Assembly (NCBI GenBank): GCA_051004255.1 | Contig: JBPCKN010000012.1 | Location: forward strand, 23,119 to 87,118 | Length of the DNA: 64,000 nt | Direction of reading: 5' to 3' | Source of the DNA: Chitinophagaceae bacterium | GTDB taxonomy: Bacteria; Bacteroidota; Bacteroidia; Chitinophagales; Chitinophagaceae | The notes under the pieces: generated by a model | What the model saw: the letters and a program-made list of their open reading frames with translations, nothing else | Told to the model about the DNA's origin: nothing | The model's database searches: none | Translations under genes and position numbers: made by a program | Shown here: positions 1-64,000 of the stretch, one piece after another | How the letters are laid out: the number at the start of each line of letters is the position of its first letter | Numbering within the stretch: position 1 is the stretch's first letter

Positions 1-887
1 TTCCTGTTTTGTACAACGAAGTGTTGGAAGGTTTGCAAATTAAACCGGATGGAATTTATGTTGATTGCACTTTTGGCGGCGGCGGGCATAGCAAAGGAAT
101 TTTAGAAAAATTAAATGCTAACGGAAAAATTATTGCTTTCGACCAGGATGAAAATGCGCAGAAAAATGTTTCGGATGATAAAAGAATAATTTTTGTGCCG
201 CATAATTTTCGACATCTGCAAAGGTTTTTGAGACTGTATAAAATTGAAAAGGTTGATGGAATTCTTGCTGATCTTGGTGTTAGCAGTTTTCAGTTTAATG
301 AAGCTGAGCGAGGGTTTTCAACAAGATTTAACGGTCCGCTCGATATGCGAATGGACAAGCGTCAGCCAATTACTGCACAAAAAATTTTGATAGAATATTC
401 AGAGCAGCAACTGCACAAAATGTTTGAACGAAACGGCGAAGTAACAAATGCAAAAACTTTAGCAAAACATATTGTGCAAAATCGGTCGCAGCAAGCGTTT
501 AAAACAATTATTGAATTTATTGCGTTGTTGCGGCCGGGTGTAAAAGGCAATCCAAAAAAATATTTGGCGCAGGTTTTTCAGGCGTTGCGAATTGAAGTAA
601 ATGATGAAATGAATGCATTAAAAGAAATGTTGCAACAGGTTCCTGAAGTGTTGAAAAAAGATGGAAGAATTGCAGTTATTAGTTTTCATTCGATTGAAGA
701 CAAAATTGTAAAAAATTTTTTTAAACATGGAAGCCTTGAAGAGAAAGAAGAAAATCCATTCGAAACAACTGAGAAAAAAAATGTATTCAAATTGATAACA
801 AAAAAACCGGTTGTTCCAACAGAAGAAGAGATAAAAAGTAATCCGCGAAGCCGCAGTGCAAAATTAAGAATCGCTGAGGTGGTTTAG
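1..887 (+). CDS. rsmH: 16S rRNA (cytosine1402-N4)-methyltransferase RsmH/MraW, 5'-truncated by the window edge
   Basis: The reading frame is open to the window start (PVLYNEVLEGL matches the conserved PVL start region). SAM-binding motif DCTFGGGGHS is present. It sits ahead of ftsL-ftsI. Confidence 0.9.
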   Translation, partial: PVLYNEVLEGLQIKPDGIYVDCTFGGGGHSKGILEKLNANGKIIAFDQDENAQKNVSDDKRIIFVPHNFRHLQRFLRLYKIEKVDGILADLGVSSFQFNEAERGFSTRFNGPLDMRMDKRQPITAQKILIEYSEQQLHKMFERNGEVTNAKTLAKHIVQNRSQQAFKTIIEFIALLRPGVKGNPKKYLAQVFQALRIEVNDEMNALKEMLQQVPEVLKKDGRIAVISFHSIEDKIVKNFFKHGSLEEKEENPFETTEKKNVFKLITKKPVVPTEEEIKSNPRSRSAKLRIAEVV

Positions 888-927
888 ACCATGCTAAAAT
901 GATAAAACGCTTTATGAATTCGGGAAT

Positions 928-947
928 CCCTCTCCTGGCGGAGAGGG
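928..947. repeat. Short GC hairpin CCCTCTC-CTGGCG-GAGAGGG in the rsmH-ftsL spacer
   Basis: A 7-bp stem read directly. The flanking GAACGAGGGTGAGG belongs to a word type commonly seen in Bacteroidota spacers. Confidence 0.6.
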
Positions 948-981
948 AACGAGGGTGAGGCTGATGCACAAAGAACAGAAA

Positions 982-1040
982 GTTCAAGAGTGCGACGCAA
1001 CGAAGATGCCATGAAAAACTAAAGCTGACATCAAAAAAAA
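982..1040 (+). repeat. Bipartite intergenic element, copy A (core-first; ends 2 nt before the ftsL ATG)
   Basis: GTTCAAGAGTGCGACGCAACGAAGATGCC...AAAGCTGACATCAAAAAAAA. Confidence 0.85.
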
Positions 1041-1042
1041 TT

Positions 1043-1396
1043 ATGGAAGAACAACAAAATATAAAAAAAGAAAAAACAATTAATCCTTTAACGGGCTTGG
1101 GCAGCAGTTTGTTTTATTACAAATGGATAACAAAAAATATTGGGTTTTTTTTATTTATTGCTTCGCTTGCTGTTGTGTACATCGCGAACGGACATAAGGC
1201 TGACCAAATGCTGCGCGACATTGATGCAACACAAAAAAATGTGAAGGAATTGCAGTACGAATATAAAACGCTGAAGAGCGAAATGATTTTTAAAACGCGC
1301 GAAGCAGAAGTGGTGGAAGCCGCGCAGCCACTGGGTTTGCAGCTGCCGACTGAACCGCCGATGCGAATAAAAAAAGAAACAACAAAAACAAAATAA
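1043..1396 (+). CDS. FtsL-like small bitopic division protein
   Basis: 117-aa ORF between rsmH and ftsI with one TM helix (IGFFLFIASLAVVYIA) followed by a charged helical region. The call is positional. Confidence 0.6.
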   Translation: MEEQQNIKKEKTINPLTGLGSSLFYYKWITKNIGFFLFIASLAVVYIANGHKADQMLRDIDATQKNVKELQYEYKTLKSEMIFKTREAEVVEAAQPLGLQLPTEPPMRIKKETTKTK

Positions 1397-1460
1397 TGTA
1401 CAATTGCCGCATGAAAAAAGTTGCTAACCAAATTATTTTTCCAAAAAAAACATTCGCCAA

Positions 1461-3593
1461 TTGGAAGTAAAACGCGACATATTATGGCGAGTGTATCTCT
1501 GTTTTATTGCAGTGGTAATTGTATGCGCAGTAATTATTTCTAAAGCATTTATTATTCAGCAAGTGCAGGGAAAATATTGGCGCAGCATGAGTGATAGCCT
1601 GCATCAAAAAATTGAAGAAATTGATGCAGACCGCGGAACAATTTACAGCGAAGACGGGCAAATGCTTAGCACCAGTATTCCGCAATTTGATATTTATATT
1701 GATTTTGGTGCAGATGGCCTGCGTGAAAATAACGGCAAAATTTTTAAGCAAAATCTTGATTCATTGAGTTATGATTTATCACATCTTTTTAAAGACAGAA
1801 GCGAAGGCGAATACAAAAAATTATTGGAAGATGGATTCACATCGCAGGAGCGATATTTTTTATTGAAGAAAAAAATTTCGTTTGAAGATTATCAGCAATT
1901 AAAACAATTTCCGCTTGTGCGTTTGGGAAAAAATAAAAGTGGATTTATTGCTGAAACAAAAAATATTCGTTTAAATCCTTATCAATTACTTGCATACAGA
2001 ACAATTGGATTAGACAGAGCAAATTCGCAAAAAGTAGGGTTGGAAAAAACTTACGATAGTGTGCTGAAAGGCATAACTGGTCAGCGTTTGGTAAGATATA
2101 TTTCCGGCGGAGTTGCAGTTCCGGTTGATGATAGCAACTTGCAAATTGAACCTGAAAATGGAAAAGATATTGTTACAACGCTCGATATGCATATTCAGGA
2201 AATAACAGAAAATGCATTAATGAAAATGATGATTTCAAACCAGGCAGAACACGGCTGCGCAATTGTTATGGAAGTAAAAACCGGAAAAATAAAAGCAATT
2301 GCAAATCTTGGCAAAAGAACCGATGGAAATTATTGGGAAGATTTTAATTATGCCTTAACGCCAACAGAGCCTGGTTCAACTTTTAAATTGGTTACTTTAT
2401 TGAGCGCTTTAGAAGATAAAAAAGTTTTATTGTCAAGTGCTGTAAATCTTGGCGGCGGAACCTGGCAAATAAATGGTGAAACGGTTTACGATGATGAAAA
2501 GCATGGCGCTGAGGAATCAAATTCAACTGTAAAACGAGCTTTCGAATTAAGCTCAAATGTTGGTTTGGCAAAAGTTGCGTACAGCAGTTACTACAATAAT
2601 CCTTCGCAATTTATTCATCATATTCAAAATTTAAATTTAGATACACTCACAGGAATTGATTTAGCCGGCGAGCAACATCCAATTATTTACAATCCGGGAA
2701 ATAAATATTGGAGCGCTACAACGCTGCCCTGGATGGCGTTTGGGTACAATCTTGCCATCACACCTTTACACACGGCGATGTTATATAACGCAGTTGCAAA
2801 CAGAGGAAAAATGATGAAACCTTTTTTGGTAAAAGATGAGCAGCAAGATGGGAAAATTATAAGAACATTTCAGCCAACCGTTTTGCACGATTCTATTTGC
2901 AGCAAAAAAACCTTAAGCGAATTGCTCGAATGTTTGAAAGGAGTTTGTGCTGACAGCGGCGCAACAGCTTACACTTTGTTCAAAGGTTCGCCTTATCAAG
3001 TTGCCGGAAAAACAGGCACAGCGCTGGTTGCAGAAGGTTCGCAAGGTTATGCTGCTCATATTTATCAATCAACTTTCGCCGGGTTTTTTCCTGCTGATAA
3101 TCCGCAATTTACTTGCGTTGTTGTTATAAAAAATAAACCAAATGCTACAAAGTTCTATGGTGCGGTTGTGGCTGGTCCTGTATTCAAAGAAATTGCTGAC
3201 AGATTATACACGGTGTACATCAAACAAGGCACCCAAACAATGTATGCAAATATCGAAAAAACAGATAGTTCATTTTATAATTATGATGGAATGAGCAATG
3301 AAATGAAGCTCGTACTTCATAAACTGGGCGTAGGTTTTAGCGATTCATCAAATAAAAATAATTCATGGATGAAATTATATAGGCAAACCTCAAATCCGGT
3401 TGCAAGCAGTGTACAAATGAGCAATAGACAAATGCCGCAATTAGCAGGATTAGGTTTGAAAGATGCAATTTTTATTTGTGAAAATTTAGGATTAAAAGTG
3501 AGTGCAAAAGGAATTGGAAAGGTAACAGCGCAATCAATTTCAGCAGGTTCATTATTCTCAAAAGGTCAGTCAATAAATATACAATTAAACTAA
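1461..3593 (+). CDS. ftsI: Penicillin-binding protein 3 / FtsI transpeptidase
   Basis: N-terminal TM anchor and transpeptidase motifs STFK, SSN and KTGT. The C-terminal tail is PASTA-like. A TTG start is assumed. Confidence 0.9.
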   Translation: MEVKRDILWRVYLCFIAVVIVCAVIISKAFIIQQVQGKYWRSMSDSLHQKIEEIDADRGTIYSEDGQMLSTSIPQFDIYIDFGADGLRENNGKIFKQNLDSLSYDLSHLFKDRSEGEYKKLLEDGFTSQERYFLLKKKISFEDYQQLKQFPLVRLGKNKSGFIAETKNIRLNPYQLLAYRTIGLDRANSQKVGLEKTYDSVLKGITGQRLVRYISGGVAVPVDDSNLQIEPENGKDIVTTLDMHIQEITENALMKMMISNQAEHGCAIVMEVKTGKIKAIANLGKRTDGNYWEDFNYALTPTEPGSTFKLVTLLSALEDKKVLLSSAVNLGGGTWQINGETVYDDEKHGAEESNSTVKRAFELSSNVGLAKVAYSSYYNNPSQFIHHIQNLNLDTLTGIDLAGEQHPIIYNPGNKYWSATTLPWMAFGYNLAITPLHTAMLYNAVANRGKMMKPFLVKDEQQDGKIIRTFQPTVLHDSICSKKTLSELLECLKGVCADSGATAYTLFKGSPYQVAGKTGTALVAEGSQGYAAHIYQSTFAGFFPADNPQFTCVVVIKNKPNATKFYGAVVAGPVFKEIADRLYTVYIKQGTQTMYANIEKTDSSFYNYDGMSNEMKLVLHKLGVGFSDSSNKNNSWMKLYRQTSNPVASSVQMSNRQMPQLAGLGLKDAIFICENLGLKVSAKGIGKVTAQSISAGSLFSKGQSINIQLN

Positions 3594-3600
3594 AAATAGG

Positions 3601-5064
3601 TTGGCAAAACTTCAGGACATATTGTATAAAGTTCGTCTTCAATCAGTGCATGGCCCAACCGATGTGCAGATAAAAGATGTGCAAATTGATTCACGAAAAA
3701 TATCTGAAGGTTCTTTGTTTGCTGCAATTCGCGGCGAAAAAACTGACGGACATAATTTTATTAATAAAGCTATTTCAGCCGGTACAAAGGTTATTGTTTG
3801 TGAAGAAATGCCAAGCTCTTTCACCGATAATATTTCTTACATTAAAGTAAATAATACACACGAAGCCGTTGCATATATCGCGCATAATTTTTACGGCGAG
3901 CCATCAACCAAAATAAAACTTATTGGCGTTACCGGAACGAACGGTAAAACAACAATTGCCACTTTATTATTTAAGCTTTTTTCTCAGTTAAATTATAAAT
4001 GCGGATTGATAAGCACGGTGCAAAATCAAATTGCTGAAACAGTTGTTCCTGCCACACATACAACGCCCGATGCAATCAGTTTAAACGCTTTGCTTAAAAA
4101 AATGGTTGATGAAAATTGTACGCATGTCTTTATGGAATGCAGCAGTCACGCAATTCACCAGCATCGCATTACAGCTTTGCAATTTGCAGGAGGAATTTTC
4201 AGCAACATCACACACGAGCATTTGGATTATCATAAAACATTTGATGAGTACATAAAAGTAAAAAAATCTTTCTTCGATAATTTGTCATCCAATGCGTTTG
4301 CGCTTTCAAATATGGATGATAAAAGAGGAACAGTGATGCTGCAAAATACACAAGCAAAAAAATATTATTACAGCTTAAAAACCGTTGCCGATTTTAAAGG
4401 AAAGATTTTAGAAAATGCACTTACAGGTTTGTTGATGCTGATAAATGAAAAAGAAGTTCATTTCAGATTGATTGGTGAATTCAATGCATATAATCTTTTA
4501 GCTGTTTACGGAACAGCAATTTGCTTGGGTGAAAACAGTGAAAACGTTTTACGTATTTTAAGTTCCTTAACCGGCGCAGAAGGAAGATTTGACTACATCA
4601 TCAGCAAAAAAAATATTATTGGAATTGTGGATTACGCGCATACGCCTGATGCCCTGGAAAATGTTTTAACAACAATAAAAAAATTACGTAAAGGGTATGA
4701 AAAAGTTATCACTGTTGTTGGCTGCGGCGGTGACAGAGATAAAGCTAAAAGACCAGTAATGGCACAGGTTGCAGCCGATTTAAGTGATAAAGTAATTTTT
4801 ACAAGCGATAACCCGCGCAGCGAAAATCCGCAACAAATTTTGGACGAGATGAAAGCTGGATTGAACAGCGCTGCAAAAAGAAAATCGGAATTTATTATTG
4901 ACAGAAAAGAGGCAATAAAAAAATCTGTGAAAGAAGCAAATAAAGAGGATATCATTTTGCTTGCAGGAAAAGGACATGAAAAATATCAGATAATTAATGG
5001 CAGGAATTTGCACTTTGATGATAAAGAAGTATTGAAAGAAATGTTTGAAAAATTAGGAAAGTAA
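3601..5064 (+). CDS. murE: UDP-MurNAc-L-Ala-D-Glu:meso-diaminopimelate ligase
   Basis: Mur ligase P-loop GVTGTNGKTT and a DNPR motif typical of DAP-adding MurE. dcw position fits. A TTG start is assumed. Confidence 0.92.
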   Translation: MAKLQDILYKVRLQSVHGPTDVQIKDVQIDSRKISEGSLFAAIRGEKTDGHNFINKAISAGTKVIVCEEMPSSFTDNISYIKVNNTHEAVAYIAHNFYGEPSTKIKLIGVTGTNGKTTIATLLFKLFSQLNYKCGLISTVQNQIAETVVPATHTTPDAISLNALLKKMVDENCTHVFMECSSHAIHQHRITALQFAGGIFSNITHEHLDYHKTFDEYIKVKKSFFDNLSSNAFALSNMDDKRGTVMLQNTQAKKYYYSLKTVADFKGKILENALTGLLMLINEKEVHFRLIGEFNAYNLLAVYGTAICLGENSENVLRILSSLTGAEGRFDYIISKKNIIGIVDYAHTPDALENVLTTIKKLRKGYEKVITVVGCGGDRDKAKRPVMAQVAADLSDKVIFTSDNPRSENPQQILDEMKAGLNSAAKRKSEFIIDRKEAIKKSVKEANKEDIILLAGKGHEKYQIINGRNLHFDDKEVLKEMFEKLGK

Positions 5065-5125
5065 TTAATTGTTAATGACTAATTGTTAATCGAGAAACCA
5101 TCAATTACCGACAATCAACTAAAAT

Positions 5126-6433
5126 ATGCTTTACTATTTATTCAATTGGCTAAAAAAGGAATTTAATGTAAGCGGAGCAGGGCTGTTTCAATACATTACT
5201 TTCCGCGCAGCAATGGCAGTTATTCTGTCGTTGCTGATTGCCATTGTTTATGGTAAACGCGTAATAAACTTTTTAAAGGAAAAACAAATTGGCGAAACCG
5301 TTCGCGACCTTGGTTTGGCAGGTGAACAACAAAAAATCGGCACTCCAACTATGGGCGGAATTATTATTATTTTATCCATCGTAATTCCAACATTGTTGTT
5401 TGCAGACCTTGATAAAGTTTACATCCGCCTAATGTTGTTAAGCACTGTATGGCTTGGTATCATTGGGTTTTTGGATGATTACTTTAAAATAAAAGCAAGA
5501 AAAATTGCAGTTGCAAAAGGCGAAACTTATCAGAAAAACGACAGGCATGGTTTAGCGGGAACCACAAAAATAATTGGTCAGGTTGGGTTGGGAATTATTG
5601 TTGGTCTCACTCTTTATTTTAATAACAATGTTGTGGTTGAAAGGGAAATTATTTCTGCGCAGGGCGATACAACAGCCGTACATACCGGCGAAAAATCATT
5701 GAATATCGTAACAAGAAATATTAACGGACAAAACAGAAGATTCGCAATTGTAAAAACGCCCATCACTACAATTCCATTTGTAAAAACGCATGAATTTAAT
5801 TACAGTAAGTTGATTAGTTGGATGGGCAGCGGCGCAGAAAATTATACATGGATAATTTATATTTTAATTGTAACATTTATTATCACTGCAGTTTCAAACG
5901 GCGCAAATATTACAGATGGTTTAGATGGTTTAGCGGGCGGCGTTAGCGCAATTATCGGTGCCGGCATCGGTGTTTTTGTTTACGCAAGCGGCAACTCGCG
6001 CATTGCCGATTATCTCAACGTAATGTACATTCCCGACCTCGGCGAGCTCTCCGTCTTTATCGCGTCATTCGTTGGCGCGTGTATCGGCTTCCTTTGGTAC
6101 AACGCGTACCCGGCACAGGTTTTCATGGGCGACACCGGAAGTCTGGCGCTTGGCGGCATCATCGCTTCGCTCGCAATTATCGTGCGAAAAGAATTATTAA
6201 TTCCCATTTTTTGTGGCGTGTTTTTGATAGAAAATCTGAGCGTGATTTTACAAGTAAGTTATTTCAAATACACAAAAAGAAAATTTGGTGCAGGACGAAG
6301 AATTTTTTTAATGAGCCCGTTGCATCATCATTTTCAAAAGAAAGGTTATCAGGAAAATAAAATAGCAATGCGGTTTTGGATTATCACACTTATTTGTGTG
6401 GTGCTTTCAATTGCGACGTTGAAAATAAGATAG
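5126..6433 (+). CDS. mraY: Phospho-N-acetylmuramoyl-pentapeptide transferase
   Basis: Polytopic membrane protein with [11 protein letters not shown] and PLHHHF motifs, in the dcw position. Confidence 0.93.
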
Positions 6434-6475
6434 ATGTATGTACATTGATTTTAAATGAATTATTAGAATGAAAAC

Positions 6476-6532
6476 TATTTTGTTACCGGCATTTGAACAA
6501 GAATTAAGCATCGTTGTGTCACTCACTTGTAC
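6476..6532 (-). repeat. Bipartite intergenic element, copy B (reverse; degenerate core; 42 nt after the mraY stop)
   Basis: GCATCGTTGTGTCACTCACTTGTAC at 6508-6532, preceded by TTGTTACCGGCATTT. Confidence 0.6.
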
Positions 6533-6561
6533 GCCTTGTTCTTTATTCAACAGTCTACGTC

Positions 6562-6630
6562 ATGCTGAATTTATTTCAGCATCTCAACTTAGGTTGAGCT
6601 TTTTAATAAGTCTCTGAAACAAGTTCAGAG
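6562..6630. repeat. Three consecutive small hairpins between copies B and C
   Basis: ATGCTGAA/TTCAGCAT (6562-6582), CTCAAC/GTTGAG (6583-6598), and CTCTGAA/TTCAGAG (6612-6630). Confidence 0.7.
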
Positions 6631-6659
6631 TAACGAGAATTGTTGAATTATTTGTTGCA

Positions 6660-6718
6660 GTACAAGAGTGCGACGCAAGGAACGATGAGAAGGGGAAAAA
6701 AGTTGGGTTCATAAAAAA
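6660..6718 (+). repeat. Bipartite intergenic element, copy C (core-first; ends 10 nt before the murD TTG)
   Basis: GTACAAGAGTGCGACGCAAGGAACGATG...AAAAGTTGGGTTCATAAAAAA. Confidence 0.9.
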
Positions 6719-6728
6719 CATTAATTAA

Positions 6729-8069
6729 TTGAGTGAAAAAATAATCATATTAGGTGCGGCTGAAAGTGGCGTGGGCGCTGCATTGCTGGCAAAACAAAAA
6801 GGTTATAAAGTTTTTGTGAGCGATGAAGGAATGATTAAAGAAAATTACAAAAAAGAGCTCATTGAAAATGAAATTGAGTTTGAAGAAGGCAAACATTCAA
6901 TCGAAAAAATTTTGAATGCAGATGAAATTGTAAAGAGTCCGGGCATTCCTGAAAAGAATGAAATGGTAAAAAAAATTCGTGCGAAAAATATTCCCGTAAT
7001 CAGTGAGATCGAGCTCGCATACAAGTTTAAAGGCGACAGCAAAATTGTTGCAATCACCGGCAGCAACGGAAAAAGCACAACAACCGCAATGATTTATCAC
7101 ATCTGCAAAACTGCCGGACTCAATTGCGCGCTGGTTGGAAATATTGGTTACTCTTTTGCAAAACAAATAGCAGAAAATCCAAAACCGTTGTACGTGGCAG
7201 AGATTAGTTCTTTTCAATTAGATGATATAAAAAATTTTCGAGCAAATATTTCGGTGCTTTTGAACATTACAGAAGATCATTTAGACAGGTACGAATATAA
7301 TTTTGAAAACTATATCAATAGTAAATTCAGTATCATTCAAAACTCAACCAGTGAAGATTATTTTATTTACTGCGACGACGATGAAGTGATAAAAAAAAAA
7401 TTAGAAGCAATGAGACTTATTACTAACCCAATCCCATTTTCAATGAAACACGAACTAACTAACGGCGCCTGGATAAAAAACAACCAAATGATGCTGCGTG
7501 TGCAGGAAGAACGAATGAGCATGAGCATTTATGATTTTGCACTGAAAGGAAAACACAATCAATACAATACAATGGCAGCAAGCATTGCAGCCACAACGCT
7601 TGGAATAAAAAAAGAAAAAATCCGCGAAGCGGTTACAAATTTTGAAAGCCTTGAACATCGTATGGAGCATGTTGCAACCGTTCGTGGAATTGAATTTATA
7701 AACGACAGTAAAGCAACAAATGTAAACAGCACCTGGTATGCCTTGGAAAGTATGAATAAACCAACCATTTTAATTTTAGGCGGCCTCGATAAAGGCAACG
7801 ATTATAATTTAATTAAAGATTTAGTAAAGGAAAAAGTAAAAGCAATTGTGTGTATGGGAATTGATAACAAAAAAATTTATGAGGCATTTAAAGATGTTGT
7901 TGAAAATATTGTTGACACGCAGAGCGCAAAAGATGCAGTAGAAAAAAGTTTTCAATTATCAGCAAAAGGTGATGTGGTTTTGTTAAGTCCGGCTTGCGCA
8001 AGTTTTGATTTGTTTAAAAATTATGAAGACCGAGGCCGGCAGTTTAAGCAGGCGGTGAAAGATTTATAA
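6729..8069 (+). CDS. murD: UDP-MurNAc-L-alanine:D-glutamate ligase
   Basis: N-terminal Rossmann-like GAAESGVGAA and P-loop GSNGKSTT. A TTG start is assumed. dcw position fits. Confidence 0.9.
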   Translation: MSEKIIILGAAESGVGAALLAKQKGYKVFVSDEGMIKENYKKELIENEIEFEEGKHSIEKILNADEIVKSPGIPEKNEMVKKIRAKNIPVISEIELAYKFKGDSKIVAITGSNGKSTTTAMIYHICKTAGLNCALVGNIGYSFAKQIAENPKPLYVAEISSFQLDDIKNFRANISVLLNITEDHLDRYEYNFENYINSKFSIIQNSTSEDYFIYCDDDEVIKKKLEAMRLITNPIPFSMKHELTNGAWIKNNQMMLRVQEERMSMSIYDFALKGKHNQYNTMAASIAATTLGIKKEKIREAVTNFESLEHRMEHVATVRGIEFINDSKATNVNSTWYALESMNKPTILILGGLDKGNDYNLIKDLVKEKVKAIVCMGIDNKKIYEAFKDVVENIVDTQSAKDAVEKSFQLSAKGDVVLLSPACASFDLFKNYEDRGRQFKQAVKDL

Positions 8070-8140
8070 ATGTAAGATGTACAATGTACGATGTTAGATG
8101 TGTTTTCTAAATCGTACATCATACATCGTAAATCGTACAT
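8070..8140. repeat. TACGATG-word spacer with a hairpin (murD-ftsW)
   Basis: ATGTACGAT (8084-8092) pairs with ATCGTACAT (8111-8119, or the second copy at 8132-8140). The 5' part ATGTAAGATGTAC..GTACGATGTT recurs at 22762-22794. Confidence 0.6.
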
Positions 8141-8143
8141 AAA

Positions 8144-9442
8144 ATGAACGACACTTTATTTTCTCAAATTCCTTCTCCGCAAAAGGTTGGCGGCCATTTG
8201 CTTAACAAAACAAAAGGTGACCAAATTATTTGGGGAATTGTGATTTTGCTTGCGCTTGCATCTTTGCTTTTAGTGTACAGCGCCACAGGTTCTTTGGCAA
8301 TTAAAATGTACAATGGCAACACACAAATTTATCTTTTCAAACAATTATCTTTTATCGTTCTTGGCATAATATTAATTTATTTTTTGCACAGAATAAATTA
8401 CACGATTTATTCAAGAATTTCACTTATACTTTTTATCATTTCAATTCCCTTATTAATCTATACTTTATTTTTTGGCACAGAAATAAATGAAGGCAGTCGA
8501 TGGATAAAACTACCTGTTATTAACCTAACCTTTCAAACCAGCGATTTGGCAAAACTTGCATTGTTTATGTATTTATCACGACAGTTAAGTCGCAAGCAAA
8601 ATGTAATTAAGGATTTCAAAAAAGGTTTTCTTCCTTTAATCATTCCGATAATAATTACGTGTGTTTTAATAATGCCCGCAAACCTCTCAAATGCTTTATT
8701 GACAGGCGCTACAGCGTTAATGCTGTTGTTTATTGGTCGCGTAAGTTTTAAACACATTTTATTTATAATTACCGTTGCATTAATTCCGATTGCAATTCTC
8801 GTAATGGTCGCAATAACAACTTATAAAACCAGCGATGCGGAAACTTCAAACACATCGAAAGTTTCTTCTTCATTAAATTCATTTGGGAGATTCGGCACTT
8901 GGGTTAGTCGCGTTCAGGATTATATTTATTCAAAAGATGAAACTTCATCTTATCAAATTCAGCAGGCAAAAATTGCCATTGCAAATGGTGGAATGTTCTT
9001 TGGATTAGGTCCCGGTAACAGCCGTCAAAGAAATTATTTACCCCAGGCTTACAACGATTTTATTTACGCAATTATCATCGAAGAATATGGTTTGCTCGGC
9101 GGCGCATTTATTGCTTTTATTTACCTGCTTTTTTTGTTTCGCTGCATTCGAATTTTTCGAAGATGTCCTTATGCATTCGGCGCGTTTCTCGCCCTGGGAT
9201 TGAGTTTCACACTCGTAATCCAAGCCCTCGCGAACATGGCGGTTAACGTAAACATCGTTCCTGTAACAGGTGTAACGCTGCCGTTAATCAGCATGGGCGG
9301 CAGTTCATTTTTATTCACCTGCGCAGCCATCGGCATCGTGCTAAGCGTTGCAAGAAACGTAGAACAAATGGAAGGAAAAACTTTACAGGTTCAAACAATA
9401 AATAATGAAGAAAATAATATTATGAACCCAACTGAAAAATAA
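8144..9442 (+). CDS. ftsW: SEDS-family peptidoglycan polymerase FtsW
   Basis: About 10 TM segments, a conserved PVTGVTLPLISMGGSS region, and the dcw position. The last ~8 codons lie inside repeat copy D. Confidence 0.9.
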   Translation: MNDTLFSQIPSPQKVGGHLLNKTKGDQIIWGIVILLALASLLLVYSATGSLAIKMYNGNTQIYLFKQLSFIVLGIILIYFLHRINYTIYSRISLILFIISIPLLIYTLFFGTEINEGSRWIKLPVINLTFQTSDLAKLALFMYLSRQLSRKQNVIKDFKKGFLPLIIPIIITCVLIMPANLSNALLTGATALMLLFIGRVSFKHILFIITVALIPIAILVMVAITTYKTSDAETSNTSKVSSSLNSFGRFGTWVSRVQDYIYSKDETSSYQIQQAKIAIANGGMFFGLGPGNSRQRNYLPQAYNDFIYAIIIEEYGLLGGAFIAFIYLLFLFRCIRIFRRCPYAFGAFLALGLSFTLVIQALANMAVNVNIVPVTGVTLPLISMGGSSFLFTCAAIGIVLSVARNVEQMEGKTLQVQTINNEENNIMNPTEK

Positions 9443-9474
9443 GAATGATGCATCGTTGCGTCGCACTCTTGTGC
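9419..9474 (-). repeat. Bipartite intergenic element, copy D (reverse; overlaps the ftsW stop)
   Basis: ATTATGAACCCAACT...GCATCGTTGCGTCGCACTCTTGTGC. The block TATGAACCCAACT is identical to the reverse complement of copy C. Confidence 0.9.
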
Positions 9475-9493
9475 ATTCAGTTCATTATTCAAC

Positions 9494-10633
9494 ATGAATG
9501 AAAAGGAAACCATAGAAACTAAAAAAGTTTCCGCTCCAAAAAGTGGATTGAAAATAATTATCGCCGGCGGCGGAACAGGCGGACATATTTTTCCTGCCAT
9601 TGCTATTGCAAATACGTTGCGTTCGTTGCAACCTGACATTCAATTTTTATTTGTCGGAGCAAAAGGTAAAATGGAAATGGAACGCGTTCCGCAAGCCGGT
9701 TATGAAATAAAAGGTATTGACATTGCAGGTTACGACAGAAGTTCTTTGTTTAAAAATATTTTATTGCCCTATAAATTAATCAAAAGTTTTTTCCAGGTTC
9801 GTAAAATTGTAAACAGTTACAAACCAAACGCAGCAATAGGTGTAGGTGGCTACTCGAGTTTCCCGGTGTTGAGATATGCACAAAGCAAACGCATTCCAAC
9901 ATTCATTCACGAGAGTAATTCATTCGCCGGAAAAAGCAATATTTTATTGGGAAAAAAAGCAATAAAAATTTTTGTTGCAAGCGATGGAATGGAAAAATTC
10001 TTTCCCAAAGAAAAGATAATTATTAGCGGAAATCCGGTGCGAAAATCAATTGCAAATTCAACCATAATAAAAAGCGAGGCAATAAAATTTTTCAAATTAG
10101 ATGAAACAAAAAAAACAATTCTTATCGTCGGCGGCAGCCTAGGTGCAAAAAGTATTAACGATGTTATCTCATCACACATTGCAGAATTTGAGCACTTAAA
10201 TCTGCAACTCATTTGGCAAACAGGAAAAACAAATGCAGATAGTTATATTAAAACAGCAAAACCGTTTAGCAATGTTTGGGTAAACAATTTTATTACCGAA
10301 ATGGATAAAGCTTATGCAGCCGCAGACATAGTGGTATCAAGAGCTGGCGCAATGGCGGTAACAGAATTATGTGTTGCAAAAAAGCCTGTAATATTTGTGC
10401 CTTATCCGTTTGCAAGCGAAGACCATCAAACAAAAAATGCAATGTATTTGGTTGATAAAAGAGCAGCATTTATTGTAAAAGATAATGAAGTGCGGGGGAA
10501 ATTATTTCCAAGAATTACAAATCTTGTTTTTAATGATGCAAAGCAGGAAGAGCTACAAAAAAACATAGGCGAATTAGCAATAAAAAATGCGGATGAAACT
10601 ATTGCAAAAGAAATTTTGAAAGACATTCAATGA
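9494..10633 (+). CDS. murG: UDP-GlcNAc:lipid I N-acetylglucosaminyltransferase
   Basis: GGGTGGHIFPAIA motif and the dcw position. Confidence 0.9.
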   Translation: MNEKETIETKKVSAPKSGLKIIIAGGGTGGHIFPAIAIANTLRSLQPDIQFLFVGAKGKMEMERVPQAGYEIKGIDIAGYDRSSLFKNILLPYKLIKSFFQVRKIVNSYKPNAAIGVGGYSSFPVLRYAQSKRIPTFIHESNSFAGKSNILLGKKAIKIFVASDGMEKFFPKEKIIISGNPVRKSIANSTIIKSEAIKFFKLDETKKTILIVGGSLGAKSINDVISSHIAEFEHLNLQLIWQTGKTNADSYIKTAKPFSNVWVNNFITEMDKAYAAADIVVSRAGAMAVTELCVAKKPVIFVPYPFASEDHQTKNAMYLVDKRAAFIVKDNEVRGKLFPRITNLVFNDAKQEELQKNIGELAIKNADETIAKEILKDIQ

Positions 10634-12000
10634 ACGAATTAACTAACATAAAAAATATTTATTTTATTGGCATCGGTGGCATTGGTATGAGTGCACTTGC
10701 ACGTTATTTCCATAGCCATGGCTCAACTGTTAGCGGTTACGACAGAACGCAAACTCCGCTCACCATTCGATTAGAACAATTGGGAATTGATATTCATTAT
10801 GAAGAAAACGTTGAGATTATTCCAAAAGATGCAGACTTAATTGTGTACACTCCCGCAATCCCTGCGAATCATGCGGAACTTGTTTATTATCGCGAGCATA
10901 ATTATGAAGTTGCAAAACGCAGCGATGTTTTGCAAATCATCACAGAAAATAGTTTCAACATTTGTGTTGCCGGTACGCATGGGAAAACTACCATTACTAC
11001 AATGATCGCACATATTTTGCGCGACACAGGCTTTGGCTGTAATGCCTTCCTGGGTGGCATTTCAGCAAATTATAATACAAATTTCTGGAGCAGCGAAAAC
11101 AATGTTTGCGTTGTTGAGGCGGATGAATATGACCGTTCATTTTTAAAATTATCCCCTGATATGGCCATCATCACTGCAATGGATCCTGACCATTTGGATA
11201 TTTACGGAACGGGTGAAGAAGTTGAAAATGCGTTCATTCAATTTTCTAAAAAAATAAAATTAAACGGTTGTTTAATCAGCAAGTATGGTTTAATAAGAAG
11301 TGATGAATTAAATGCAACAACGCATTACACTTACAGTTTCGACAATAAAAATGCAGATGCATTTGCAACGAATATAATTGTTGAAAACGGCTCGTACTGT
11401 TTTGATGTAATTCACAAAGAATGGAGTTTAAAAAATATTATTCTGCACATGGGCGGCTTGCACAATATTGAAAATAGTGTAGCTGCAATTACTGTTGCAA
11501 AGTATTTACAAATTGATAATGAAGCAATAAAAAAAGCAATTGAAAATTTTGCAGGAGTAAAGCGCAGGTTTGAATATATTTTAAAAAATGATAATCATAT
11601 TTTGATTGATGATTATGCGCATCATCCTGAAGAAATAAAAGCATTATTAACAGGTGTGCGCAGTTTGTATAATCATCATAAAAAATGTATAGTTATTTTT
11701 CAACCGCATCTTTATTCGCGAACAAATGATTTGGCTGATGAGTTTGCAAAAAGTTTGGATTTGGCTGATGAAGTATTTCTATTGCCAATTTATCCTGCAA
11801 GAGAATTACCGATGGAAGGTGTAACGAGCGAAATGATTTTAAACAAAATGAAATTAAAGAACAAAAAAATTTTATCAAACACCGAAATGCTTGAATGGGT
11901 TAAAAAAGAAAAACCAAATTTATTAATCATGTGCGGCGCCGGTGATATTGATGCATTGGTTGAACCGGTAAAAGAAATTTTAATAAACAAAAATGTTTAA
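10630..12000 (+). CDS. murC: UDP-N-acetylmuramate:L-alanine ligase
   Basis: GIGGIGMSALA and GTHGKTT motifs. It overlaps the murG stop by 4 nt. Confidence 0.92.
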   Translation: MNELTNIKNIYFIGIGGIGMSALARYFHSHGSTVSGYDRTQTPLTIRLEQLGIDIHYEENVEIIPKDADLIVYTPAIPANHAELVYYREHNYEVAKRSDVLQIITENSFNICVAGTHGKTTITTMIAHILRDTGFGCNAFLGGISANYNTNFWSSENNVCVVEADEYDRSFLKLSPDMAIITAMDPDHLDIYGTGEEVENAFIQFSKKIKLNGCLISKYGLIRSDELNATTHYTYSFDNKNADAFATNIIVENGSYCFDVIHKEWSLKNIILHMGGLHNIENSVAAITVAKYLQIDNEAIKKAIENFAGVKRRFEYILKNDNHILIDDYAHHPEEIKALLTGVRSLYNHHKKCIVIFQPHLYSRTNDLADEFAKSLDLADEVFLLPIYPARELPMEGVTSEMILNKMKLKNKKILSNTEMLEWVKKEKPNLLIMCGAGDIDALVEPVKEILINKNV

Positions 12001-12982
12001 GCAAGGCTTTAAAATACTGATGTGGGGCGGATTTGGAACAGCAACGGTTTTGTTGCTGGTTGCTGCTATGCAACAAAAAGAGCACAAGCCTTGCAGCGCA
12101 ATAAACATTGAAATTAACAGCACAAAAAATAATGCGTTTATTGATGAAAAAGAAGTTGCGCAACTTTTAAAATCAAACGGCGCGTTGGTTGGTAAAGATA
12201 TTTCAACAATTAATTTAAGAAATATTGAAAGCAATTTATCAAAAGATGCATGGATAAAAAATGCTGAATTGTTCTTTGACAACAATCAAATATTACAAGT
12301 AAAAATTGAAGAGCGCGAGCCGCTTGCAAGAATTTTTAGTTTGGAAGGAAATTCGTTTTATATTGATAGCAGTGGATTACGGCTGCCTTTGAGTGAGCAG
12401 CAAACGGCACGGGTTCCTGTGTTCACATCGTTTACTTCGGATAGAAAAATTTTATCTGCACCGGATAGCTCCTTGCTGAATGATGTAAAAAATATTGCAT
12501 CATTTATTGGGGAAGATTCTTTTTGGAGTGCGCAGATTTCTCAGATAAATATTACCCCACAACGAACTTTTGAAATGGTGCCTGTAATCGGAAATCAAAT
12601 TATTGAAATTGGAAATGCAGATAGTTTACAAAGCAAGTTTGACCGCTTGTTTAGTTTTTATAAAAATGTTTTTACTAAATCCGGATTTGAAAAATATGAA
12701 AAAATTGATGTGCAGTTCGATGGACAAGTTGTTGCAACATTACGTGGCGTAAAAAGTTCTTTAATAGATTCTTCAAAAGCGATGCATCAATTAAACAACA
12801 GTGCTTCCAAAATGAATTCGCTGCTGAATGATACAACTTATGCAGCACCGGTGATTTCTGTAAAAGATACGTCATTGCGAGGAGGAACGACGAAGCAATC
12901 TGTTACATTTAAAACAAAGCCAGCAGTTAAAATACAGGCTGGGAAAGGATTACAACAGGTAAGAAACCGAAAGCGGTGTTGA
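11993..12982 (+). CDS. ftsQ: FtsQ-like division protein whose C-terminal tail reads through a repeat
   Basis: Single N-terminal TM helix with a POTRA-like region, positioned between murC and ftsA. The tail codons SLRGGTTKQS are encoded by a 32-nt repeat arm also found at 39065, so the true stop or functional end is uncertain. Confidence 0.7.
   Translation: MFKQGFKILMWGGFGTATVLLLVAAMQQKEHKPCSAINIEINSTKNNAFIDEKEVAQLLKSNGALVGKDISTINLRNIESNLSKDAWIKNAELFFDNNQILQVKIEEREPLARIFSLEGNSFYIDSSGLRLPLSEQQTARVPVFTSFTSDRKILSAPDSSLLNDVKNIASFIGEDSFWSAQISQINITPQRTFEMVPVIGNQIIEIGNADSLQSKFDRLFSFYKNVFTKSGFEKYEKIDVQFDGQVVATLRGVKSSLIDSSKAMHQLNNSASKMNSLLNDTTYAAPVISVKDTSLRGGTTKQSVTFKTKPAVKIQAGKGLQQVRNRKRC
12871..12902 (+). 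repeat. Single arm of the GTCATTGCGAGG hairpin repeat inside the ftsQ ORF tail
   Basis: GTCATTGCGAGGAGGAACGACGAAGCAATCTG is identical (32/32) to 39065-39096. Confidence 0.9.
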
Positions 12983-13222
12983 AGAAACATTCATGAATGA
13001 GTAACGATTAATGAGTAATGATGAATTAAAATGAATAATAAGCGATTTGCAATTAACGATTAACTATTAACAAATAACTATTAACAAAAAACTCAACACA
13101 TTAATTCAAAATAAAAATCAAATATTATGAAAACAATTTTGATGATAATTAATAAAGCGAAAGATATTTTAAATGATGATGTTAGAATTCCGAAAGCTAA
13201 AAAGATGATTAAAGAACAAACT

Positions 13223-13281
13223 GTACAAGAGTGCGACGCAAGGAACGATGCTATGAAAAACAAAAGCTGGTCTCATAAAAA
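13223..13281 (+). repeat. Bipartite intergenic element, copy E (core-first; 56 nt before the ftsA ATG)
   Basis: GTACAAGAGTGCGACGCAAGGAACGATGCTATGAAAAACAAAAGCTGGTCTCATAAAAA. Confidence 0.9.
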
Positions 13282-13337
13282 TTCTTATAAAATAATTAGC
13301 GAATAAAATTTTTGAACAAACAACTAAAATAAATATT

Positions 13338-14714
13338 ATGAACCTGAATGAAGCGCCCATAATTGTGGGCCTCGATATTGGTACTACGAAAATTGCTGCG
13401 ATTGCCGGACGAAAAAATGAATTTGGTAAACTTGAAATTTTGGGCTTTGGCCGCGCACCAAGCAACGGCGTGCAACACGGGCAGGTGCTGAACATTGATC
13501 AAACGATTAAAGCGATACAACATGCGTTGCAAAATTGCAGCGACAGTAACCCAGATCTTGAAATTAAAGAAGTGTATGTTGGCGTTGCGGGTCATCACAT
13601 TAAAAGCCTTCAAACCCGCGGTGACATTGTGCGACAGGACTCTGACACCGAAATTCAACGCTGGGAAATTGACCAGTTAATTGAGAATCAGCGCAAGACT
13701 TTTATTCCGGCGGGCGACCAAATAATTGATGTTATTCCGCAGGATTTTCATGTGGATAATTTTCAAAATATTAAAGATCCGATTGGTTACAATGGCGTAA
13801 AAGTTGGCGCAAATTTTCACATAATAACCGGCGACAGAAATGCGATTCGCAACATCAATCGCGCGGTTGAAAGAAGCGGATTAAAAACAAAAGATTTAGT
13901 GTTGCAACCTTTGGCATCGGCATCTGCTGTGATGAGTGAAATTGACATGGAAGCCGGCGTTGCGATTCTTGACATCGGCGGCGGAACGAGCGACCTTGCA
14001 GTTTTTTATGAAGGAATTTTAAAACACACTGCGGTAATTCCTTTCGGCGGCGAAAATATTACGAACGATATTCGGATGGGTTTGAGTGTTTTAAAAAGTC
14101 AGGCAGAATTGATGAAAGTTCAGTTCGGAAGCGCACTTGCAGACGAAGCAAAAGCGAATGCATTTATTACAATCCCTGGATTGAAAGGAATGCAGGCAAA
14201 AGAAATAAGCGTAAAAAATCTAGCGAATATTATTCAGGCACGTATGAGTGAAATTTTAGATTTTGTTACGTATCATTTAAAGCAGGTTGGTTTGGATAGC
14301 CGCGCGTTGAACGGTGGCGTAATCCTTACTGGCGGCGGCTCTCAGCTTAAGCATCTTATTCAATTAACAGAATTTGTTACAGGAATCAGTGCAAGAATTG
14401 GTTATCCAAATGAACATCTAGCAGCAAATCATATTGATGAATTAACGAAGCCGATGTATTCAACTTGTATCGGTTTAATCTTGAAAGGTTACAGCGATTA
14501 TGAACATAAGCGAAAAGAATTCGATAATAAATTTAATAAGATTGAAGTGCCCGAAAGTTTAAAAAATCATTTTCAGGAAACCAACGAAAAACTTGCAAGC
14601 AAAGAAGAATTTGTTGACATAAAAAAACGAAAAGGGTTAAGTAATTTCTGGGATAAGTTTAAAGAAAATTTGATTGATTTATTTAAGGAAGAAGGGGATA
14701 TGGAAATTAAATAA
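13338..14714 (+). CDS. ftsA: Actin-like division protein FtsA
   Basis: Phosphate-binding motifs GLDIGTTK and DIGGGTSD, in the dcw position. Confidence 0.93.
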   Translation: MNLNEAPIIVGLDIGTTKIAAIAGRKNEFGKLEILGFGRAPSNGVQHGQVLNIDQTIKAIQHALQNCSDSNPDLEIKEVYVGVAGHHIKSLQTRGDIVRQDSDTEIQRWEIDQLIENQRKTFIPAGDQIIDVIPQDFHVDNFQNIKDPIGYNGVKVGANFHIITGDRNAIRNINRAVERSGLKTKDLVLQPLASASAVMSEIDMEAGVAILDIGGGTSDLAVFYEGILKHTAVIPFGGENITNDIRMGLSVLKSQAELMKVQFGSALADEAKANAFITIPGLKGMQAKEISVKNLANIIQARMSEILDFVTYHLKQVGLDSRALNGGVILTGGGSQLKHLIQLTEFVTGISARIGYPNEHLAANHIDELTKPMYSTCIGLILKGYSDYEHKRKEFDNKFNKIEVPESLKNHFQETNEKLASKEEFVDIKKRKGLSNFWDKFKENLIDLFKEEGDMEIK

Positions 14715-14859
14715 CAAGAAACAAAAATCAAATAACAAAAACATCAGAATACAAAAATTCGAAATCCGAAAAATTAAACCGCAAAACATTAATCGTTAAT
14801 CATTACTAATTACTCATTAAATAAAACAACTAACCACTAATCATTAAATTCAAAAAATC

Positions 14860-16659
14860 ATGATTCATTTTGATCTTCCCAAACAAAAATCATCTATTAT
14901 CAAAGTGCTTGGTGTTGGTGGCGGCGGAAGCAACGCGGTAAACTACATGTTTGCACAAAGTATTGAAGGCGTTGATTTCATTATTTGTAATACTGATGCT
15001 AAAGCTTTGGAGCAAAGTAAAGTGCATAATAAAATTCAACTTGGTCCGCATCTTACGCAAGGACTTGGCGCCGGCGCAAATCCTGAAGTTGGTAAACAAG
15101 CAACTGAAGAATCTTTGGAAGAAATAAAAAAGATTTTGGAAGTGAATACCAAGATGGCTTTCATTTGCGCGGGAATGGGCGGCGGCACCGGAACAGGCGG
15201 CGCACCAATCATTGCAAAAATTTGTCGTGATTTAGGAATTCTAACCGTTGCAATTGTTACAACGCCTTTTGGTTTTGAAGGTCCGCGCAGACATTTGCAG
15301 GCTGAAACCGGCATCAAACAATTGGAGCCTTTGGTGGATACTTTGCTTGTAATCAGCAACGATAAATTGCGCGTTCAATATGGCAATTTAAAAATGAAAG
15401 AAGCTTTCAGCAAAGCCGATAATGTACTTGCAACTGCTGCAAAATGTATCACTGATATTATCAACAGCCGCGGGCATATTATTGTTGACTTTGCTGATGT
15501 GTGCACTGTAATGAAAAATGGTGGTGTTGCAATTTTGGGCAGCTCTGCTGTTGACGGTGAAAACCGCGCCCAGCGTGCAATTGAAGAGGCGTTGAATTCA
15601 CCATTATTAAATGATAGTGATATTCGCGGAGCGAAATGGATACTTATAAATATTAACAGCGCTGAGGGTGAACATGAATGCACGATGGATGAATTGGAAA
15701 TTATCAATAATTATATGCGCATGCAAGCTGGCGAAAGTACAGATGTAATTGTTGGAATGGGTTATGATAATTCTTTGGAAGGAAAAATTGGTATCACATT
15801 AATTGCAACCGGTTTTGAACATAAAGATCCGTTTACAAAACAACCTCAGCAAGAAAAGAAAGTTGTGGTAAAAGAAGAAAAAATTATTATGACATTGGGT
15901 ATTGAAGGCGAAGAAAAAAAATTATACAATCAACAGCCATTGCCGTTTGAAGATAAAGACCCGTTCGCACCAAAATTGAAAGAAGAAAAAGAAGAAGCAG
16001 TTCCATCTTTGATGATGTTTGCAGAAGAAAAGATTACAACTTCAATTAAAGAAGATAAAAAAATTGTTCACTTTGAATTAAAGCAGGAAGTTGCTGAAAC
16101 GCAGGCTGCGCCTGAGAAATTTGAAGAGCCCGAAATAAAACAAATAGAACAAACAGAAGTTAGTCATGTAAGTTTTTTGCATAAACCTTCAAAAATTTAT
16201 GCTGAAATTTCAAAACAAGAATCAATAAAACAGCAAGAAATTCCTCAGCAAAAAATTTCTATTCAACAACCGGTTCAACCAAAAATTGAAGAACCGGAAG
16301 AAACAGAAATGCAATTAATAATTAAAGAAGAAAAAACAGTTGAACAAAATATTACTGCATCTCCAAATGTTGTTGCAGCGATGGAAAAAAGCTCGAATGA
16401 AGATGAAGAACAACGCCGTCGTGCTGCAGAGCGAATTCAAAAATTACGTAATCTTTCTTTCAACATGAATTCATCTGACCCCGGCAGTACAGAGTTTGAT
16501 GCAGTGCCCGCTTACGTGCGAAGAAACATGGATTTATTTGGCAACACGCTTACATCAGTAGAAAATTTTTACAGCAAATACACCGTAAAAAAAGATGAGA
16601 ATAACGAAACAAAAATTTCAACACTCAACACTTTTTTAGACGGTAAAAAACCTGATTAA
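14860..16659 (+). CDS. ftsZ: Tubulin-like division GTPase FtsZ with a long E/K/Q-rich linker
   Basis: GVGGGGSNAV and the tubulin signature GGGTGTGGAP. The C-terminal anchor peptide VPAYVRRN follows a ~230-aa low-complexity linker. Confidence 0.95.
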   Translation: MIHFDLPKQKSSIIKVLGVGGGGSNAVNYMFAQSIEGVDFIICNTDAKALEQSKVHNKIQLGPHLTQGLGAGANPEVGKQATEESLEEIKKILEVNTKMAFICAGMGGGTGTGGAPIIAKICRDLGILTVAIVTTPFGFEGPRRHLQAETGIKQLEPLVDTLLVISNDKLRVQYGNLKMKEAFSKADNVLATAAKCITDIINSRGHIIVDFADVCTVMKNGGVAILGSSAVDGENRAQRAIEEALNSPLLNDSDIRGAKWILININSAEGEHECTMDELEIINNYMRMQAGESTDVIVGMGYDNSLEGKIGITLIATGFEHKDPFTKQPQQEKKVVVKEEKIIMTLGIEGEEKKLYNQQPLPFEDKDPFAPKLKEEKEEAVPSLMMFAEEKITTSIKEDKKIVHFELKQEVAETQAAPEKFEEPEIKQIEQTEVSHVSFLHKPSKIYAEISKQESIKQQEIPQQKISIQQPVQPKIEEPEETEMQLIIKEEKTVEQNITASPNVVAAMEKSSNEDEEQRRRAAERIQKLRNLSFNMNSSDPGSTEFDAVPAYVRRNMDLFGNTLTSVENFYSKYTVKKDENNETKISTLNTFLDGKKPD

Positions 16660-16680
16660 GCAACCGTGGTTTTAGTTGTT

Positions 16681-16714
16681 ATCCCTTCAACCTAAAAAAT
16701 TGAGGGGATTTTTG
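16681..16714 (+). terminator. Rho-independent terminator after ftsZ
   Basis: ATCCCTTCAA / TTGAGGGGAT stem with one G-U pair and a 9-nt loop, followed by TTTTT. It starts 22 nt after the ftsZ stop. Confidence 0.65.
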
Positions 16715-16816
16715 AGAGCTGCCTTTTCCTTTAAATTAAACCCCTTGAAGAATCAAGGTTTATCGCGTGGCAATTTTACTTTATATTGTAATACAAATTT
16801 CGTAGCTCAGTAGCCT

Positions 16817-18469
16817 TCATTTTTTTCCATACACTTCAAGCATTTTTTTAAGATCATCGAGTGTATTTATTTCCTCAGGTTTTTTATCTTTTCTCCACCG
16901 GTTAATGCGCGGAAACCTAAGCGCCACACCGCTTTTATGACGATGGCTTGCAGCAATGCCTTCAAATGCAATTTCGAAAACAAGCTCCGGTTTAACTGTT
17001 CTAACAGGTCCAAATTTTTCGATAGAATTTCTTCTTACAAAATTATCAACCTGTACAAATTCTTTATCTGTTAAACCGGAATATGCTTTTGTAAAAATTA
17101 CAAAATTATTGCCATCTTTTACTGCAAATGTATAATCAGTATAAAGATTGCTTCTTCTTCCGCTGCCTTTTTGCGCATATACCATCACTGCATCAATTGT
17201 GAACGGATCAATTTTCCATTTCCACCAATCGCCCGTTTTTCTTCCAACCTGGTAAATAGATGATTTTTTTTTCAACATCATTCCTTCGGCAAAAAAATTT
17301 CTCGATTGCTTTCTTAATTCGCCTAATTCTTCCCACGAATTATATTCGATAATTGGAGAGATTTGTAAAATGAAACTGCTGCACTTTTCAACAATTTCCT
17401 CTAATTTTTTTCTGCGCCATTCAAGTTGCTTTTCTCTCCAGTCTTCATAATTAAATTCCAATAAATCATAAGCAAAAAAAATAATTGGCGCTTCCTGCAA
17501 ATTTTTCTTGGTAATATTTTTTCTTCCAATTCTTGTTTGCAACAATGCAAACGAAAGTGGCTTTCCTTCAGCGCCAGGAATAATTTCTCCGTCAAGTACA
17601 ACACCATCCGGCAAGCAATGTTTTAATATTTGATATTCAGGAAATTTATCTGTCATTAATTCTTCACCGCGGCTCCAAACAAACAATTCATTATTGCGTT
17701 TGATAATTTGCCCGCGAATGCCATCCCATTTCCATTCTGCTTGCCACTCTTGCGGCAAACCCAGTGTTTGCGGCTCTTCCTGCAGTGCATACGCTAAATA
17801 AAATGGATAAGGTTTTGAATGATCAACCGCCCCATGTTCACTCAATAATCCTTCAAAAGCTACGGTTGACGGATCCCAGTTTCCGCTGATGCGATGCGCA
17901 ATTTTTGAAGGCTCGAGCGATGCAATTTTTGCAAGCGCATTCACCATTAATTTTTGTGAAACACCGATTCTAAAATTTCCGCTAAATAATTTGTTGAATA
18001 CAAATCTTTCTTCGCGCGTCATCTGCATCCAGCAATCAATTACAAATTGTTTTTTTATTTGTTCAGATTGTTTCTCTATTTCAATAAATTTTTCAAGATA
18101 AAAATATAATGATTTTGACGTTGCTGAAATAACATTAGTGTCGGGTAATAGTAAAGCAATATTTTCCGAAAGGTCGCCAACGGTGTGATAACATTCTGCA
18201 AACAACCATCCGGGAATTTGCGCAAGTTCGATGCACCATTCCGCTAAAAGTGTTCCGCTGATTGCGCGGCGCGGTCTTCTACCCGAAAACAATGCAATCA
18301 CCCAAACTTTATCTTTATTATTTGCAGTTAAAAAATACTGGCTTAACGCAGCGAGTTTATCTAAAGTTTTTGTGGATGTTCCAAGTGTGTTTACTAATTC
18401 TGCGAAAAGAGCAAGACCCTCTTTTTTTTCTTCCTGCAATAAAATAATATTTTTTTCTAATTCACTCAT
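16817..18469 (-). CDS. ATP-dependent DNA ligase (ligase-associated DNA-damage-response type)
   Basis: Adenylation motif I as EWKWDGIRGQ, 550 aa. Translationally coupled (4-nt overlap) to the upstream MBL exonuclease gene. Confidence 0.85.
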   Translation of the reverse strand: MSELEKNIILLQEEKKEGLALFAELVNTLGTSTKTLDKLAALSQYFLTANNKDKVWVIALFSGRRPRRAISGTLLAEWCIELAQIPGWLFAECYHTVGDLSENIALLLPDTNVISATSKSLYFYLEKFIEIEKQSEQIKKQFVIDCWMQMTREERFVFNKLFSGNFRIGVSQKLMVNALAKIASLEPSKIAHRISGNWDPSTVAFEGLLSEHGAVDHSKPYPFYLAYALQEEPQTLGLPQEWQAEWKWDGIRGQIIKRNNELFVWSRGEELMTDKFPEYQILKHCLPDGVVLDGEIIPGAEGKPLSFALLQTRIGRKNITKKNLQEAPIIFFAYDLLEFNYEDWREKQLEWRRKKLEEIVEKCSSFILQISPIIEYNSWEELGELRKQSRNFFAEGMMLKKKSSIYQVGRKTGDWWKWKIDPFTIDAVMVYAQKGSGRRSNLYTDYTFAVKDGNNFVIFTKAYSGLTDKEFVQVDNFVRRNSIEKFGPVRTVKPELVFEIAFEGIAASHRHKSGVALRFPRINRWRKDKKPEEINTLDDLKKMLEVYGKK

Positions 18470-19542
18470 TCCGGAATTTGTTGTTTTTCTTCTGCAGGTA
18501 ATTCAGCAACATTTACATCTTCATCTTCTAAACCAAATTCTGTTTTTACTTCGCCTGCTTCAATTCCATTTTCATTTAAATATCTGCTTAAGGCTGATTG
18601 AAAGCCATGTGTAACAAAAACTTTTTCTGCGCCGGTTGCTTTAATGGTTTGCAATAATCCTTTCCAATCTGCATGATCGCTTAATGCGAAACCAGCGTCA
18701 GCATTGCGTCTGCGAACATTACCACGCACCTGCATCCAGCCACTACAAACACTAATTTCATAAGGAAAAAATCTTTTCATCCATGGAGAATTATCTGCGC
18801 TTGGCGGTGCAATTACAACAGCGCCTTTTAATTTTTCTTTGGGTGTTTCAGGTGTAATTCTCTCAACTGCCGGTAAATTAATTCCTGCTGAAACTATTGC
18901 CTGATGCATGTTCCAAATTGCGCCGTGCACATAAATTTTTTCTGCAACTTGTGATAAAGGTTGTAATAGCCGTTGCGCCTTTCCTAAACTGTAAGCAATT
19001 AAAACACTGGTTATTTTTTGTGATTGATTTTGTTTTATCCAGCGCTGAATATTATCATAAATTATTTGCTGTGGTTTCCAGTTATAAATGGGCAAACCGA
19101 AAGTTGATTCAGTGATAAAAACATTGCATTTAATTGGTTCAAAAATTCCGCTGATATTGTCGTTCTCAATTTTATAATCGCCGCTAATAACCCAAACTTC
19201 GCCGTTATGTTCTACGCGAATTTGCGAAGAGCCAATTATATGCCCGGCAGGATGCAAAGAAATTTTTATGCCATTTATTTCAATCACTTCATTCCATTGA
19301 ATGCTCTGATAATTTCCATCGCCCAAACGCGCTTGCAGCAAAGATTTGGTAAAATGATGACAGAGATAAAATTTATTTCCGGCATGCGCATGATCGCTGT
19401 GTGCATGTGTAATAATTGCTTTTTCTACCGGCTTCCATGGATCAATATAAAAATTTCCGGCAGCACAATAAAGACCTTTATCTGTGAATTCTATGAGCAA
19501 ATTCAATAATTTTGACAATTTAAAAATGAGGTAAGTTTGCAA
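18466..19542 (-). CDS. Metallo-beta-lactamase-fold exonuclease (ligase-associated)
   Basis: HxHxDH motif as ITHAHSDHAH. The two-gene arrangement with an ATP-dependent ligase is typical. Confidence 0.8.
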   Translation of the reverse strand: MQTYLIFKLSKLLNLLIEFTDKGLYCAAGNFYIDPWKPVEKAIITHAHSDHAHAGNKFYLCHHFTKSLLQARLGDGNYQSIQWNEVIEINGIKISLHPAGHIIGSSQIRVEHNGEVWVISGDYKIENDNISGIFEPIKCNVFITESTFGLPIYNWKPQQIIYDNIQRWIKQNQSQKITSVLIAYSLGKAQRLLQPLSQVAEKIYVHGAIWNMHQAIVSAGINLPAVERITPETPKEKLKGAVVIAPPSADNSPWMKRFFPYEISVCSGWMQVRGNVRRRNADAGFALSDHADWKGLLQTIKATGAEKVFVTHGFQSALSRYLNENGIEAGEVKTEFGLEDEDVNVAELPAEEKQQIPE

Positions 19543-19638
19543 AGTTTGATATTAAAATTACCACATTCAATAAAGCAAAATGTAAAAATTTACATTGAAA
19601 AGCTTGTTATTATTTATTAGGTTAAATATAAAATTAAG

Positions 19639-19866
19639 ATGTCTAAAACAAAAATTACAGTAAACAGTAATGGTTCATTAAAAATAGAAGGCGATTTTGA
19701 AATTGTTGATAAAAACGGAAATTTATACGGTTTAGGCGGAAGAGAAATTGTTTCGATTTGCCGCTGCGGACTATCGAAAAACAAACCTTTTTGCGATGCT
19801 TCGCATAAAGGACATTTTGAACATGAAGCTATTGCATTTGATCTTCCGCCAAAGAAAACAGATTAA
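19639..19866 (+). CDS. CDGSH iron-sulfur domain protein
   Basis: 75 aa with CRCGLSKNKPFCDASH, matching the CDGSH 2Fe-2S signature. Confidence 0.8.
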   Translation: MSKTKITVNSNGSLKIEGDFEIVDKNGNLYGLGGREIVSICRCGLSKNKPFCDASHKGHFEHEAIAFDLPPKKTD

Positions 19867-19887
19867 ATTTTTGTTTAAATATTATCT

Positions 19888-20391
19888 ATGAAATCAAAAA
19901 ATTTTATAGTGTTTTTATTTGCAGTTGCATGCAATTCGCAGCAAAGTCAAAAATTAAATAAGGATACAATTGTTTCGCTCAACGAACCGATTAATTCTTC
20001 AACCACTATTGTCAAAGATTCAACCGAACAACAAATAAATGCACCGGATAGTTTGTTTGAAGATGGCTCGCAGCCTGCATCCTGGAGAAACGCCGGTTTT
20101 GATGATCCGGCAAATTTTAAAATATTTTTAATCCAGTTCAAAGGCTGGGTGAAAAATAATAATGAAGACAGCATTGCAGCGCATATTCAATTTCCGCTAA
20201 AAAAAATTAAATCGTCTGATGAATTTAAAGCAAATTATAATGCTTTATTTACTTCTCAATTAAAGGATGCAATTCAGCGCCAGCGCGTTGACCGGATTTT
20301 TAGAAATCAAAACGGTGCAATGATTAGTGATGGAAAAATTTGGTTTAATGAAATAAGGGGAAAATATTTTATTACTGCAATTAATCCATAA
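19888..20391 (+). CDS. Hypothetical lipoprotein
   Basis: Signal peptide with a lipobox-like FAVAC. No family recognised. Confidence 0.5.
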   Translation: MKSKNFIVFLFAVACNSQQSQKLNKDTIVSLNEPINSSTTIVKDSTEQQINAPDSLFEDGSQPASWRNAGFDDPANFKIFLIQFKGWVKNNNEDSIAAHIQFPLKKIKSSDEFKANYNALFTSQLKDAIQRQRVDRIFRNQNGAMISDGKIWFNEIRGKYFITAINP

Positions 20392-20432
20392 AAATTTTAA
20401 AAGAAAATATATTTAATTTATGAATAAAAGAT

Positions 20433-21044
20433 TTAAACTTTCGATTGATGATTGATGATAAAATTTATTAAATCATCTAAAGAAATTTCTGCACGATTGC
20501 AAGCATCAGCAATTTCTTCTCTCGAAACATTTGCTGCAAAAGATTTTTCTTTTAAACGTTTTTTTACACCTTTTACATCCATGCCTTCATAACCGTTTGG
20601 GCGCATGAGCGAATAAGCATGAATTAATCCGCTCAGTTCATCAAAAGCAAATAACATTTTATCCATCTTAGTTTCCGGCTCAACACCGAAGTGCGCTGGC
20701 CCGTGTGAAGCAATTGCATGAATAATTTCAGAGTCAATATTTCTGTTTTCCAATTCTTCAATAATTTTTTTGCAATGCAATTCGGGCCACCCGTCCCAAT
20801 CTGCATCGTGTAATAAACCTGCCATCTCCCAGCGCCACTGCGCTTCTTCGCTTAAATTTTCTTTTTCTTTTGCCCAGCATTTCATTAAATATGCAACCTG
20901 TATCATGTGCAATTGCAATCGCGGATTTTTCACCCAGTCATACAATAAATTTTCAGCTTCGGCTTGCGATAAAACATTGCCTTTATTGGAGGCATTGCCA
21001 AAGGTTGTTCTATTTAAAATAAGCGACATAGTTAATAATTTCAA
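20433..21044 (-). CDS. HD-domain phosphohydrolase
   Basis: H...HD motif (LLHDADWD). The true start may be the internal Met (MSLILN...). Confidence 0.65.
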   Translation of the reverse strand: MKLLTMSLILNRTTFGNASNKGNVLSQAEAENLLYDWVKNPRLQLHMIQVAYLMKCWAKEKENLSEEAQWRWEMAGLLHDADWDGWPELHCKKIIEELENRNIDSEIIHAIASHGPAHFGVEPETKMDKMLFAFDELSGLIHAYSLMRPNGYEGMDVKGVKKRLKEKSFAANVSREEIADACNRAEISLDDLINFIINHQSKV

Positions 21045-21092
21045 AAAAAATGAATCAAAAATTAGAAAGAGAAAATAATTATATTTTATAAA

Positions 21093-21749
21093 TTACCAGG
21101 TTGCCAAAACTGTTACTCCGCCTTTTACTAATTGATTTAAATGAACATGAACAGTTGCATTGAGAGGCAATAACACATCAACTCTGCTGCCAAATTTTAT
21201 AAAACCCATTATCTCAGATTGCTTTATGTGTTTGCCGACCTTACAATAATTGCTGATGCGCCTTGCCAGAGCGCCGGCAATTTGTTTTATCATTATTTCA
21301 CCATTTTCGTTTTTTACAACAACGCTATGGCATTCATTTTCTGCTGATGATTTAGGATGCCATGCCACCCAATATTTTCCGCTATGATATTGGCTGTACG
21401 TTACTATTCCATCCACAGGATTGCGATTTATATGCACGTTTGTAGGGCTCATAAAAATGCTTAGTTGTATTCGTCTATCTTTAAAATATTCTTTATCGGT
21501 TACCTCTTCAATTACAACAACTCTGCCATCGGCAGGGCTAATAATTTGCGATTCGTGAATATAAAATTCCCGCTTGGGAGAACGAAAAAATAAAATCAAA
21601 AAAATTAGAACAACAAGAGTAAATATAAAAATCAAAAGCGCCAGCCAGGGAATTGGCCCGCTTAAAAAAGTAAAAGACAGAAGGTTAACAATACCAAAAA
21701 TCATTGCGGCAATACCGATGGTTTTATATCCTTCTTTATGAATGCTCAT
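21093..21749 (-). CDS. psd: Phosphatidylserine decarboxylase proenzyme (short form)
   Basis: N-terminal TM helices and a C-terminal FGSRVD self-cleavage motif. Adjacent to cdsA. Confidence 0.85.
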   Translation of the reverse strand: MSIHKEGYKTIGIAAMIFGIVNLLSFTFLSGPIPWLALLIFIFTLVVLIFLILFFRSPKREFYIHESQIISPADGRVVVIEEVTDKEYFKDRRIQLSIFMSPTNVHINRNPVDGIVTYSQYHSGKYWVAWHPKSSAENECHSVVVKNENGEIMIKQIAGALARRISNYCKVGKHIKQSEIMGFIKFGSRVDVLLPLNATVHVHLNQLVKGGVTVLATW

Positions 21750-21876
21750 GAAGCCAGTTGAGCCGCAAATATAAGAAGTTGGTGAATTATGAATGATGAA
21801 TTATGAGTGATGAATTATAGGTGATAAATTTAAAATGAGATGAAAATAAAATATATAGTTATTCAAAGAAAAAAAT

Positions 21877-22755
21877 TTATAAAAAGATTTTTATATACAA
21901 CCAAACAAAAGGTGTGGCAAAAATGAGTGAATCAAAACGATCGAGAAAGCCGCCGTGACCGGGCATTATTTTTCCGCTGTCTTTAACGCCGGCCATCCGT
22001 TTCATCTTGCTTTCAAATAAATCGCCAACAGTTCCCATAATTGCAGCGATGGATGAAATAACAATAAGTGAAACTATATCAGTCATATCAAAAACAAAAT
22101 AGCCAACTAATGAAACTGTTGCTATTGCCAGCAAAGCGCCGCCGGCCGTGCCTTCCCATGTTTTTTTCGGTGATATTTTTGATAATGAATTTTTGCCGAT
22201 AATTGAGCCGACAATATATGCCATTGTATCGTTTATCCAAATTGATGCAATTAAAACAATCGGCGTTACCCAGCCTAAATCAATAAATAAATTTGTGTTG
22301 CTAAAAAACATTCCATCGCTTCGCAATCTTATCATCAAACCCCAACTCAGTGAAATATAAATTAAACCCAGCGCTGAATAACCTATATTTTTTATGCTGA
22401 AACTTCTGTAAAAAATTATTTCGGAGAGAACAATTACTATAAACGCAGCGAGCATCAGCCATAAACCAATTTGCTGCAAATTATAATTGCCGGTGTTAAA
22501 AGCTGCATTTGTATTCCATAACATAAAACCCCAGCCCAGCAGCATTATATCGAGTTTATGAAAAATATTTATGGAGTTATATCGCGCATCAATTAAACCA
22601 ACTAATTTTTGATATTCGATCCAGCAGCCAAAATATATAACAGAAAATAATAAAAAAAATGTGAATTGATTAATGAGCAAACCGGCAAGCATAATTATAG
22701 CAAAAGCAATTGCAGTAAGTGTGCGTGTTTTAAAAATTTGCAAATTAAAAGACAT
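21877..22755 (-). CDS. cdsA: Phosphatidate cytidylyltransferase
   Basis: Polytopic membrane protein with the C-terminal signature SKMKRMAGVKDSGKIMPGHGGFLDRFDS. Confidence 0.88.
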   Translation of the reverse strand: MSFNLQIFKTRTLTAIAFAIIMLAGLLINQFTFFLLFSVIYFGCWIEYQKLVGLIDARYNSINIFHKLDIMLLGWGFMLWNTNAAFNTGNYNLQQIGLWLMLAAFIVIVLSEIIFYRSFSIKNIGYSALGLIYISLSWGLMIRLRSDGMFFSNTNLFIDLGWVTPIVLIASIWINDTMAYIVGSIIGKNSLSKISPKKTWEGTAGGALLAIATVSLVGYFVFDMTDIVSLIVISSIAAIMGTVGDLFESKMKRMAGVKDSGKIMPGHGGFLDRFDSLIFATPFVWLYIKIFL

Positions 22756-22761
22756 TTTTTA

Positions 22762-22794
22762 ATGTAAGATTTACGATGTACGAAGTACGATGTT
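22762..22794. repeat. Second copy of the ATGTAAGAT..GTACGATGTT word repeat (next to the cdsA start)
   Basis: ATGTAAGATTTACGATGTACGAAGTACGATGTT compared with 8070-8095 ATGTAAGATGTACAATGTACGATGTT. Confidence 0.6.
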
Positions 22795-22910
22795 TAACGT
22801 TTAATATTTGATGACGCGAAGTAAGAAGTTTTTAATGAAAGAAAAAAAATGATAGTTAATTGAAGAATATATCTGATAAATTTAACGGATTGCTGCATAG
22901 CGATTTGAAC

Positions 22911-22968
22911 GTACAAGCGAGCGTGGCAACGATGTTTAATAGTAATTCATAAGCTTAGTACAAAAAAA
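22911..22968 (+). repeat. Bipartite intergenic element, copy F (degenerate core; follows the stop of the minus-strand 68-aa ORF)
   Basis: GTACAAGCGAGCGTGGCAACGATGTTTAAT...ATAAGCTTAGTACAAAAAAA. Confidence 0.6.
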
Positions 22969-23003
22969 TTCTTACTTATTTTTAACAACGAATAATCTTA
23001 TTT

Positions 23004-23210
23004 CTAATTCAGCAAAGCCTTATCCAGCAAGTGTTTGGCGATATCTTTTAAATGTATGGGAACATATAATTCTATTTCGCCGAAATTGATATAGCTGCTG
23101 TCTTGTCTGTTAAATAATATTACGTGTATGTTATTTTCTTCCAGCATTCCTTTTATAATGTTTGCCTGCGCATAATTGCGCGTTGTGTATAATAAAAACC
23201 AGTTTTTCAT
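23004..23210 (-). CDS. Small DUF2007-like protein
   Basis: 68-aa ORF whose start shares 1 nt with the stop of the upstream CPBP gene. The family call is from a general resemblance only. Confidence 0.4.
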   Translation of the reverse strand: MKNWFLLYTTRNYAQANIIKGMLEENNIHVILFNRQDSSYINFGEIELYVPIHLKDIAKHLLDKALLN

Positions 23211-24139
23211 TAATGAATATTGTAAGCTTCGTTTTCAATTTTTTTCCAGGTCTGCAATTTTTCGCTTATGTTTTTAAAGATGATGAGTAATGCAATTACA
23301 GCAATCAACCCAATTATTCCAAAATAAAAAGGAAACGTATCGTTTAAAGAATCGTTGTTTAATTTGCCTTGCCTGCTAAGCAAATACATTTGCGTTAGTG
23401 CAATTGCATTGTTAAAAAAATGCATGAGAATATTTAGCCAGATATTTTTGCCGTAATAAAAAATATAACCGAGCACAATTCCTAAAAACAATCGAGGCAA
23501 AAAACCATAATAAGAAAGATGAATGGCGCTGAAAAAAATGCTGGTAATTAAAATTCCTATAAAAACATTTTTTGTAAAGCCAATCATCACTTGTTGCAAA
23601 GCGCCGCGAAAAAACATCTCTTCAAACATCGCCGGTAACAATGCAATTACAATAAGCGATATTAAATAATCAACAGCAGTTGTCATGTGCGTAATTGTCA
23701 TCACATCTTTATTGTATTGATCTTCGAGATTTTTAAAATACGCGGCTACATTTTTCGGCAAAGGAATCCATTCGTTTAACGCAGCAAAAGCATCGCTTGC
23801 TGCTAAGGCTGCCAACGCAATTAATGCAACAATAATTATTTGTTTAATGTTGAAAACAGAAGAAAAACCCAGATACTGCAAGGGTTTCTGCCGTATAATA
23901 ATTGCAAATAAAAACACCGGAACTGCTAACATGCAAAATGCACCGAGAGATTGTGCAATTCTTGCAAATTGTACATTTTCCGGTTTATTTAATGCGGCTT
24001 CTAAACCTAATGCTGAAATTCCTAAAATCCATTTTGCTAATAATAACAATACAACACCGCCTAACACAATGCCAAAGCCGCATAAACCAATTAGTATAAG
24101 AAATTGTGATAGCGGCGCGATTTTTTGTTGATGCAACAT
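23210..24139 (-). CDS. CPBP-family intramembrane glutamic endopeptidase
   Basis: Polytopic, with the EEMFFRG motif and the later H..xN (MHFFNN) motif. Confidence 0.8.
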   Translation of the reverse strand: MLHQQKIAPLSQFLILIGLCGFGIVLGGVVLLLLAKWILGISALGLEAALNKPENVQFARIAQSLGAFCMLAVPVFLFAIIIRQKPLQYLGFSSVFNIKQIIIVALIALAALAASDAFAALNEWIPLPKNVAAYFKNLEDQYNKDVMTITHMTTAVDYLISLIVIALLPAMFEEMFFRGALQQVMIGFTKNVFIGILITSIFFSAIHLSYYGFLPRLFLGIVLGYIFYYGKNIWLNILMHFFNNAIALTQMYLLSRQGKLNNDSLNDTFPFYFGIIGLIAVIALLIIFKNISEKLQTWKKIENEAYNIH

Positions 24140-24224
24140 AGTGTAAAAATAGACTGTAAATTTGCAATTCTTTTTTAATGATGAAATGAAAATTTCTGTT
24201 AACGGTTAATAAGAACAAAAACAA

Positions 24225-25250
24225 ATGATTCGCATTGGCAAAATAGAGTTACCCGATTTTCCTTTGCTGCTGGCACCAATGGAAGATGTGAGCGATCCGC
24301 CGTTTCGTGCGGTGTGCAAAGCAAATGGCGCAGACTTGATGTACACAGAATTTATAAGCAGCGAAGGTTTAATTCGCGATGCAATTAAGAGCAGAAAAAA
24401 ACTTGATATTTTTGAGAATGAAAAGCCTGTCGGCATTCAAATATTTGGCGGCGATGAAGAAGCGATGGCTATGAGCGCAAAAATTGTTGAAACAGTAAAT
24501 CCTGATCTGGTTGATATAAATTTTGGCTGTCCGGTAAAAAAAGTAGTGTGCAAAGGCGCGGGCGCCGCAGTTTTGAAAGATATTGAGATGATGGTTCGCT
24601 TAGCAAAATCTGTTGTAAAAAATACTTCCCTTCCCGTAACTGTAAAAACAAGATTGGGCTGGGATGAAAGCAATTTAAATATTGAAGAAGTCGCGGAACG
24701 TTTGCAGGGAGTTGGCATAAAAGCTTTAGCCATTCACGGCAGAACAAGAGCGCAAATGTATAAAGGCGAAGCAGACTGGCGATTGATTGCGAAAGTGAAA
24801 AATAATCCGCGAATAAATATACCAATTTTTGGTAATGGCGATGTTGACACGCCGCAAAAAGCATTGGAATACAAAAATCGTTATGGAATTGATGGCATTA
24901 TGATCGGCCGCGCAGCAATTGGAAATCCGTGGGTTTTTAATGAAATAAAACATTTTATAAAAACCGGCGCAATGCTTACTGCGCCTGATATTCAGCAAAG
25001 AGTTGATGTTATTAAATCACATCTTTATAAATCAGTTGAATGGAAAGGCGAAGCATTAGGAATACTTGAAATGCGCTGTCATTACACCAATTATTTAAAA
25101 GGTTTTCCGAACATTAAAGAATTTCGTTCGCAATTAGTATTATTAAAAACAGTTAAAGAAATTGAAGAAGTATTACAGCAGATGATTTATTATTACAATG
25201 AATTTACACTTGAAAAATTGTTTACAAAAACTGAAATGCAATATGCTTAA
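24225..25250 (+). CDS. dusB: tRNA-dihydrouridine synthase
   Basis: LAPMEDVSDPPFR N-terminus, catalytic INFGCPVKKV, and a TIM-barrel FMN pattern. Confidence 0.88.
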   Translation: MIRIGKIELPDFPLLLAPMEDVSDPPFRAVCKANGADLMYTEFISSEGLIRDAIKSRKKLDIFENEKPVGIQIFGGDEEAMAMSAKIVETVNPDLVDINFGCPVKKVVCKGAGAAVLKDIEMMVRLAKSVVKNTSLPVTVKTRLGWDESNLNIEEVAERLQGVGIKALAIHGRTRAQMYKGEADWRLIAKVKNNPRINIPIFGNGDVDTPQKALEYKNRYGIDGIMIGRAAIGNPWVFNEIKHFIKTGAMLTAPDIQQRVDVIKSHLYKSVEWKGEALGILEMRCHYTNYLKGFPNIKEFRSQLVLLKTVKEIEEVLQQMIYYYNEFTLEKLFTKTEMQYA

Positions 25251-25356
25251 ATATCTTTTAGCATTTCATCATATTATTTAAAAATATCGGCTGTTATTGC
25301 AGAATCATAAATATTTATTATATTAAATTTATTCAAAAACAATACAAATAATAATT

Positions 25357-25782
25357 ATGTACACAACATCAATACAAACATCTGAAACTGCTTTAGCTCA
25401 TTTATTTCTTCATATTTGTTTTGAAGATGGTGTTTTTACTGAAGCTGAAATTGATAATGTTTCAGAAAAATTTGCAGATTTGGGTTTGCACAAAGATTTA
25501 AATTTTAAAGATGAACTGCGCAATTACCGGTCTTACAAAAACAGTATTGGCGATGAAAAAGCGTATGTTCAATATTTAATCAGTCTTATAAAACCTACCA
25601 ACGAATTTGCATTATATTCTTATTGTGTTGATCTTAGTTTAAGCGATCAATCGCTTGATGTTTCGGAGAAAAATTTATTAGAAATTATCGCCAATGTTTT
25701 AGAAATAAATGAAGAAGAACAAAACGTCATTCAAAAATTAATGGTTCAAAGAGAAGTTGTAAAAACACAAAAATATTTTTAA
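25357..25782 (+). CDS. Hypothetical protein, TerB-like two-repeat acidic helical domain
   Basis: Repeated D-G/S-x-x-x-x-x-E patterns (EDGVFTEAEID, SDQSLDVSEKN). The assignment is weak. Confidence 0.35.
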   Translation: MYTTSIQTSETALAHLFLHICFEDGVFTEAEIDNVSEKFADLGLHKDLNFKDELRNYRSYKNSIGDEKAYVQYLISLIKPTNEFALYSYCVDLSLSDQSLDVSEKNLLEIIANVLEINEEEQNVIQKLMVQREVVKTQKYF

Positions 25783-25852
25783 TCTTTTGCTTTGAATTAA
25801 TTTTTCATGCAATAATTTATTTATCAATTTACCAAACAATAATCTGCTTATC

Positions 25853-26746
25853 ATGAAAATTTTTACAAAACCAATTATCCTATGTTTTTTATTAAGCAGC
25901 TTTTTGAATGTTGCTTTTGCGCAACCGGTGGGCAAAGTGATTGAAGAACAAACAATAAAAAGCACAATTTTAAAAAGAGATGTTCGGTACACAATTTATT
26001 TGCCTGCTGATTATTCAACTTCGGAAAGAAGCTATCCGGTAGTTTATTTATTGCATGGTTTTACAGACGATAACACAGGCTGGCTGCAGTTTGGCGAAAT
26101 AAATCGTTATGCAGATAAAGCAATTGCCGATGGTACAATTCCGCCAATGATTATTGTAATGCCAAACGGCGATTCGAGCTGGTATATTAATTCGTATGAC
26201 GGCAAAGAAAATTATGAAGATTTTTTTATAAAAGAATTTATGCCAGCCATTGAAAAAACTTACAGAATTAAAGCGCAAAAAAAATATAGAGGAATTGCCG
26301 GACTTTCTATGGGTGGTTATGGTTCGTTAATTTATGCTTTAAAATATCCTGATTTATTTGCGGCTGCAGCGCCTTTAAGCGCAGGAATTTTCAGCAGCGA
26401 TCAATTAGAAACTATGCCTGATGCAAATTATAATAATGCACTTGCACGTGTATTTGGAAACAATTTAAAAGGAAAAGACCGTTTAACAAACCAATGGTAT
26501 TCTAATTCTGTTTTGGATATTGTTTCAAAAGAATCTGCAGATGATTTAAGTAAAGTTCGCTATTGGATTGATTGTGGCGATGATGATTTTCTTACCAAAG
26601 GTAATTGTCTTTTGCATATTGAATTAACAGAAAAAAAAGTGCCGCATGAATTTCGTGTTCGAGATGGCGCACATAACTGGACCTATTGGCGAACCGGAAT
26701 TACAGATGCTTTACAATTTATAGGAATAAGTTTTCGTCAACAATAG
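25853..26746 (+). CDS. Secreted esterase-family alpha/beta hydrolase
   Basis: Signal peptide, LLHGFTDD, and nucleophile elbow GLSMGG. Confidence 0.75.
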   Translation: MKIFTKPIILCFLLSSFLNVAFAQPVGKVIEEQTIKSTILKRDVRYTIYLPADYSTSERSYPVVYLLHGFTDDNTGWLQFGEINRYADKAIADGTIPPMIIVMPNGDSSWYINSYDGKENYEDFFIKEFMPAIEKTYRIKAQKKYRGIAGLSMGGYGSLIYALKYPDLFAAAAPLSAGIFSSDQLETMPDANYNNALARVFGNNLKGKDRLTNQWYSNSVLDIVSKESADDLSKVRYWIDCGDDDFLTKGNCLLHIELTEKKVPHEFRVRDGAHNWTYWRTGITDALQFIGISFRQQ

Positions 26747-26797
26747 AATGAAGACAGGAATTATAAATGATCTTTCTCAAAATTAATTTGAAGGTTG

Positions 26798-28942
26798 TTA
26801 CTTTAGCGATTCATGCATTTGCTGTTTTCCAAAAACAGTTTCTACCTTCTTCAGCACTTGTTTTAAATTTATTCCTTTTCCAAGAACACCTTTAAAAATA
26901 TCGCCTTGCTCTTTCACTCTTTCAACGGCATTGAAAATGGTAAAGTGTTTCATTTTTAAACCTTTTTTTACTTCTTCCCAATGCAAAGGCATGCTTACAG
27001 TTGCACCGGGCTTAGGTCGCAAAGAGTAAGGCGCAGCAAGTGTTGCCTGCGGGCGGTTCTGTAAAAAATCGAGATACATTTTGCCTTGTCTGTTTTCAAT
27101 AATGCGCTCGATGCTGGTGAAATCGGGAATTTGCGCATGAACAATTTTTACCAGCACTCTGCCAAATTCCTTGCTTTGTTCATAGCTGTATTTTGCGCCG
27201 AGCGGAATATAAATATGCATTCCCGTAGCGCCGGAAGTTTTACAATAAGCAGGTACATCAATTGCATCTAAAATTTGTTTGGTTGTTTGCGCAGCGATGA
27301 TTACTTGTTCAAAAGTTGTTTTGTCTGAAGGGTCAAGATCAATAATGCACCAGTCGGGATTATTTGGCTTTTGCACGCGGCTGCTCCACGGATGCATTTC
27401 AAGTCCGCCCATAGATGCAATCAGCAACAGGCTGGCTTCGTTAGTACACACAAGAAAATTTCGTTTGCCGCCAGCATCGCTGCTGTATGGAAATTGCTGT
27501 ATCCATTCAGGCACTTTTCCTGTTACATCTTTTTGATAAAAACTTTCGCCTTCAATTCCATTGGGATAACGGATAAGTGTTTGCGGCCGGTCTTTCATGT
27601 ATGGCAACATGTAAGGCGCAACGAGATAATAATAATTTATTACATCGCGCTTGGTAACAGATTTACTGCCTTTAATTGCAGGATAATAAATTTTATTAAG
27701 ATTATTGAAAGTAATATCGTGCCCATTAATATTTCTTGTTTGCGATTTATCTTTTGGATTGAGAAGCGTTTTGCGTTCGGTGTTAGTGGAGGGTTTGAAG
27801 AGTTTATCTGCACTGATATTTTTTTCTTTTTTCTGATTTTGATCTTCGGATTTTTTTGATTTTTGATTTTTGATTTTTGATTTTTCTTCCACAACTTCTT
27901 CTGTGTGTTTTTCTTTTTCCAATGTTATTTCTGTTGCGTTTTTATCTTCACGCAAACCTTCAAAAGATGGATGGCGCATAACTCCGTCACTCGTCATTTC
28001 TGCAAATGAAACTTCACAAATTAATTTTGGTTGAAGCCAGGTAGCTGTTGCTTTCGGCGGATTTGGGCGAAAGCGCGAAGGCTTATTTATATCCGGCTCA
28101 AAACTGAAAGGGCATTTATTTGTAATAAGCGGTTTAAATTGCTGCATCATTTCCTGCTGTAGTTTTTGAGAAAAACCTGTTCCTATTTTTCCGGTGTATT
28201 GCAAAATTTCATTTTCATAAACACCAACAAGCAGCGCACTAAAAGGTTTGTTACTTCCTTCATTATTTGTATATCCGCCAATTACCACTTCCTGTCTTTT
28301 ACCGGTTTTTATTTTCAGCCATTCTTTAGAGCGGAAATCCGGAATGTAAACGCTGTCTGATCTTTTTGCAATAATACCTTCGAGATTTAATTTTTTTGCA
28401 GCTTCAAAAAATTCTGTTGCGCCTGTAGCAAATGTTTCGCTGATGCGAATGTTGTTTGTATCCGGTGCAATTAATTGTAATATTTTTTTGCGTTCTGTAA
28501 GTGGCAACTGCATTACATCGCAGCCATCTATCCATAAAACATCAAACAAATAAAATATTAATTCGCCATCTGCTTCGCTGCGCCAGGTTTGAAGGTTGCT
28601 GAAATTTGAAATTCCTTTTTCATTTATCACCATAATTTCTCCATCAATAACAGCATGTATTTTCCATTGTTGCAATGCCTGATGGATAGGATAAAATTTT
28701 TCGTTGAACGATTTATTATTTCTTGAGCGAATATCAACTTCACCATTTTTTAAATAAGCAATTGCACGATAGCCATCCCATTTAACTTCGTAGAGCCAGC
28801 CCGGTTCATCGAAAGGTTTATCAACCAAAGTGGCGAGCATGGGTTTAAGATTTTCAGGAAAAGGAGACTTCGCTCCTTTTATAATCAAACTATTTAACTG
28901 TGCATTTTTAGCTGATGATTTTTTGTTTTTTATTGCCGGCAT
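26798..28942 (-). CDS. ligD: LigD-like NHEJ protein: N-terminal ATP-dependent ligase fused to a C-terminal primase-polymerase domain
   Basis: Ligase motif I as EVKWDGYRA. A K/E/Q-rich linker follows. The AEP polymerase region carries IIDLDPSD and SGATGMHIYIPL. No phosphoesterase domain is recognisable. Confidence 0.85.
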   Translation of the reverse strand: MPAIKNKKSSAKNAQLNSLIIKGAKSPFPENLKPMLATLVDKPFDEPGWLYEVKWDGYRAIAYLKNGEVDIRSRNNKSFNEKFYPIHQALQQWKIHAVIDGEIMVINEKGISNFSNLQTWRSEADGELIFYLFDVLWIDGCDVMQLPLTERKKILQLIAPDTNNIRISETFATGATEFFEAAKKLNLEGIIAKRSDSVYIPDFRSKEWLKIKTGKRQEVVIGGYTNNEGSNKPFSALLVGVYENEILQYTGKIGTGFSQKLQQEMMQQFKPLITNKCPFSFEPDINKPSRFRPNPPKATATWLQPKLICEVSFAEMTSDGVMRHPSFEGLREDKNATEITLEKEKHTEEVVEEKSKIKNQKSKKSEDQNQKKEKNISADKLFKPSTNTERKTLLNPKDKSQTRNINGHDITFNNLNKIYYPAIKGSKSVTKRDVINYYYLVAPYMLPYMKDRPQTLIRYPNGIEGESFYQKDVTGKVPEWIQQFPYSSDAGGKRNFLVCTNEASLLLIASMGGLEMHPWSSRVQKPNNPDWCIIDLDPSDKTTFEQVIIAAQTTKQILDAIDVPAYCKTSGATGMHIYIPLGAKYSYEQSKEFGRVLVKIVHAQIPDFTSIERIIENRQGKMYLDFLQNRPQATLAAPYSLRPKPGATVSMPLHWEEVKKGLKMKHFTIFNAVERVKEQGDIFKGVLGKGINLKQVLKKVETVFGKQQMHESLK
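27858..27885. repeat. Perfect 4x tandem heptanucleotide GATTTTT inside the ligD linker
   Basis: GATTTTT occurs at 27858, 27865, 27872 and 27879, preceded by a near-copy GATTTTTTT at 27849. It encodes KSKIKNQKSK on the minus strand. Confidence 0.9.
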
Positions 28943-29040
28943 AGCATAATCAATTATAATTATAAAGCTATGGCAAATGTTATAACTATTTTACGCAGAA
29001 GCAAATTTTACAACTACAATTAATGCATTAAAAATTTAAG

Positions 29041-29136
29041 CGTCATTTCGAACGGAGTGAGAAATCTGATGAATGTAAATATTTTAAAAATTATCCGCGT
29101 GTTATGCGAGAGATTTTTCCTATTGTAGAAATGACG
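29041..29136. repeat. Hairpin repeat of the CGTCATTTCGAAC...GAAATGACG type
   Basis: CGTCATTTC...GAGAAATCT pairs with AGATTTTTC...GAAATGACG across a ~40-nt loop. Confidence 0.7.
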
Positions 29137-29164
29137 GAAAATAACGCTGCAGTAATTTCTCTAA

Positions 29165-29626
29165 TCACCAATTCTGCATGTGTTCTTTTACAATTCTTTC
29201 AGAATCGGCAGCAGGATTTGTTTTCCAATCAGGATCATATTTTACGAACCAGCTTATCCATAAACTTCGTGACATGCGCATGAATAACGGCAGTAAAAGA
29301 ATGAGCACAAAAGCATTTAAACCTAACCACCAAAAAATGCGGTTATCATCAATTGAAAATCCTAAAATCAACCACCACGCAACAAAACTAATTGCGGAAA
29401 ATACAACCGTAAGTAAATAACTCACATAACTTGTTCCATAATAAAAACCTACCTCAATATCAGTTGGCTGGCCGCAAACCGGGCATCTATCATACATTTT
29501 CATGTATTCGCCATTTTTAAATTTATATGGATTTTTTGATATAAATAAATGCCCTTCTCTACAACGCGGGCATTTATTACCAAGCACACTTAACAAGTAA
29601 GCAGGTTTACTTTTTGTTTCACTCAT
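29165..29626 (-). CDS. DUF983-like zinc-ribbon membrane protein
   Basis: CPRC...CPVC pairs followed by two TM helices. Confidence 0.6.
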   Translation of the reverse strand: MSETKSKPAYLLSVLGNKCPRCREGHLFISKNPYKFKNGEYMKMYDRCPVCGQPTDIEVGFYYGTSYVSYLLTVVFSAISFVAWWLILGFSIDDNRIFWWLGLNAFVLILLLPLFMRMSRSLWISWFVKYDPDWKTNPAADSERIVKEHMQNW

Positions 29627-29664
29627 AATTTATTTTTCGTGTGCAAGTTAATTTATATTATTTC

Positions 29665-29976
29665 CTATGCGTGTGTCTGTATTATTTGCTGTAATTGTTT
29701 TGCCTGCATTACACCACTTTGGCGCCACACTATTTTTCCTTTTTTGAAAAGAATAAGTGTAGGCACGCCGCTAATATTAAAAGCGTTGGATACTTCAGGA
29801 TTTTTATCAACGTCGAGTTTTAAAATGCGAACCGCTTCGCCCATATTTTGATGTAACTCGTGCAAAATGGGTTTCATCATTTTACATGGGCCGCACCATG
29901 GTGCAAAAAAATCTACCAATACTGGTTTTTCTCCGTTAATTACATTGCGAAATGTTTCTTTTTGTGTTGCTTCCAT
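29665..29976 (-). CDS. trxA: Thioredoxin
   Basis: 103 aa with active site WCGPC. Confidence 0.92.
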   Translation of the reverse strand: MEATQKETFRNVINGEKPVLVDFFAPWCGPCKMMKPILHELHQNMGEAVRILKLDVDKNPEVSNAFNISGVPTLILFKKGKIVWRQSGVMQAKQLQQIIQTHA

Positions 29977-30169
29977 AATAAATATTTTATAAATATTGCT
30001 TCAAAGATTATACCGTTAAAAAATGCTGAAATGAATATTAATATTCAATTATGTTTGCCTGAACATTGATAAAAAATAATTTTTTGTTAAGCTGTTTCTT
30101 CCATTTGTAATACAGAAAAAAATCGTAAACTTTACAGCATAATTTTTCTAACCTGAAAAAACTTTTTGT

Positions 30170-30571
30170 ATGCGTACCGTTGCCGAAATTTTGGATTCTA
30201 AAGGTCCGCAATTTAATAATATTGATGCTGCAAAAACTGTGTTTGAAGCATTAAACGTTATGAAATGCGAAAACCTGAGTTATGTAATTGTGTTTAGCGA
30301 AGGAAAATACGTAGGTGTATTTTCTGAAAATGATTATGCAAGAAAATTAATTTTATCAGATAAGCAATCGCAAAATACGCCGGTGAGCGAAGTAATGTCC
30401 GCAGATCTTCCAATGGTTACTACAACAGACAGCTCAAAACGTTGTATGAAATTAATGAATTTGCATAAAACCCGCTACCTGCCTGTATTTGATGATTTTG
30501 ATTTTAAAGGAGTAATTACTATTCATGATCTTATGCGCGAAGCAATTACGGATGCCGAACAACAGGAATAA
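30170..30571 (+). CDS. CBS-domain pair protein
   Basis: 133 aa with two CBS-like repeats (VMKCENLSYVIV..., HKTRYLPVFDD...GVITIHDL). Confidence 0.7.
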   Translation: MRTVAEILDSKGPQFNNIDAAKTVFEALNVMKCENLSYVIVFSEGKYVGVFSENDYARKLILSDKQSQNTPVSEVMSADLPMVTTTDSSKRCMKLMNLHKTRYLPVFDDFDFKGVITIHDLMREAITDAEQQE

Positions 30572-30579
30572 ACTTAAGG

Positions 30580-30861
30580 TTATTGAATTACCACTTCGGC
30601 AATAAGCTGTTCGCCCAAAGCTTCATTTACACGCTCAATGATTTTTTCTTTTTGATACATCAGCTCCTGTTTTAAAGGTCCGGCATAAGTGCAAATAAAA
30701 AGTGTATGATTAATTATTTGTATTTTTTCAGTGTAATTAAATATTGTTTTTCCCATAATATCTTCCCAAACTTCTTCTATCTGCACTGCACGAATTCCAT
30801 TTTTTAATTTGCTCTTATTGAGAAATTGTTTTAAGGCATCTCCAATATGTAATTCGCTCAT
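30580..30861 (-). CDS. DUF721 (DciA-like) protein
   Basis: 93 aa. The N-terminal IGDALKQFL and the overall pattern resemble DUF721. Confidence 0.5.
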   Translation of the reverse strand: MSELHIGDALKQFLNKSKLKNGIRAVQIEEVWEDIMGKTIFNYTEKIQIINHTLFICTYAGPLKQELMYQKEKIIERVNEALGEQLIAEVVIQ

Positions 30862-30939
30862 GCGGTGAAGTTACTGAATGATATTTTTGTGGAGATAAGT
30901 AAGATAAAAAAATTTTAACTGAAAATTTCTCTCAACCAA

Positions 30940-32226
30940 TTATTGCATCTTTTTTAAACTTCGTTTTGCAGCTTTAATTGTAAAATCTAAATCTTTTTTT
31001 GTAAGTGCATTATTTAAAAACCAGCTTTCAAAAGCAGAAGGCGGCAAATACACACCTTGTTTTAACATTGCATGAAAAAATTTTTTAAATAACTCAATGT
31101 TTGCAGAAGAAGCGCTTTCAAAATCAATCACGGCGCGGTTGCTGAAATGCAAACTAATCATTGAACCAATTTGATTAATTACAAAATCAATTCCTGATGT
31201 TAAAAAAACCTTATGTAATTCATCGCGTAAATAAATTGTTTTTTCTTCAAGCTCATCATAAATTTTCGGGTTATTTTTTAGTTCATTCAGCAATGTAAAA
31301 CCTGCAATCATTGCAACAGGATTACCGCTTAAAGTGCCCGCCTGGTAAACGTTTCCGAGCGGCGCAATATAATGCATAATTTCCTTTTTTCCACCAAAAG
31401 CGCCAACAGGCAAACCGCCGCCAATTATTTTTCCATAAGTAATCAGGTCAGCATACACATTCATTTTTTGTTGTGCACCGCCGGCTGCTAAACGAAAGCC
31501 CGTCATTACTTCATCAAAAACTAAAACAATATTTTCTTCGTTGCAAATTCTTCTCAATCCTTCTAAAAAACCGGGCAATGGCAAAATGCAGCCCATGTTG
31601 CCCGCAACAGGTTCAACAATAATTGCCGCAATTTCATTTTTGTTTTCTTCAACTAATTTTTCAACCGCGGATAAATTATTGTATGCACAAATAAGTGTAT
31701 CGTTTGCAGCGCCGGCAGTAATTCCGGGAACAGTTTGAATATTTAAAGTTGCAACGCCGCTTCCGGCTTTCACTAAAAACGCATCAGCATGTCCATGATA
31801 ACATCCTTCAAATTTTATAAATTTATTTTTGCCGGTATAACCGCGCGCCAAACGCAAAGAGCTCATGCAGGCTTCAGTGCCGCTGTTTACCATACGAATT
31901 AAATCTACATTCGGAACCATGCTTTTAATAAGCTCAGCCATTTCAATTTCTAATTCGGTTGGCGCACCGAATGATGTAGAATTTTTTATCTTTTTTTGAA
32001 TTGCTTTTGTAACCGGCTTATATGCATGACCTAAAATCAGTGGGCCCCAGGAGGAGATATAATCAATGTATTTATTGCCATCAACATCGTACAAATAAGT
32101 GCCTTTTGCTTTTTGCATAAACACCGGCGTTCCGCCAACAGATTTAAATGCACGTACGGGAGAATTTACTCCGCCGGGAATTGACTTTTGTGCGCGCTCA
32201 AATAATTGGTTACTTTTTTTATTCAT
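30940..32226 (-). CDS. hemL: Glutamate-1-semialdehyde 2,1-aminomutase
   Basis: Class III aminotransferase with the [12 protein letters not shown]-terminus and FDEVMTGFR motif. Length is 428 aa. Confidence 0.92.
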
Positions 32227-32235
32227 GAAAATTTT

Positions 32236-32523
32236 TTATACAATTAATTCATTTATATTTTTTGCTTTTTGACTTGCATTAAATTCGATGATATTGTATT
32301 CTGCCAATTTATTTTTATGAAACGGATCTTCTTTAATTATTTTTTCGATAAATTTTTTATCGTTGCCAACGGCAATTATTATTCCGCCTGTGCGTGGAAT
32401 TTTTCTTCCGGAAACAATAAAATTTCCTTTATTATAATATTTATTTAGAAATAACACATGTTTTTTCATATACGCATCAACTTGTTCTAATGCAACTTTA
32501 TAAGATAATTCTATGACGAACAT
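32236..32523 (-). CDS. YciI-like protein
   Basis: 95 aa with the ...GGIIIAV...DPF... pattern. Probably cotranscribed with hemL. Confidence 0.55.
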   Translation of the reverse strand: MFVIELSYKVALEQVDAYMKKHVLFLNKYYNKGNFIVSGRKIPRTGGIIIAVGNDKKFIEKIIKEDPFHKNKLAEYNIIEFNASQKAKNINELIV

Positions 32524-32872
32524 TTTAAATTTTATTTTGTAAAGCTAAATACCACAAGGTACTGTCTTTACTTTCAAAATAATTTTTTACGATTATTACA
32601 TCGCATTGATTAAACGAAAATTTTAACCAGGTTTATTCAGCGCTGTATTATTATGAATTCATCATACACTTAAGTGCCATGCAACAGCGATACCAGGTTG
32701 TACTTTAGTTTGCCATTCCAAAAAGATTTCTTCATTATGTTGTTAACGGATTATGCGTGCCCGAAAACAAAATCAAATGCATGCTCATGTAAAATTATCT
32801 GAACGAATTACAATTAATGGCATGATTTTAAATTATATTCATTTAATTATTACTCAACAAAAAAAATAATTT

Positions 32873-33913
32873 ATGTTTTATCATGTAAAAGATTTACAAT
32901 TTAATGCGAGAGTCTCAAGACCTGACCCTGCTTTTGCAACATTATTATTAGAACAGTTTGGCGGCGCTAATGGCGAATTAGCCGCAGCACTGCGATATTT
33001 TGGGCAAGCATTTGGGGCAAAAAATCCATATCCTGATAAATACGATCTGCTTATGGATATTGCCACCGAAGAATTTAGCCATCTCGAAATTGTTGGTGCA
33101 ACAATTCAAATGCTGCTCACCGGCATTAATGGCGATCTTAAAAATGCAGCCGAAAATTCTGAAATTATGCAGTTATTAAACGGCAAAGCATCAAAGGAAA
33201 ATATGATTCATCAAGGCATGGTTGCTCCGCAGTTTTTTGTTGGTAGCGCCGGCGGCCCTTGTTATACTAATAGCCAGGGTGTGCCATGGACGGCAGCTTA
33301 TATTAACGGTGATACACAGGGCGATTTGACTTCAGATCTTCGCTCAGATATTGCAGCAGAAACCCGCGCAAAAATGGTTTATGAATATTTGCTTCAGTTT
33401 ACAAATGACCCTTATGTAAAAGAAACACTCCGCTTTTTAATGACAAGAGAAGTGGCACATTACCAAATGTTTGAAGCTGCGCTTGAAACAATTCAGCCAA
33501 ACTTTCCTATGGGAACTTTGCAAAGCGATCCTCGTTATAGTAATTTATATTTTAATTTCTCTACAGGTAACGATTTTCGTGGACCGTGGAATGAAGGACA
33601 AAGCACCCAATTAGGCGAAACCATTCAGTTTATTGAAGACCCGATAAAACATGTGATGGAAACAAACGCATTGCTTGATCAGCAGGCTGAAGGAACAGAC
33701 CGCACCGAAGAAAGCGTGCAACAATTAAATAAAGAAATTGGCGAACAAAAAATGGAAGAAATTACTTCCGCATCACCAATGAAGGATATGCAATGGAATA
33801 AACCTTCAACATTAATGAGTGAAGATGGCATGGATGGTGAAGAAAATGCATCAAATTTAAAAGCAAAAAAATTAAGTGGCAGTAAGCAAAAAAATGCCAG
33901 AAGTAAAAGATAA
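32873..33913 (+). CDS. Manganese catalase with a C-terminal low-complexity extension
   Basis: Ferritin-like di-metal motifs (ATEEFSHLEIV, MTREVAHYQMF) and the typical N-terminus LLLEQFGGANGELAAALRYF. Confidence 0.85.
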   Translation: MFYHVKDLQFNARVSRPDPAFATLLLEQFGGANGELAAALRYFGQAFGAKNPYPDKYDLLMDIATEEFSHLEIVGATIQMLLTGINGDLKNAAENSEIMQLLNGKASKENMIHQGMVAPQFFVGSAGGPCYTNSQGVPWTAAYINGDTQGDLTSDLRSDIAAETRAKMVYEYLLQFTNDPYVKETLRFLMTREVAHYQMFEAALETIQPNFPMGTLQSDPRYSNLYFNFSTGNDFRGPWNEGQSTQLGETIQFIEDPIKHVMETNALLDQQAEGTDRTEESVQQLNKEIGEQKMEEITSASPMKDMQWNKPSTLMSEDGMDGEENASNLKAKKLSGSKQKNARSKR

Positions 33914-34628
33914 TTTTTCAAACAATATACAGCAGGCGGATGGTATAGAAATAACTTACTATACTGACCCGCTTTGTTGCTGGAGCTGGGCATTTGAGCC
34001 GCAATGGCGAAAACTACAATTTGAATTTAGCGGAAAAATAAGCTGGCATTATGTTATGGGCGGTTTGTTGCCAAGTTGGAAAAATTATAATGATCCTATA
34101 AATAATGTAAGTCGCCCAATACAAATGGGACCGGTTTGGATGCATGCCAGCCAAGTGTCAGGCATACCAATGCATCAAAGAATTTGGATAGAAGATCCGC
34201 CTGCTTCTTCTTATCCTGCCTGCATCGCAGTTAAATGTGCAGAGCTTCAATCAACAGAAACAGGTGAAAAATATTTACGACTTCTTCGCGAAGCAATTAT
34301 GATTAACGGCATAAATATTTCTAAACAAACTGAATTAATTAAGATTGCTGAAACACTTACACAGAAAGGTTTTACTGAGTTTACTCTTATAAAATTTAAG
34401 GAAGATTTAAAAACAGATAAAGGTCTTGAAGCATTTCGCAAAGATCTGCAAGAGGTGCAATACCGTAATATCAATCGCTTTCCTACATTAATAATTAAAG
34501 CAAATCAACAACCGCCTATTCTTATTACTGGTTATCGGCCCTATTCAATTTTGCTCGATGCAATAAAACAAGTAGCGCCGCAGTTACAAAAAACCCAGCA
34601 GGCAATTAACGAGGAAGAAATTTTTTGA
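33894..34628 (+). CDS. DsbA-family thioredoxin-fold protein
   Basis: DPLCCWSW active-site-like region. The ATG at 33894 is preferred and overlaps the end of the catalase gene. The stop codon lies inside repeat copy G. Confidence 0.65.
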   Translation: MPEVKDNFSNNIQQADGIEITYYTDPLCCWSWAFEPQWRKLQFEFSGKISWHYVMGGLLPSWKNYNDPINNVSRPIQMGPVWMHASQVSGIPMHQRIWIEDPPASSYPACIAVKCAELQSTETGEKYLRLLREAIMINGINISKQTELIKIAETLTQKGFTEFTLIKFKEDLKTDKGLEAFRKDLQEVQYRNINRFPTLIIKANQQPPILITGYRPYSILLDAIKQVAPQLQKTQQAINEEEIF

Positions 34629-34677
34629 GCCGGGCTTTAGAATAAATATTTAGCATCGTTGCGTCGCACTCTTGTGC
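34621..34677 (-). repeat. Bipartite intergenic element, copy G (reverse; overlaps the DsbA-like stop)
   Basis: TTTTTTGAGCCGGGCTTTAG...GCATCGTTGCGTCGCACTCTTGTGC. Confidence 0.9.
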
Positions 34678-34755
34678 GATTTGTTTTTTACTGAACTATT
34701 GTATAAAAATAGCTTTATAATTTATTTGCCATTAATTGATGCCAAATGTAATGCA

Positions 34756-34816
34756 GCACAAGAGTGCGACGCAACAGCTGATGCCATCTGCACTTTAGCT
34801 CATCCCCCAAAAAAAA
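34756..34816 (+). repeat. Bipartite intergenic element, copy H (core-first; 72 nt before the uvrD ATG)
   Basis: GCACAAGAGTGCGACGCAACAGCTGATGCC...TTTAGCTCATCCCCCAAAAAAAA. Confidence 0.85.
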
Positions 34817-34888
34817 TTCTTCACAAATTATTAATAACAGATTTCCCGCTTCGCTCGAAAAAACAAATGCAAAATGTAACTTGCACTT

Positions 34889-37216
34889 ATGCAGGATTAT
34901 TTGAGCGGATTGAATGAACCGCAGCGCGAAGCAGTTACTTACCTAAATGGACCTTTAATGATTGTTGCTGGCGCAGGCAGCGGCAAAACCCGCGTGCTTA
35001 CTACGCGCATCGCGCACCTGATGGCAAACGGCGTTGATGCGTTTAATATTCTGGCGCTCACTTTTACAAACAAAGCTGCCGCCGAAATGAAAGAACGCGT
35101 TGAAAAAATTCTTGGCAACACCGATGCACGCAATTTATATATCGGCACTTTTCACAGTGTATTTGCAAGAATTTTACGCGCCGAAGCGCCGCGCATTGGC
35201 TTCCCAAACAACTTTACAATTTATGATACGGAGGATAGTCGCAGCGTTTTAAAAACGGTTATCAACGAATTGAATCTGGATGATAAACATTACAAACCGA
35301 GCATTGTTCACAATAGAATTTCTGCGGCAAAAAATGCGTTGGTTGGTGCGGCAGAATATGCAAACGATTATTATATTCAGCAGGAAGATATTCGCAGCAA
35401 TCGCCCGGCAATTGCACAAATTTATGCCGCTTATTGCGCGCGATGTTTTAAAAATGGAGCGATGGATTTTGATGATCTGCTTTTAAAAATGTATGAATTA
35501 TTAAGAGATTTTCCGGATGCTTTGCACAAGTATCAGCACAAGTTTAAATATATTTTAATTGATGAATATCAGGATACAAATGCAGTGCAATATCAAATAA
35601 CAAAATTGTTAGCTGCAGTGCATGAAAATATTTGCGTTGTTGGCGATGATGCGCAAAGCATTTACAGTTTTCGCGGCGCAACGATTGAAAATATTTTGCA
35701 GTTTCAAAAAGATTATGAAGATGTGAAAGTGATAAAGCTGGAGCAAAATTATCGAAGCAGCCAAAGCATTTTAAATGTTGCCAATGAAGTAATCAAAAAA
35801 AATAAAGGACAAATTCCAAAAGTTTTATGGACTTCAAATCATGAAGGAGAAAAAATAAAATTGGTAAGAACAATGACGGATAATGATGAAGGAAAATTTG
35901 TTGCCGACAGTATTCAGGAACAAAAACTGCGCAATCATTATCGCAACAATGATTTTGCAATTTTGTATCGCACAAACGCGCAGAGCCGTGCGTTTGAAGA
36001 AAGTTTGCGGCGCATGGGAATTCCGTACAGAATTTATGGCGGCATCAGCTTTTATCAGCGCAAAGAAATAAAAGATGTGCTTTCTTATTTGCGCATAATT
36101 GTAAATACAAATGATGAAGAAGCGCTGAAACGCATCATCAATTATCCGATTCGCGGCATCGGAAAAACAACTGTAGAAAAATGTGTGATTATTGCAAACG
36201 AACAAAATATTTCGATGTGGAATGTGCTGGAACGTGCGTCTGAACTGGGTTTTAAAGCAGGCACTTTAGAAGCGATTCAAAATTTTGTTACGATGATTCG
36301 CTATTTTCAAACTTTAGCAAAAGAAAAAAATGCTTATGAAGTTGCAGTGCAGGTTGGCAAGCACGCAAATATCATCAAAGAATTATTCAACGATAAAACA
36401 ACCGAAGGTTTAGCAAGATATGAGAACATTCAGGAGTTGCTGAATTCAATAAAAGAATGGACGGAAAGCCCGAGCAATGAAGAAGGAGAATTGGGCAATA
36501 AAAGTTTAGGAAGTTATTTGCAACAGATTACTTTGCTCACGGATGCTGATGAAGAAAAAGGCGAAAGCGATGCTGTAAAATTGATGACGATACATTCGGC
36601 AAAAGGTTTGGAATTTGGTTGTGTTTTTGTTGGCGGAATTGAAGAAACTTTATTTCCGAATGCAATGAGTATAAACACACGCGAAGAATTGGAAGAAGAG
36701 CGCCGGTTATTTTATGTTGCAGTTACAAGAGCGAAACATCGTTTGTGGTTGACTTATGCGAATACGCGATACCGTTTCGGAAATTTATCGCAAAATGAAC
36801 CGAGCCGGTTTTTAGAAGAATTACCCGAACAATTTTTAGACAGAAGTTTTGCAGGCGGCGGCGCAAGAAACCAGGGAAACTTTGGGATTCCCGGTTCTGC
36901 ATTCGCAAGAATGCATCGCGGATTTGAAAATGAAAATTCAACATCTGAAAACCGAAATGCAAGAACTTCGCAGCCTTCTTATTTAACACAAAACGCCAAA
37001 CAGCAAACAATTGAGCATATTCCTGCAAAAGATTTTGCACCGAGCGATACTTCCAATTTGAAGGTTGGTCAAAAAATTGAGCATCAAAAATTTGGCTTTG
37101 GAGAAGTTACAAAAATGGAAGGCAGTGCGCACAATCCAATTGCAACAGTAAAGTTTGAGCACAACGGCGAAAAAAAAATTATGTTGAATTATGCAAAGCT
37201 GCGGATTATGGAATAA
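34889..37216 (+). CDS. uvrD: UvrD/PcrA-family ATP-dependent DNA helicase
   Basis: Walker A GAGSGKT, motif II IDEYQDTN, and motifs VGDDAQSIYSFRGA, QNYRS and VTRAK. Confidence 0.92.
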   Translation: MQDYLSGLNEPQREAVTYLNGPLMIVAGAGSGKTRVLTTRIAHLMANGVDAFNILALTFTNKAAAEMKERVEKILGNTDARNLYIGTFHSVFARILRAEAPRIGFPNNFTIYDTEDSRSVLKTVINELNLDDKHYKPSIVHNRISAAKNALVGAAEYANDYYIQQEDIRSNRPAIAQIYAAYCARCFKNGAMDFDDLLLKMYELLRDFPDALHKYQHKFKYILIDEYQDTNAVQYQITKLLAAVHENICVVGDDAQSIYSFRGATIENILQFQKDYEDVKVIKLEQNYRSSQSILNVANEVIKKNKGQIPKVLWTSNHEGEKIKLVRTMTDNDEGKFVADSIQEQKLRNHYRNNDFAILYRTNAQSRAFEESLRRMGIPYRIYGGISFYQRKEIKDVLSYLRIIVNTNDEEALKRIINYPIRGIGKTTVEKCVIIANEQNISMWNVLERASELGFKAGTLEAIQNFVTMIRYFQTLAKEKNAYEVAVQVGKHANIIKELFNDKTTEGLARYENIQELLNSIKEWTESPSNEEGELGNKSLGSYLQQITLLTDADEEKGESDAVKLMTIHSAKGLEFGCVFVGGIEETLFPNAMSINTREELEEERRLFYVAVTRAKHRLWLTYANTRYRFGNLSQNEPSRFLEELPEQFLDRSFAGGGARNQGNFGIPGSAFARMHRGFENENSTSENRNARTSQPSYLTQNAKQQTIEHIPAKDFAPSDTSNLKVGQKIEHQKFGFGEVTKMEGSAHNPIATVKFEHNGEKKIMLNYAKLRIME

Positions 37217-37239
37217 AGCTAAATTTGCATTTATATTAT

Positions 37240-37542
37240 ATGCCAACCATTATAGAACAACATTTGCCTGAAATAAAAAAACTTATGCGCCAGCATGGAG
37301 TTAGTAAAGCATACGCATTTGGCAGTGCGATAAAAAATACAATGGATGAAAACAGTGATGTAGATTTCATCATTAGTTTTCCTGAAAATATGGACTATGA
37401 AACTTATGGAAATAATTACTTCAATTTGCTTTACGCACTTCAAAATTTATTAAATAAAGATGTTGAACTCGTTACAGAAAAAACATTAAAAAACCCTTAC
37501 CTGCTGCAAAGCATCAACCAACATAAGGTGCAACTGCTATGA
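37240..37542 (+). CDS. MNT nucleotidyltransferase (type VII antitoxin of HepT)
   Basis: GSAIKNTMDENSDVDF matches the GSxxxGxxxxxSDxD pol-beta NTase motif. It overlaps the downstream DUF86 gene by 4 nt. Confidence 0.8.
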   Translation: MPTIIEQHLPEIKKLMRQHGVSKAYAFGSAIKNTMDENSDVDFIISFPENMDYETYGNNYFNLLYALQNLLNKDVELVTEKTLKNPYLLQSINQHKVQLL

Positions 37543-37880
37543 GTTTGGAAGAAAAAAAATTGCTCACCGACATTTTAGAAGCTATCTTTTCGATAGACGA
37601 ACATTTAGAAAATCGCAGAAACTTTCAAGAGTTTGCTAACAGTAAAACGAAACGTCGTGCAGTAGAAAGAGAGCTTGAAATTATTGGCGAAGCGATGAGC
37701 AATCTTTTAAAAATAAATCCTTTAATTACAATTTCTCATACACGACCGATTGTTGATTTGCGAAATAAAGTTATTCATGCTTATGATGCAATTGATGAAA
37801 CTATTCTTTGGAAAGTAATCATGAAAGATATTCCTGTTTTATTTGATGAAGTTAAAAAATTGCTTAAAGAAAATAAATAA
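37539..37880 (+). CDS. HepT (DUF86) RNase toxin
   Basis: 113 aa with RNKVIHAYD, matching the Rx4HxY HEPN motif. Confidence 0.8.
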   Translation: MSLEEKKLLTDILEAIFSIDEHLENRRNFQEFANSKTKRRAVERELEIIGEAMSNLLKINPLITISHTRPIVDLRNKVIHAYDAIDETILWKVIMKDIPVLFDEVKKLLKENK

Positions 37881-37886
37881 ATTTTC

Positions 37887-39032
37887 ATGCAAAAAATCAT
37901 CTCTAAACTTCCAGAAGTTGGCACAACAATTTTTACAGTGATGAGCGTACTTGCGGCAGAAAATAATGCCGTTAATTTAGGTCAGGGGTTTCCTGATTTT
38001 CAAATGAGTGAAGAATTGATTGAGCTTGTAAACAAAGCAATGAAAAATGGTTCCAATCAATATATTCACATGAATGGTTTGCTTTTGCTGCGCGAAAGAA
38101 TTTCGGAAAAAGTTAAGAAATTATATCAAACAAGAATAAATCCTGAAACACAAATCACAATTACGCCCGGTGCAACTTATGCAATTTATACAGCGCTTAC
38201 AACTGTGTTGCAGCCTAATGACGAAGTAATTGTTTTTGAGCCTGCTTACGACAGCTACATTCCGAACATCGAAATAAATTTTGCAAAAGCAATTCGCATT
38301 TCTTTGCAACTTCCTAATTATTCAATTCCATGGAATGAAGTGAAGGAAAAAATTTCTTCGCGCACAAAAATGATTATGCTTAATTCGCCGCATAATCCAA
38401 CAGGAATGGTTTTGCGCGAAAATGATATACAACAATTGCAAAAAATAGTTGAAGGAACCGATATTTTAATATTAAGTGATGAAGTTTATGAGCATTTAAT
38501 TTATGATGAAATTCCGCATGAAAGCATTTTACGTTATCCTGAATTATTGCAAAGAAGCTTTGTTTGTTTTTCGTTTGGTAAAACGTACAATTGCACCGGA
38601 TGGAAATTGGGTTATTGCATTTCCTCGCCTGAATTAATGAATGAATTTCGAAAGGTTCATCAGTTCAATGCGTTTTGTTGTAATACACCAATTCAGTTTG
38701 CCCTTGCAGAGTTTTTACAAAATGAAAATGCGTATTTATCACTTTCAAATTTGATGCAACAAAAAAGAGATTATTTCCGCAAACTCATGCAGGATACGGC
38801 TTTCACACTTATTCCATCTCACGGCAGTTATTTTGAATGTTATAATTATGCAGACATTTCTGATGAATCTGAGAAAGATTTTGCCATTCGGTTAACAAAA
38901 GAAAATGGCGTTGCAACAATTCCTTTAAGTGTTTTTTATAAAGATGGAAAAGATGATAAAGTACTGCGTTTTTGTTTTTGTAAAAAAGAAGAAACACTTG
39001 AAAAAGCGGTGGAAGGATTGAGGAAATTGTGA
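37887..39032 (+). CDS. Class I/II PLP aminotransferase (YbdL/methionine aminotransferase-like)
   Basis: NLGQGFPDF N-terminus, NSPHNPTG, and PLP-lysine context FSFGKTYNCTGWKLGY. Confidence 0.8.
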   Translation: MQKIISKLPEVGTTIFTVMSVLAAENNAVNLGQGFPDFQMSEELIELVNKAMKNGSNQYIHMNGLLLLRERISEKVKKLYQTRINPETQITITPGATYAIYTALTTVLQPNDEVIVFEPAYDSYIPNIEINFAKAIRISLQLPNYSIPWNEVKEKISSRTKMIMLNSPHNPTGMVLRENDIQQLQKIVEGTDILILSDEVYEHLIYDEIPHESILRYPELLQRSFVCFSFGKTYNCTGWKLGYCISSPELMNEFRKVHQFNAFCCNTPIQFALAEFLQNENAYLSLSNLMQQKRDYFRKLMQDTAFTLIPSHGSYFECYNYADISDESEKDFAIRLTKENGVATIPLSVFYKDGKDDKVLRFCFCKKEETLEKAVEGLRKL

Positions 39033-39064
39033 TTTGATTATTGTAAAAAAAAACGACAAGCATC

Positions 39065-39139
39065 GTCATTGCGAGGAGGAACGACGAAGCAATCTGCCTC
39101 AAGAAAATAATCAGATTGCTTCGCTGCGCTCGCAATGAC
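39065..39139. repeat. Complete hairpin of the GTCATTGCGAGG...CTCGCAATGAC type
   Basis: Arm 1 is at 39065-39096 and arm 2 (CAGATTGCTTCGCTGCGCTCGCAATGAC) at 39112-39139, with a 15-nt loop. Confidence 0.85.
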
Positions 39140-39238
39140 GTTTATTATGCTTGCAATGACGAAAAGAGTTGCGCACAACTTCCTAAAAAATTTCAACAAA
39201 AAAAATTTCAAACTTATTTGCTGAATAAAGTTTTGAAC

Positions 39239-39296
39239 GTACAAGTGTGCGACGCAACGATGCTCAATAGAATTACTAATGTTTGTTTCAAAAAAA
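39239..39296 (+). repeat. Bipartite intergenic element, copy I (core-first; 74 nt before the cysH ATG)
   Basis: GTACAAGTGTGCGACGCAACGATGCTCAAT...GTTTGTTTCAAAAAAA. Confidence 0.85.
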
Positions 39297-39370
39297 CCCA
39301 ACCAACAATTAACGATTAACAAATAACTTTTGAAAAAATTGTTGATTAATTTGCGAACTTATTTTTCACC

Positions 39371-40027
39371 ATGCAATTCGAAGAAATTAAATCAAAAATT
39401 GAAGAATACAAAAGCAATAAACTAAAGCTTTTTACAACTTCATCTTTTCAAACGCACAGCATTGTGTTGCTGCACATGCTGAGCAAAATTGATAAAACAA
39501 TTCCGGTTTATTTTATTCATACGGGTTATCATTTTCCTGAAACTCTTTTTTATCGCGACCAAATTTCCGAACTGCTTGAATTAAATTTGAAAAATGTTTT
39601 TTCGTCAACTGCAAAAATTAATCAGCGCGATGTAAACGGAAAACTTTTATTTGCAAGCGATCCGGATTATTGCTGTTACTTAAATAAAGTTGCGCCGCTC
39701 GAACCCATTCTTGCAGAACATGATATTTGGATAAACGGCGTGCGTGCAGACCAGGGCGAAATGCGCAAAAATTTTCAGGTGGAAGAAAAAGCAAAATTTG
39801 GCGTAACGCGTTTTCATCCGATGCTCGACTGGAATGCAAAAATGATTTACAATTATCTGCAAGAAAATAATATTCCGCATCATCCTTTGGAAGAGCAGGG
39901 ATATTTCAGCATTGGCTGCGAACCCTGCACAAGCAAATGGGGCGCTGAAGTTGAAAACCGCGGCGGGCGCTGGTTTGGGCTTAAAAAAACCGAATGCGGA
40001 CTGAACACCGAATTAGTTTCAAAATAA
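39371..40027 (+). CDS. cysH: Phosphoadenosine phosphosulfate (PAPS/APS) reductase
   Basis: PP-loop-like region and the C-terminal ECGL motif (KKTECGLN). Confidence 0.8.
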   Translation: MQFEEIKSKIEEYKSNKLKLFTTSSFQTHSIVLLHMLSKIDKTIPVYFIHTGYHFPETLFYRDQISELLELNLKNVFSSTAKINQRDVNGKLLFASDPDYCCYLNKVAPLEPILAEHDIWINGVRADQGEMRKNFQVEEKAKFGVTRFHPMLDWNAKMIYNYLQENNIPHHPLEEQGYFSIGCEPCTSKWGAEVENRGGRWFGLKKTECGLNTELVSK

Positions 40028-40033
40028 ATTTTA

Positions 40034-40954
40034 ATGCGAATTTTAATTACTGGCGGCGCAGGATATATCGGCACAGAACTCGTGAACAATCTTGCTTCAA
40101 TGCTAAATGTTGAAAGCATAATTATATACGATAATTTAAGTCGCGGTAATTATAATTTGTTTTTAGGAAAGTCAATCGCATCGCCGAAAATAAAATTTAT
40201 TCATGGCGAAATTCTGGATTCGCGCAGGCTGCGGCAGGTTCTAAAAAATGTAAATGTTGTTTATCATCTTGCTGCAAAAGTTTTAACGCCGTTTGCAAAT
40301 TTAGACGGTCATATTTTTGAGCAAACCAATCATTGGGGAACTGCAGAATTGGTTTATGCAATTGAAGAAAATCCTGTTCAGAAATTTATTTTCGCCAGCA
40401 GCGCGGCGGTTTACGGCAACACAAAAAATTTTGCAACCGAAGAAACAATTCCGCAGCCCGACAGTTTTTATTCCATTTCCAAACATCGCGCAGAAGCGCA
40501 TGTGCAGCGGCTTTTCAGCAAAATGAACACCATTATTTTGCGGCTCGGCAACGTGTATGGTTACAGCAAAAGCATGCGTTTCGATGCGGTCATCAATCGT
40601 TTCATGTTCGATGCGCATTACACCGGTCGCATTACAATTAACGGCTCGGGGCAGCAGCATCGCTCGTTCATTCACATTGACAAATTAACTTATGTTTTAT
40701 CGCAGTTGTTAAGCACCGAAATTGCCAGCGGCATTTACAATGTGGTTGACAAAAATTTAAGCATCTTAGACATTGCAGAAGTGCTCAAAAAAATTTATCC
40801 CAATATTGAATCATTTTTTATCAATCAAAATTACACGGGTCACAATTTGCAGGTTGAGCGAAAATCGAAACTAACCAAATTCCTTTCTTTGCCTGAAACA
40901 GATTTAGAGCAGGAATTAAATGCGTTTAAAGAACAGTTTTCGTTTCATTTTTAG
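40034..40954 (+). CDS. NAD-dependent epimerase/dehydratase (SDR)
   Basis: GGAGYIG Rossmann motif and a YxxxK-like YSISK. Confidence 0.8.
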   Translation: MRILITGGAGYIGTELVNNLASMLNVESIIIYDNLSRGNYNLFLGKSIASPKIKFIHGEILDSRRLRQVLKNVNVVYHLAAKVLTPFANLDGHIFEQTNHWGTAELVYAIEENPVQKFIFASSAAVYGNTKNFATEETIPQPDSFYSISKHRAEAHVQRLFSKMNTIILRLGNVYGYSKSMRFDAVINRFMFDAHYTGRITINGSGQQHRSFIHIDKLTYVLSQLLSTEIASGIYNVVDKNLSILDIAEVLKKIYPNIESFFINQNYTGHNLQVERKSKLTKFLSLPETDLEQELNAFKEQFSFHF

Positions 40955-40957
40955 AAG

Positions 40958-41018
40958 AATTATTATGGGACGAGCTTTTGTACTTCGTGGCATCGCCTGT
41001 TGCGTCGCACACTTGTGC
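40958..41018 (-). repeat. Bipartite intergenic element, copy J (reverse; starts 3 nt after the epimerase stop)
   Basis: AATTATTATGGGACGAGCTTTTG...GGCATCGCCTGTTGCGTCGCACACTTGTGC. Confidence 0.85.
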
Positions 41019-41084
41019 GGTGGGAAGTTTGGGCGGCTACCTAAAAAGGCAATGAATCATCTTCTTGTTCAACAACTGTCATAC

Positions 41085-41372
41085 TCAAATTTGTTTCATT
41101 AATTTCAACAGATATAGTTTCATCATTCGAAGATTTTTTATAATTAAATAAAAAAGAATGGCTGCTTTGGATACTAAATCCTGATAAAATTCAACACCAA
41201 AATAATTTGTCTGAACCTGCTCTATAATTGTTTCAAGTTTGCCAAAATATCTTGTTTCAAACGGAGGAATGTCTTCAGAAAAAACCGCATTGAATTCGAT
41301 AATCGAATTTGTAATCTCTCTAAAATCATCTATAGTTAAATAAATAATCTTAGAAGAATCACTCTCTATCAT
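41085..41372 (-). pseudogene. Truncated Doc/Fic-family toxin that ends just before the catalytic motif
   Basis: The N-terminal two thirds resemble Doc (LETIIEQVQTNYFGVEFYQDLVSKAAILFYLIIKN). The expected HxFx(D/E)GNKR is absent and the ORF stops 15 codons later. Confidence 0.55.
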
Positions 41373-41532
41373 AATTTCTCAACTTAGTAAGCAAAGGCGA
41401 TAACTTTTTTAATGCTTTTTTTGAAACAACAACTTTGCCATCAGTGCTTTTAGTATATCGCTTTTCTGTAAAAAGTCCGGATTTGCTATTTCTAACAATT
41501 ACATCACTTGAAAAATTTTTATTTTTAGCCAT
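41359..41532 (-). CDS. Small putative antitoxin upstream of the Doc remnant (57 aa, below the ORF-track cutoff)
   Basis: Hand translation gives MAKNKNFSSDVIVRNSKSGLFTEKRYTKSTDGKVVVSKKALKKLSPLLTKLRNYDRE. Its stop overlaps the Doc-like start by 14 nt. Confidence 0.4.
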   Translation of the reverse strand: MAKNKNFSSDVIVRNSKSGLFTEKRYTKSTDGKVVVSKKALKKLSPLLTKLRNYDRE

Positions 41533-41672
41533 GTGCTAAATTAAACAAATTTGTTTTAAAAATCACTCTCAAATTCGCACAATACACTTCGCCGTTGTTG
41601 TGTTCTCCGTTCTTTAATATTCAAAGTTTGCGGATTAGTTTAAAGTTTTTAAATTGTGTACAAAAATTTTTT

Positions 41673-41906
41673 ATGTCAACAAATGAATTAAAGGAATTGC
41701 TTATTGAAAAAATAAAAAATACAGAAGATGAAGTGCTTGGAGAAGCATACCGTTGTTTTGCACAGGAAATTGATGATACAGAAATATATGAATTGAGTGA
41801 TGAACAAAAAAGTGAAATTAATAAGGCGAGGTTAGAAATAAAAGAAAATAAATTTTTAACCAACGAGCAAGCCAATAAAGAAATTGATGAATGGCTAAAC
41901 AAATAA
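41673..41906 (+). CDS. Small acidic antitoxin-like protein
   Basis: 77 aa from the ATG at 41673 (MSTNELKELL...EIDEWLNK). Its end overlaps a RelE/ParE-like start. Confidence 0.45.
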   Translation: MSTNELKELLIEKIKNTEDEVLGEAYRCFAQEIDDTEIYELSDEQKSEINKARLEIKENKFLTNEQANKEIDEWLNK

Positions 41907-41953
41907 TTTGGTCTTTCAAAGCTCAAAACGAACGAAAAGAAATTTTGAGTTAA
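41891..41953 (+). pseudogene. 20-codon stub of a RelE/ParE-family toxin
   Basis: Hand translation gives MAKQIIWSFKAQNERKEILS-stop, which resembles the conserved N-terminus of Bacteroidota ParE/RelE toxins. It overlaps the preceding antitoxin-like ORF. Confidence 0.45.
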
Positions 41954-42046
41954 TAGAATGCCCGCCTAAAACTTCGCAAATCAATTTTCAAAGCTTTTAT
42001 CTTTACATAACTAAACAAAAAAACATCCACACAAAAAAAGATAACC

Positions 42047-42538
42047 ATGAACTATTCAGATGCATTTTTAAAAGAGCTCGAAGCAGAAACGCCTGCTTCG
42101 CGCAAATGCGTGGAAAGAATTCCCGAAACTTTATTTGGCTGGAAGCCGCATGAAAAATCTATGGCACTTGGTTATCTTACTTTGCTAGTCGCTGAAATTC
42201 TGCGATGGATACAGGTAGCACTAGAAGATAATGAAATTGACTTCGCAACATTTAAACACTTTCAACCAAAAAATACAGCAGAATTGGTTGCCAATTTTGA
42301 TGAAAATGTTAAGAAAGCTAAAAACGCACTAAGAGCTGCGAATGATGAAACGTTTTCAAAACATTTTGAATTAAAACGCAATGGTGAGCTTTTATTTAAA
42401 GTTCCAATGGTTGCAAATATTTCATCAACAATTAATCATTGGGTTCATCATCGCGGGCAGTTAACTGTGTATATGCGTTTAAATAATATTGCAGTTCCTT
42501 CTATTTACGGACCTTCTGCCGATGAAAGAACCTTTTAA
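42047..42538 (+). CDS. DinB-family (four-helix-bundle metalloenzyme-like) protein
   Basis: 163 aa with WVHHRGQLTVYMR, typical of the DinB_2 superfamily. Confidence 0.7.
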   Translation: MNYSDAFLKELEAETPASRKCVERIPETLFGWKPHEKSMALGYLTLLVAEILRWIQVALEDNEIDFATFKHFQPKNTAELVANFDENVKKAKNALRAANDETFSKHFELKRNGELLFKVPMVANISSTINHWVHHRGQLTVYMRLNNIAVPSIYGPSADERTF

Positions 42539-42636
42539 AATAAATTTGCGGGTTTATTTAAATAACATATCGAACAACAACGGATAAATTGTCAATTAAA
42601 GCTTTATTTGTCGTTGGTGTTTACCGGGCTAATTCC

Positions 42637-44961
42637 TTAATTTCCATACTCACATAAAAATTTAATGCGCATAATTTTTAACTGCTCCAAATCATAGCTG
42701 CTATCAGCCAATTCTTCCTGCGCAACTTCCAAAGATGAAGTTTCCGAACTGCGGAAATAATCAATAATTTCATCCTGCTCTTCTTCATCTAACATATCAT
42801 CAACCACATAATTAATATTGAGCTTTGTTCCGCTTGCAACAATGGTTTCCATCTCTTCAAGCAACATATCAATTTTTAAATCTTTATTGCGGGCAATGGT
42901 TTCGAGCGGAATTTTTTTATCTACATTTTGAATGATATAAATTTTATTGCTGCTTTTATTGGCAACGCTGCGCATTACAAAATCATCCGGTTTTTCAATA
43001 TCATTTTCCTCAACATATTTTTCAATCAATTCAATAAAAGGTTTGCCATAACGCAACGCTTTTCCTTTGCTTATTCCCTGGCATTTTTCTAATTCTTCCA
43101 TTGTTGTTGGATACATGGTTGCCATATCCTGCAAAGAAGATTCAAGAAAAATTACAAATGGCGGAAGATTTTTTTTCTTTGCTTCCTGCTGGCGGATGCT
43201 TTTCAGTATTTCTAAAAGTGTTTCATCTGCCGCTGCTGAAGAGCCTGCACCATTTTCGCCTTCATCGTCATCAGCATTTGCGTCTTCAAATAAATTGTTG
43301 AGTGCAATTTTGAATGAAGTTGGCTTTTTAAGAAACTTTTCTCCTTTCGGTGTTAGTTTTAATAAACCATATTCTTCAATATCTTTTCGCAGAAGAGTTG
43401 CCAGCAACATCTGGCGAATTAAACTGTTCCAAAAATGTTCATCTTTATCTTTTCCGCTTCCGAACACATCCAGTTTTTCGTGCTGGTACATATTAATTTG
43501 CGGTGTAAGTTTTCCGATTAAAATGTTAGATACATATTCTATAATAAATTTTTCACCTAAAGCTTTTACAGTTTTCAACACTTTTACAGCTTCATCTTTT
43601 GCTTCAACTCTTTCTTTCGGATGCAAACAATTATCGCAATTACCGCAATTTTCATCGCCCCATTCTTCACCAAAATAATGCATTAAAACTTTGCGTCGGC
43701 AAATGGAAGTTTCGGCATAAGCCAAAGTTTCATTTATTAACTGCGCACCAATTTCGCGCTCAGTTAAAGGCTTATCGCGCATCAAATGTTCGAGTTTTGC
43801 AAGGTCTTTATGCGAATAATAAAGCAAACATTTTCCTTCCAAGCCATCACGACCGGCACGGCCTGTTTCCTGGTAATAATTTTCGATTGATTTTGGAATA
43901 TTAAAATGAATTACAAAACGAATATCGGGCTTATCAATTCCCATCCCAAACGCAATAGTAGCAACGATTACCTGCACATCCTCATTCAAAAATTGGTCTT
44001 GTCTTTCAGCGCGAAGTTTACTATCTAATCCTGCATGATAAGCTACTGCTTTTATATTATTTGCAACTAACAGTTCTGCAAGTTCTTCAGTAGTTTTTCT
44101 GTTGAGCGTATAAATAATTCCGCTTTTCCCTTTGTTTTGAGAGATGAATCGCACAATGCTTTTTACTGTTTGCTCTTTATTAATTTTTGGTAAAATTTCA
44201 TAGTAAAGATTTGGGCGATTGAATGATGAAATAAAAATATTTGGATTGCGCAGCCCAAGGTTTTTTACAATATCACTTTGTACTTTTGGTGTTGCAGTTG
44301 CTGTAAGTGCAATTACTGCAACATTCGGATTGATGATATCCATCATGTCGCGCAAGCGGCGATATTCCGGACGAAAATCATGACCCCACTCTGAAATACA
44401 ATGCGCTTCATCAACTGCAAAAAAAGATATTTTTAAATCGCTGAAAAAATCGAGGTTTTCTTGCTTGGTTAATGTTTCAGGAGCAACATATAAAAGCTTT
44501 GTTTTCCCTGCCAATAAATCTTCTTTTACTTCTTTTATTTGTCCTTTATTAAGTGATGAATTTAAGAAATGCGCAACGTCATCTTTTTCGCTATAACTTC
44601 TCACCAAATCAACCTGGTTTTTCATTAAAGCAATTAGCGGACTTACCACAATTGCACAACCTTCAAGTATCATAGCAGGCAATTGATAACATAAACTTTT
44701 GCCGCCGCCGGTTGGCATAATAACAAATGTATCGTTGCCATTTAGTAAACTGTGTATTGCTTCTTCCTGACCACCTTTAAATTGTTCAAAACCAAAACTC
44801 GATTGCAAATGCACATGAATATTATGGAGATGCAAAATGCTGCCATTTTTATTTTCTACAGAAATAATTTCCACAGAACTTTTATCGGTGCTCTTTTTTC
44901 CTGCTGCATTTTTTGAAGTTGTTTTAACCACCTTTGTGGCTTTTTTTGTAATGGTTGCCAT
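42637..44961 (-). CDS. recQ: ATP-dependent DNA helicase RecQ with a basic N-terminal extension
   Basis: MPTGGGKSLCYQLPA, DEAHCISEWGHDFRPEY, a zinc-binding CxxC cluster (CGNCDNC), and a C-terminal HRDC-like region. Confidence 0.92.
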   Translation of the reverse strand: MATITKKATKVVKTTSKNAAGKKSTDKSSVEIISVENKNGSILHLHNIHVHLQSSFGFEQFKGGQEEAIHSLLNGNDTFVIMPTGGGKSLCYQLPAMILEGCAIVVSPLIALMKNQVDLVRSYSEKDDVAHFLNSSLNKGQIKEVKEDLLAGKTKLLYVAPETLTKQENLDFFSDLKISFFAVDEAHCISEWGHDFRPEYRRLRDMMDIINPNVAVIALTATATPKVQSDIVKNLGLRNPNIFISSFNRPNLYYEILPKINKEQTVKSIVRFISQNKGKSGIIYTLNRKTTEELAELLVANNIKAVAYHAGLDSKLRAERQDQFLNEDVQVIVATIAFGMGIDKPDIRFVIHFNIPKSIENYYQETGRAGRDGLEGKCLLYYSHKDLAKLEHLMRDKPLTEREIGAQLINETLAYAETSICRRKVLMHYFGEEWGDENCGNCDNCLHPKERVEAKDEAVKVLKTVKALGEKFIIEYVSNILIGKLTPQINMYQHEKLDVFGSGKDKDEHFWNSLIRQMLLATLLRKDIEEYGLLKLTPKGEKFLKKPTSFKIALNNLFEDANADDDEGENGAGSSAAADETLLEILKSIRQQEAKKKNLPPFVIFLESSLQDMATMYPTTMEELEKCQGISKGKALRYGKPFIELIEKYVEENDIEKPDDFVMRSVANKSSNKIYIIQNVDKKIPLETIARNKDLKIDMLLEEMETIVASGTKLNINYVVDDMLDEEEQDEIIDYFRSSETSSLEVAQEELADSSYDLEQLKIMRIKFLCEYGN

Positions 44962-45169
44962 GTTAATTAAATGTTTCCTTCTTTATTTTTTCGAGATTGA
45001 ATACGGATTAAAATACAACTTTTTTAAATACCGAACAATAAAAATTAAATTTTTCATTGAAAATGACCAATTAAAAAGTTATAAAAATTAATACATTTTC
45101 AATTTTATGGATAACGAAATTACTTATTGAAAACTTTATTAACAGACACTTTGTTGTTAAAGTTTACCT

Positions 45170-46144
45170 TTGCGCCGCATGAACTCAAAAATAAAAAATG
45201 TTGCCTTACATGCTATACAATCCGAAGCCGAATCGGTAGCCACGCTTGCAGATTTTATAAATGATGATTTTGAAAATGCGGTTAAAGTTATTCATCAATC
45301 AAAAGGCCGCGTTGTTATTAGCGGTATTGGTAAAAGCGCAATTATCGCACAAAAAATTGCAGCTACATTAAATTCCACCGGAACGGCTGCATTGTTTATG
45401 CATGCAGCAGATGCCATCCATGGCGATTTAGGAATGGTTCAAAAAAAAGATATTGTAATTGTGGTGAGCAAAAGTGGAGAAAGCCCTGAAATAAAATTGT
45501 TAACTCCTCTCATCAAAAATTTTGGAAATACACTAATAGCTATTTTAGGAAACATGAATTCTTATTTAGCTAATCATGCTGATATTATTTTAAATACAAC
45601 AGTAAATAAAGAAGCATGCCTTAATAATTTAGCGCCCACCAGCAGTACAACTGTACAAATGGTAATGGGTGATGCCCTTGCAATTTGTTTGATGGAATTG
45701 AATGGTTTTACGGGAAAAGATTTTGCGAGATATCATCCCGGCGGCAATTTGGGTAAACGTTTGTATTTGCGTGTGAATGATATTTACAAACAAAATGAAA
45801 AACCAAAAGTATTTGACGAAACTTCACTCAAAGAAATTATTATTGAAATTTCACAAGGCAGATTGGGAGCAACCGCAGTACTAAATAAACACAATAAAAT
45901 TATTGGTATAATTACCGATGGCGATGTGCGCAGAATGTTAGAGAAAACGGATAATCTTAGCAATATTATTGCAGCCGATATTTTAACCGCTAACCCAAAA
46001 ACCATTCAGCCGGATGCAATGGCTATTGAAGCTTTGGAAACACTGCGTGTTTTTGATATCAGCCAGTTAATTGTAACCGATGCTGCAAATAAATATTTAG
46101 GAATTATACATTTGCACGATTTATTAAAAGAAGGAATTATATAA
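45170..46144 (+). CDS. kpsF: Arabinose-5-phosphate isomerase (KpsF/GutQ family; SIS plus CBS pair)
   Basis: SIS motif GIGKSAIIAQKIAATLNSTG and a C-terminal CBS pair. The true start is probably the ATG at 45179. Confidence 0.85.
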   Translation: MRRMNSKIKNVALHAIQSEAESVATLADFINDDFENAVKVIHQSKGRVVISGIGKSAIIAQKIAATLNSTGTAALFMHAADAIHGDLGMVQKKDIVIVVSKSGESPEIKLLTPLIKNFGNTLIAILGNMNSYLANHADIILNTTVNKEACLNNLAPTSSTTVQMVMGDALAICLMELNGFTGKDFARYHPGGNLGKRLYLRVNDIYKQNEKPKVFDETSLKEIIIEISQGRLGATAVLNKHNKIIGIITDGDVRRMLEKTDNLSNIIAADILTANPKTIQPDAMAIEALETLRVFDISQLIVTDAANKYLGIIHLHDLLKEGII

Positions 46145-46180
46145 AACTAATATTCTACATAAAAACCTAAAGCAAAAATT

Positions 46181-47263
46181 ATGAACAAACATCACTACGT
46201 AGCAATTATGGCTGGTGGCATCGGAAGCCGTTTTTGGCCAAAAAGCAGAACATCATTTCCAAAACAATTTATTGATATTTTAAACACTGGGCAAACGCCC
46301 ATCCAGGCTACGTTTGAGCGTTTTAAAAAATTTATTCCTGTTGAAAATATTTTTATAGTTACTTCAAACGAATATACTTCTATCATAAAAAAGCAATTGC
46401 CCGAAATTAATGAATCGAATATTTTAGCCGAGCCAAGCAGAAAAAATACTGCGCCCTGCATTGCGTATATTTCTTTTAAATTATTGCAAAAGGATGAAAA
46501 CAGTGTTTTAATTGTTGCCCCAAGTGACCATGTGGTTTTAGATACGGATGAATTTAAAAGAGTTGCATTAGAGGCGCTTGATTTTGCAACACATTTAAAG
46601 GCAATTGTTACACTCGGCATAAAACCAACTTATCCAAACACAGGCTACGGCTACATTCAGCACGATTTAATGGCAGTGGCTGATAATGTTTATAAAGTAA
46701 AAACTTTTACCGAAAAACCGAATCTCGATCTTGCAAAAACATTTTTATCGAGCGGCGATTTTTTGTGGAATGCAGGAATTTTTGTTTGGAAGGTAAAAAA
46801 TATTGTAAAAGCCTTCGAACAATATCAACCCGAAATGTACGATTTGTTTATGGGCGAGAAAGAAAATTTTAATAGTCCTGAAGAACAAAAAGCTATTGAA
46901 CGAATTTATCCGCTGTGTTCGAGTATTTCTATTGACTATGCAATTATGGAAAAAGCAAATAATGTATATGTTATTCCCGCATCTTTTGGCTGGAGCGATT
47001 TAGGCACATGGAACAGCGCTTACGAAAATCTTGAAAAAGATTATTTAGGAAATGCAGTTGCAGGCGATAAAGTAATGGTTATTGATGCAACAAAATGCAT
47101 GATCTCCGCATCAAATAATAAATTATTAGTTCTGCAAGGTTTAGATGATTTTGTTGTTGTTGATACAAAAGATGTTTTACTTATTTGTAAAAAAGATAAA
47201 GAACAGGAAATTAAAGAATACGTAGCTGAAGTAAAACGCAATATAGGCGATCAATATTTATAA
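46181..47263 (+). CDS. manC: Mannose-1-phosphate guanylyltransferase
   Basis: MAGGIGSRFWPKSR nucleotidyltransferase motif, 360 aa. Confidence 0.85.
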   Translation: MNKHHYVAIMAGGIGSRFWPKSRTSFPKQFIDILNTGQTPIQATFERFKKFIPVENIFIVTSNEYTSIIKKQLPEINESNILAEPSRKNTAPCIAYISFKLLQKDENSVLIVAPSDHVVLDTDEFKRVALEALDFATHLKAIVTLGIKPTYPNTGYGYIQHDLMAVADNVYKVKTFTEKPNLDLAKTFLSSGDFLWNAGIFVWKVKNIVKAFEQYQPEMYDLFMGEKENFNSPEEQKAIERIYPLCSSISIDYAIMEKANNVYVIPASFGWSDLGTWNSAYENLEKDYLGNAVAGDKVMVIDATKCMISASNNKLLVLQGLDDFVVVDTKDVLLICKKDKEQEIKEYVAEVKRNIGDQYL

Positions 47264-47312
47264 AAATTTATGTGGAATTAGTGCAACAAATTCTAACTAA
47301 ATAAAATATTTT

Positions 47313-47335
47313 AAAACCACCTTTCGGGTGGTTTT
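47313..47335. terminator. Bidirectional hairpin terminator between manC (+) and the DUF1328 gene (-)
   Basis: AAAACCACC-TTTCG-GGTGGTTTT: a perfect 9-bp stem flanked by A/T runs on both strands. Confidence 0.7.
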
Positions 47336-47369
47336 AAAGTAACAATTAAAATTAAAAATGAAAACAATT

Positions 47370-47531
47370 TTAAGGAGTACCACGTCCACGAATAAGCGAT
47401 AATAAAAACAAAACAATGAAAATAAAGAACAGAACTTTTGCTATTCCCGCAGCGCTTTCTGAAATTCCTCCAAAGCCGAATATCGCCGCTATAATAGCAA
47501 CAACAAGAAAGATAATTGTCCAGCGTAACAT
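47370..47531 (-). CDS. DUF1328/UPF0391 small membrane protein (53 aa, below the ORF-track cutoff)
   Basis: Hand translation gives [53 protein letters not shown], the characteristic family pattern. Confidence 0.7.
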
Positions 47532-47671
47532 GGGCTTAAGTTTTAAAGGTGAATAAACTTATTTATCAAAAAAGGTCATAAAACGTGCCAATAAATGTAT
47601 AAAAAAATTATGAGTTATTTTTATTTTTAATTTAAAAAATTATTGATTACTGTTTCAACTTAAACATAAAC

Positions 47672-48751
47672 ATGCCATTGATAAAAACCATAATAACGGG
47701 CACTGGTAGTTACATTCCGCCACATATAAAAACAAACAGAGATTTTACAATACATAATTTTTATGGCGAAGATCATCAGCGTATAGAAGCTTCACCGCAA
47801 AATATTGTAGAAAAATTCGAATCAATTACCGGCATTCGCGAAAGACGTTATGCACCTGCTGAAATGAATGATTCGGATATTGCAACTATTGCCGCAAAAT
47901 TAGCTGTTGAAGATGCAAAGATTGATCCCGAAAATTTAGATCAAATTATTTTTGCACATAATTTTGGCAATGTAATTAAACATACTATTCAAACCGATGC
48001 AGTTCCTTCGCTGGCATCAAGAGTAAAAAATTCTTTGGGCATAAAAAATCCATCTTGTGTTCCATACGATATTTTGTTTGGGTGCCCCGGCTGGCTGCAG
48101 GGATTAATTCAGGCTGATGCTTTTTTTAAAGCCGGCGTTGCAAAAAAATGTTTGATAATTGGCGCTGAAACTTTGAGCCGCGTTTTAGATATGTATGACA
48201 GAGACAGCATGATCTTCAGCGATGGCGCTGGCGCCTGTATTGCTGAAGCGAAGGCTGAAGAAGAAGTCGGCAGCGGTATTTTAGGCATCGCCGTTCAATC
48301 GCATTGTGAAGAAGAAGCTTATTATATTTATCTCGGAAAATCGAATTTTCCAAATTCCGATCCGCGAATTCGCTATATAAAAATGAAAGGCCGCAAAGTG
48401 TATGAATATGCTCTTAAATATGTGCCTGAAGCAATGAAATCCTGCCTCGATAAAAGCGGCGTTGCAATTACTGAATTAAAAAAAATATTTATTCATCAGG
48501 CAAATGAAAAAATGGATGAAGCCATCATTAAACATTTTTATAAATTATACGGCATTAATAATATTCCCGAAAATATTATGCCGATGAATATTCATGAATT
48601 TGGTAACAGTTCGGTTGCCACCATTCCTACTTTACTCGATATGGTTCTCAAAGGAAATTTGCCTGAACACAATTTATCAAAAGGCGATGTAATAATTTTT
48701 GCTTCCGTTGGCGCAGGGATGAATATTAATGCAGTATGTTATAGAATGTAA
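47672..48751 (+). CDS. FabH-like 3-oxoacyl-ACP synthase III family protein
   Basis: Catalytic Cys context FGCPGW, HQAN, and GNSSVATIP (the Cys-His-Asn triad pattern). Confidence 0.75.
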   Translation: MPLIKTIITGTGSYIPPHIKTNRDFTIHNFYGEDHQRIEASPQNIVEKFESITGIRERRYAPAEMNDSDIATIAAKLAVEDAKIDPENLDQIIFAHNFGNVIKHTIQTDAVPSLASRVKNSLGIKNPSCVPYDILFGCPGWLQGLIQADAFFKAGVAKKCLIIGAETLSRVLDMYDRDSMIFSDGAGACIAEAKAEEEVGSGILGIAVQSHCEEEAYYIYLGKSNFPNSDPRIRYIKMKGRKVYEYALKYVPEAMKSCLDKSGVAITELKKIFIHQANEKMDEAIIKHFYKLYGINNIPENIMPMNIHEFGNSSVATIPTLLDMVLKGNLPEHNLSKGDVIIFASVGAGMNINAVCYRM

Positions 48752-48811
48752 ATTTTTTTACATTCTCTGTTATTGAAAATTTTTTTTATTATTTTTTTCT
48801 ATTTGAAAAAT

Positions 48812-49465
48812 TTATTTTGGAATACTATCCGCACGAATTATCGTATCTTTTTTATTTGCAGAATTTTTTAAAGAATCAACGCTTTTAGAAAGCGTATCCA
48901 GCCTGTATTTCAGCGTATCACTTGCGGAAGGTTGCTGCACATTAGGTGCATTGGCTGTAGCCTGATCAAGATTTTTTAAGCTTGCATCCATCCAGGAATC
49001 TATTTTAGATTTCCAGGAAAGTGCTTTTATTTTATTCATCCATCCAATTACATTTAAATCGATCGTCCAGGTAATTTTTGTTCCGTTGCCTGTATTTTCC
49101 AGCAAAAAAGTATTGTTTGATTTGCCGTAAATATCAAAATTTATATCTGCCTTTAATTGCGAATAAGGTTGTGATGTTTGTATTAACACATTTCCTGTTT
49201 TTGTATCAGGCACCTGGCTGTTCCAGTTTAGCGCGGCGCCTGCACCGCTTTCCGGTCCGTTAAATGTTATTTTATTGGATGGATCCTGTTGCAGCCATGC
49301 AGCCCATTTATTCCATTCGCCGGTTGCATTAATGTATTGAAAAACCGGCTCCGGCGCGGCTTTCAGCACCATTGTTTTTTCGATATGAATGGTTGAAGGA
49401 AGAAAATAAATTATTACAGCAGCAACTATAATAAGCACTAATAAAAAGGTGAAAAATGTTCTCAT
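48812..49465 (-). CDS. Membrane-anchored SRPBCC-like protein
   Basis: N-terminal TM helix. The remainder resembles the polyketide-cyclase/SRPBCC fold family, but the assignment is weak. Confidence 0.4.
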   Translation of the reverse strand: MRTFFTFLLVLIIVAAVIIYFLPSTIHIEKTMVLKAAPEPVFQYINATGEWNKWAAWLQQDPSNKITFNGPESGAGAALNWNSQVPDTKTGNVLIQTSQPYSQLKADINFDIYGKSNNTFLLENTGNGTKITWTIDLNVIGWMNKIKALSWKSKIDSWMDASLKNLDQATANAPNVQQPSASDTLKYRLDTLSKSVDSLKNSANKKDTIIRADSIPK

Positions 49466-49572
49466 AAATAAAATTAGTTTATAATAATTGTAACTTAATA
49501 TTTATAACGTGAATGTAATAAATTAATGCATTGTTTAAAATTTTAAAAGCAATTGTTGAAAAAAGTTATACA

Positions 49573-49631
49573 GTACAAGAGTGCGACGCAACGATGTTTA
49601 ATAATAGTACGAAAGTTAGGCTAAAAAAAAA
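49573..49631 (+). repeat. Bipartite intergenic element, copy K (A-run ends 4 nt from the stop of minus-strand ald)
   Basis: GTACAAGAGTGCGACGCAACGATGTTTAAT...GAAAGTTAGGCTAAAAAAAAA. Confidence 0.9.
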
Positions 49632-49635
49632 TCAT

Positions 49636-50853
49636 TTATCTTCTGCTTGCAATCAATAAATTTAAATCGGTAAATTTTAAATCGAATCTTTGACTGATAT
49701 AAAAATTGGTGAGATAACCTTTGTACAAATAAATGCCATTTCGCAAATTAAAATTATGCCAAAGCATTTCTTCAAATCCGCCTTCATCGCCGGTATCGAG
49801 CAGCAAAGGCATTAAAACATTACTGATCGCATGGCTTGCAGTGCGCGCAAAACCGCTGGCTATATTTGGCACACAATAATGGATAACTCCATGTTTTATA
49901 TATGTAGGATTTTCATGCGTTGTAATTTCGCTGGTTTCAAAACAGCCGCCGCGATCAATGCTTACATCAATAATTACGCTTCCCTGGCGCATTGCCATTA
50001 CCATATCTTCTGTTACAACAATTGGTGTGCGGCCGTTTTCGCTGCTTAATGCGCCAACAGCAACTTCGCAGGTTTTTAATTGTTTGGCAAGAATTTTTGG
50101 CTCTAAAACACTCGTCCACACACGAACACCTAAATTATTTTGTAATCGTTTTAAACGATAAACATTGTTATCAAACACTTTTACTGAAGCGCCCAATGCC
50201 AATGCAGTTCTGGTCGCAAATTCGCCCACAACGCCCGCGCCAATTATAATAACTTTTGTTGGCGGAATGCCGCTGATGCCGCCTAATAAAACGCCTTTAC
50301 CATTATCCGGGCTGCCCAAATATTTGCCTGCAATAAGCATGGCGGCGCTGCCGGCAATTTCGCTCATGCTTCGCACAATTGGGTAAGTGCCACTATCATC
50401 TTTTAAATTTTCAAAACTTAAAGCAGTGATTTGCTTATCCATCATTTTTTCAATCAATTCCTGTTTTAATAAAGAAATATGAATGGGAGAAATGATGGTT
50501 TGATTTAATTGCAAATGCGATAAATCTTCATCTACAACCGGCGCGCTTTTTATTAATATCGGCGCCTTATAAACTGCTGCTTTATCAGCAACAATTTTAG
50601 CGCCTGCTTCGCTATAATGTTGATCAGAATATTTACTGCCTTCGCCTGCTTTGGTTTCGATCATTACTTCATGACCATTATTAATTAAAACGCCAACAGC
50701 TTCCGGTGTTAATGCAATGCGGTTTTCCTGAAAAGCAGTTTCCTTCGGAATTCCAATGTGCAATTTTGCTTCTCTTGGCTTAATGTCTAAAGTTTCTTCT
50801 AACGCTTCGTAACTGATAGAAGAACTAACAATAGGTTTTGAAGATGTTGACAT
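49636..50853 (-). CDS. ald: Alanine dehydrogenase / PNT-alpha family NAD-binding enzyme
   Basis: IGIPKE...E.RIALTP N-terminal pattern and the dinucleotide fold IIGAGVVG. Confidence 0.7.
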   Translation of the reverse strand: MSTSSKPIVSSSISYEALEETLDIKPREAKLHIGIPKETAFQENRIALTPEAVGVLINNGHEVMIETKAGEGSKYSDQHYSEAGAKIVADKAAVYKAPILIKSAPVVDEDLSHLQLNQTIISPIHISLLKQELIEKMMDKQITALSFENLKDDSGTYPIVRSMSEIAGSAAMLIAGKYLGSPDNGKGVLLGGISGIPPTKVIIIGAGVVGEFATRTALALGASVKVFDNNVYRLKRLQNNLGVRVWTSVLEPKILAKQLKTCEVAVGALSSENGRTPIVVTEDMVMAMRQGSVIIDVSIDRGGCFETSEITTHENPTYIKHGVIHYCVPNIASGFARTASHAISNVLMPLLLDTGDEGGFEEMLWHNFNLRNGIYLYKGYLTNFYISQRFDLKFTDLNLLIASRR

Positions 50854-50983
50854 AATTTTAAGTTTGAAAAAGTTGCAAACTTACGAAGTTCAAAGTTGCA
50901 TAGATTAATTGAACTTGAAAAACTTTTGAAAATAGAAAATTAAAATTTAAAATAAAGTATTGATTTTTTCAAACAATCAAACT

Positions 50984-51397
50984 TCAACTTTCGGCAAAAA
51001 TGCGTCTTGAATTTTCATCAATTATTTCAATATAAATATCTAATGTTTTTTCGGGTAATAATTGCGATGCATTTTCGGGCCATTCTATCAAACAAAAATT
51101 TCCGCTTGTTAAGCAATCTTCCACGCCGGCGCGAATGGCTTCTTCTTCATTTTTTATTCTGTACCAATCCATATGATAAATTGTTCCGGCAATTTCACTT
51201 TTATATTCATTAATTATTGCAAATGTTGGGCTGGTTACAACATCGTTTAAATTTAATTCCTCGCACAAAGCGCGGATAAAAGTTGTTTTGCCAGCGCCCA
51301 TCTGCGCATGAAAAGCCCATATTCTTTTTTGTTGATTTAGCTGCCAGAATTCTAAGGCTATTTTATTTATTTCATTAAGTGTAAACGTTATATTCAT
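50984..51397 (-). CDS. tsaE: tRNA t6A37 biosynthesis ATPase TsaE
   Basis: 137 aa with P-loop GAGKTT and the HMDWYR motif. Confidence 0.85.
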   Translation of the reverse strand: MNITFTLNEINKIALEFWQLNQQKRIWAFHAQMGAGKTTFIRALCEELNLNDVVTSPTFAIINEYKSEIAGTIYHMDWYRIKNEEEAIRAGVEDCLTSGNFCLIEWPENASQLLPEKTLDIYIEIIDENSRRIFAES

Positions 51398-51651
51398 TTT
51401 GCAAACGTAGTAAATGAAATTGCCGATTTTTAAATGCCAATAAAATCAGGTTATTAAAAAATTACTTATTGCCCGTTGGAAAGCAATTTTGCATTGCAGC
51501 AGACTTGCAATAAATGTTGGTGCAGAATTACGCACGCTTTTTAGAAATTATGCACGCAAAGATATTTCATTTAAAAACCTGCTGCCGAAGGCGCTTTTTT
51601 AGTTGATGCAAAAAAGTAGACGGTGAAATGAATGAAATAAAAATTGTTGCG

Positions 51652-51678
51652 AAAAGGTGGCAACATAAAATTAAAATT
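51652..51678 (+). repeat. Solo copy of the A-run-proximal module of the bipartite element
   Basis: AAAAGGTGGCAACATAAAATTAAAATT compared with copy L TAAAGTTGGTAACATAAAAATTTAAATT. No GC core is adjacent. Confidence 0.5.
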
Positions 51679-51797
51679 GTCTTTTAAAACATTTTTTGTG
51701 ACATCAATAATAGATATGGTTATAAAAAACCCACAAAATGGTTTTATTGAATTTTACTTTTAAACTTTGATTTTCACTGCTGAACAGCGAACAGAAC

Positions 51798-51856
51798 GTA
51801 CAAGAGTGCGACGCAAGAAAAATTTAATTAATAATCTAAAGTTGGTAACATAAAAA
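51798..51856 (+). repeat. Bipartite intergenic element, copy L (core-first; 48 nt before the GMC oxidoreductase ATG)
   Basis: GTACAAGAGTGCGACGCAAGAAAAATT...CTAAAGTTGGTAACATAAAAA. Confidence 0.85.
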
Positions 51857-51904
51857 TTTAAATTAATTTTATTACCTTAATTCTCCATTATAAATTAGTA
51901 AATC

Positions 51905-53584
51905 ATGGCAGACAATGTTTTTGATGCGATTGTAATAGGCAGCGGTATCAGCGGCGGCTGGGCTGCAAAAGAACTTTGCGAAAAAGGTTTAAAAACAATT
52001 ATGCTCGAACGCGGGCGCAACATTGAGCACATAAAAGATTATGTAAACGCAAATAAAGAAGCGTGGGATTATCCGCATCGCGGCACGCGAACACAACAAA
52101 TGATAAAAGATTATCCTGTGCTGAAACGCGATTATCCTTTAAACGAAACTAATTTGGATTATTGGGTAAAAGATAAAGAATGCCCTTACACAGAAATAAA
52201 ACGCTTCGATTGGTTTCGCGGTTATCATGTTGGCGGACGCTCGCTAATGTGGGGCAGACAAAGCTATCGCTGGAATGATATGTATTTTGAAGAAAATGCA
52301 AAAGACGGAATTGCGATTGACTGGCCTGTGCGCTACAAAGAGATTGAGCCTTGGTATGATTATGTTGAAAAATTTATTGGCGTAAGCGGCAATAAAGATG
52401 GAATTCCGCAATTGCCCGATGGTCAATTTATGCCACCGATGGATATGACCTGTGTTGAAAAAGATGTTGCTGCGCGAATTAAAGATCATTATAAAGGAAC
52501 GCGTGCAATGGTTATCGGTCGTACGGCAAATATTACCGAACCTTTGCCGGGGAGAACTAATTGCCAGTTCAGAAATAAATGTTGGCTGGGATGCCCGTTT
52601 GGCGCATATTTCAGCACACAATCATCAACGTTGCCTGCCGCAATGAAAACAAATAATTTAACGCTTCGTCCGTGGGCAATCGTTACAAAAATTTTGTACG
52701 ATAAAGATAAAAAGCGCGCGACCGGTGTAGAGATTTTAGATGCAGAAACAAATAAAACATATCAATATTTTTCAAAAATTATTTTCTTAAATGCATCAAC
52801 ATTAAACAGTGCATGGGTTTTAATGAACTCCGCAACTGATGTGTGGCCCGATGGTTTAGGAAGCAGCAGCGGTGAGCTTGGTCATAACATTATGGATCAT
52901 CATTTAAATGTTAGCGCGGGCGGAATTGTGGAAGGTTATGAAGATAAATATTATTATGGTCGTCGTGCAAATGGCGTTTACATTCCGCGCTACAGAAATT
53001 TCTTTGGTGATAAAAGAGATTATCTGCGCGGCTTTGGTTACCAGGGCGGCGGCAGCCGCGCAGGCTGGAGCCGCGATGTTGCTGAATACAATATTGGTGC
53101 AGATTTAAAAGATGCATTAACCGAGCCGGGTCCATGGACAATGGGCATGGGTGGCTTTGGAGAAACCTTGCCTTATCATGAAAATAAAGTAACACTTGAC
53201 AAAACTAAAACGGATAAATGGGGATTAAACATTTTAGCGTTTGATGTTGAGTTAAAAGAAAACGAATTGAAAATGCGCAAAGATATGCTTGCTGATGCAA
53301 TCGAAATGCTCGAAGCAGCCGGCGTAAAAAACGTAAAAGGCAGCGATACGAATCCATATTTGGGTCGTGGTATTCATGAAATGGGTTCAGCACGCATGGG
53401 CGCAAATGCAAAAAAATCTGTGCTTAATAAATGGAATCAAGTTTGGGATGCACCAAATGTTTTTGTAACCGATGGTTCGTTTATGGTTTCAGCAGCTTGC
53501 CAAAATCCTTCGCTTACTTACATGGCGTTTACTGCGCGTGCAGCAGATTTTGCTGTGAAGGAAATGAAGAAGATGAATATTTAA
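51905..53584 (+). CDS. GMC-family FAD oxidoreductase (paralog 1)
   Basis: FAD fold DAIVIGSGISGGWAAKEL and a C-terminal HEMGSARMG active-site region. Confidence 0.85.
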   Translation: MADNVFDAIVIGSGISGGWAAKELCEKGLKTIMLERGRNIEHIKDYVNANKEAWDYPHRGTRTQQMIKDYPVLKRDYPLNETNLDYWVKDKECPYTEIKRFDWFRGYHVGGRSLMWGRQSYRWNDMYFEENAKDGIAIDWPVRYKEIEPWYDYVEKFIGVSGNKDGIPQLPDGQFMPPMDMTCVEKDVAARIKDHYKGTRAMVIGRTANITEPLPGRTNCQFRNKCWLGCPFGAYFSTQSSTLPAAMKTNNLTLRPWAIVTKILYDKDKKRATGVEILDAETNKTYQYFSKIIFLNASTLNSAWVLMNSATDVWPDGLGSSSGELGHNIMDHHLNVSAGGIVEGYEDKYYYGRRANGVYIPRYRNFFGDKRDYLRGFGYQGGGSRAGWSRDVAEYNIGADLKDALTEPGPWTMGMGGFGETLPYHENKVTLDKTKTDKWGLNILAFDVELKENELKMRKDMLADAIEMLEAAGVKNVKGSDTNPYLGRGIHEMGSARMGANAKKSVLNKWNQVWDAPNVFVTDGSFMVSAACQNPSLTYMAFTARAADFAVKEMKKMNI

Positions 53585-53656
53585 AAATAAGAATTCAAAA
53601 GTGAAAAGTAAAATTAAGGTTTTTAAATTTTGATTTTTTACTTTTTAATTTAAAAT

Positions 53657-55390
53657 ATGCCCGGCGATACAACCAGCATAAACATCAATTCCGGCGGCGT
53701 TGAAAAAAATACGTTCGATGCAATTGTTATTGGCAGCGGTATTAGCGGCGGTTGGGCTGCAAAAGAACTTTGCGAGAAAGGATTAAAAACTTTGGTGCTC
53801 GAGCGTGGAAGAAATGTGGTGCATAACAAAGACTATCCCACTGCAATGCTTGCTCCGTGGGAGTTTCCGCATCGCGGAGAAATGACAAGAAAATTTGTTG
53901 ATGAAAATCCTTTAATAACGCAAGCCGCAGGTTTCGACGAATCAACTGCACATTTTTTTATTCGCGATAAAGATCATCCTTACATTCAGGAAAAACCTTT
54001 TGAGTGGATTCGCGGTTACCAGGTTGGCGGCAAATCAATTATTTGGGGCAGAGCCTGTCCGCGCTGGAGCAATTATGAATTTATAAATCCCGCGCGTTAT
54101 GGTTATGGAATTGAGTGGCCAATAAATTATGAAGATATTGCGCCTTGGTATTCGCACGTGGAAATTTTTTCGGGAATTTGCGGCAACAAAGATGGTCTTG
54201 AAGCAATGCCCGACGGCGAATACCTTCCGCCGTTTGAATTTAACTGTGTTGAAAAAGATCTAAAGAAAAAAATAGCCGATAATTATAAAGACCGGTTTAT
54301 GATTCAGGGTCGCTGGGCGCAATTAACACAACCAAAACAAATTCATTTACAACAAGGCCGTGCACAGTGCCAGGCACGCGACCTTTGCATGCGCGGATGC
54401 CCGTGGGGCGCGTATTTCAGCTCTGTTTCATCCACATTACCTTGGGCTGCAAAAACAGGAAATTTAACGGTGCGTCCTTTTTCCGTTGTGCATTCAATTA
54501 TCTATGATGAAAAAAAAGATAAAGCAATTGGTGTAAGAATAATTGATACGAACACAAAAAAATCAACCGATTATTTTTCCAAAATTATTTTTGTAAATGC
54601 ATCTGCATTAAACAGCAATCTTGTTTTGCTGAATTCCACTTCTAATCGCTTTCCAAACGGTTTTGGAAATGATAACGGATTGCTTGGCAAATATGTTTGT
54701 TTTCAAAATTATCGCGGCTCTGTTCACGGCACAATTGACGGCTTTGAAGATACATATTATTACGGTCGCAGACCTTCAGAATGTATGATGGCAAATTTCA
54801 GAAACTTCAAAAAGCAAGACACCGATTTTGTTGGCGGATACATGGCGTTTATGGGTTGTTATCGCAATCGTGGTGCAGGCGATAAATTAGATGTGCAAAT
54901 TGGTGCAGATTATAAAGAAGCGATGAGCGAAGCCGGCGGCTGGGAAGTTTACATGTACATGCAAGGTGAAACAATACCGAAAGAAACGAACCATGTAAGT
55001 TTAAGCAAAATAGAAAAAGATCAGTGGGGAATTCCGTTGCTTGTTACAACAGTTGGTTACGATGATAATGATGAAAAATTATTGAATGATTTTCTAACGC
55101 AGGGCGAAGAAATGTTTGATAAATGCGGCATAAAAAATATTACACATAACGATAATCATTGGGCGCCGGGAAGGGATATTCACGAAATGGGCGGATGCAG
55201 AATGGGCAAAGACCCTAAAACTTCTTTGCTCAATAAATGGAATCAATTTCATAACTGCAAAAATGTTTTTGTAACCGATGGCGCCTGCATGACGAGCACT
55301 GCAAACCAAAGTCCTTCTATTTTTTATATGGCATTAACTGCAAGAGCTTGTAATTATGCGGTGGATGAATTGAAGAAAGGGAATATTTGA
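53657..55390 (+). CDS. GMC-family FAD oxidoreductase (paralog 2)
   Basis: The N-terminal block FDAIVIGSGISGGWAAKELCEKGLKT is identical to paralog 1. HEMGGCRMG is present. Confidence 0.85.
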   Translation: MPGDTTSININSGGVEKNTFDAIVIGSGISGGWAAKELCEKGLKTLVLERGRNVVHNKDYPTAMLAPWEFPHRGEMTRKFVDENPLITQAAGFDESTAHFFIRDKDHPYIQEKPFEWIRGYQVGGKSIIWGRACPRWSNYEFINPARYGYGIEWPINYEDIAPWYSHVEIFSGICGNKDGLEAMPDGEYLPPFEFNCVEKDLKKKIADNYKDRFMIQGRWAQLTQPKQIHLQQGRAQCQARDLCMRGCPWGAYFSSVSSTLPWAAKTGNLTVRPFSVVHSIIYDEKKDKAIGVRIIDTNTKKSTDYFSKIIFVNASALNSNLVLLNSTSNRFPNGFGNDNGLLGKYVCFQNYRGSVHGTIDGFEDTYYYGRRPSECMMANFRNFKKQDTDFVGGYMAFMGCYRNRGAGDKLDVQIGADYKEAMSEAGGWEVYMYMQGETIPKETNHVSLSKIEKDQWGIPLLVTTVGYDDNDEKLLNDFLTQGEEMFDKCGIKNITHNDNHWAPGRDIHEMGGCRMGKDPKTSLLNKWNQFHNCKNVFVTDGACMTSTANQSPSIFYMALTARACNYAVDELKKGNI

Positions 55391-55650
55391 TGTGATGATT
55401 TGGTGATGGGAATGATGTGCTATTTTTTCGGAATAATAATAAACATAATCCTTATTGGATTGTGTCTTGAATCTGATCTCATAAGGGAACCTTGTGCATT
55501 ATTCATTATTGTTGTTTCAGTTTTTGCGATATAATCTTTCCTGTGCAATACGCCAACGTTTCAATATTTGGCGATATGAAATTGTCAAAAAAACAAATTG
55601 AACAAACTCCATCACAAAAGTGATTATTTACTGCATTTCTACATGAATAA

Positions 55651-55698
55651 ATTTTAATCTGCACTTCATCTGCTACTTATTTCATCAGTACAATTTTG
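55651..55698 (+). promoter_or_regulatory. Conserved upstream block ATTTTAATCTGCACTTCATC, then 20 nt, then CAATTTTG (site 1)
   Basis: 18 of 20 nt are identical to 56221-56240, with identical spacing to a CAATTTTG box resembling the Bacteroidota -7 element TAnnTTTG. It lies 72 nt upstream of the ATG at 55770. Confidence 0.5.
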
Positions 55699-55769
55699 TT
55701 TTTCAAAGTTTTCGCTAAAATCATTTTTAGGAAATTTTGATTTTAAATCATAAAAAAAAACAAATTATT

Positions 55770-56216
55770 ATGCCTAAGCATCATGAAAAAAAACCACATC
55801 AAAAAGCAGTGGGTTTACAGTTAATTGGTAAATCTGATGAACTGATTAACTTATTAATTACTGAGCCTGAAAAAAGAGAGTGGGCTATTGAGCAGGTAAC
55901 CAATGAAGGTCCTGAGCACAAACAAGTATTTAGCGCCTTGCTTTTAAATCGAATGTTCAAGCTTGTTCAATTAATCGAAGAAAAAACAAATGTTTCTTTC
56001 GCAGCACAAAAAGGAAATGAAATTATTTCGAAAAAAAATGAGGATGAATTCATCATTCCACTGCAGCTGCTGGCAACTGCTCTTAAAAAAGAACAAACAG
56101 AAGACGTTTTAAAAATTTTATCTCATGCGCCGGAACATGAGTTGATTGCTTTTACTGCTTTGCTACAAGCAACAGAATGGAGTATTAAAGCAATAGAAAA
56201 AGAAAATAAAATATAA
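55770..56216 (+). CDS. Hypothetical cytoplasmic protein with a His/Lys-rich N-terminus
   Basis: 148 aa from the ATG at 55770 (MPKHHEKKPHQK...). No family recognised. Confidence 0.5.
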   Translation: MPKHHEKKPHQKAVGLQLIGKSDELINLLITEPEKREWAIEQVTNEGPEHKQVFSALLLNRMFKLVQLIEEKTNVSFAAQKGNEIISKKNEDEFIIPLQLLATALKKEQTEDVLKILSHAPEHELIAFTALLQATEWSIKAIEKENKI

Positions 56217-56220
56217 ATAC

Positions 56221-56268
56221 ATTTTAATCTGCATTTCATGCCATCCTTGTTTGCAAATTTCAATTTTG
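56221..56268 (+). promoter_or_regulatory. Conserved upstream block ATTTTAATCTGCATTTCATG, then 20 nt, then CAATTTTG (site 2)
   Basis: Same block and spacing as site 1. It lies 37 nt upstream of the ATG at 56305. Confidence 0.5.
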
Positions 56269-56304
56269 ATTTTATAATATTTATTCACATTAAAAATAAA
56301 AAAA

Positions 56305-57009
56305 ATGAAAAAGTTATTTATGGCAGTTTTAATAACAGCCGCAACAATCGCAACAGTTAATGCACAACCACCTGCGCTGGGCGCTCCGCCGTCACCAAGA
56401 CCAGATGCTCGGGGTATTCGACCGCCTCATCCACCCCGCGGCGAACAATTACAACCGGTAAGTCAATTTCAGGGAAGAGTTGTTAAGATTAGTGTAAACG
56501 ATGATTATGTTTACGATGGTTTTTACATGCTTACCGGAAGTGATAGTGTACTGGTAAAATTTCCGCCGCATCTTGGTTCACAAATTACTTCATCAATAAA
56601 AAATGGTTCAAGCGTTACTGTGAACGGTGTGATGAATTATTCACCATTTGGCGAAAAGGAAATAAAAATGGTTAGCATAAATGCAAACGGCCAAACAATT
56701 TATGATGCGCCGCCCGCTGCAACACCCATTGCAGTTTCTGAAAAATTTATTAATGGAAGCGGAACAATCAGCAATACACAAACTGACCGCGAAGGCAGAA
56801 TAAATGGTTTTATTTTGAATGATAACGCCATTTTGCGCATCCCTCCTGACGTTATTTACCAATTATCAGTCACGGCTAAAACCGGCGCTACCATTGACTA
56901 TACAGGCACGTTAAAACAATTGCAGACCGGCGAAGTGGCTGCAGGTAATTACAAAATTGTGCATTGCAACACAATTAAAATTAACGGGCAGCAATATCTT
57001 GTAAGATAA
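56305..57009 (+). CDS. Secreted protein with a Pro-rich linker and two copies of an uncharacterised domain carrying an FPPH/IPPD motif
   Basis: Signal peptide MKKLFMAVLITAATIATVNAQ and linker PPALGAPPSPRPDARGIRPPHPPRG. The internal repeats are centred on LVKFPPHLGSQI and LRIPPDVIYQL. Confidence 0.6.
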   Translation: MKKLFMAVLITAATIATVNAQPPALGAPPSPRPDARGIRPPHPPRGEQLQPVSQFQGRVVKISVNDDYVYDGFYMLTGSDSVLVKFPPHLGSQITSSIKNGSSVTVNGVMNYSPFGEKEIKMVSINANGQTIYDAPPAATPIAVSEKFINGSGTISNTQTDREGRINGFILNDNAILRIPPDVIYQLSVTAKTGATIDYTGTLKQLQTGEVAAGNYKIVHCNTIKINGQQYLVR

Positions 57010-57015
57010 TTTTTT

Positions 57016-57054
57016 AAAAGAGGTAAGGCAAGATGCTTTACCTCTTTTTATTTT
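57016..57054 (+). terminator. Strong rho-independent terminator after the 56305 gene
   Basis: AAAAGAGGTAA / TTACCTCTTTT: a perfect 11-bp stem with an 11-nt loop, followed by TATTTT. Confidence 0.8.
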
Positions 57055-57071
57055 CGACCAAAAATTTAATT

Positions 57072-57434
57072 ATGAAATCGCTATCTACAATTGGGCTACT
57101 TTTTTTATCCAACACATTTATGACGTTTGCCTGGTACGGACATTTAAAATACTTCGGAAAAGGCACCACCACTTCTTTGTTTTTAATTATTCTTATTAGC
57201 TGGGGTATTGCTTTTTTTGAATACTGTTTTCAGGTGCCTGCAAACAGAATTGGTTTTGCAGAAGAAGGCGGTCCGTTTTCGCTTGTGCAATTAAAAGTGA
57301 TTCAGGAAGTAATTACGCTTATTGTTTTTGTTATTTTCTCTGTGGTGATTTTCAAAAATGTTCGCTTTACAACTAATCATTTTATCGGCTTTGGCTTTTT
57401 GGTGGCTGCGGTTTATTTCATATTTAAATCATAA
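57072..57434 (+). CDS. DMT-superfamily small membrane protein (DUF486-like)
   Basis: 120 aa from the ATG at 57072, with 4 TM segments and the FMTFAWYGHLKY N-terminal pattern. The longer ORF-track start would lie inside the terminator hairpin. Confidence 0.65.
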   Translation: MKSLSTIGLLFLSNTFMTFAWYGHLKYFGKGTTTSLFLIILISWGIAFFEYCFQVPANRIGFAEEGGPFSLVQLKVIQEVITLIVFVIFSVVIFKNVRFTTNHFIGFGFLVAAVYFIFKS

Positions 57435-57460
57435 CGAAAAATTTTTAAACCTGTTGCAAA

Positions 57461-58732
57461 ATGAACAAAACGCAATCTATTCAATTCAAAAAACATAAGG
57501 TTATTTGGCCGCTCGAGTCACTAAACTTTTTCATGGCCGATATGCAGGCAGGAATTGGGCCTTTTTTGGGAATATTTCTTTTGGCACATGGCTGGAAAAG
57601 TGGACCCATCGGTTCTGTAATGACCATCGGCGGCGTTGCCGGAATGTTAATGACAGCACCTGCAGGTGCATTAATTGATGCAACAACGCGTAAACGCATG
57701 TATGTTGTTATATCAGGAATATTTACGGTTATTGCTTCAGCGTTTATACTTCTCTCACAAAATTTTTGGATAGTAAGTATATCGCAAGTGGCAACAGCTA
57801 TTGCAGGCTCTGCGTTAGGACCGGCTGTAATAGGAATAACGCTTGGTATTGTTAAACAGGCTGGCTTTAATCGTCAAAATGGTCATAATCAGGCGTTCAA
57901 TCATGCAGGCAATGTCGCCGGCGCAGCGCTATCAGGTTATTTAGGTATGAAATTCGGGATGCCCGCCATTTTTTATCTCGCCGCAGTTTTTGGTGTGTTA
58001 TCCATCATATCTATTTTAATGATTCCTGGCAAAGCAATAGATAACAAAGCAGCACGTGGTTTAAAAGAAAATGGAGAAGATAATAAAGCAAGCGGTCTTC
58101 AAGTGTTATTCAAATGTAAGCCACTGCTAATATTGGCTGCGGCTCTTGCTTGTTTCCATTTAGGAAACGGTGCTATGTTGCCGTTATATGGTTTAGCCGC
58201 TGCTTCAAAGAATCAAGGAAATCCCACTGTTTTTGTAGCCATGACAATAGTTATTGCACAAGTGGTTATGATTTTTGCATCCATCATTGCTATGCGCATG
58301 GCTGAAAAAAGCGGGTACTGGCTTGTATTGTTTATTTCATTTATAGCACTTCCTATACGCGGTTTTATTGCAGCCCACATGATTAATCAAACAGGTGTTT
58401 ACCCCGTTCAAATACTGGATGGTATAGGTGCCGGATTGCAAAGTGTTGCCGTTCCAGGATTGGTTACGCGTATTTTAAATGGTACCGGACGGGTTAATAT
58501 TGGTCAGGGCGCTGTGATGACGGTGCAAGGGCTTGGAGCATCGTTGAGCCCTGCTATTGGTGGATGGATTGCGCAAGGCATTGGCTATCGTTTAACCTTT
58601 ATGATTTTGGGCAGCTTTGCAATCATTTCAATTTTATTATGGCTGATATTTTCTTCTACTATTAGGTCCGCCTCCGATAATACGCGGGCAAATAATAATA
58701 GTAAAAATGGAGATAAAAAAGTTAAGAAGTGA
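57461..58732 (+). CDS. MFS transporter
   Basis: About 12 TM segments, 423 aa, with the loop motif DATTRKR between TM2 and TM3. Confidence 0.8.
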   Translation: MNKTQSIQFKKHKVIWPLESLNFFMADMQAGIGPFLGIFLLAHGWKSGPIGSVMTIGGVAGMLMTAPAGALIDATTRKRMYVVISGIFTVIASAFILLSQNFWIVSISQVATAIAGSALGPAVIGITLGIVKQAGFNRQNGHNQAFNHAGNVAGAALSGYLGMKFGMPAIFYLAAVFGVLSIISILMIPGKAIDNKAARGLKENGEDNKASGLQVLFKCKPLLILAAALACFHLGNGAMLPLYGLAAASKNQGNPTVFVAMTIVIAQVVMIFASIIAMRMAEKSGYWLVLFISFIALPIRGFIAAHMINQTGVYPVQILDGIGAGLQSVAVPGLVTRILNGTGRVNIGQGAVMTVQGLGASLSPAIGGWIAQGIGYRLTFMILGSFAIISILLWLIFSSTIRSASDNTRANNNSKNGDKKVKK

Positions 58733-58872
58733 ATAATCACAAAAAATAAAAGCTATCAAAAAATCAAAGAAATTTATTTATACTTTAATGAATGCAGGAG
58801 TCGCTTTAATTACTTTTATTAAAAACACCGATACATAAAAATGTTTTATGAAGATTTATAAAAACGATTTTT

Positions 58873-59655
58873 ATGAAATTATCTCAGCAAACTACAATAA
58901 AAATTATCTTGATTGCTTTGTCCATCTTAATTCTATTGTATATTTCAGAACCAGTTATGTTTAATATTCCTCCGCATAGTAAAAATCTTCTTTGGATAGT
59001 TTTTATTATCTCCGGATTATTATTACTGCTTACCTACATCAATCCGAAAAAACCTCCTGCCCCGCCTTTGCTGCCGCACAATACTTTACCGCAACCTTCA
59101 GGCGAAATAAGCGGAACTGTTGTAGAATATGGCAGCAACGCTATTGGTGATATTGATAAGATTTTATTGCAGCAAAGCAATCAAAAAATATGGTTACATT
59201 TTCCACCGCACACTGCGCAACAGGTCATGAATATAGCTATAAAAAATACTACTATATACGCAACTATTGATAATGGCAAAAAGCCGCCGCATGATAACAG
59301 TATAATGTATGAATTAATTTCATTGCGGTCAGATGCATTGGGTAAAATAATTAATGTGCATGATATTCCGCCGCCTCCGCCAATGCAAGGAAATGAAGTG
59401 GAAGTAAAAGGAAATAACATTCAATTAAAATTAGACGACAAGGGAAACGCTGCAGCATTTATTCTATCAGGAAAGTTAATTGAGTTTCATCCGCATACAG
59501 CAGAAACGTTATTGCCTTTGATGAAACAGGCACATGAAATTATTGTACGCGGTTACGAACGCAGCCCATCTGATGGTTTTGTAAATAATACCGGATTGCC
59601 TTTTATAAAACCTTCTGTTATTACGATTGATAATATTAATTATGTGATACAATAA
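58873..59655 (+). CDS. Membrane-anchored paralog of the 56305 protein (two TM helices, Pro-rich linker, two FPPH/FHPH domains)
   Basis: TM helices IKIILIALSILILLYI and LLWIVFIISGLLLLLTYI, then linker PKKPPAPPLLPHNTLPQP. The repeats are centred on WLHFPPHTAQQV and LIEFHPHTAETL. Confidence 0.6.
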   Translation: MKLSQQTTIKIILIALSILILLYISEPVMFNIPPHSKNLLWIVFIISGLLLLLTYINPKKPPAPPLLPHNTLPQPSGEISGTVVEYGSNAIGDIDKILLQQSNQKIWLHFPPHTAQQVMNIAIKNTTIYATIDNGKKPPHDNSIMYELISLRSDALGKIINVHDIPPPPPMQGNEVEVKGNNIQLKLDDKGNAAAFILSGKLIEFHPHTAETLLPLMKQAHEIIVRGYERSPSDGFVNNTGLPFIKPSVITIDNINYVIQ

Positions 59656-59660
59656 ACAAA

Positions 59661-60344
59661 ATGAAAATACTGATCGCAGAAGATGAAGAAAAACTTGCAG
59701 CTTTTATACAAAAAGGATTGCAGCAGGCAGGGCATGTAGTGCAGCAATGCAATAATGGTTCGCAGGCTTTGGAAAAAGCTGCATCAGAAAATTTTGATTT
59801 GATATTGCTCGATTTGATGATGCCCGGCGCCAATGGTTTTGAAGTGCTGAAAAATCTTCGTGCCTTTAAAATTCAAACACCGGTGATTATTGTAAGCGCT
59901 TTGAGCGATACGCAGCAAGTAGTGCAGGGGCTTGACCTTGGCGCAGTTGATTATATAAAAAAACCTTTTGAATGGGAGGAATTGCTGGCACGCATAAGAA
60001 TTCTGCAGCGAAAATTATTTTCATCAGAAAGTACAAAAATTTGTATTGATGATTTGATAATTGATTTAATGAGTCGCAAAGTGGTAAGAGGAGAAAAAGA
60101 AATAAACCTTACCTCAAAAGAATTTGTGTTGCTCGAATATCTTGCCCGCAATGCAAACCGCGTGATAAGTAAAAATCAAATACTGGAAAATGTATGGGAA
60201 ATGGATTTTGATCCCGAAAGCAATATTGTAGAAGTGTATATGTATCAATTGCGAAAAAAAATTGATAAAGGCTTTGATAAAAATTTAATAGAAACCATTG
60301 TTGGTGCTGGTTATAAGCTGAAAGGAAATAAATCATCACTTTGA
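59661..60344 (+). CDS. OmpR/PhoB-family response regulator
   Basis: Receiver domain (DLILLDLMMPG) and a C-terminal winged-helix DNA-binding domain (LTSKEFVLLEYL...VGAGYKL). Confidence 0.9.
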   Translation: MKILIAEDEEKLAAFIQKGLQQAGHVVQQCNNGSQALEKAASENFDLILLDLMMPGANGFEVLKNLRAFKIQTPVIIVSALSDTQQVVQGLDLGAVDYIKKPFEWEELLARIRILQRKLFSSESTKICIDDLIIDLMSRKVVRGEKEINLTSKEFVLLEYLARNANRVISKNQILENVWEMDFDPESNIVEVYMYQLRKKIDKGFDKNLIETIVGAGYKLKGNKSSL

Positions 60345-61669
60345 AAAAAAGATTTTCATATCCTTTTTACCATAGCCTTCGCTTTCGGTTCGGGTTAATT
60401 TTCGGCTTATTATTTTTATTCTTTTTATTGGGGATTGTTTTTTTTCTTTATTCAAACGTAAAATATCAACTTGAAAAAAGTTTTGCAGACAGATTAAAAA
60501 GCCAGGCAAACATTGTTTTACAAAAGACGGAGATAAGCCCGTTAACCATTCCATTGCCGCAGGAAAAAGAATATTTTTTACTCACTTATAATAACGGCAA
60601 GCAATCAGACACGCTGTTTAACAATCTGCCTTTATCTGCAAAATTATTATCTGCACAAAACCCGCGAGTGCAGTTGTGGCGCGCTTTATACGTTTCACGG
60701 ATATTAGAAACGGGCGGCATAATAAATATATGGTATGCCTTGTCTGCAAATGAATTAAATAAAAATCTTGAACAACTTCGGTTGGTATTATTTATTTATA
60801 TTCCATTGTCGCTTTTTATTTCTTTTATTGCAGGATATTTTTTATCGGGATTTTTATTACAACCTATTCATCACATCATCAGCAAAGCAAACGATACAAG
60901 CTTGCAAAATGAAATACAACTTTTAAAGGAGCCCAAAACAAAAGATGAACTGCATCATTTATCTGTTGCATTAAACCGTATGCTGGAAAGAATACAAAAA
61001 CAATCGCAGCAGCAAAATGCTTTTTTTGCATCAGCATCACACGAATTGCGAACACCGTTAAGCGTGATGCTCACTGAATTGCAGGTGTTGCAAATGAGTA
61101 ATACGTCACTCGAAATAAAATCAATTTTGCAAAATCAAATAGCAGCGGTTCAACGATTAAATAAATTAGTGAATGATTTTTTACTGATGAGCCAATTAAA
61201 ATCGGGCACGCTGATGTTGCAAAAAGAAAATGTAAATATTGTTGAGTTGGTAACAGACAGCTCAGAAAGATTAATGAATAAAATGCAGCAACAATTTCTT
61301 TCTTTAAAAATAAATCTGCTGCCGGTGGATGGCAATTTTGATGTATGGGCTGATGCAGCGCTGCTACAAATAATTATTTTTAATCTTATGGAAAATGCAG
61401 CAAAGTATGCAAAGGCGCAAACACTTATTGAAATTACTATTAAGCAAATTGACAAAAATATTTTATTCAATATATCTAATACAACTGATAAAGAAATTAT
61501 CAATATTGAAAAACTTACGGATGAATTCAAAAGAGAAGATGATTACAAGGAAGGTTTTGGTTTAGGTTTATGGATAGTGAAGCAGCTAATTGTTTTACAT
61601 GATGCAAAATTTAATTTGTTATATATCAACAGAACTTTTATGGCGGAGTGGATAATGAAAAAGAAATAA
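60341..61669 (+). CDS. Sensor histidine kinase
   Basis: Two TM helices flank a ~120-aa periplasmic loop. H-box SHELRTPL, N-box NLMENAAKY, and G-box GFGLGLWIV are present. It overlaps the regulator gene by 4 nt. Confidence 0.88.
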   Translation: MKKRFSYPFYHSLRFRFGLIFGLLFLFFLLGIVFFLYSNVKYQLEKSFADRLKSQANIVLQKTEISPLTIPLPQEKEYFLLTYNNGKQSDTLFNNLPLSAKLLSAQNPRVQLWRALYVSRILETGGIINIWYALSANELNKNLEQLRLVLFIYIPLSLFISFIAGYFLSGFLLQPIHHIISKANDTSLQNEIQLLKEPKTKDELHHLSVALNRMLERIQKQSQQQNAFFASASHELRTPLSVMLTELQVLQMSNTSLEIKSILQNQIAAVQRLNKLVNDFLLMSQLKSGTLMLQKENVNIVELVTDSSERLMNKMQQQFLSLKINLLPVDGNFDVWADAALLQIIIFNLMENAAKYAKAQTLIEITIKQIDKNILFNISNTTDKEIINIEKLTDEFKREDDYKEGFGLGLWIVKQLIVLHDAKFNLLYINRTFMAEWIMKKK

Positions 61670-62736
61670 GGTAACTACACAGTAAAAGGGCGAATCTTTT
61701 TATTAAGTTTTTTAAAATGTAATAAAGTAATTCCTCTACAATTACAGATGTATCACCATTATAATAAGTAAGGTGGCAATAATTTGCAAGTGCAGTCAAG
61801 TATTCTGATCGCTATGTTCAATTATTTACTCTTGCTTTTAAGGACTTGGTATTAGCGAGAAAAGCAGGAACAATGTCAAATCAATAATACAAAATAATAG
61901 AAGCCATTGTTATTTTTCTTTAGAGAAATATGTATTTTAAATTACTTTGTCCGTATACGCGTACCAAAGCTTTTATTTTTTTTAATAAAAGCTCCCTTTC
62001 ATTATTCATGAATTTGAAATATCCTGCCTCGTGCTCTTATACGTTGTAAAGACATTAATGATAAAGATGATACACCGTTAGGTAATACAAAAATCGATAT
62101 TGAGAATCATAAGGTCATTTAATAATCTACTCTTGACTGGCTATCCGCAATGAGTTTCAGAATGAGAGCGCCTGCAATAAAAACGGCTATAACAGAAAAG
62201 GCAGGCAGATTTTTTTTGTTCAATGATTTCTTTTTCATACGCTTTTCATTTTAATAAACAGAATAAAAAATATCGGAAAAAATTTTATTTTTTTATAAAA
62301 TTAATATTTTATTGATAATTTTTTAATTATGAATTTTTTTATTCCCTTTTTTATTATTTCATTCAAGGTAATTGAAAAGGAATTACTCACTTCATATCAG
62401 AAATCGTTCTAAAATTTTAATAAATATGTGCAAAAAAAAAATATTTTAAAAAGAATCCTTTATTTAAAAAATGCAGTACCTTACAATATATTTTCTAACG
62501 ATAATCAATATTTTTTGTTCACTGGTAACTCAACATTAATAGCGAATATGTATGTTGAGTTTTGATACTCGAAACGTAAATATTTTTTCTCTGATTTGTG
62601 TGAAATTAATGATGAACTTGCCTAAACGTTTCCACTTCAATTGGTAAAAAGATGGTTAGTAAGGATGTAGCAAATTGTTGAAAAGTTGATTTTCGCTAAT
62701 CGCTCAAACATTTATTCATCACATAAAATTAAACCC

Positions 62737-63795
62737 ATGGCTACAAAATCAGTAACTGGTACAAACTCCGTAAACGATATTCATATCATTTGGCTAACAT
62801 CCGGACTGAGTTGCGATGGTGATTCAGTTGCAATGACTGGGGCAGTTAATCCCAGCCTGGAAGATATTGCATTAGGGGCATTGCCCGGCATGCCCAACGT
62901 TCATATTCATAGCCCGGTGATATCTTATGAAAACGGAGATGAACTTATGCAATGGTGGTATAAAGCGGAAAGAGGAGAACTTGACCCCTTTGTTTTAATA
63001 TTGGAAGGTTCGGTACCCAATGAGGAAGCCATTAAACACACCGGCGGGTATTGGGCTGCTATGGGTACTACTGGCCCCTTTGGTGATCCTATTACTACTA
63101 ATGAATGGATTGACCGGCTTTCAAAAAAAGCAGCCGCAGTTGTGGCCCTGGGCACTTGCGCCACTTATGGAGGGATACCCGCAATGAAAAATAATCCAAC
63201 TGGTGCTATGGGTCTTCCTGATTACTTAGGATGGAATTGGAAGTCGAAGGCAGGCTTACCCATCGTTTGTATTCCCGGATGTCCTGCCCAGCCGGATAAT
63301 ACAACAGAAACACTTTTATATCTTGTTTTCCAATTAGCCGGTAAAGCACCTATGATTCCTTTAGATGATGCATTGCGTCCTAAATGGTTGTTCGATCGCA
63401 CTGCTCATGAAAATTGTGACAGGGGTGCCTTCTACGAACAAGGTGATTTCGGACAAGAATATGGCACACATAAATGTCTTGTACAAATAGGATGTAATGG
63501 GCCTATAGTGTATTGCAATGTCCCCAGGCGTGGTTGGCAAAATGGAATCGGAGGATGCCCTAATATTGGAGGTATTTGTATGGCCTGTACTATGCCTGGA
63601 TTCCCTGATAAATTCATGCCTTTTATGGATGAGGCTATTGGCGCAAGATTTTCTTCTAATTCAGCAAAATTTATATCAGGCCCTATCTTGAGAGTCTTTC
63701 GCAGAATGACTGCTAATAAGAAAGATAAAGAACCTGCATGGAGGAAACCCGGTAAGAAGATCACAAGTGGCTATCAGCCTGCATGGGAAAATTAA
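62737..63795 (+). CDS. [NiFe]-hydrogenase small subunit without a Tat signal, with a Cys-to-Asp variant in the proximal-cluster motif
   Basis: Fe-S ligand pattern: GLSCDGD (instead of CxxC), GTCATYGG, PGCPAQP, HENCDRG, CLVQIGCNGP, C...GGCPNIGGICMAC. No RRxF twin-arginine leader. The ATG at 62737 is preferred. Confidence 0.85.
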   Translation: MATKSVTGTNSVNDIHIIWLTSGLSCDGDSVAMTGAVNPSLEDIALGALPGMPNVHIHSPVISYENGDELMQWWYKAERGELDPFVLILEGSVPNEEAIKHTGGYWAAMGTTGPFGDPITTNEWIDRLSKKAAAVVALGTCATYGGIPAMKNNPTGAMGLPDYLGWNWKSKAGLPIVCIPGCPAQPDNTTETLLYLVFQLAGKAPMIPLDDALRPKWLFDRTAHENCDRGAFYEQGDFGQEYGTHKCLVQIGCNGPIVYCNVPRRGWQNGIGGCPNIGGICMACTMPGFPDKFMPFMDEAIGARFSSNSAKFISGPILRVFRRMTANKKDKEPAWRKPGKKITSGYQPAWEN

Positions 63796-63847
63796 AATTT
63801 GACTTTCTATACAATGACTACTATTAATTAAAAATAAAAATTTTATT

Positions 63848-64000
63848 ATGCCAGAAGTACTAACCAAACCAAGAGTTTCCACAGATAAACCCAACGTTGT
63901 AATAAAGGAAATGTCATGGGATCCAATTACCCGTATAGTAGGTAGTTTAGGTATCCATTGCAAGATTGATTTTACCAACAGAAAAGTTCAGGAGTGTTAC
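63848..64000 (+). CDS. [NiFe]-hydrogenase large subunit, N-terminal 51 codons (runs off the window)
   Basis: Hand translation gives MPEVLTKPRVSTDKPNVVIKEMSWDPITRIVGSLGIHCKIDFTNRKVQEC. DPITRI-x-G matches the conserved N-terminal DPVTRIEG region. It starts 52 nt after the small subunit. Confidence 0.75.
   Translation, partial: MPEVLTKPRVSTDKPNVVIKEMSWDPITRIVGSLGIHCKIDFTNRKVQECY

Follow-up and report, generated by a model that had tools for sequence, protein, structure and literature searches.

The REPs of enterobacteria are organized in BIMEs, within which their orientation alternates and to which several proteins bind (PMC2817692), and they are recognizable by a GTAG or CGTC tetranucleotide that tags one end of the palindrome (PMC3733652). 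Here we describe a family of repeats, presumed by analogy with REPINs and their RAYT transposases (PMC3116915, PMC3337134) to be recognized by a trans-acting enzyme, that came to light in a window of 64,000 nt from a Chitinophagaceae bacterium (assembly GCA_051004255.1, contig JBPCKN010000012.1, positions 23,119-87,118 of the forward strand). The family is real and consists of non-coding, dispersed, intergenic DNA in Chitinophagaceae and their phages. It is undescribed to date, and a literature search did not find the repeat sequence in published papers.

When up to 3 mismatches are allowed, a 24-mer search of the window returns 7 matches against 0.00 expected, and the 19-mer GTRCAAGWGTGCGACGCAA returns 11 against 0.05 expected. 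With 209 copies (197 of other genomes plus the window's own) as input, an nhmmer profile recovers exactly 12 copies in the window (Table 1), the weakest with an E-value of 2.8e-9 and the following match at 3.1. These are the same 12 copies, at the same positions and on the same strands, that the original prediction had listed. All 12 copies in the 64 kb are intergenic, and the density reaches up to 6 per 8 kb in other genomes. Three further expectations hold: no reading frame is conserved, because the spacer contains indels and the variable positions of the core are non-synonymous in every frame; the repeat belongs to no named Rfam family, the search giving no match at the gathering score and no plausible one up to an E-value of 10; and no transposase is found in the window, where 20 of the larger ORFs outside the dcw cluster encode ordinary Pfam domains or none.

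Table 1. Position, strand, core type and genomic setting of the 12 repeat copies of the window
Copy	Position	Strand	Core	Setting
1	961-1044	+	type 1 (GTTCAAGAGTGCGACGCAAC)	rsmH-ftsL spacer; A-run adjoins the ftsL ATG at 1043
2	6466-6557	-	type 2 (GTACAAGTGAGTGACACAAC)	~33 nt past the mraY stop; left half of a head-to-head doublet
3	6638-6727	+	type 1	immediately 5' of murD; right half of the doublet with copy 2
4	9410-9496	-	type 1	occupies the entire ftsW-murG spacer
5	13203-13288	+	type 1	~50 nt 5' of ftsA
6	22888-22977	+	degenerate (GTACAAGCGAGCGTGGCAAC)	tail 27 nt from the stop of a minus-strand 68-aa ORF (23004-23210)
7	34612-34700	-	type 1	left half of a head-to-head doublet
8	34733-34821	+	type 1	5' of uvrD; right half of the doublet with copy 7
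9	39215-39298	+	type 1 (W=T)	5' of the PAPS-reductase gene (cysH-like)
10	40950-41042	-	type 1 (W=T)	tail begins directly past the epimerase TAG stop (40952-40954)
11	49551-49639	+	exact consensus	A-run end 3 nt off the minus-strand ald stop (49636-49638)
12	51773-51860	+	type 1	~45 nt 5' of the first GMC oxidoreductase gene

From head to tail, the unit is composed of a 5' box (T)TGCTGAATAAAGAAC, a 20-nt core, a variable spacer with a AATAGTAG-like box, GCYGGG and CAWAAAA. Alignment and family profile both show the four parts originally distinguished, namely the core, the variable spacer, the AAAGYTGG..CAT box and the A-run, and in them the 5' box is also conserved ~20 nt upstream of the core. 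This box belongs to the unit, which therefore measures ~85-90 nt and not the ~60 nt first proposed. The core is nearly invariant and comes in two types, the common type 1 (GTACAAGWGTGCGACGCAAS) and the rarer type 2, a discrete variant that differs at positions 10, 12 and 16. The sole internal symmetry of this otherwise asymmetric 20-nt stretch is the 9-nt dyad TGCG-A-CGCA, which the double change from C12:G16 to T12:A16 preserves in type 2. Copies 2 and 6 had both been described as degenerate. While this is correct for copy 6 (core at 22911), the core of copy 2 (6508-6532) represents the second type and not random decay, and the orthologous site in two relatives (L121 and L122) bears the identical variant core. 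At least 8 of ~23 type-2 copies are paired with a type-1 copy, and such mixed pairs are head-to-head. The core opens with GTAC (GYAC), and no palindrome follows it. The two ends of the unit, the head TGCTGAATA and the tail CAWAAAA, are unrelated, conservation is maximal internally, and no terminal inverted repeat (TIR) is seen on the single unit. Stop codons are present at both ends, so that the unit is tolerated inside operons, including phage late operons. As a candidate intrinsic terminator the unit was rejected: no hairpin precedes its A-run, which reads as a T-run on the opposite strand.

In terms of placement, ORF-based gene calls confirm that six copies of the window lie before starts and six after stops, and that in 12/12 cases the A-run end is the one nearer to the CDS boundary. 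This rule is little informative for copy 4, because it fills its whole spacer, the tail running over the ftsW stop (9440-9442) and the codons just before it, and the head over the murG ATG (9494). The tail of copy 7 likewise contains the TGA stop (34626-34628) of a thioredoxin-like gene. Family-wide the orientation is a strong bias and not the strict rule initially claimed, as the A-run end is gene-proximal in a ratio of 118:53. Since 60% of the copies face a stop codon and not a start, the donation of A-rich leaders, another proposed role, cannot be a general one. The stop codon is found within ~10 nt of the tail in 43/112 copies. Convergent spacers are preferred over divergent ones (40 vs 21), and in co-directional spacers the two orientations with respect to transcription occur in similar numbers (48 vs 62). 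Neighbouring copies are inverted far more often than direct (128:32); close pairs are head-to-head in 11/12 cases, and tail-to-tail pairs are almost absent. Other hairpin modules are interspersed between and beside the copies, and in 12-28 of the 112 stop-side copies the A-run doubles as the T-run of a distinct terminator hairpin that belongs to the converging gene.

Searched as a 17-mer, the exact core was found in no fewer than 118 genome stretches, all from Chitinophagaceae/Chitinophagales or loosely labelled Bacteroidota and with a GC content of 31-57% among the matches listed. Limnovirga soli and Lacibacter sp. MH-610 are examples of cultured carriers. The core also occurs in 63 viral stretches, one of which holds a genuine phage gene module (terminase, portal, head, sheath). 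Logan assemblies break beside a copy.

Comparison of related genomes, and of related phages, shows that individual copies have been either gained or lost. The dcw clusters of L121 and L122 are arranged as in the window; among those of relatives whose MurD is 70-79% identical, most have no copy and others are occupied at different junctions. A junction that is empty in L192 (TAA-ATG) holds a 230-400-nt mosaic including a copy in 8 relatives that are ~88% identical. In L070, a homologous GMC oxidoreductase gene is also preceded by a copy. At the phage terS-terL junction, L206 reads TAA-AAATAA-ATG, versus an insert of ~59 nt in L205, L253 and L263. In this single clean filled/empty pair the additional DNA is placed between the stop codon and the following gene's A-rich leader, and no obvious target-site duplication (TSD) is visible at a junction that is A-rich and has flanks ~80% identical. 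Neither the window nor 30 gene sets bracketed by copies contain a transposase or RAYT-like gene. We infer mobility from presence and absence alone, because no TIR or TSD is seen and a single filled/empty pair is clean. Within a genome, copies are ~50% identical outside the core and hence old, and the absence of near-identical copies argues against recent transposition. Among the roles put forward in the original prediction, a non-autonomous mobile element is thus the best supported one in a weak sense: the presence/absence polymorphism favors it, and the age of the copies and the missing TIRs and TSD do not.

The core is conserved to an extent that its surroundings are not. Across 8 orthologous copies, 19/20 core columns are invariant versus 13/50 third-codon positions in the flanking murD; at orthologous sites the core matches codon positions 1-2 in conservation. 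In the one phage comparison, L205 versus L253, the core drifts at the rate of its flanks, with 3/20 positions differing. An apparent purifying selection on the core could also be produced by biased gene conversion.

The explanation that we tentatively prefer, at a little under an even chance, is that of a dispersed, REP/BIME-like module with a core that a putative trans-acting factor recognizes. The core with its TGCG-A-CGCA dyad would be the recognition site of a conserved factor, most likely a protein that binds DNA sequence-specifically (the enzyme behind the spread of the units, or a host protein now making use of them), and this recognition would hold the core constant while the remainder of each copy drifts. 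A site for a dimeric protein, as suggested at the outset, would be compatible with purifying selection on the core and with the retention of the dyad in type 2. The polarity could reflect two processes, in that units would settle beside the A/T tracts found at stops and starts, and selection would act against direct neighbour pairs; together these may generate the tail-to-gene, neighbour-inverted pattern. The core duplex of at least 20 bp formed by two inverted copies on one transcript would then be a by-product. No candidate for the trans-acting protein was found in the window or between bracketing copies.

A second explanation, which we regard as unlikely, places the function in that duplex. 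Inverted copies would act as RNA half-sites that, when present on one transcript, create a processing or stability site, such as an RNase III target, and the invariance of the core would let any copy pair with any other. A similar behavior, with processing of Correia RNA hairpins by RNase III, has been reported for Correia/NEMIS elements. The hairpins first proposed are indeed physically possible: the two window doublets fold into long hairpins with their cores paired (-68.1 kcal/mol, z -3.3; -67.6 kcal/mol, z -6.9), the cores of copies 7 and 8 would form a perfect 20-bp helix if on a common transcript, and any copy against any reverse-complemented copy yields ~-59 kcal/mol. The excess of inverted neighbours, the head-to-head arrangement of close pairs within co-directional spacers, the lack of own structure in single units and the location of copies within polycistronic units (dcw cluster, phage late operon) all agree with it. 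Nevertheless, partner-specific support is missing, as the pairing energy of actual doublet partners does not surpass that of random ones (-59.07 vs -59.11 kcal/mol), neighbours show no concordance at the polymorphic core positions, 15/26 doublets have one core with at least 3 mismatches, and type-1/type-2 pairs place mismatches mid-helix. Furthermore, 6 of ~30 bracketing pairs enclose divergent or convergent genes and therefore cannot have both copies on the same transcript, the stop-side copies that share their A-run with a terminator lie beyond its hairpin, tail-to-tail hairpins would pair equally well yet almost never occur, and many copies have no nearby partner.

A somewhat smaller probability is given to a purely selfish and now mostly dead MITE or half-MITE that has no host function and whose core is constant through recent common origin or gene conversion. 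The patchy abundance among lineages, the clade-specific choice of junctions, the empty sites, the presence in phages, the breaks in assemblies and the phage core that drifts like its flanks would all suit such an element. Against it, the core is invariant at orthologous chromosomal sites where third-codon positions are 74% variable, the cores remain intact in copies old enough to be ~50% identical in their flanks, the exact core is common to genera of 31-57% GC, and neither TIRs, nor a TSD, nor an autonomous partner are seen.

It is improbable that the unit is a directional transcription signal, be it a promoter for an alternative sigma factor, the target of an RNA-guided activator or repressor with a guide of ~20 nt, or a polar protein roadblock or insulator directed into gene blocks. 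RNA-guided transcription does exist in Bacteroidota (PMC13472631), the 20-nt invariant stretch has the size of a guide-RNA target, the tails point into gene blocks from both sides, and some A-runs adjoin the start codon at ~37 nt from the core, a UTR-like distance. However, the 60% of copies that point at a stop would fire antisense as promoters, and the occurrence of both orientations inside the essential dcw operon and the phage late operon implies that the copies cannot be strong terminators. In addition, the unit consensus lacks on both strands the sigma-A pair of Bacteroidota (-33 TTTG and -7 TAnnTTTG, ~19-nt spacing), exact -7 boxes show no enrichment inside the unit, and known dCas12f systems have at most ~7 targets per genome.

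We consider it very improbable that the repeat is a DNA uptake or self-recognition sequence of the DUS/USS or Chi kind, which an uptake or repair machine would hold constant through its specificity. The motif is over-represented and family-wide constant, is found in both orientations with an AT-rich flank, forms inverted pairs near gene ends as Neisseria DUS do, and is carried by phages. Yet it is strictly intergenic, its constrained part (20 nt plus boxes) far exceeds known DUS, USS and Chi, its polarity toward gene ends is unexpected, and its absence from ~20-kb stretches of most related genomes fits poorly with a family-wide machine. Finally, the reading as a self-contained RNA with a structure of its own, be it a cis-regulatory element or a small RNA gene, for which the conserved intergenic position often just 5' of start codons might speak, is close to refuted by the Rfam result, by the absence of Watson-Crick covarying columns among 209 copies, by single-copy folds no better than shuffles on either strand except for 9411-9496+ (z -3.7, 0/200 shuffles as good), by an RNAalifold consensus limited to an invariant mini-hairpin or the 3-bp dyad (-0.13 kcal/mol for the window copies), and by the near equality of both orientations in co-directional spacers.

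Comparison with known repeat systems places the preferred reading of a REP/BIME-like module in context. The family shares with the DUS/USS of Neisseria and Pasteurellaceae a family-wide constant motif, both orientations, frequent inverted pairs and an AT-rich extension; unlike these sequences, whose cores of 9-12 nt are common inside genes, it is strictly intergenic, longer than 20 nt, polar toward gene ends and missing from many related genomes. Correia/NEMIS of Neisseria, ERIC/IRU of enterobacteria and RUP/BOX of pneumococcus are likewise small intergenic repeats with presence/absence polymorphism that are co-transcribed with flanking genes and can form long processed RNA hairpins. In contrast to them, which are single units ending in inverted repeats, with duplication of a TA target in the case of Correia, our unit has no TIR and its conservation is internal. 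With respect to MITEs, presence/absence polymorphism is found (dcw junctions, phage terS-terL) and terminal inverted repeats are not. The inverted doublets with a short spacer, the additional singlets and an apparently long, vertical persistence are reminiscent of REPINs, from which the family departs in that doublet halves are no more alike than random copies, the middle segment is unconserved, copies are mostly singlets against a gene end, and RAYT was not seen. The defining feature of a REP, an imperfect palindrome of 20-40 nt that can fold into a stem-loop, is lacking because the 85-90-nt unit is not a palindrome. It also carries no GTAG/CGTC tag, one core is common to the whole family and its phages and not species-specific, and no RAYT was found in the window or the 30 bracketed gene sets. 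Even so, the REP/BIME repeats, known from enterobacteria such as E. coli and from Pseudomonas, are the closest analogues: both are high-copy, extragenic and non-coding, alternate in orientation, pair two sequence types (Y with Z in BIMEs, type 1 with type 2 in our family), combine with other short motifs into mosaics, are found preferentially at 3' ends and in convergent spacers, and are tolerated within operons.

The twelve places at which the original prediction had put copies of an intergenic repeat are the same twelve returned by an nhmmer profile of 209 copies (197 from other genomes and the 12 of the window), and no further match in the window is better than E=3. With up to three mismatches allowed, the 24-nt core gives 7 matches against 0.00 expected and the 19-mer GTRCAAGWGTGCGACGCAA gives 11 against 0.05, while repeat finding clusters the same sites as families of 70-85 nt. 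The window has a GC content of 35.6%, contains no tRNA, and carries the dcw cluster (rsmH to ftsZ) and, after it, housekeeping genes; the predicted gene context agrees with our ORF and domain calls, gene calls throughout being crude and ORF-based. As had also been claimed, no transposase is found among 20 of the larger non-dcw ORFs, which have ordinary Pfam domains or no domain. The window further holds two ATP-dependent DNA ligase genes, one with ligase N/M/C domains and the other with a primase-polymerase domain in a fusion of the LigD type, which points to NHEJ-type repair, as well as tandem paralogous GMC oxidoreductase genes that are ~70-80% identical over long stretches. A copy precedes only the first of this tandem, and the homologue in comparison locus L070 is also preceded by one.

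The alignment of the window copies, the 209 copies anchored on the core and the profile together define a unit of ~85-90 nt, longer than originally described, whose conservation tapers gradually at either end. The head, or 5'-box end, carries TGA and TAA in two frames, and the reverse complement of the tail, the A-run end, is TTTTTTTGA, so that an ORF entering from either side soon stops; several real genes terminate within a tail. That no reading frame is conserved was rightly predicted: frames vary among copies, some of which lack an ATG and one of which has an in-frame stop, and a small-ORF reading was rejected on these grounds. The spacer flavour (GATGCCATGAAAAAC vs GCTTAATAGTAG) has no association with start or stop context. 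In a subfamily found in eight loci (L051, L054, L068, L077, L084, L096, L100 and L205), ~25 additional bases are conserved upstream of the core, and in L205, a phage, the upstream gene takes its final codons and its TAA from this extension.

Parts of the repeat unit, and positions of features inside and beside it
Feature	Location	Sequence or remark
5' box	~20 nt upstream of core	(T)TGCTGAATAAAGAAC
Core		GTACAAGWGTGCGACGCAAS
Spacer		variable length; AATAGTAG-like or GATGCCATGAAAAAC-like flavour
GCYGGG	3' of spacer	
Tail	two bases after GCYGGG	CAWAAAA
Subfamily extension	upstream of core	TTCAATCTaCGCTTCGaTAAAAGCTCAwTCATAATCCAACC
Type-2 core	window 6508-6532	GTACAAGTGAGTGACACAAC
Gene stop inside tail	window 34626-34628	
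Gene stop inside tail	window 9440-9442	
Gene stop inside tail	phage L205	terL
AT-rich repeat	window 13036-13103	
AT-rich repeat	window 39299-39338	
AT-rich repeat	window 8062-8144	
AT-rich repeat	window 22754-22793	
AT-rich repeat	window 12990-13030	
Nested palindrome	window 39052-39150	CGTCATTGCGAGG...GAAGCAATCTG...CAGATTGCTTC...CTCGCAATGACG
Hairpin 5' of copy	window 925-960	CCCTCTCC-TGGC-GGAGAGGG, then AACGAGGGTGAGG
Similar motif 5' of copy	L010 ~190-235	full hairpin
Similar motif 5' of copy	L014 ~7040-7080	GAGGGTGAGG only
Palindrome inside element	L196 8663-8763	
Palindrome inside element	L064	minus-strand copy
Palindrome inside element	L068 1806-1880	
ATP-dependent DNA ligase gene	window 16817-18469 (-)	
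ATP-dependent DNA ligase gene	window 26798-28942 (-)	
GMC oxidoreductase gene	window 51905-53584	
GMC oxidoreductase gene	window 53657-55390	

The element is family-wide in the Chitinophagaceae and is not confined to the window. Exact matches to ACAAGWGTGCGACGCAA, scanned with one genome per species, occur in at least 118 genome stretches, and the carriers among the matches listed are all Chitinophagaceae/Chitinophagales or loosely labelled Bacteroidota MAGs. These include Segetibacter, Ferruginibacter, Cnuella, Flavihumibacter, Foetidibacter, Flavisolibacter, Limnovirga, Puia, Ilyomonas, Lacibacter, Pinibacter, Paracnuella and Flaviaesturariibacter; the listed stretches span 31-57% GC, and local density reaches 4-6 copies per 8 kb in some genomes. 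The window's own genome is absent among the matches listed and was seen only in two Logan assemblies, as short contigs that end beside a copy. No public contigs other than these two (L119 and L120) encode the PAPS reductase of the window, and both begin ~305 nt upstream of its gene (window ~39067), adjoining copy 9, the unit that precedes this gene. The repeat seems to break short-read assemblies of Chitinophagaceae. A full-text literature search with the core sequence matched only unrelated primers, and no description of such a repeat was found in the literature on Chitinophagaceae or Bacteroidetes repeats. One copy, used as an 89-nt BLAST query, had no match among GenBank phages or PLSDB plasmids, a weak test at this query length.

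Occupancy differs at orthologous junctions, both in the dcw cluster and before the phage terL gene, the presence/absence comparison that had been proposed as a check. Of 80 metagenomic dcw clusters whose MurD is 70-79% identical to that of the window, most have zero copies in up to 21 kb, while the two closest (L121 and L122) match the window arrangement, mraY <E E> murD ftsW <E murG, where E> and <E give the orientation of the unit. Another dcw clade, of ~88% nucleotide identity, has copies at murD|ftsW, ftsL|ftsI, ftsQ|ftsA and 3' of ftsZ. In one of its members, L192, the murD TAA is directly followed by the ftsW ATG, and eight relatives carry at this junction a 230-400-nt mosaic in which one copy is combined with several hairpin modules and, in some cases, with a second, decayed copy. 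An automated search for filled and empty sites over all loci returned a single clean close pair.

Other repeats occupy the same spacers. In the window they also contain short tandem or low-complexity repeats that are AT-rich (TTAACGATTAAC..., GTAAGATGTACGATGT...), and similar heptamer-like runs lie beside copies elsewhere (e.g., L004, L025, L065 and L092). A hairpin stands just 5' of the copy in the rsmH-ftsL spacer, with similar motifs at two comparison loci. Between copy 9 and the aminotransferase gene there is a long nested palindrome, which has the look of a separate intergenic repeat of the hairpin type. At L196, L064 and L068 the element itself is interrupted, directly after or within the core, by small GC-rich palindromes (CCCGATAGCTATCGGG; CCCC...GGGG hairpins), which suggests a second, REP-like repeat family targeting the same spacers.

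The eight orthologous murD|ftsW copies have 19 of 20 core columns invariant, together with ATAGTA and parts of the 5' box (GAATAA.GAA). Over the final 150 nt of murD, by comparison, third-codon positions are invariant at 13/50, vs 44/50 at the first and 47/50 at the second. The core is thus under constraint. Within a genome, identity outside the core is only ~50%, so that the copies are old and something maintains the core; neighbouring copies are no more alike than non-neighbours, giving no sign of recent duplication. Because most loci were chosen by an exact core, core conservation is overstated there; this bias does not affect the analyses of orthologous sites and dcw loci, and dcw-locus copies not chosen by the core pattern have a perfect core in 14/27.

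One window copy that had been called degenerate proves to carry a second core type, and L121 and L122 have the same sequence at the orthologous site. The type-2 17-mer has 22 exact occurrences in 18 fetched loci from several genera, two viral stretches included. It differs from type 1 at core positions 10, 12 and 16, and the double change C12:G16 to T12:A16 keeps the dyad (GCG-A-CGC to GTG-A-CAC); two other copies have the same double change with T10 kept. At least 8 of ~23 type-2 copies, counting that of the window, stand head-to-head with a type-1 copy, and the share paired in this way with the other type is far higher for type 2 than for type 1.

Placement follows a polarity that had been formulated as a strict rule. 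In the window the A-run end is indeed gene-proximal in 12/12 copies by ORF-based calls, six lying before a start and six after a stop. Across the family, where 171 copies have two called neighbours, the boundary on the A-run side is the closer one in 118 vs 53 (~5 sd off parity by normal approximation), so that the rule is a strong bias and not a law. The A-run side faces a stop in 102 copies and a start in 69, and 40 copies lie in convergent and 21 in divergent spacers. For copies facing a stop, its distance from the core peaks sharply at 30-50 nt, which corresponds to the tail end (43/112 copies), and the head side has no comparable peak; in 12-28 of the 112 the A-run directly adjoins a terminator hairpin of the converging gene and serves as the T-run of that terminator. 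Stated more generally, tails point at genes and neighbouring copies are inverted (128 inverted vs 32 direct). One or more genes always lie between the members of a tail-to-tail pair, which, save for two exceptions, are 870 nt or more apart, and close pairs sharing one spacer are head-to-head in 11/12. The enclosed genes are ordinary (coaD, pyrE, trp genes, atpD, sucD, guaB, hutU and others) and lie on either strand, with divergent or convergent pairs in 6 of ~30 sets.

The core is also present in 63 IMG/VR stretches, and one of these contigs is a genuine phage module by PHROGs (large terminase, portal, head/protease and tail sheath; E 1e-100 to 1e-226). Phage copies are located just 5' of the terL ATG, across the terL stop, 3' of the portal gene and further downstream, and related phages vary in occupancy before terL. 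In phage L206 this junction is unfilled (...ACT TAA AAATAA ATG...), while L205, L253 and L263 have ~59 nt more between the TAA and the A-rich leader, made up of TCCAACC, core, spacer and GGCTC, with no target duplication evident in this comparison. The cores of L205 and L253 differ at 3/20 positions, roughly as much as their flanks. Since an essential operon and a phage late operon each contain copies in both orientations, the unit is no strong terminator, whichever way it points.

With respect to function, a physically plausible alternative is that inverted copies pair as an RNA duplex on one transcript, close to the hairpin-halves role of the original prediction. Doublets, that is, two close inverted copies, fold with z -3.3 and -6.9, and any two copies pair at ~-59 kcal/mol; true partners, however, pair no better than random copies, and neither partner-specific co-variation of polymorphic core positions nor duplex energy gave a signal for doublets. 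One doublet partner is often mismatched (among 26 doublets, 10 have two good cores, 15 have exactly one core with 3 or more mismatches and 0 have two poor cores), certain pairs cannot be co-transcribed and certain copies lie past terminators. Bracketing pairs have a small co-variation excess that is confounded by genome composition. A structured RNA within the single unit fares worse and was rejected. Single-copy folds on both strands are no better than shuffles, with the exception of 9411-9496+ (z -3.7), and RNAalifold on both strands of the 209 copies gives only an invariant GUAC-AAGA-GUGC mini-hairpin, and on the window copies only the 3-bp dyad, at -0.13 kcal/mol. Mutual information with APC correction yields only a local subfamily signal and no Watson-Crick pairs; in agreement with the earlier statement, no Rfam family is found in the window at gathering score, and nothing relevant at E up to 10. 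Orientations are also about equal, with 48 sense vs 62 antisense copies in co-directional spacers, which a cis-acting RNA motif would not give. Promoter, insulator, uptake-sequence and sRNA readings are each contradicted by at least one direct test, counts of promoter -7 boxes around copies being too low for any statement.

The preferred reading is that the core would be read by a trans-acting factor that is itself conserved, in the simplest case a DNA-binding protein, and that polarity may arise because units settle beside the A/T tracts at stops and starts and direct neighbour pairs are avoided. The analysis turned up no candidate for the reader protein. dCas12f-sigmaE systems, whose RNA-guided transcription has at most ~7 targets, upstream of susCD (PMC13472631), are therefore rejected as the reader of this 20-nt target. 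A bolder proposal, which we regard as improbable, is that the units are host-functional "punctuation marks" of the genome, whose core is read at gene-block boundaries by a dedicated protein or by an RNA-guided complex with a ~20-nt guide matching the core. The factor would act on inverted pairs with tails pointing into the block, and the units would serve as polar insulators or boundary elements that affect transcription, DNA looping or supercoiling, comparable in bacteria to convergent boundary sites; resident phages would have adopted them.

The element combines unusual traits: a non-palindromic 20-nt core, identical across genera of 31-57% GC and under coding-like constraint, polarity against stops and starts, almost obligatory inversion of neighbours, two discrete core types and presence in phage late operons. 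Together they predict a specific reader of the core, retrievable directly using the core sequence. On the practical side, the repeat gives rise to spurious ORFs and can displace the C-terminus of a genuine gene, and it could act as a lineage marker tying phages to Chitinophagaceae hosts. For proteobacteria and firmicutes there is ample work on dispersed intergenic repeats and, to our knowledge, hardly any for Bacteroidota. The present repeat is a dispersed, non-coding, polar intergenic module of lineage-specific abundance that is gained and lost, with a constrained asymmetric core that contains a dyad and comes in two types; in its alternating orientation and mosaic make-up, its organisation is like that of the BIMEs.

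What the first reader, a model, noticed from the sequence alone, without database searches (positions are those of the whole stretch)
55651..61669. Candidate uncharacterised envelope-stress or metal-response module: a co-regulated small protein, paralogous periplasmic proteins, two transporters and a two-component system
All genes are on one strand. In order they are the His-rich 148-aa protein, the secreted PPH protein with a strong terminator, the DMT (DUF486) protein, the MFS transporter, the membrane-anchored PPH paralog, the OmpR-type regulator and the histidine kinase with a ~120-aa periplasmic loop. The anchored paralog ends 5 nt before the regulator gene. This recalls accessory periplasmic proteins that modulate sensor kinases, such as the CpxP/Spy or ZraP arrangements. 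No component other than the regulator/kinase and transporter superfamilies can be assigned a function from sequence.
Basis: inference. Interest (0 to 1): 0.6.

Follow-up and report, generated by a model that had tools for sequence, protein, structure and literature searches.

The report
Two-component module with tandem OB-fold proteins
This is a real, conserved but uncharacterised bacterial sensing module: a sensor kinase and regulator that appear to switch on essentially one promoter type, driving a secreted double OB-fold protein, and that sit next to an anchored copy of that protein and membrane transporters; what it senses is still unknown.

Summary
Seven same-strand genes lie at the stated coordinates, with the terminator after gene 2 and the 5-nt gap before the regulator.

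The "PPH" proteins are true paralogs (hhalign 99.7%, E 7e-26). Each is two tandem OB-folds (AlphaFold pLDDT 88). They match no Pfam or NCBIfam family and are not detectably BOF/YgiW.

In 33 of 34 assessable Bacteroidota loci the soluble OB gene sits beside orthologs of this regulator and kinase. DUF486, MFS and ArsB-like permeases recur, also beside OB paralogs in Burkholderiaceae.

The shared upstream block is a conserved operator: four TTnAT repeats phased at 11 bp, at a fixed distance from a Bacteroidota -7 box. It occurs about once per carrier genome (twice here) and always heads the OB gene, or gene 1.

The layout (operator, OB gene, stem-loop, regulator, kinase) mirrors ygiW-qseBC of Pasteurellaceae.

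The kinase's periplasmic loop has no conserved His, Cys or Met, so I infer co-sensing through the OB proteins. A metal or other cation as the stimulus is a guess.

The module is patchy: 6 of 401 Bacteroidota genomes. I rate it a new variant of a known kind, of moderate interest.

The parts
55642..55683 (+). Operator 1. Four 11-bp-phased direct repeats (ATGAAT / TTAAT / TTCAT / CTTAT), the presumed binding site of the g6 regulator. It is followed by the -7-like box CAATTTTG at 55691-55698.
   Evidence: PWM score 35.3, the top hit in the 3.31-Mb genome. The same box heads g1 homologs in L001 and L005.
55770..56216 (+). g1: a 148-aa cytoplasmic protein of an orphan family. It has an MPKHH N-terminus and invariant GPEHK and APEHE motifs.
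   Evidence: 17 clusters in 5.8 billion proteins. No Pfam or NCBIfam hit. AlphaFold pLDDT is 66, helical with a beta-hairpin, and there is no fold match. It lies under the box promoter here and in L001 and L005, and directly after the g2 homolog in L003 and L006.
56212..56253 (+). Operator 2, with the same four phased repeats. Its -7-like box CAATTTTG is at 56261-56268. It overlaps the end of g1.
   Evidence: PWM score 32.7, the second-best hit in the genome. The box is conserved upstream of g2 homologs in at least 31 of 38 Bacteroidota loci.
56305..57009 (+). g2: a secreted soluble protein with a signal peptide, a Pro-rich linker and two tandem OB-folds. Its motifs are FPPHLG and IPPD.
   Evidence: AlphaFold pLDDT 88, with two beta1-3/helix/beta4-5 units. 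Foldseek hits are two-OB SSBs, Teb1 AB and the LysRS OB domain. It has 67 close homologs and 1142 representative clusters.
57016..57057 (+). Intrinsic terminator or attenuator after g2: a 15-bp stem, a 3-nt loop and a T-run.
   Evidence: -18.8 kcal/mol. A comparable hairpin follows the soluble OB gene in 26 of 38 loci.
57072..57434 (+). g3: a small DMT-superfamily transporter (DMT_6/DUF486). The ORF opens at 57033, but the likely start is 57072.
   Evidence: Pfam PF04342, E 1e-42. Sequence. Orthologs sit in the module in 11 loci.
57461..58732 (+). g4: an MFS transporter with 12 predicted transmembrane segments.
   Evidence: MFS_1, E 3e-34. It is 60-67% identical to MFS genes on alpha- and betaproteobacterial plasmids, where it is coupled to an ArsB/CitMHS-like permease. 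In L032 an 83%-identical MFS has its own operator.
58873..59655 (+). g5: the membrane-anchored tandem-OB paralog of g2. Its motifs are FPPHTA and FHPHTA. It ends 5 nt before g6.
   Evidence: hhalign of A1 against A3: probability 99.7%, E 7e-26, 186 columns. Orthologs carry one transmembrane helix or a lipoprotein Cys. The gap is shown.
59661..60344 (+). g6: an OmpR-family response regulator with D51 present.
   Evidence: Pfam. The best NCBIfam hit is heavy-metal RR TIGR01387 at 229 bits, below the 279 cut-off. It is 35% identical to QseB. Orthologs are 52-75% identical in 33 loci.
60341..61669 (+). g7: a sensor histidine kinase with TM1, a periplasmic loop of about 100 aa, TM2, then HAMP-HisKA-HATPase. 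It overlaps g6 by 4 nt.
   Evidence: The alignment of 34 orthologs shows no conserved His, Cys or Met in the loop; the conserved features are PLPQ, DTLF and GG.

Best explanation
This is a dedicated two-component module. Its main, perhaps only, output is an inducible secreted tandem-OB-fold protein.

Shown by the data:
- The kinase g7 and the OmpR-type regulator g6 are orthologous across Bacteroidota.
- They are almost always encoded next to a soluble tandem-OB gene.
- That gene is preceded by one conserved operator: four TTnAT half-sites at 11-bp phase, abutting a -7 TAnnTTTG-type promoter.
- The gene is usually followed by a stem-loop.

Inferred:
- Phosphorylated g6 binds the phased repeats as a class-II-type activator.
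- It induces g2 and, in this lineage, the small cytoplasmic protein g1.
- The hairpin keeps read-through into the downstream genes low.
- g5, which is translationally coupled to g6/g7, is made in step with the kinase and acts as its membrane-tethered co-sensor. The basis is that the kinase's own periplasmic loop has no conserved ligand-type residues.
- The induced soluble paralog g2 binds the same ligand in the periplasm, acting as a buffer or chaperone. It thereby also damps signalling (negative feedback).
- The DUF486 and MFS transporters handle the same solute across the inner membrane. In relatives an ArsB/CitMHS-like permease does too.

The ligand is most likely a small cation, with a metal ion my first guess. 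OB paralogs exist in periplasmic, anchored and cytoplasmic versions. Conserved Asn, Asp and His residues lie in loop L12, strand beta2 and the beta3-helix junction, which in OB-folds generally form the ligand-binding face. Linkers in the wider family are His- and Pro-rich. The regulator and kinase score closest to the heavy-metal subfamilies.
For: Synteny:
- regulator and kinase are adjacent in 33 of 34 assessable loci, and the anchored paralog abuts or overlaps the regulator gene in the 11 loci whose coordinates I read.
- Only PPH, RR, HK, DMT, MFS, the ArsB-like permease and g1 recur across genera.

Operator:
- conserved sequence, spacing and distance to TAnnTTTG in at least 31 of 38 loci.
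- only two strong sites in the 3.31-Mb genome, both in this module.
- about one site per genome in 14 of 17 carrier genomes of 4-9 Mb. Where checked it coincides with the PPH promoter. Three genomes gave no exact hit; two of them (L001, L003) have visibly variant boxes.

Other lines:
- Stem-loop after the OB gene in 26 of 38 loci.
- Fold and paralogy.
- Kinase loop without conserved His, Cys or Met.
- Cross-phylum link of the OB proteins with MFS, ArsB-like permease, DMT and metallophosphoesterase, beside a different (sigma-54) two-component system in Paraburkholderia and Caballeronia and in Chitinophagaceae and Mucilaginibacter.
- Cytoplasmic paralogs.
- His-rich linkers.
- NCBIfam best hits.
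- Precedent for the operator, OB gene, attenuator, RR-HK design: ygiW-qseBC (PMC5053249). Precedent for a two-component system whose main target is one periplasmic OB protein: V. cholerae VC1638-39 and vca0732 (PMC5636140).
Against: - There is no expression, binding or interaction data.
- In this genome the transporters and g5-g6-g7 have no operator of their own, so their regulatory link to the system is by position only.
- The regulator and kinase score below the curated cut-offs of the heavy-metal families.
- The motif His is replaced by Asp or Glu in some relatives, and by Asp in g2 domain 2. That also fits a purely structural helix-cap role.
- Spirosoma and the Bacteroidales lack the anchored paralog, so a tethered co-sensor is not essential.
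- In Burkholderiaceae the second paralog is cytoplasmic.
- Read from 58873, g5 has two hydrophobic segments with positive charges at both ends, so its OB domains could face the cytoplasm.
Confidence: 0.5

Rival explanations
1. This is a BOF-like envelope-stress response. The OB proteins do not bind a transported solute. They bind envelope components or cationic antimicrobial peptides, as reported for YgiW/VisP and SipA. The system would then answer membrane or peptidoglycan damage, and the transporters would be bystanders or general efflux.
For: - The architecture matches ygiW-qseBC.
- The polymyxin-induced, two-component-dependent vca0732 is a precedent, and SipA is described as a peptide-binding protein in an abstract.
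- The L12/beta2 motif NDDYVYDGF is rich in acidic and aromatic residues, which could suit cationic organic ligands.
- In Dysgonomonas L009 an outer-membrane beta-barrel gene lies under the operator.
- The kinase loop lacks metal-type residues.
Against: - There is no detectable sequence homology to BOF/YgiW (no Pfam BOF hit in 40 members).
- Cytoplasmic paralogs are hard to fit with an envelope-binding role.
- The tight cross-phylum linkage to three kinds of inner-membrane secondary transporters argues for a solute.
Confidence: 0.22
2. This is a solute acquisition or organic-anion and phosphoester handling system. The MFS, ArsB/CitMHS-like and DMT proteins would import or exchange a metabolite, for example a metal-citrate or phosphorylated compound. 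The OB proteins would serve as periplasmic and cytoplasmic binding proteins, and the system would report scarcity of that compound.
For: - The ArsB-like permease scores best against CitMHS (citrate-metal transporters) and against DASS.
- A cytoplasmic metallophosphoesterase belongs to the module in Mucilaginibacter, Sphingomonas and Caballeronia.
- The module has a patchy, accessory distribution.
Against: - This genome has neither the ArsB-like permease nor the phosphoesterase.
- No catabolic enzymes recur.
- The regulator is not PhoB-like by NCBIfam score.
- OB-folds are not a known class of transporter-docking solute-binding proteins (from general knowledge).
Confidence: 0.1
3. The functional unit here is narrower than the finding. 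Only g1, g2, g5, g6 and g7 work together. DUF486 and MFS are an independently regulated transporter pair that happens to be inserted between them.
For: - There is no operator before g3, g4 or g5 in this genome.
- A strong terminator separates g2 from g3.
- Many loci (Chryseobacterium, the Bacteroidales) have no transporter in the module.
Against: - DMT and/or MFS recur next to the module in at least 12 loci of several genera, in different positions.
- In L032 an 83%-identical MFS located elsewhere in the locus has its own copy of the operator.
- OB paralogs sit beside the same MFS in Burkholderiaceae.
Confidence: 0.15

Closest known systems
ygiW-qseBC (also called ygiW-firRS) operons of Pasteurellaceae and Enterobacteriaceae
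   Same: - A periplasmic OB-fold protein gene sits directly beside an OmpR-family regulator and its kinase.
- The regulator binds direct repeats in the promoter of the OB gene.
- An attenuator stem-loop lies between the OB gene and the regulator-kinase genes, so the OB transcript dominates (PMC5053249).
The layout here is the same: operator, OB gene, hairpin, RR-HK.
   Different: - The OB protein here is a tandem double OB of another sequence family (hhalign against YgiW gives probability 10%; no BOF Pfam hit).
- A second, membrane-anchored paralog is translationally coupled to the regulator.
- Transporters are embedded in the module.
- The regulator is only 35% identical to QseB and scores higher against the CusR/CopR-type models.
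- No acidic EYRDD-type motif is apparent in the conserved features of the kinase loop. I did not search for the motif explicitly.
- The regulon appears to be one or two promoters, not global.
Vibrio cholerae VC1638-VC1639 controlling vca0732 (SipA, BOF family)
   Same: It is a two-component system whose main detectable target is a single periplasmic OB-fold stress protein (PMC5636140).
   Different: The V. cholerae genes are unlinked, on different chromosomes. The inducer there is polymyxin B, whereas the stimulus here is unknown. The OB family is different.
CusRS / CopRS / CzcRS heavy-metal two-component systems with periplasmic metallochaperones (CusF is a small beta-barrel, from general knowledge)
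   Same: They give the best-scoring NCBIfam subfamilies for both regulator and kinase (TIGR01387 at 229 bits, TIGR01386 at 136 bits). They also pair an inducible periplasmic small beta-barrel protein with export functions.
   Different: - The scores are below the curated cut-offs (279 and 293).
- The kinase loop has no conserved His or Met.
- There is no RND/MFP/OMF efflux pump or P-type ATPase in the module.
- The operator differs from the palindromic CusR box, as I recall it; this was not tested.
Accessory membrane-anchored or periplasmic modulators of sensor kinases (YycH/YycI-WalK and CpxP-CpxA; from general knowledge)
   Same: A non-enzymatic extracytoplasmic protein is encoded in the same operon as the kinase. 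In the CpxP case it is also induced by the system.
   Different: The folds are unrelated (OB versus YycH/I or the CpxP helical fold). Any interaction with the kinase here is inferred only.

Membership tests
BOF (bacterial OB-fold; YgiW/YdeI/SipA; Pfam BOF) | Sequence match to the BOF profile or to YgiW | tested here: not met
   No BOF hit among 40 family members at E <= 0.05. hhalign of A1 against E. coli YgiW gives probability 10% over 19 columns.
BOF (bacterial OB-fold; YgiW/YdeI/SipA) | Secreted periplasmic protein with an OB-fold | tested here: met
   g2 has a signal peptide. The AlphaFold model shows two OB units (pLDDT 88), and Foldseek returns OB-fold proteins. It has two domains per chain, whereas BOF proteins have one.
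Heavy-metal response regulators (NCBIfam TIGR01387, cztR_silR_copR) | Score at or above the curated cut-off of 279.2 bits | tested here: not met
   228.8 bits. It is still the best-scoring model.
Heavy-metal sensor kinases (NCBIfam TIGR01386, cztS_silS_copS) | Score at or above the curated cut-off of 292.55 bits | tested here: not met
   136.4 bits, and the match covers only residues 128-421.
Heavy-metal sensor kinases (NCBIfam TIGR01386, cztS_silS_copS) | Conserved metal-ligand residues in the periplasmic sensor domain | tested here: not met
   There is no conserved His, Cys or Met in the loop across 34 orthologs.
PorY family T9SS kinases (NF052314) | Score at or above the curated cut-off of 350 bits | tested here: not met
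   136.9 bits.
OmpR/PhoB-family two-component system | Receiver domain with the phospho-acceptor Asp plus a winged-helix Trans_reg_C domain; kinase with an H-box and an ATPase domain | tested here: met
   Pfam E 2e-31 and 4e-27. D51 aligns with QseB D51. The kinase has HisKA (E 2.5e-14) and HATPase_c.
DMT_6 / DUF486 (PF04342) | Pfam gathering score | tested here: met
   144.9 bits against a cut-off of 25.
ArsB arsenite efflux (for the ArsB-like permease of related loci) | NCBIfam cut-offs (457, 415, 760 bits) | tested here: not met
   175, 144 and 141 bits. CitMHS scores higher in Pfam. The gene is absent from this genome.

The most novel reading that the evidence does not exclude
The PPH tandem-OB proteins are a new family of ligand-binding co-receptors. 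The membrane-tethered paralog presents the ligand to a kinase that has no binding site of its own. The soluble paralog, the system's near-only transcriptional output, acts as an inducible decoy or buffer that closes a negative feedback loop. The same OB family works with an MFS, an ArsB/CitMHS-like permease and a small DMT as a cross-phylum homeostasis system for a solute not yet recognised as having a dedicated system.
Probability: 0.25. Interest if true: 0.65.

Novelty: new variant of a known kind. Interest (0 to 1): 0.5.

Why it matters
The work defines a protein family with no Pfam or NCBIfam model. It has about 1,100 representative clusters at 50% identity. The fold is confidently predicted and the genomic partners are conserved.

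It also gives an unusually clean regulatory case: one operator type, about one site per genome, with a clear half-site structure. That makes the system easy to test with a reporter in culturable carriers, such as Chryseobacterium luteum DSM 18605, Dyadobacter luticola T17 or Spirosoma species.

If the co-sensor and decoy logic holds, it would extend the ygiW-qseBC theme (a periplasmic OB protein plus a two-component system) to Bacteroidota, Planctomycetes and Burkholderiaceae. It would also give a handle on the function of the DUF486 transporters and of the widespread MFS/ArsB-like permease pair.

Tried and rejected
1. PDB sequence search with the family profile found nothing.
2. Pfam and NCBIfam on g1, g2 and g5 gave only sub-threshold OB or DUF6515 noise.
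3. The g1 structure has low confidence (pLDDT 66), and Foldseek found no match with E < 0.25.
4. Literature searches were of little use. The search matched longer names beginning with the same characters, and the two papers I opened concerned DUF4861 and DUF4867. I did not open the other 15 titles. The DUF5666 papers were uninformative by title and abstract.
5. My first whole-genome pattern had one N too many. It hit a site conserved in seven Spirosoma genomes that turned out to be the 5' coding end of a 140-aa ORF (MKKDINF...), not an operator.
6. The extra exact-pattern hits in two Chryseobacterium genomes lack the flanking ATGAAG and -7 features.
7. The weaker PWM hits in this genome (C3:97852, C9:128992) lie inside ORFs or behind them.
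8. The Caballeronia kinase next to the OB genes shares only the catalytic core with g7, so no common sensor domain was found.
10. MFS identity: the only PDB relative is NorA at E 9e-5, and no NCBIfam equivalog was found. The substrate is therefore not assignable.

Full report
OBSERVATION

Pfam and NCBIfam confirm four of them:
- g3 is DMT_6/DUF486 (E 1e-42).
- g4 is an MFS (E 3e-34).
- g6 is an OmpR-type regulator (Response_reg plus Trans_reg_C).
- g7 is a HAMP-HisKA-HATPase kinase.

g1, g2 and g5 match no curated family.

The other stated features also hold:
- The g5 stop lies 5 nt before the g6 ATG, and g6 and g7 overlap by 4 nt.
- A 15-bp-stem hairpin with a T-run follows g2 (-18.8 kcal/mol).
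- The 19-mer ATTTTAATCTGCAYTTCAT occurs exactly twice in the window, before g1 and before g2. It lies within a 70-nt block that is 71% identical.

I make four small corrections:
- g1 is His-rich only at its N-terminus.
- The g3 ATG at 57033 lies inside the hairpin, so 57072 is the likely start.
- The kinase loop is about 100 aa.
- Read from 58873, g5 has two hydrophobic segments.

WHAT THE "PPH" PROTEINS ARE

g2 has 67 close homologs, nearly all from Bacteroidota and unnamed. The alignment shows two repeats with invariant F-P-P-H-x-G, plus an N-D-D-x-x-x-D-G-F hairpin.

AlphaFold on this alignment gives pLDDT 88. The model has two consecutive units of beta1-3, helix, beta4-5. The best Foldseek matches are two-OB SSBs, Teb1 AB and the OB domain of LysRS. 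So the "PPH domain" is an OB-fold.

From the secondary-structure map of the model, the conserved residues lie in loop L12, strand beta2 and the beta3-helix junction. In OB-folds generally these elements form the ligand-binding face. That last step rests on general knowledge, since I could not inspect the model's coordinates.

g5 is a true paralog over both domains (hhalign 99.7%, E 7e-26). Its orthologs are anchored by one transmembrane helix or by a lipoprotein Cys.

The family has about 1,142 representative clusters at E <= 1e-3. Relatives carry 2-4 OB repeats with His- and Pro-rich linkers. The family is not BOF/YgiW by sequence.

SYNTENY

A pattern scan returned 46 genome loci, and tblastn with the seven window proteins gave these results:
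- In 33 of the 34 Bacteroidota loci with enough flank, the soluble OB gene is followed by orthologs of g6 (52-75% identity) and g7.
- Schlesneria (Planctomycetes) has the same trio.
- The anchored paralog is present in 15 loci. In the 11 whose coordinates I read (L001-L004, L006, L007, L010, L011, L013, L015, L016) it abuts or overlaps the regulator gene. I did not tabulate the other four.
- DUF486 and MFS recur: they lie downstream of the kinase in Spirosoma and between the paralogs in Dyadobacter and Flavihumibacter.
- In Ilyomonas, Niabella and L007 a 414-aa ArsB/CitMHS-like permease sits in the same slot. In Mucilaginibacter a metallophosphoesterase does.

An all-against-all clustering of neighbouring ORFs found no other family that recurs across genera.

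The same parts list appears on Paraburkholderia and Caballeronia plasmids. It comprises two FPPHL tandem-OB proteins (one secreted, one without a leader), an MFS about 60% identical to g4, the ArsB-like permease, a small DMT and a metallophosphoesterase. There they lie beside a sigma-54-type two-component system.

The OB proteins are therefore linked to the transporters independently of this particular regulator.

THE OPERATOR

The region upstream of the soluble OB gene is strikingly conserved from Chitinophagaceae to Chryseobacterium, Spirosoma and Mucilaginibacter. The consensus is nATGAAgAAAaaTTAATtTCcnnTTCAtnnnnnnCTTtA, that is, four TTnAT-type half-sites at 11-bp phase. It ends at a fixed distance from a TAnnTTTG-like -7 box.

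The same box also precedes:
- g1 homologs in L001 and L005;
- an 83%-identical MFS placed elsewhere in L032;
- an outer-membrane beta-barrel gene that precedes the OB gene in Dysgonomonas.

A PWM built from 24 boxes finds only two strong sites in the 3.31-Mb genome of this window. Both lie in the module (scores 35.3 and 32.7; the next is 21.9, inside an ORF).

An exact core pattern finds about one site per genome in 14 of 17 carrier genomes of 4-9 Mb. Where I checked the coordinates, it is the OB promoter (the extra hits were rejected). The other three genomes gave no exact hit. Two of them (L001, L003) have visibly variant boxes.

The regulon is therefore tiny and local.

A stable hairpin follows the soluble OB gene in 26 of 38 loci, including those where the regulator gene comes next.

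MECHANISM

Shown: a conserved gene set, a conserved operator-promoter, a conserved hairpin, and intact phosphorelay residues.

Inferred:
- Phosphorylated g6 activates the g1 and g2 promoters from the phased repeats.
- The hairpin limits read-through.
- g5, coupled to g6/g7, serves as a tethered co-sensor, because the kinase loop has no conserved His, Cys or Met.
- Induced g2 buffers the ligand and feeds back on signalling.
- DUF486 and MFS move the same solute.

I favour a small cation, with a metal ion as first guess, for four reasons:
- Paralogs occur in the periplasm, at the membrane and in the cytoplasm.
- Conserved Asn, Asp and His residues lie in the loop and strand elements named above.
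- His-rich linkers occur in the wider family, and g1 carries PEH motifs.
- The regulator and kinase score best against the heavy-metal subfamilies, though below their cut-offs.

This part is weakly supported. The envelope-stress or cationic-peptide reading, as for YgiW/VisP and SipA, remains a serious rival.

COMPARISON WITH KNOWN SYSTEMS

The nearest precedent is ygiW-qseBC of Pasteurellaceae. There a regulator-bound direct repeat precedes a periplasmic OB gene, an attenuator stem-loop follows it, and the regulator and kinase genes come next (PMC5053249).

The present system works like that but is not a member of it:
- The OB family is different and doubled.
- An anchored paralog is added.
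- Transporters are embedded in the module.
- The regulator is nearer to the CusR/CopR type.
- The output is restricted to one or two promoters.

The restricted output also resembles V. cholerae VC1638-39 and vca0732 (PMC5636140).

DISTRIBUTION AND NOVELTY

The family is rare and patchy. It is found in 6 of 401 sampled Bacteroidota genomes and in 5 of 179 genera, and in none of 20 other genomes listed for the window's own family. All parts are single-copy in this genome.

I class it as a new variant of a known kind: a two-component system with accessory periplasmic OB proteins. The OB family itself is undescribed, and the operator is clean and testable.

LIMITS

No multimer prediction was possible. 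The stimulus, the ligand, the topology of g5 and the role of g1 all remain unknown.

Noticed in passing
window 57016-57072: The first ATG of the DUF486 ORF (57033) lies inside the g2 terminator hairpin. The Pfam match starts at residue 19 and a second ATG lies at 57072, so the gene is probably 13 codons shorter than the longest ORF.
   Followed up: partly
window 58873-59050: Read from 58873, g5 has two hydrophobic segments (about residues 9-27 and 40-57) with positive charges at both ends. L003 and L006 share this extension. L001, L002 and L004 have one helix, and Chryseobacterium and L007 have a lipoprotein Cys. The side of the membrane faced by the OB domains in this subclade is therefore uncertain. 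An internal ATG at 58960 would give a single-helix form.
   Followed up: partly
window 57461-58732; L047, L050, L051 (plasmids): The MFS g4 is 60-67% identical to MFS genes on Rhizobium, Sphingomonas, Novosphingobium and Acetobacter plasmids. There it is translationally coupled to an ArsB/CitMHS-like permease. This is unusually high cross-phylum identity and suggests horizontal transfer of the transporter.
   Followed up: partly
L007 (QFQQ01000015.1); P0029; P0050: The record is labelled 'Citrobacter freundii' MAG, yet the contig carries the Bacteroidota-type module and operator. Another homolog is flagged UNVERIFIED_CONTAM under Pseudacidovorax. These look like mislabelled or contaminated bins.
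   Followed up: no
L039, L041, L042 (Schlesneria), about 100 nt upstream of the OB gene: A conserved TTCTCATCTCCCTTTAATGAAG element contains TCAT and TAAT half-sites 11 bp apart. It resembles the Bacteroidota half-sites in the opposite order. Only congeneric genomes were seen, so conservation proves little.
   Followed up: no
window 51905-55390: Two tandem GMC-family oxidoreductase paralogs (559 and 577 aa), with near-identical FAD-binding N-termini, lie directly upstream of the module. Their homologs did not recur next to the module in the other loci clustered.
   Followed up: no
window 61670-62685 and 62686-63795: About 1 kb of very AT-rich sequence (GC 0.25-0.29) with no ORF of 50 aa or more beyond about 61800 separates the kinase from a [NiFe]-hydrogenase small-subunit-like gene. 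The hydrogenase adjacency is not seen in the related loci.
   Followed up: no
L057-L063 (Spirosoma genomes): AAAAATTAATGTCTTTTTTCA is conserved in seven Spirosoma genomes. It is the reverse strand of the first codons (MKKDINF) of a conserved 140-aa ORF, so it is a look-alike of the operator core with no regulatory meaning.
   Followed up: yes
L052 279-815 (Caballeronia), L048 5324-5872 (Paraburkholderia), L032 10650-11201: These are leaderless (apparently cytoplasmic) tandem-OB paralogs. Their inter-domain linker reads EGPEHHEH or EGPQHGDQKHH, reminiscent of the invariant EGPEHK and APEHE motifs of g1.
   Followed up: no

Follow-up and report, generated by a model that had tools for sequence, protein, structure and literature searches.

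Two nearby genes of a Chitinophagaceae bacterium, here called A and B, encode members of a large extracytoplasmic protein family that has no curated model and whose hallmark is a hydrophobic-Pro-Pro-His motif (PPH motif) at the point where strand β3 turns into the helix of an OB fold. Because its members are nearly always encoded beside a two-component system (TCS) and efflux-type transporters, the family probably helps to sense or handle an envelope signal. The genes lie in a 64,000-nt stretch of DNA (GCA_051004255.1 JBPCKN010000012.1:23119-87118; hereafter, the window), within which all nucleotide positions are given.

Architecture of proteins A and B

Each of the 2 proteins consists of a Pro-rich linker followed by 2 mutually homologous repeats of ~88 aa, preceded in A by a signal peptide and in B by transmembrane (TM) helices. 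Their features, all on the plus strand, are as follows.

56305-57009 (+): protein A, secreted tandem OB-fold protein of 234 aa (ORF call, homologs, AF2 model, and Foldseek)
aa 1-20 (+): signal peptide of A, cleavable type, read from the sequence (MKKLFMAVLITAATIATVNA, then QPP)
aa 21-49 (+): Pro-rich linker of A, ending in APPSPRPDARGIRPPHPPRG
aa 50-136, 56452-56712 (+): OB1 (repeat 1) of A
aa 86-89, 56560-56571 (+): FPPH motif of A OB1, at the β3 end and helix start in the model secondary structure
aa 146-234, 56740-57006 (+): OB2 (repeat 2) of A
aa 179-182, 56839-56850 (+): IPPD motif of A OB2
58873-59655 (+): protein B, membrane-anchored tandem OB-fold paralog of A, 260 aa (ORF call, homologs, and model)
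aa 5-25, 58885-58947 (+): TM1 of B, predicted helix
aa 32, 58966-58977 (+): IPPH in the inter-TM loop of B, a fifth copy of the motif
aa 34-56, 58972-59040 (+): TM2 of B, predicted helix
aa 76-162, 59098-59358 (+): OB1 of B, followed by a poly-Pro linker before OB2
aa 110-113, 59200-59211 (+): FPPH motif of B OB1
aa 173-260, 59389-59652 (+): OB2 of B
aa 205-208, 59485-59496 (+): FHPH motif of B OB2

The TM helices of B are followed by the linker PKKPPAPPLLPHNTLPQP. Homologs of B carry either one N-terminal anchor or a lipoprotein-like signal, and from these anchor types we infer that the OB domains of B are periplasmic. The topology of the 2-TM form is ambiguous, with Lys residues after TM2 and the positive-inside rule indecisive. 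A start at Met29, which would leave a single TM helix, was rejected: even homologs of only about 35% identity conserve the first TM segment at the protein level.

Domain duplication and the conserved motif

The initial annotation had described A and B as paralogs built from a duplicated domain, and the profile comparisons bear this out. Direct comparison of the 2 proteins by BLASTP is weak (E 3e-4); an alignment of the family profiles spans 220 columns (hhalign probability 99.5%, E 2.7e-22). Between single repeats, hhalign connects the 2 repeats of A with each other (98%, E 1e-13), the first repeats of A and B (97%), and their second repeats (98%), and gives only 53% for the direct comparison of the 2 repeats of B. 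Two domains are present in 217 of the 234 family proteins.

All 4 motifs quoted in that annotation are found (A 86 FPPH, A 179 IPPD, B 110 FPPH, and B 205 FHPH), and the motif is conserved among homologs, as judged from conservation counts in A, in B, and in a set of 470 domain copies. In repeat 1, F86, P87, and H89 are invariant among 47 A homologs, as are F110, P111, P112, and H113 among 21 B homologs; across the 470 copies, drawn from the 234 proteins, the 2 Pro and the His are retained in 86%, 77%, and 74%, respectively. Repeat 2 is less strictly conserved: A homologs have the consensus IPPH, against IPPD in the window, and the B site is variable. The motif may be purely structural, for instance, a helix N-cap.

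Fold and family assignment

AF2 models were obtained for A (pLDDT 87.7) and B (84.0), in which DSSP recovers the order β1-β2-β3-helix-β4-β5 twice in each protein, with the PPH motif at the junction between β3 and the helix. The top Foldseek matches are all OB folds, namely, tandem-OB SSB, the anticodon domains of Lys- and Asp-tRNA synthetases, RPA, Teb1, RecO, and ExoVII, the best having E values of 6e-5 to 7e-4 at 9% to 21% sequence identity. By the topology of the models, A and B thus belong to the OB-fold superfamily, and an earlier hunch that the repeats resemble OB-fold proteins was right at the level of the fold. The description of the domain as unrecognised holds only in part: no curated family model claims it, but the fold itself is known. 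The domain of A and B is a new sequence family within the OB-fold superfamily rather than a new fold.

No Pfam or NCBIfam model reached its cut-off for A or B, and profiles of both families gave zero matches in sequence searches of the PDB. The nearest approaches were to 2 Pfam families. Matches to PF01336 (tRNA_anti-codon; cut-off 27 bits) were weak in 10 of 47 A homologs, a single one of which exceeded the cut-off (P0062, 30.8 bits); A of the window scored 17.3 bits and B was unmatched. A and B resemble nucleic acid-binding OB folds (PF01336, Thermus/Deinococcus SSB, RPA, and Teb1) in that these are the best structural matches and that the Thermus/Deinococcus SSB is likewise a tandem OB protein, but differ from them in being exported or membrane-anchored and in being encoded among genes for signalling and efflux, not for nucleic-acid functions. 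A role in nucleic acid binding is unlikely, the proteins being exported. The likeness to DUF5666 (PF18914; cut-off 27 bits) consists of the UniRef name "DUF5666 domain-containing" on 3 homologs and a sub-threshold match, the best score, in a Caballeronia homolog (21.6 to 22.1 bits, over the β4 "GDxVxVxG" region). However, the 3 UniRef-labelled homologs (P0062, P0063, and P0050) were unmatched at E ≤ 10, PF18914.6 had zero matches in the window's own genome, and 27 bits was reached by no protein tested; DUF5666 is itself uncharacterised. At 50% identity, the family of A and B falls into 1,406 clusters (E ≤ 1e-3), patchily distributed over Bacteroidota, Burkholderiaceae, Planctomycetota, and Myxococcota.

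Linkage to signalling systems

The cluster around A and B contains the following additional elements.

55643-55698 (+): promoter of the 159-aa gene, with the conserved box ATGAATAAATTTTAATCTGCACTTCAT...CTTA and then a -7 element, CAATTTTG
55770-56216 (+): small co-regulated protein (ORF), product of the 159-aa gene, with a His/Lys-rich N-terminus and without a signal peptide
56213-56268 (+): promoter of gene A, with the same box (ATTTTAATCTGCATTTCAT) and the -7 element CAATTTTG 20 nt downstream
57016-57054 (+): terminator-like hairpin directly 3' of gene A (stem of 15 bp, T-rich tail)
57072-57434 (+): DMT_6 (DUF486) small membrane transporter (PF04342, E 1e-42)
57461-58732 (+): MFS transporter of the "NFFMAD" subfamily (PF07690)
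59661-60344 (+): OmpR-family response regulator (profile match), beginning 5 nt past B
60341-61669 (+): sensor histidine kinase with 2 TM helices, a ~118-aa periplasmic domain, HAMP, HisKA, and HATPase, overlapping the regulator gene by 4 nt

Co-occurrence with a TCS, proposed earlier as a check, proved very strong: a co-directional OmpR-type regulator and histidine kinase lie just downstream of A in 38 of the 42 Bacteroidota loci; the 4 others lack an adjacent regulator. As background, flanking DNA contains 1 regulator per 206 kb. In 19 of the loci, B is present and always directly precedes the regulator; from the gene arrangement it is predicted to be translationally coupled to the pair. Layouts vary, from A-B-regulator-kinase in Chryseobacterium to OMP-A-regulator-kinase in Bacteroidales. 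Spirosoma and Bacteroidales modules have no B, and those of Chryseobacterium and Bacteroidales have no transporter; as B is absent from some modules and a transporter from others, neither is essential to the core. In other phyla, a regulator is adjacent in 10 of 15 loci, and its type differs between the 2 loci scanned, being NtrC/sigma-54 in Burkholderiaceae and OmpR with a kinase in Schlesneria.

The domain pair also occurs fused to a sensor. P0223 is an M56 sensor-protease that carries the tandem PPH-OB module at its C-terminus, where BlaR1-type proteins have their outside sensor domain, and is encoded next to a Penicillinase_R (BlaI-type) repressor gene. It thereby resembles BlaR1/MecR1-type M56 proteins paired with BlaI-type repressors, whereas the module in the window is a separate protein and its partner is a histidine kinase.

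Transporters of the module

The MFS transporter belongs to a distinctive subfamily (NFFMAD...GIGPFLG) that is found alongside the OB genes in Bacteroidota, Burkholderiaceae, and Planctomycetota; outside Bacteroidota, 12 of 15 loci have it. The window copy is 57% identical to that of the Caballeronia module versus 34% to the nearest Bacteroidota module copy. DMT_6, the start of which likely lies downstream of the hairpin, is kept in 16 of 42 Bacteroidota modules, and in some modules an ArsB-like permease takes the place of the MFS transporter. The persistence of the MFS subfamily across 3 phyla, together with the NtrC-type activator of the scanned Burkholderiaceae locus, a class often tied to nutrient uptake, would suit a scheme in which A and B serve the MFS transporter (and DMT_6) in the periplasm, by capturing substrate or as adaptors, the module imports or exports a specific small molecule, and the TCS only regulates. 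We consider this very unlikely, given the modules that lack a transporter and the permease swapped in elsewhere; moreover, no MFS transporter is known to work with a periplasmic binding protein of the OB fold.

Possible metal binding

The initial annotation had further suggested that the Pro-His dipeptides of A, B, and the 55770 protein could indicate metal binding. The dipeptides are enriched in A (2 versus 0.25 expected, p = 0.02) and B (5 versus 0.86 expected, p = 0.0004) but not in the 55770 protein (p = 0.22). In a fuller form of the idea, A and B would be periplasmic metal or metalloid binders of a resistance determinant, acting as a buffer or chaperone like CusF, ZraP, or SilE, with the invariant His and conserved Asp/Asn coordinating an ion that the TCS detects and the transporters export. 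The signalling proteins lean in this direction, as regulators and kinases from 3 phyla compare best with the heavy-metal families TIGR01387 and TIGR01386, but all scores fall below the cut-offs, the highest being 262.4 bits (Schlesneria). TIGR01387 is the best regulator family in all 3 loci tested (window, 228.8 bits versus a cut-off of 279.2), and TIGR01386 is the best kinase family of the other loci tested and a close second to PorY in the window (136.4 bits versus a cut-off of 292.55). The efflux-like transporters, including the ArsB-like permease, point the same way, yet no RND, CDF, or P-type ATPase genes were seen in the modules.

The residues themselves are equivocal. OB folds have a usual ligand face, bordered by loops, and in the models both conserved blocks appear to lie on such loops. 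His33 of the domain tends to occur together with Asp18, Asp/Glu being present in 63% of His-bearing domains versus 28% of those without (Fisher p = 2e-11, a statistic that ignores phylogeny and domain position). However, there is a single conserved His per domain and no conserved Met, Cys, or Trp in the A, B, or 470-domain alignments, repeat 2 of A in the window has Asp instead of His, and repeat 2 of B is variable; A and B also matched no CusF-type or other metal-protein Pfam family at E ≤ 1. Metal binding by A and B is thus possible but unsupported, its circumstantial hints being weak, and we regard the resistance scheme as unlikely.

Small periplasmic proteins of known sensor systems offer a further comparison. 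CpxP with CpxAR, ZraP with ZraSR, and CusF with CusRS-CusCBA are encoded with, and induced by, their own sensor systems, and feed back on the kinase or handle the stimulus alongside efflux, a logic that A and B would share; the CusRS/CzcRS lineage is the closest to the regulator and kinase of the window, below cut-offs. CpxP and ZraP are helical, whereas A and B are OB-fold proteins; CusF is a small OB-like barrel, but its Met/His/Trp site is absent from A and B, and their modules contain no metal-pump genes.

A conserved promoter box and the relation to BOF proteins

A box of the form ATGAAGAAAAATTAATTTC...TTCAT......CCTTA, followed at fixed spacing by TAnnTTTG, lies upstream of the A homolog in 31 to 32 of 46 Bacteroidota loci (31 within 200 nt, and one more within 220 nt), including those of Niabella, Dyadobacter, Chryseobacterium, Spirosoma, Larkinella, Fibrella, and Mucilaginibacter; elsewhere, both strands of 503 kb together contain just 6 matches to the pattern. 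The box comprises 4 helically phased, deeply conserved half-sites, and from this geometry and its co-inheritance with the module, the copy before A is probably a binding site of the regulator. In the 3.3-Mb genome, the promoter of the 159-aa gene is the best position-weight-matrix match (score 20.4) and that of A the fourth (12.0), the other matches of similar score lacking a properly spaced -7 box. The 159-aa protein, which likely starts at M12 of the 55737 ORF, matched no family in profile searches and has homologs at the same position in some Chitinophagaceae-type loci. CTGCAyTTC was considered as the regulatory word and rejected; it is not conserved in related loci, and re-alignment on the -7 box gave the real box.

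Periplasmic OB-fold genes under OmpR-type systems are known from ygiW-qseBC of Aggregatibacter and from the VC1639-dependent BOF gene vca0732 of Vibrio cholerae, and the ygiW-qseBC operon is auto-regulated via regulator sites in its promoter (PMC4660874, PMC5636140). The BOF proteins (YgiW/VisP and YdeI/OmdA; PF04076) resemble A and B in being secreted OB-fold proteins, adjacent to or controlled by an OmpR-type TCS, with a poorly defined biochemical role; for A and B, the signal peptide (read from the sequence), the TCS linkage in 38 of 42 loci, and the promoter box fit a predicted periplasmic location and OmpR-type control. There are also differences: PF04076 (cut-off 25.8 bits) matched neither A nor B at E ≤ 1 and nothing in the whole genome at E ≤ 10, and A and B have 2 OB domains instead of the single ~100-aa BOF domain, Pro-rich linkers, the PPH motif, an anchored paralog coupled to the kinase genes, co-inheritance with MFS/DMT_6 transporters, and a distribution in Bacteroidota, Burkholderiaceae, Planctomycetota, and Myxococcota.

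The shared fold class, location, and control leave some room for A and B as general envelope-stress protectants like the BOF proteins; their ligand would be a polymer or protein of the envelope (peptidoglycan, LPS, or porins), and the TCS would do no more than induce them, leaving them no part in sensing. With a median pI of about 9, mature A is basic, as would suit an anionic envelope ligand, and its own promoter and terminator are those expected of a strongly induced output gene. We nevertheless judge this rather improbable, since B is coupled to the regulator and kinase instead of lying behind the inducible promoter, the BlaR1-type fusion points to an input role, and the BOF model has no match in the genome.

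Proposed function and significance

By analogy with YgiW-QseBC, the evidence as a whole seems best explained if A and B serve the sensor system in the periplasm, as its dedicated partner and output, a reading that we hold with about even confidence. On this view, the entire cluster would form a single mobile unit for signalling and efflux, complete in itself and passed on horizontally. B, co-produced with the regulator and kinase, would be anchored in the inner membrane, its OB domains exposed to the periplasm; there, beside the periplasmic domain of the kinase, it could act as a ligand-binding co-sensor. The phosphorylated regulator would bind the 4 helically phased TTnA-type half-sites, which would replace the -33 region, and turn on soluble A, the 159-aa protein, and, by read-through, the DMT_6 and MFS transporters. 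A may bind the same periplasmic ligand or the kinase, and thereby buffer the stimulus or feed back on signalling, while the transporters would remove the compound. The ligand would be expected on the canonical OB face, whose edges are loop L12, with the N-D-D...D-G block, and the PPH-bearing β3-helix loop.

More tentatively, and with considerable doubt on our part, the tandem PPH-OB unit could be a widespread, so far unrecognised extracytoplasmic sensory input module used on at least 3 signalling chassis: with OmpR-type TCSs as a separate protein, tethered or soluble; beside NtrC/sigma-54 in Burkholderiaceae; and fused to BlaR1-type sensor-proteases. The Asp-Gly and Pro-Pro-His loops would then form the face on which it binds a single class of periplasmic ligand, and a dedicated MFS exporter would accompany it from phylum to phylum.

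OB proteins of the YgiW/VisP type encoded beside TCSs are a long-standing puzzle, in that they affect stress resistance and virulence while their biochemistry is unclear. The family of A and B provides a second case, unrelated to YgiW/VisP in sequence, far more modular, and spread over several phyla. Its hallmark motif, tethered and soluble paralogs, regulator box, transporter, and BlaR1-type fusion offer specific residues, promoters, and partners to test. A new family model would be justified and would give meaningful annotation to thousands of proteins currently labelled "hypothetical" or "secreted."

Gene organization of the cluster

The window encodes two paralogous envelope proteins with tandem OB folds, the secreted protein A and the membrane-anchored protein B, within a cluster of co-directional genes that also specifies two transporters and a regulator/kinase pair.

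Genes of the cluster; transporter, regulator, and kinase domains were assigned using Pfam
55737/55770-56216, co-directional, small gene for a 159-aa protein (likely start M12 of the ORF opening at 55737)
56305-57009, co-directional, protein A, 234 aa
~57072-57434, co-directional, DMT_6/DUF486 small membrane protein
57461-58732, co-directional, MFS transporter
58873-59655, co-directional, protein B, 260 aa
59661-60344, co-directional, OmpR-type response regulator
60341-61669, co-directional, HAMP-HisKA-HATPase histidine kinase (periplasmic domain, aa ~38-155)

Protein A starts with a typical cleavable signal peptide (cut between …TVNA and QPP…), and the AlphaFold2 model of B contains two long helices (residues 5-25 and 34-56). 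The B ectodomain is probably periplasmic, given that single-transmembrane (TM) and lipoprotein-type homologs exist, although the placement is less certain for the two-TM form. The 159-aa protein (55770-56216) is devoid of a signal peptide, appears internally duplicated (…GPEHKQVFSALL… and …APEHELIAFTALL…), and matched no family in Pfam and NCBIfam searches; in some related modules, its homologs are located at or close to the corresponding position. The module is preceded by two tandem GMC-oxidoreductase-like ORFs (51905-55390) and followed by a [NiFe]-hydrogenase small-subunit-like ORF (62686-63795), which are probably unrelated neighbors because the flanks of related modules vary from locus to locus.

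A and B are paralogs built from a duplicated OB-fold domain

Pairwise BLASTP relates A to B only marginally (E 3e-4 over 52 residues). A word-indexed database search recovered 67 homologs of A and 22 of B; the profiles made from 47 of the former and 21 of the latter aligned end to end with a probability of 99.5% (E 2.7e-22, 220 columns). When the family alignments were cut into single repeats and compared using hhalign, the first and second repeats of A matched each other at 98% (E 1e-13), the two first repeats at 97%, the two second repeats at 98%, and the first repeat of A matched the second of B at 96%; the direct comparison of the two B repeats reached only 53%. Collectively, the profile-level and repeat-level alignments agree with the paralogy proposed in the initial annotation and show two rounds of duplication, the first of the domain and the second of the entire gene.

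Neither A nor B reached the cut-off of any Pfam or NCBIfam model, and PDB sequence searches returned no match for either family. The generic OB model PF01336 gave weak matches in 10 of the 47 A homologs, one of which scored 30.8 bits (cut-off, 27 bits), whereas the profiles of the BOF (PF04076) and DUF5666 (PF18914) families had no match in the genome containing the window. Three homologs carry the UniRef label “DUF5666 domain-containing,” with the current PF18914 model remaining below threshold on all three and scoring best anywhere, at 22 bits, on a Caballeronia homolog; other public names are “hypothetical protein” or “secreted protein.” By membership tests, the proteins belong to none of the BOF, DUF5666, PF01336, and CusF-type families. 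The AlphaFold2 models are confident (pLDDT of 87.7 for A and 84.0 for B) and display two β1-β2-β3-helix-β4-β5 units each. Foldseek searches against the PDB retrieved OB-fold proteins, including the tandem-OB SSBs of Thermus and Deinococcus, the anticodon domains of Lys- and Asp-tRNA synthetases, RPA, Teb1, RecO, and ExoVII. Thus, the fold is classical and the sequence family is without a curated model: the suspicion of an OB fold was well founded, and the domain, originally described as unrecognized, is new as a family but not as a fold.

The Pro-Pro-His motif and the question of metal binding

All 4 Pro-Pro-His (PPH)-type motifs quoted originally are present in the A and B sequences, and in the models the motif falls exactly where β3 ends and the helix begins. 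Residues F86, P87, and H89 are invariant in the A family (47 sequences), as are F110, P111, P112, and H113 in the B family (21 sequences). Repeat 2 is looser, with an IPPH consensus in the A family, IPPD in A of the window, and a variable sequence in B. A single-domain HMM, iterated over 234 proteins of the family, yielded 470 domain copies (two copies in 217 proteins and three in 9), across which the 2 prolines and the histidine are conserved at 86%, 77%, and 74%, respectively, along with several glycines and a D-G pair in β2. First domains mostly carry FPPH and later ones (F/I/V/M/L)PPH. The motif is kept among homologs. A fifth motif, IPPH, is found in the loop between the TM helices of B. 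This loop (58966-58977) bears a conserved (D/N)IPPHI(K/R), a PPH-type motif outside the OB domains, and single-TM homologs of B retain only …HIK… at the matching position.

Pro-His dipeptides had been taken as a hint of metal binding. Both B, with 5 versus 0.86 expected (p = 0.0004), and A (p = 0.02) are enriched in them, but the 159-aa protein, to which the same feature had been ascribed, shows no enrichment. A metal is a conceivable but less probable ligand of A and B, suggested only by three hints: the regulator and kinase resemble those of heavy-metal systems, albeit below threshold, efflux-type permeases occur in the modules, and the motif histidine is coupled to an acidic residue within the domain, β2 Asp/Glu being present in 63% of domains with the His versus 28% of those lacking it (Fisher p = 2e-11, uncorrected for phylogeny and domain position). 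However, each domain offers just one conserved His, conserved Met or Cys residues are absent, and repeat 2 of A in the window has Asp in place of the motif His.

Near-obligatory linkage to two-component systems

We scored the neighbors of family genes at 64 species-level loci using phmmer and hmmsearch. Among the 42 Bacteroidota loci whose sequence extends far enough past A, 38 have an OmpR-type regulator and a kinase encoded downstream in the same direction, compared with a single regulator match in 206 kb of sequence flanking the module, showing that linkage to two-component systems, which was to be surveyed, is near-obligatory. B-family genes are present in 19 of these loci, always directly before the regulator gene and often overlapping it; a 226-aa neighbor in Chryseobacterium is also a B-family member (99.9%).

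Gene orders, which differ by lineage
Window and Dyadobacter: A-DMT_6-MFS-B-regulator-kinase
Chryseobacterium: A-B-regulator-kinase
Spirosoma: A-regulator-kinase-DMT_6-MFS
Metagenomic contigs L007/L008: A-(ArsB-like permease)-B-regulator-kinase
Bacteroidales: OMP-A-regulator-kinase

Elsewhere, a Schlesneria locus (L062) has the order A-regulator-kinase-MFS, and a Caballeronia locus (L060, Burkholderiaceae) encodes an NtrC/sigma-54 regulator, followed by two OB proteins and an MFS transporter. In one relative, a BlaR1-type M56 protease, the tandem module forms the C-terminal domain, and the neighboring gene encodes a BlaI-type repressor.

Efflux-like transporters travel with the module. The MFS proteins form one distinctive subfamily, all copies of which carry an N-terminal NFFMAD…GIGPFLG signature. 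The MFS protein of the window (57461-58732) is 57% identical to the Caballeronia/Paraburkholderia module copy versus 34% to the nearest Bacteroidota module copy, which suggests that this part of the module was transferred or replaced across phyla. In many modules, the DMT_6 gene adjoins or overlaps the MFS gene regardless of where the two lie in the cluster (window, 57072-58732; L022, L025, and L037), suggesting that their products work together; we found no literature on DUF486 function.

A conserved promoter element precedes A

A 20-nt block is shared by the upstream regions of A and the 159-aa gene. When the sequences preceding A homologs were aligned by their Bacteroidota -7 element, they revealed a 56-nt promoter, ATGAAGAAAAATTAATTTC…TTCAT……CCTTA…(11-12 nt)…TAnnTTTG. 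As a strict pattern, it precedes the A homolog at 31-32 of 46 loci (at 31 by no more than 200 nt and at one more by no more than 220 nt), in genera including Niabella, Dyadobacter, Chryseobacterium, Spirosoma, Larkinella, Fibrella, and Mucilaginibacter, versus only 6 further matches when both strands of 503 kb were searched. Clear variants of the box, such as CTTCAT-N5-CTTCAT, are present at several of the other loci. The box comprises four half-sites (TKAA/TTAA/TTCA/CTTA) spaced by 10-11 bp and reaching into the -33 region, the geometry expected for tandem binding of OmpR/PhoB-type regulators. In a matrix scan of the 3.3-Mb genome, the promoter of the 159-aa gene at 55643-55698, with the strongest copy of the box, ranked first (score, 20.4) and that of A at 56213-56268 fourth (12.0); the two matches ranked between them lack a correctly spaced -7 box. 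The separate 140-nt spacer ahead of B-regulator-kinase does not contain the box.

Directly 3' of A lies a hairpin with a 15-bp stem and a T-rich tail (57016-57054), in light of which A may be largely monocistronic. The hairpin overlaps the first ATG of the DMT_6 ORF (57033), so the protein probably starts at ~57072. In Bacteroidales-type loci (L024 and L006:5350-5967), a gene for an OMP β-barrel directly precedes A. In L024, the conserved box is located ~730 nt upstream of A (L024:5245), where the OMP gene would begin, suggesting that this operon begins with the outer-membrane protein gene.

Distribution of the family

Scanning all 1.84 billion cluster representatives with HMMER identified 1,406 clusters with E ≤ 1e-3, or 644 when the limit was set to E ≤ 1e-10. 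Distant members contain 2-3 copies of the unit G.V....P.GE.DG..L.DGT.VHFPPH......V..GD.V.V.G together with Pro-rich linkers, and some have a C-terminal coiled coil. The distribution is patchy: the family was present in only 6 genomes out of 401 sampled from the phylum and in none of the 40 closest relatives of the genome under study, where A and B are the only copies.

Proposed role

Functionally, the A/B system comes closest to the pairing of the BOF protein YgiW/VisP with QseBC. QseB regulates its own operon, ygiW-qseBC (PMC4660874), and in V. cholerae, the kinase VC1639 is required for polymyxin to induce expression of vca0732, a BOF protein gene (PMC5636140). Within this known kind of system, A and B stand out by a sequence family and a tandem, tethered-plus-soluble architecture that are both new. 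We propose that B, made together with the kinase, would act as a membrane-tethered periplasmic co-sensor, and that A, the soluble paralog, would be induced by the regulator and either buffer the stimulus or feed back on signaling, while the transporters would clear the compound.

Follow-up and report, generated by a model that had tools for sequence, protein, structure and literature searches.

Group 1h [NiFe]-hydrogenases (Hhy, formerly group 5), enzymes of O2-insensitive H2 oxidation that in most cases have a high apparent affinity, are thought to drive most of the biological uptake of atmospheric H2. Their structural archetype is the AH of Cupriavidus necator (Ralstonia eutropha) H16, a soluble, low-affinity enzyme composed of HofK and HofG (PDB 5AA5). 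Its Km is about 4 µM, its proximal [4Fe-4S] cluster has three Cys ligands and one Asp ligand, and replacement of this Asp leads to the loss of O2 insensitivity (PMC11023054). The soil high-affinity enzymes, namely Mycobacterium smegmatis Hhy and those of Pyrinomonas methylaliphatogenes and Methylacidiphilum fumariolicum (Hyd-1h), belong to the same family and share its Tat-less architecture; 1h small subunits have been described as lacking a twin-arginine signal peptide, and the membrane-associated 1h enzymes reach about 0.1 µM (PMC7174314). The group 1l (Hyl) enzymes of Hymenobacter roseosalivarius and other Bacteroidota form a sister family, which is likewise Tat-less and aerobic, with a Rieske-type partner and HupD; in the Antarctic study in which 1l was defined, five small transmembrane ORFs lie between the 1l subunit genes, and 1l shows less than 40% identity to 1h (bioRxiv 10.1101/2020.08.06.239558). 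The usual hosts of 1h are Actinobacteriota, Acidobacteriota, Chloroflexota, Proteobacteria and Verrucomicrobiota, and Bacteroidota are not among them (PMC9561532). Bacteroidota have been named among the possible high-affinity H2 oxidisers, only in passing (PMC10716739), and a distant 1h member in Robiginitalea is recorded by HydDB (PMC5037454). No paper was found on H2 oxidation or group 1h in Ginsengibacter or Chitinophagaceae.

The locus described here lies on a Chitinophagaceae chromosome (contig C12) of 34% GC, a host unlike that of AH, and the genome comprises 3.31 Mb in 20 contigs. At the 3' end of the window (the whole stretch of 64,000 nucleotides that was analysed), two adjacent genes, hhyS and hhyL, very probably encode a cytoplasm-facing, O2-insensitive [NiFe] uptake hydrogenase of group 1h (Hhy, actinobacterial-type), as judged from their sequences. 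The features are as follows.

62668..62670, + strand: in-frame TAG, 22 codons 5' of the hhyS ATG, which excludes an N-terminal signal extension
[quoted passage not shown]
62812..62823, + strand: C26-D27-G28-D29 motif of the hhyS product, with D29 at the site where a CxxC proximal-cluster motif has its second Cys
63796..63847, + strand: AT-rich spacer of 52 nt between hhyS and hhyL
63848..64000, + strand: 5' end of hhyL, predicted large subunit, which runs past the window end

The translated hhyS product begins with MATKSVTGTNSVNDIHIIWLTSGLSCDGDS and carries the Pfam domains Oxidored_q6 and NiFe_hyd_SSU_C. The complete hhyL gene encodes 603 aa, matches NiFeSe_Hases in Pfam and ends at the window-equivalent position 65659 (C12:86966-88777). 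An earlier reading made from the sequence only (hereafter, the sequence-only reading) had placed the large-subunit gene 52 nt after hhyS and had noticed the motif WDPITRIVGSLGI in its start region, both of which match the ORF.

Searched against all PDB chains, both subunits align over their full lengths with AH: the hhyS product matches HofK (5AA5 chain A) with 503 bits and an E-value of 3.7e-150 over residues 9-347, and HhyL matches HofG (5AA5 chain C) with 977 bits and an E-value of 4e-293 (residues 17-578 against 19-579). Among the other solved hydrogenases, none exceeds 137 bits with the small subunit or 150 bits with the large one. In an IQ-TREE phylogeny of 79 large subunits, HhyL belongs to a Chitinophagaceae clade with SH-aLRT support of 96-98, which falls inside the 1h set together with AH and Pyrinomonas methylaliphatogenes. 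The root was placed on just one 1l-like branch, a very long one, and the deep order within 1h is therefore unreliable. The 90%-identity cluster representative of the Pyrinomonas protein, which is in the same 1h group of the tree, is 72% identical to HhyL. The sequence-only reading had called the enzyme 1h-like and had proposed a large-subunit phylogeny as a check; the bit scores to 5AA5 and the grouping with the AH and Pyrinomonas enzymes, far from the 1l-like outgroup, bear it out and support an assignment to group 1h proper rather than to something merely resembling it.

Group 1l, the class earlier reported in Bacteroidota such as Hymenobacter, had to be weighed against this assignment, because Bacteroidota are reported 1l hosts (bioRxiv 10.1101/2020.08.06.239558; PMC9561532) and a 1l-like enzyme is indeed present, instead of 1h, in a sister genus of the family (G014; locus L036, G014:C28, 2164-6857). 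That enzyme, however, is only 42-45% identical to the one described here, its subunit genes are separated by a gap of about 1.55 kb, and its motif is CDGC, whereas the 52-nt spacer between hhyS and hhyL contains no ORF and the motif is CDGD. The 977-bit match of HhyL to HofG is likewise at odds with the low identity published between 1h and 1l, and a very long branch separates HhyL from the 1l-like sequence in the tree. Group 1l was thus rejected for hhyS and hhyL on similarity, gene spacing and motif, and we regard it as extremely improbable.

A Tat-exported periplasmic uptake enzyme (groups 1a-1f) or a Huc-type enzyme of group 2a, with the start of hhyS misread, would be a further alternative, and the hhyS product does match the NCBIfam models NiFeSe-small and hydA, which represent periplasmic small subunits; these matches fall far short of the model cut-offs, with 166 bits where 470 are required and 114 bits where 179.5 are required. 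The Huc enzyme of M. smegmatis (group 2a; 7UTD/7UUR) reaches only 111-112 bits with the small subunit and 97 bits with the large one, the latter over a C-terminal stretch only. As to export, the frame upstream of the hhyS ATG is closed by the TAG at 62668-62670, and the 22 codons between them (QIVEKLIFANRSNIYSSHKIKP) include no RRxF or RR motif. The same MA... start is found in 12 close relatives, and wherever the upstream frame of these relatives was read, it is closed by a stop just a few codons ahead of this start. The upstream stop, the missing twin-arginine codons and the common start together indicate that the Tat-less start is real and conserved, and a hidden signal peptide on the hhyS product is not possible. 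The sequence-only reading was therefore right that the small subunit lacks a twin-arginine leader, and both group 2a and the Tat-dependent members of group 1 were discarded on similarity, motif and upstream stop; the chance that either applies is close to nil.

The region of about 1 kb before hhyS (61670-62736) is AT-rich and without ORFs, and its sequence is not kept among 12 Chitinophagaceae relatives. A conserved promoter or operator was also sought in the 260 nt 5' of hhyS at 13 Chitinophagaceae loci and was rejected: these sequences show no alignment beyond AT-richness, and TAnnTTTG occurs in none of them.

HMMER sets CDGD against the CTGC of the [NiFeSe] small subunit 4KL8_S, which means that D29 stands where the second Cys of the proximal cluster would be; HofK reads GLGCDGDSVSIT, with a CDGDS motif identical to that of the hhyS product. 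Alignment with HofK, HofG and the [NiFeSe] enzyme shows that every Fe-S and NiFe ligand position is conserved, the medial and distal His and Cys positions being the same as in AH. The putative ligands of HhyS, assigned by this alignment, are C26/D29/C141/C182 for the proximal cluster, C260/C274/C281/C284 for the medial cluster and H224/C227/C247/C253 for the distal cluster. From the alignment only, three Cys ligands and a single Asp ligand are predicted for the proximal [4Fe-4S] cluster of HhyS. The earlier suggestion of an Asp at a proximal-cluster ligand position thus holds, since D29 aligns with a Cys ligand of standard enzymes and CDGD is identical in AH; its treatment of the Tat-less start and the CDGD motif as a variant does not, since both are family-wide traits of 1h and not particular to this genome. 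CDGD is present in all 16 of the 1h small subunits aligned (from Bacteroidota, Verrucomicrobiota, Pseudomonadota and Rhodothermota), and the 1l-like enzyme has CDGC.

The large subunit is equally close to AH. Its L1 motif, RVCGICGDNH at residue 78 (in full SSRVCGICGDNH, with Cys80 and Cys83), and its L2 motif, DPCLPCGVH at residue 570 (SFDPCLPCGVH, with Cys572 and Cys575), contain four of the four Cys. The L1/L2 signatures of 1h are reportedly TSRICGICGDNH and SFDPCLPCGVH (Constant et al. 2011), and HhyL differs from them only by conservative changes, with Ser for Thr and Val for Ile. In the alignment, the L1 of HofG itself reads TSRICGICGDNH. RVCGICGDNH and DPCLPCGVH match their AH counterparts apart from Ile to Val. 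HhyL has a C-terminal tail of 25 aa after His578, and mature HofG ends at the equivalent His. Like HhyS, the AH small subunit has no signal peptide.

Four sites beside the Fe-S ligand motifs distinguish the HhyS of the Chitinophagaceae clade from all seven of the other 1h small subunits aligned. At P148 (63178-63180), GGIP is found instead of GGIH, the His being otherwise invariant, and at C178 (63268-63270), IVCIPGCP replaces IVNVPGCP and puts an additional Cys four positions ahead of a proximal ligand. At N254 (63496-63498), beside the distal cluster, the clade has GC(N/Q)GP instead of GCWGP, with GCYGP in L015 as the sole exception, and at Y259 (63511-63513), V(Y/F)CNV replaces V(Q/N)CNV. 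The corresponding residues of AH are His, Asn, Trp and Gln. One could suppose that the enzymes of Chitinophagaceae, and probably of a few neighbouring Bacteroidota lineages, form a 1h sub-lineage of their own, in which the altered residues may tune cluster potentials, affinity or partner choice, and which would represent an unrecognised sink for atmospheric H2 with a distinct enzymology. We offer this as a speculation that is rather unlikely to hold; if it were true, common low-GC heterotrophs of soil and freshwater would be such a sink.

Downstream of hhyL, on the same strand, are found genes for DUF5947 and DUF6084 proteins, two Pfam-less ORFs (360 and 96 aa), a HycI/HupD-type endopeptidase and a protein combining NifU and Rieske parts, and then HypA, HypB, HypF, HypC, HypD and a formyltransferase plus enoyl-CoA-hydratase protein of HypX architecture. 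HypE (TIGR02124, 419.7 bits) is encoded 5.3 kb beyond the hypX-like gene. The hyp genes that the sequence-only reading had suggested looking for downstream are thus all in place, and the maturation gene set is shown to be complete. The run from DUF5947 through DUF6084, orf360 and orf96 to HupD is syntenic in the 1h loci of Chthoniobacterales, Methylocapsa, Methylocystis and a Rhodothermales MAG, that is, in Verrucomicrobiota, Alphaproteobacteria and Rhodothermota, and the accessory block and the NifU-Rieske partner are common to this locus and the soil high-affinity 1h loci.

Some members of the cluster deserve a description of their own. The genes orf360 and orf96 (L001:6144-7226 and 7229-7519) belong to no Pfam family, and their order is kept in the 1h loci of at least four phyla, across which they show identities of 30-59% and 37-68%, respectively; as accessory genes, both are specific to 1h clusters and uncharacterised. 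Canonical Rieske boxes read C-x-H ... C-x-x-H. The Rieske part of the NifU-Rieske protein (HhyE-like; L001:8073-8999) reads C-P-A-C-D ... C-Q-L-G-H, neither box being canonical, and the cluster ligation of this protein may be non-standard. Between the hypX-like gene and hypE lies an insert of about 5.3 kb (C12:99681-104968, window-equivalent 76563-81850; L001:15791-19925 and L002:68-929), which encodes a Dam-like type II methyltransferase, a HerA-like ATPase of 660 aa, a protein of 446 aa without a family match and, as two ORFs, a YhcG/DUF1016 PDDEXK nuclease (PADLOC PDC-S02). In the relative G034, the hypX-like gene and hypE are direct neighbours, so the insert looks like a defence islet gained in the source lineage, and it could affect the expression of hypE.

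From this gene content, a working scheme can be proposed. H2 would be split at the NiFe site of HhyL, with the four Cys in RVCGICGDNH and DPCLPCGVH as its ligands, and the electrons would pass on the cytoplasmic side through the three Fe-S clusters of HhyS, with Asp29 and three Cys presumably binding the proximal one as in AH. They would then probably be handed to the NifU-Rieske protein (HhyE-like) and through the quinone pool to the oxidase of the aerobic respiratory chain. Maturation would be carried out by the cluster's own hypA, hypB, hypF, hypC, hypD and hypE products, with the HypX-like protein making the CO ligand aerobically and the HupD endopeptidase removing the 25-residue C-terminal tail of HhyL. 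We infer in this way the activity, the O2 insensitivity and the electron acceptor of the enzyme, and its affinity may be high enough for atmospheric H2. For the soil high-affinity enzymes, sub-micromolar apparent Km values have been measured, but since AH is of low affinity, membership of 1h is no guarantee of atmospheric-H2 uptake. The source genome contains a single [NiFe]-hydrogenase and one haem-copper oxidase (COX1), and no RuBisCO large subunit was found in it. This combination points to a supplementary energy role rather than to autotrophic growth, and the enzyme likely provides extra energy to an aerobic heterotroph, for persistence or mixotrophy.

The closest loci (one genome per species), with 82-91% identity, come from Chitinophagaceae and Ginsengibacter MAGs and from the isolate Ginsengibacter hankyongi BR5-29, whose enzyme shows 88-90% identity, in agreement with the Bacteroidota-like host suggested earlier; the next relatives, at 65-68%, are those of Verrucomicrobiota, methanotrophs and a Rhodothermales MAG. 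The enzyme is present at 82-91% identity in about 20 Chitinophagaceae species, which form one clade and have the same gene order where it was checked. A 1h-level match was found in only one of 300 other genomes sampled from the family and in none of 400 sampled across the phylum, the 97 other matches in the phylum being 27-48% identical and belonging to other hydrogenase groups. So the distribution of 1h in Bacteroidota is very patchy. The next lineage out (P0003, 81% identity) adjoins a SusC-type receptor gene (CarboxypepD_reg and Plug), a neighbour that suggests another Bacteroidota host.

Such a distribution raises the question of a recent horizontal acquisition of the cluster, still readable in its codon usage, at which the sequence-only reading had hinted. 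It had noticed that the hydrogenase genes use more G/C-ending codons, and this much is correct: GC3 is 0.341 in hhyS and 0.328 in hhyL, which puts the two genes at the 95th and 92nd percentiles, as the 1590 long ORFs in this genome average 0.277 ± 0.037. The step from there to transfer finds no real evidence. The CCC, GGG and CTG fractions of the two genes are at the 79th-84th percentiles and their codon-usage distances at the 90th-94th percentile of ORFs of similar length, and the total GC (0.44 for hhyS and 0.41 for hhyL) is raised mostly by amino-acid composition; the codon skew is small and not an outlier. GC3 and total GC do exceed the genome mean in hhyS, hhyL and the DUF5947, DUF6084, hypC and hypD genes, the rarity of 1h among the family and phylum genomes sampled would fit a recent arrival, and the cluster carries a mobile defence-like insert. 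Against this, half of the cluster genes (hupD, hypA, hypF, hypX and orf360) do not exceed the genome mean, the Chitinophagaceae species noted above form a single clade with a shared gene order, and the P0003 locus stands beside a receptor gene of a type typical of Bacteroidota. Because GC3 and codon distance stay below the outlier level and several cluster genes are at or below the mean, there is no real sign of recent transfer; with every measure only at the 79th-95th percentile of the long ORFs, it was rejected on codon usage and appears improbable. The very patchy distribution makes an older acquisition likely, and either that or retention in a narrow lineage was likely followed by vertical descent.

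In short, the kind of enzyme is already known, and the sole unusual point is its low-GC Chitinophagaceae host, in which the class is rare. The locus brings no new insight into the enzyme's mechanism, since both the missing Tat leader and the exchange of Cys for Asp are textbook traits of 1h. What it does indicate is that a core 1h enzyme, together with aerobic maturation of the HypX type, is fixed in a clade of Chitinophagaceae; and because this clade includes the cultured isolate Ginsengibacter hankyongi BR5-29, H2 scavenging by Bacteroidota through a 1h enzyme is directly testable.
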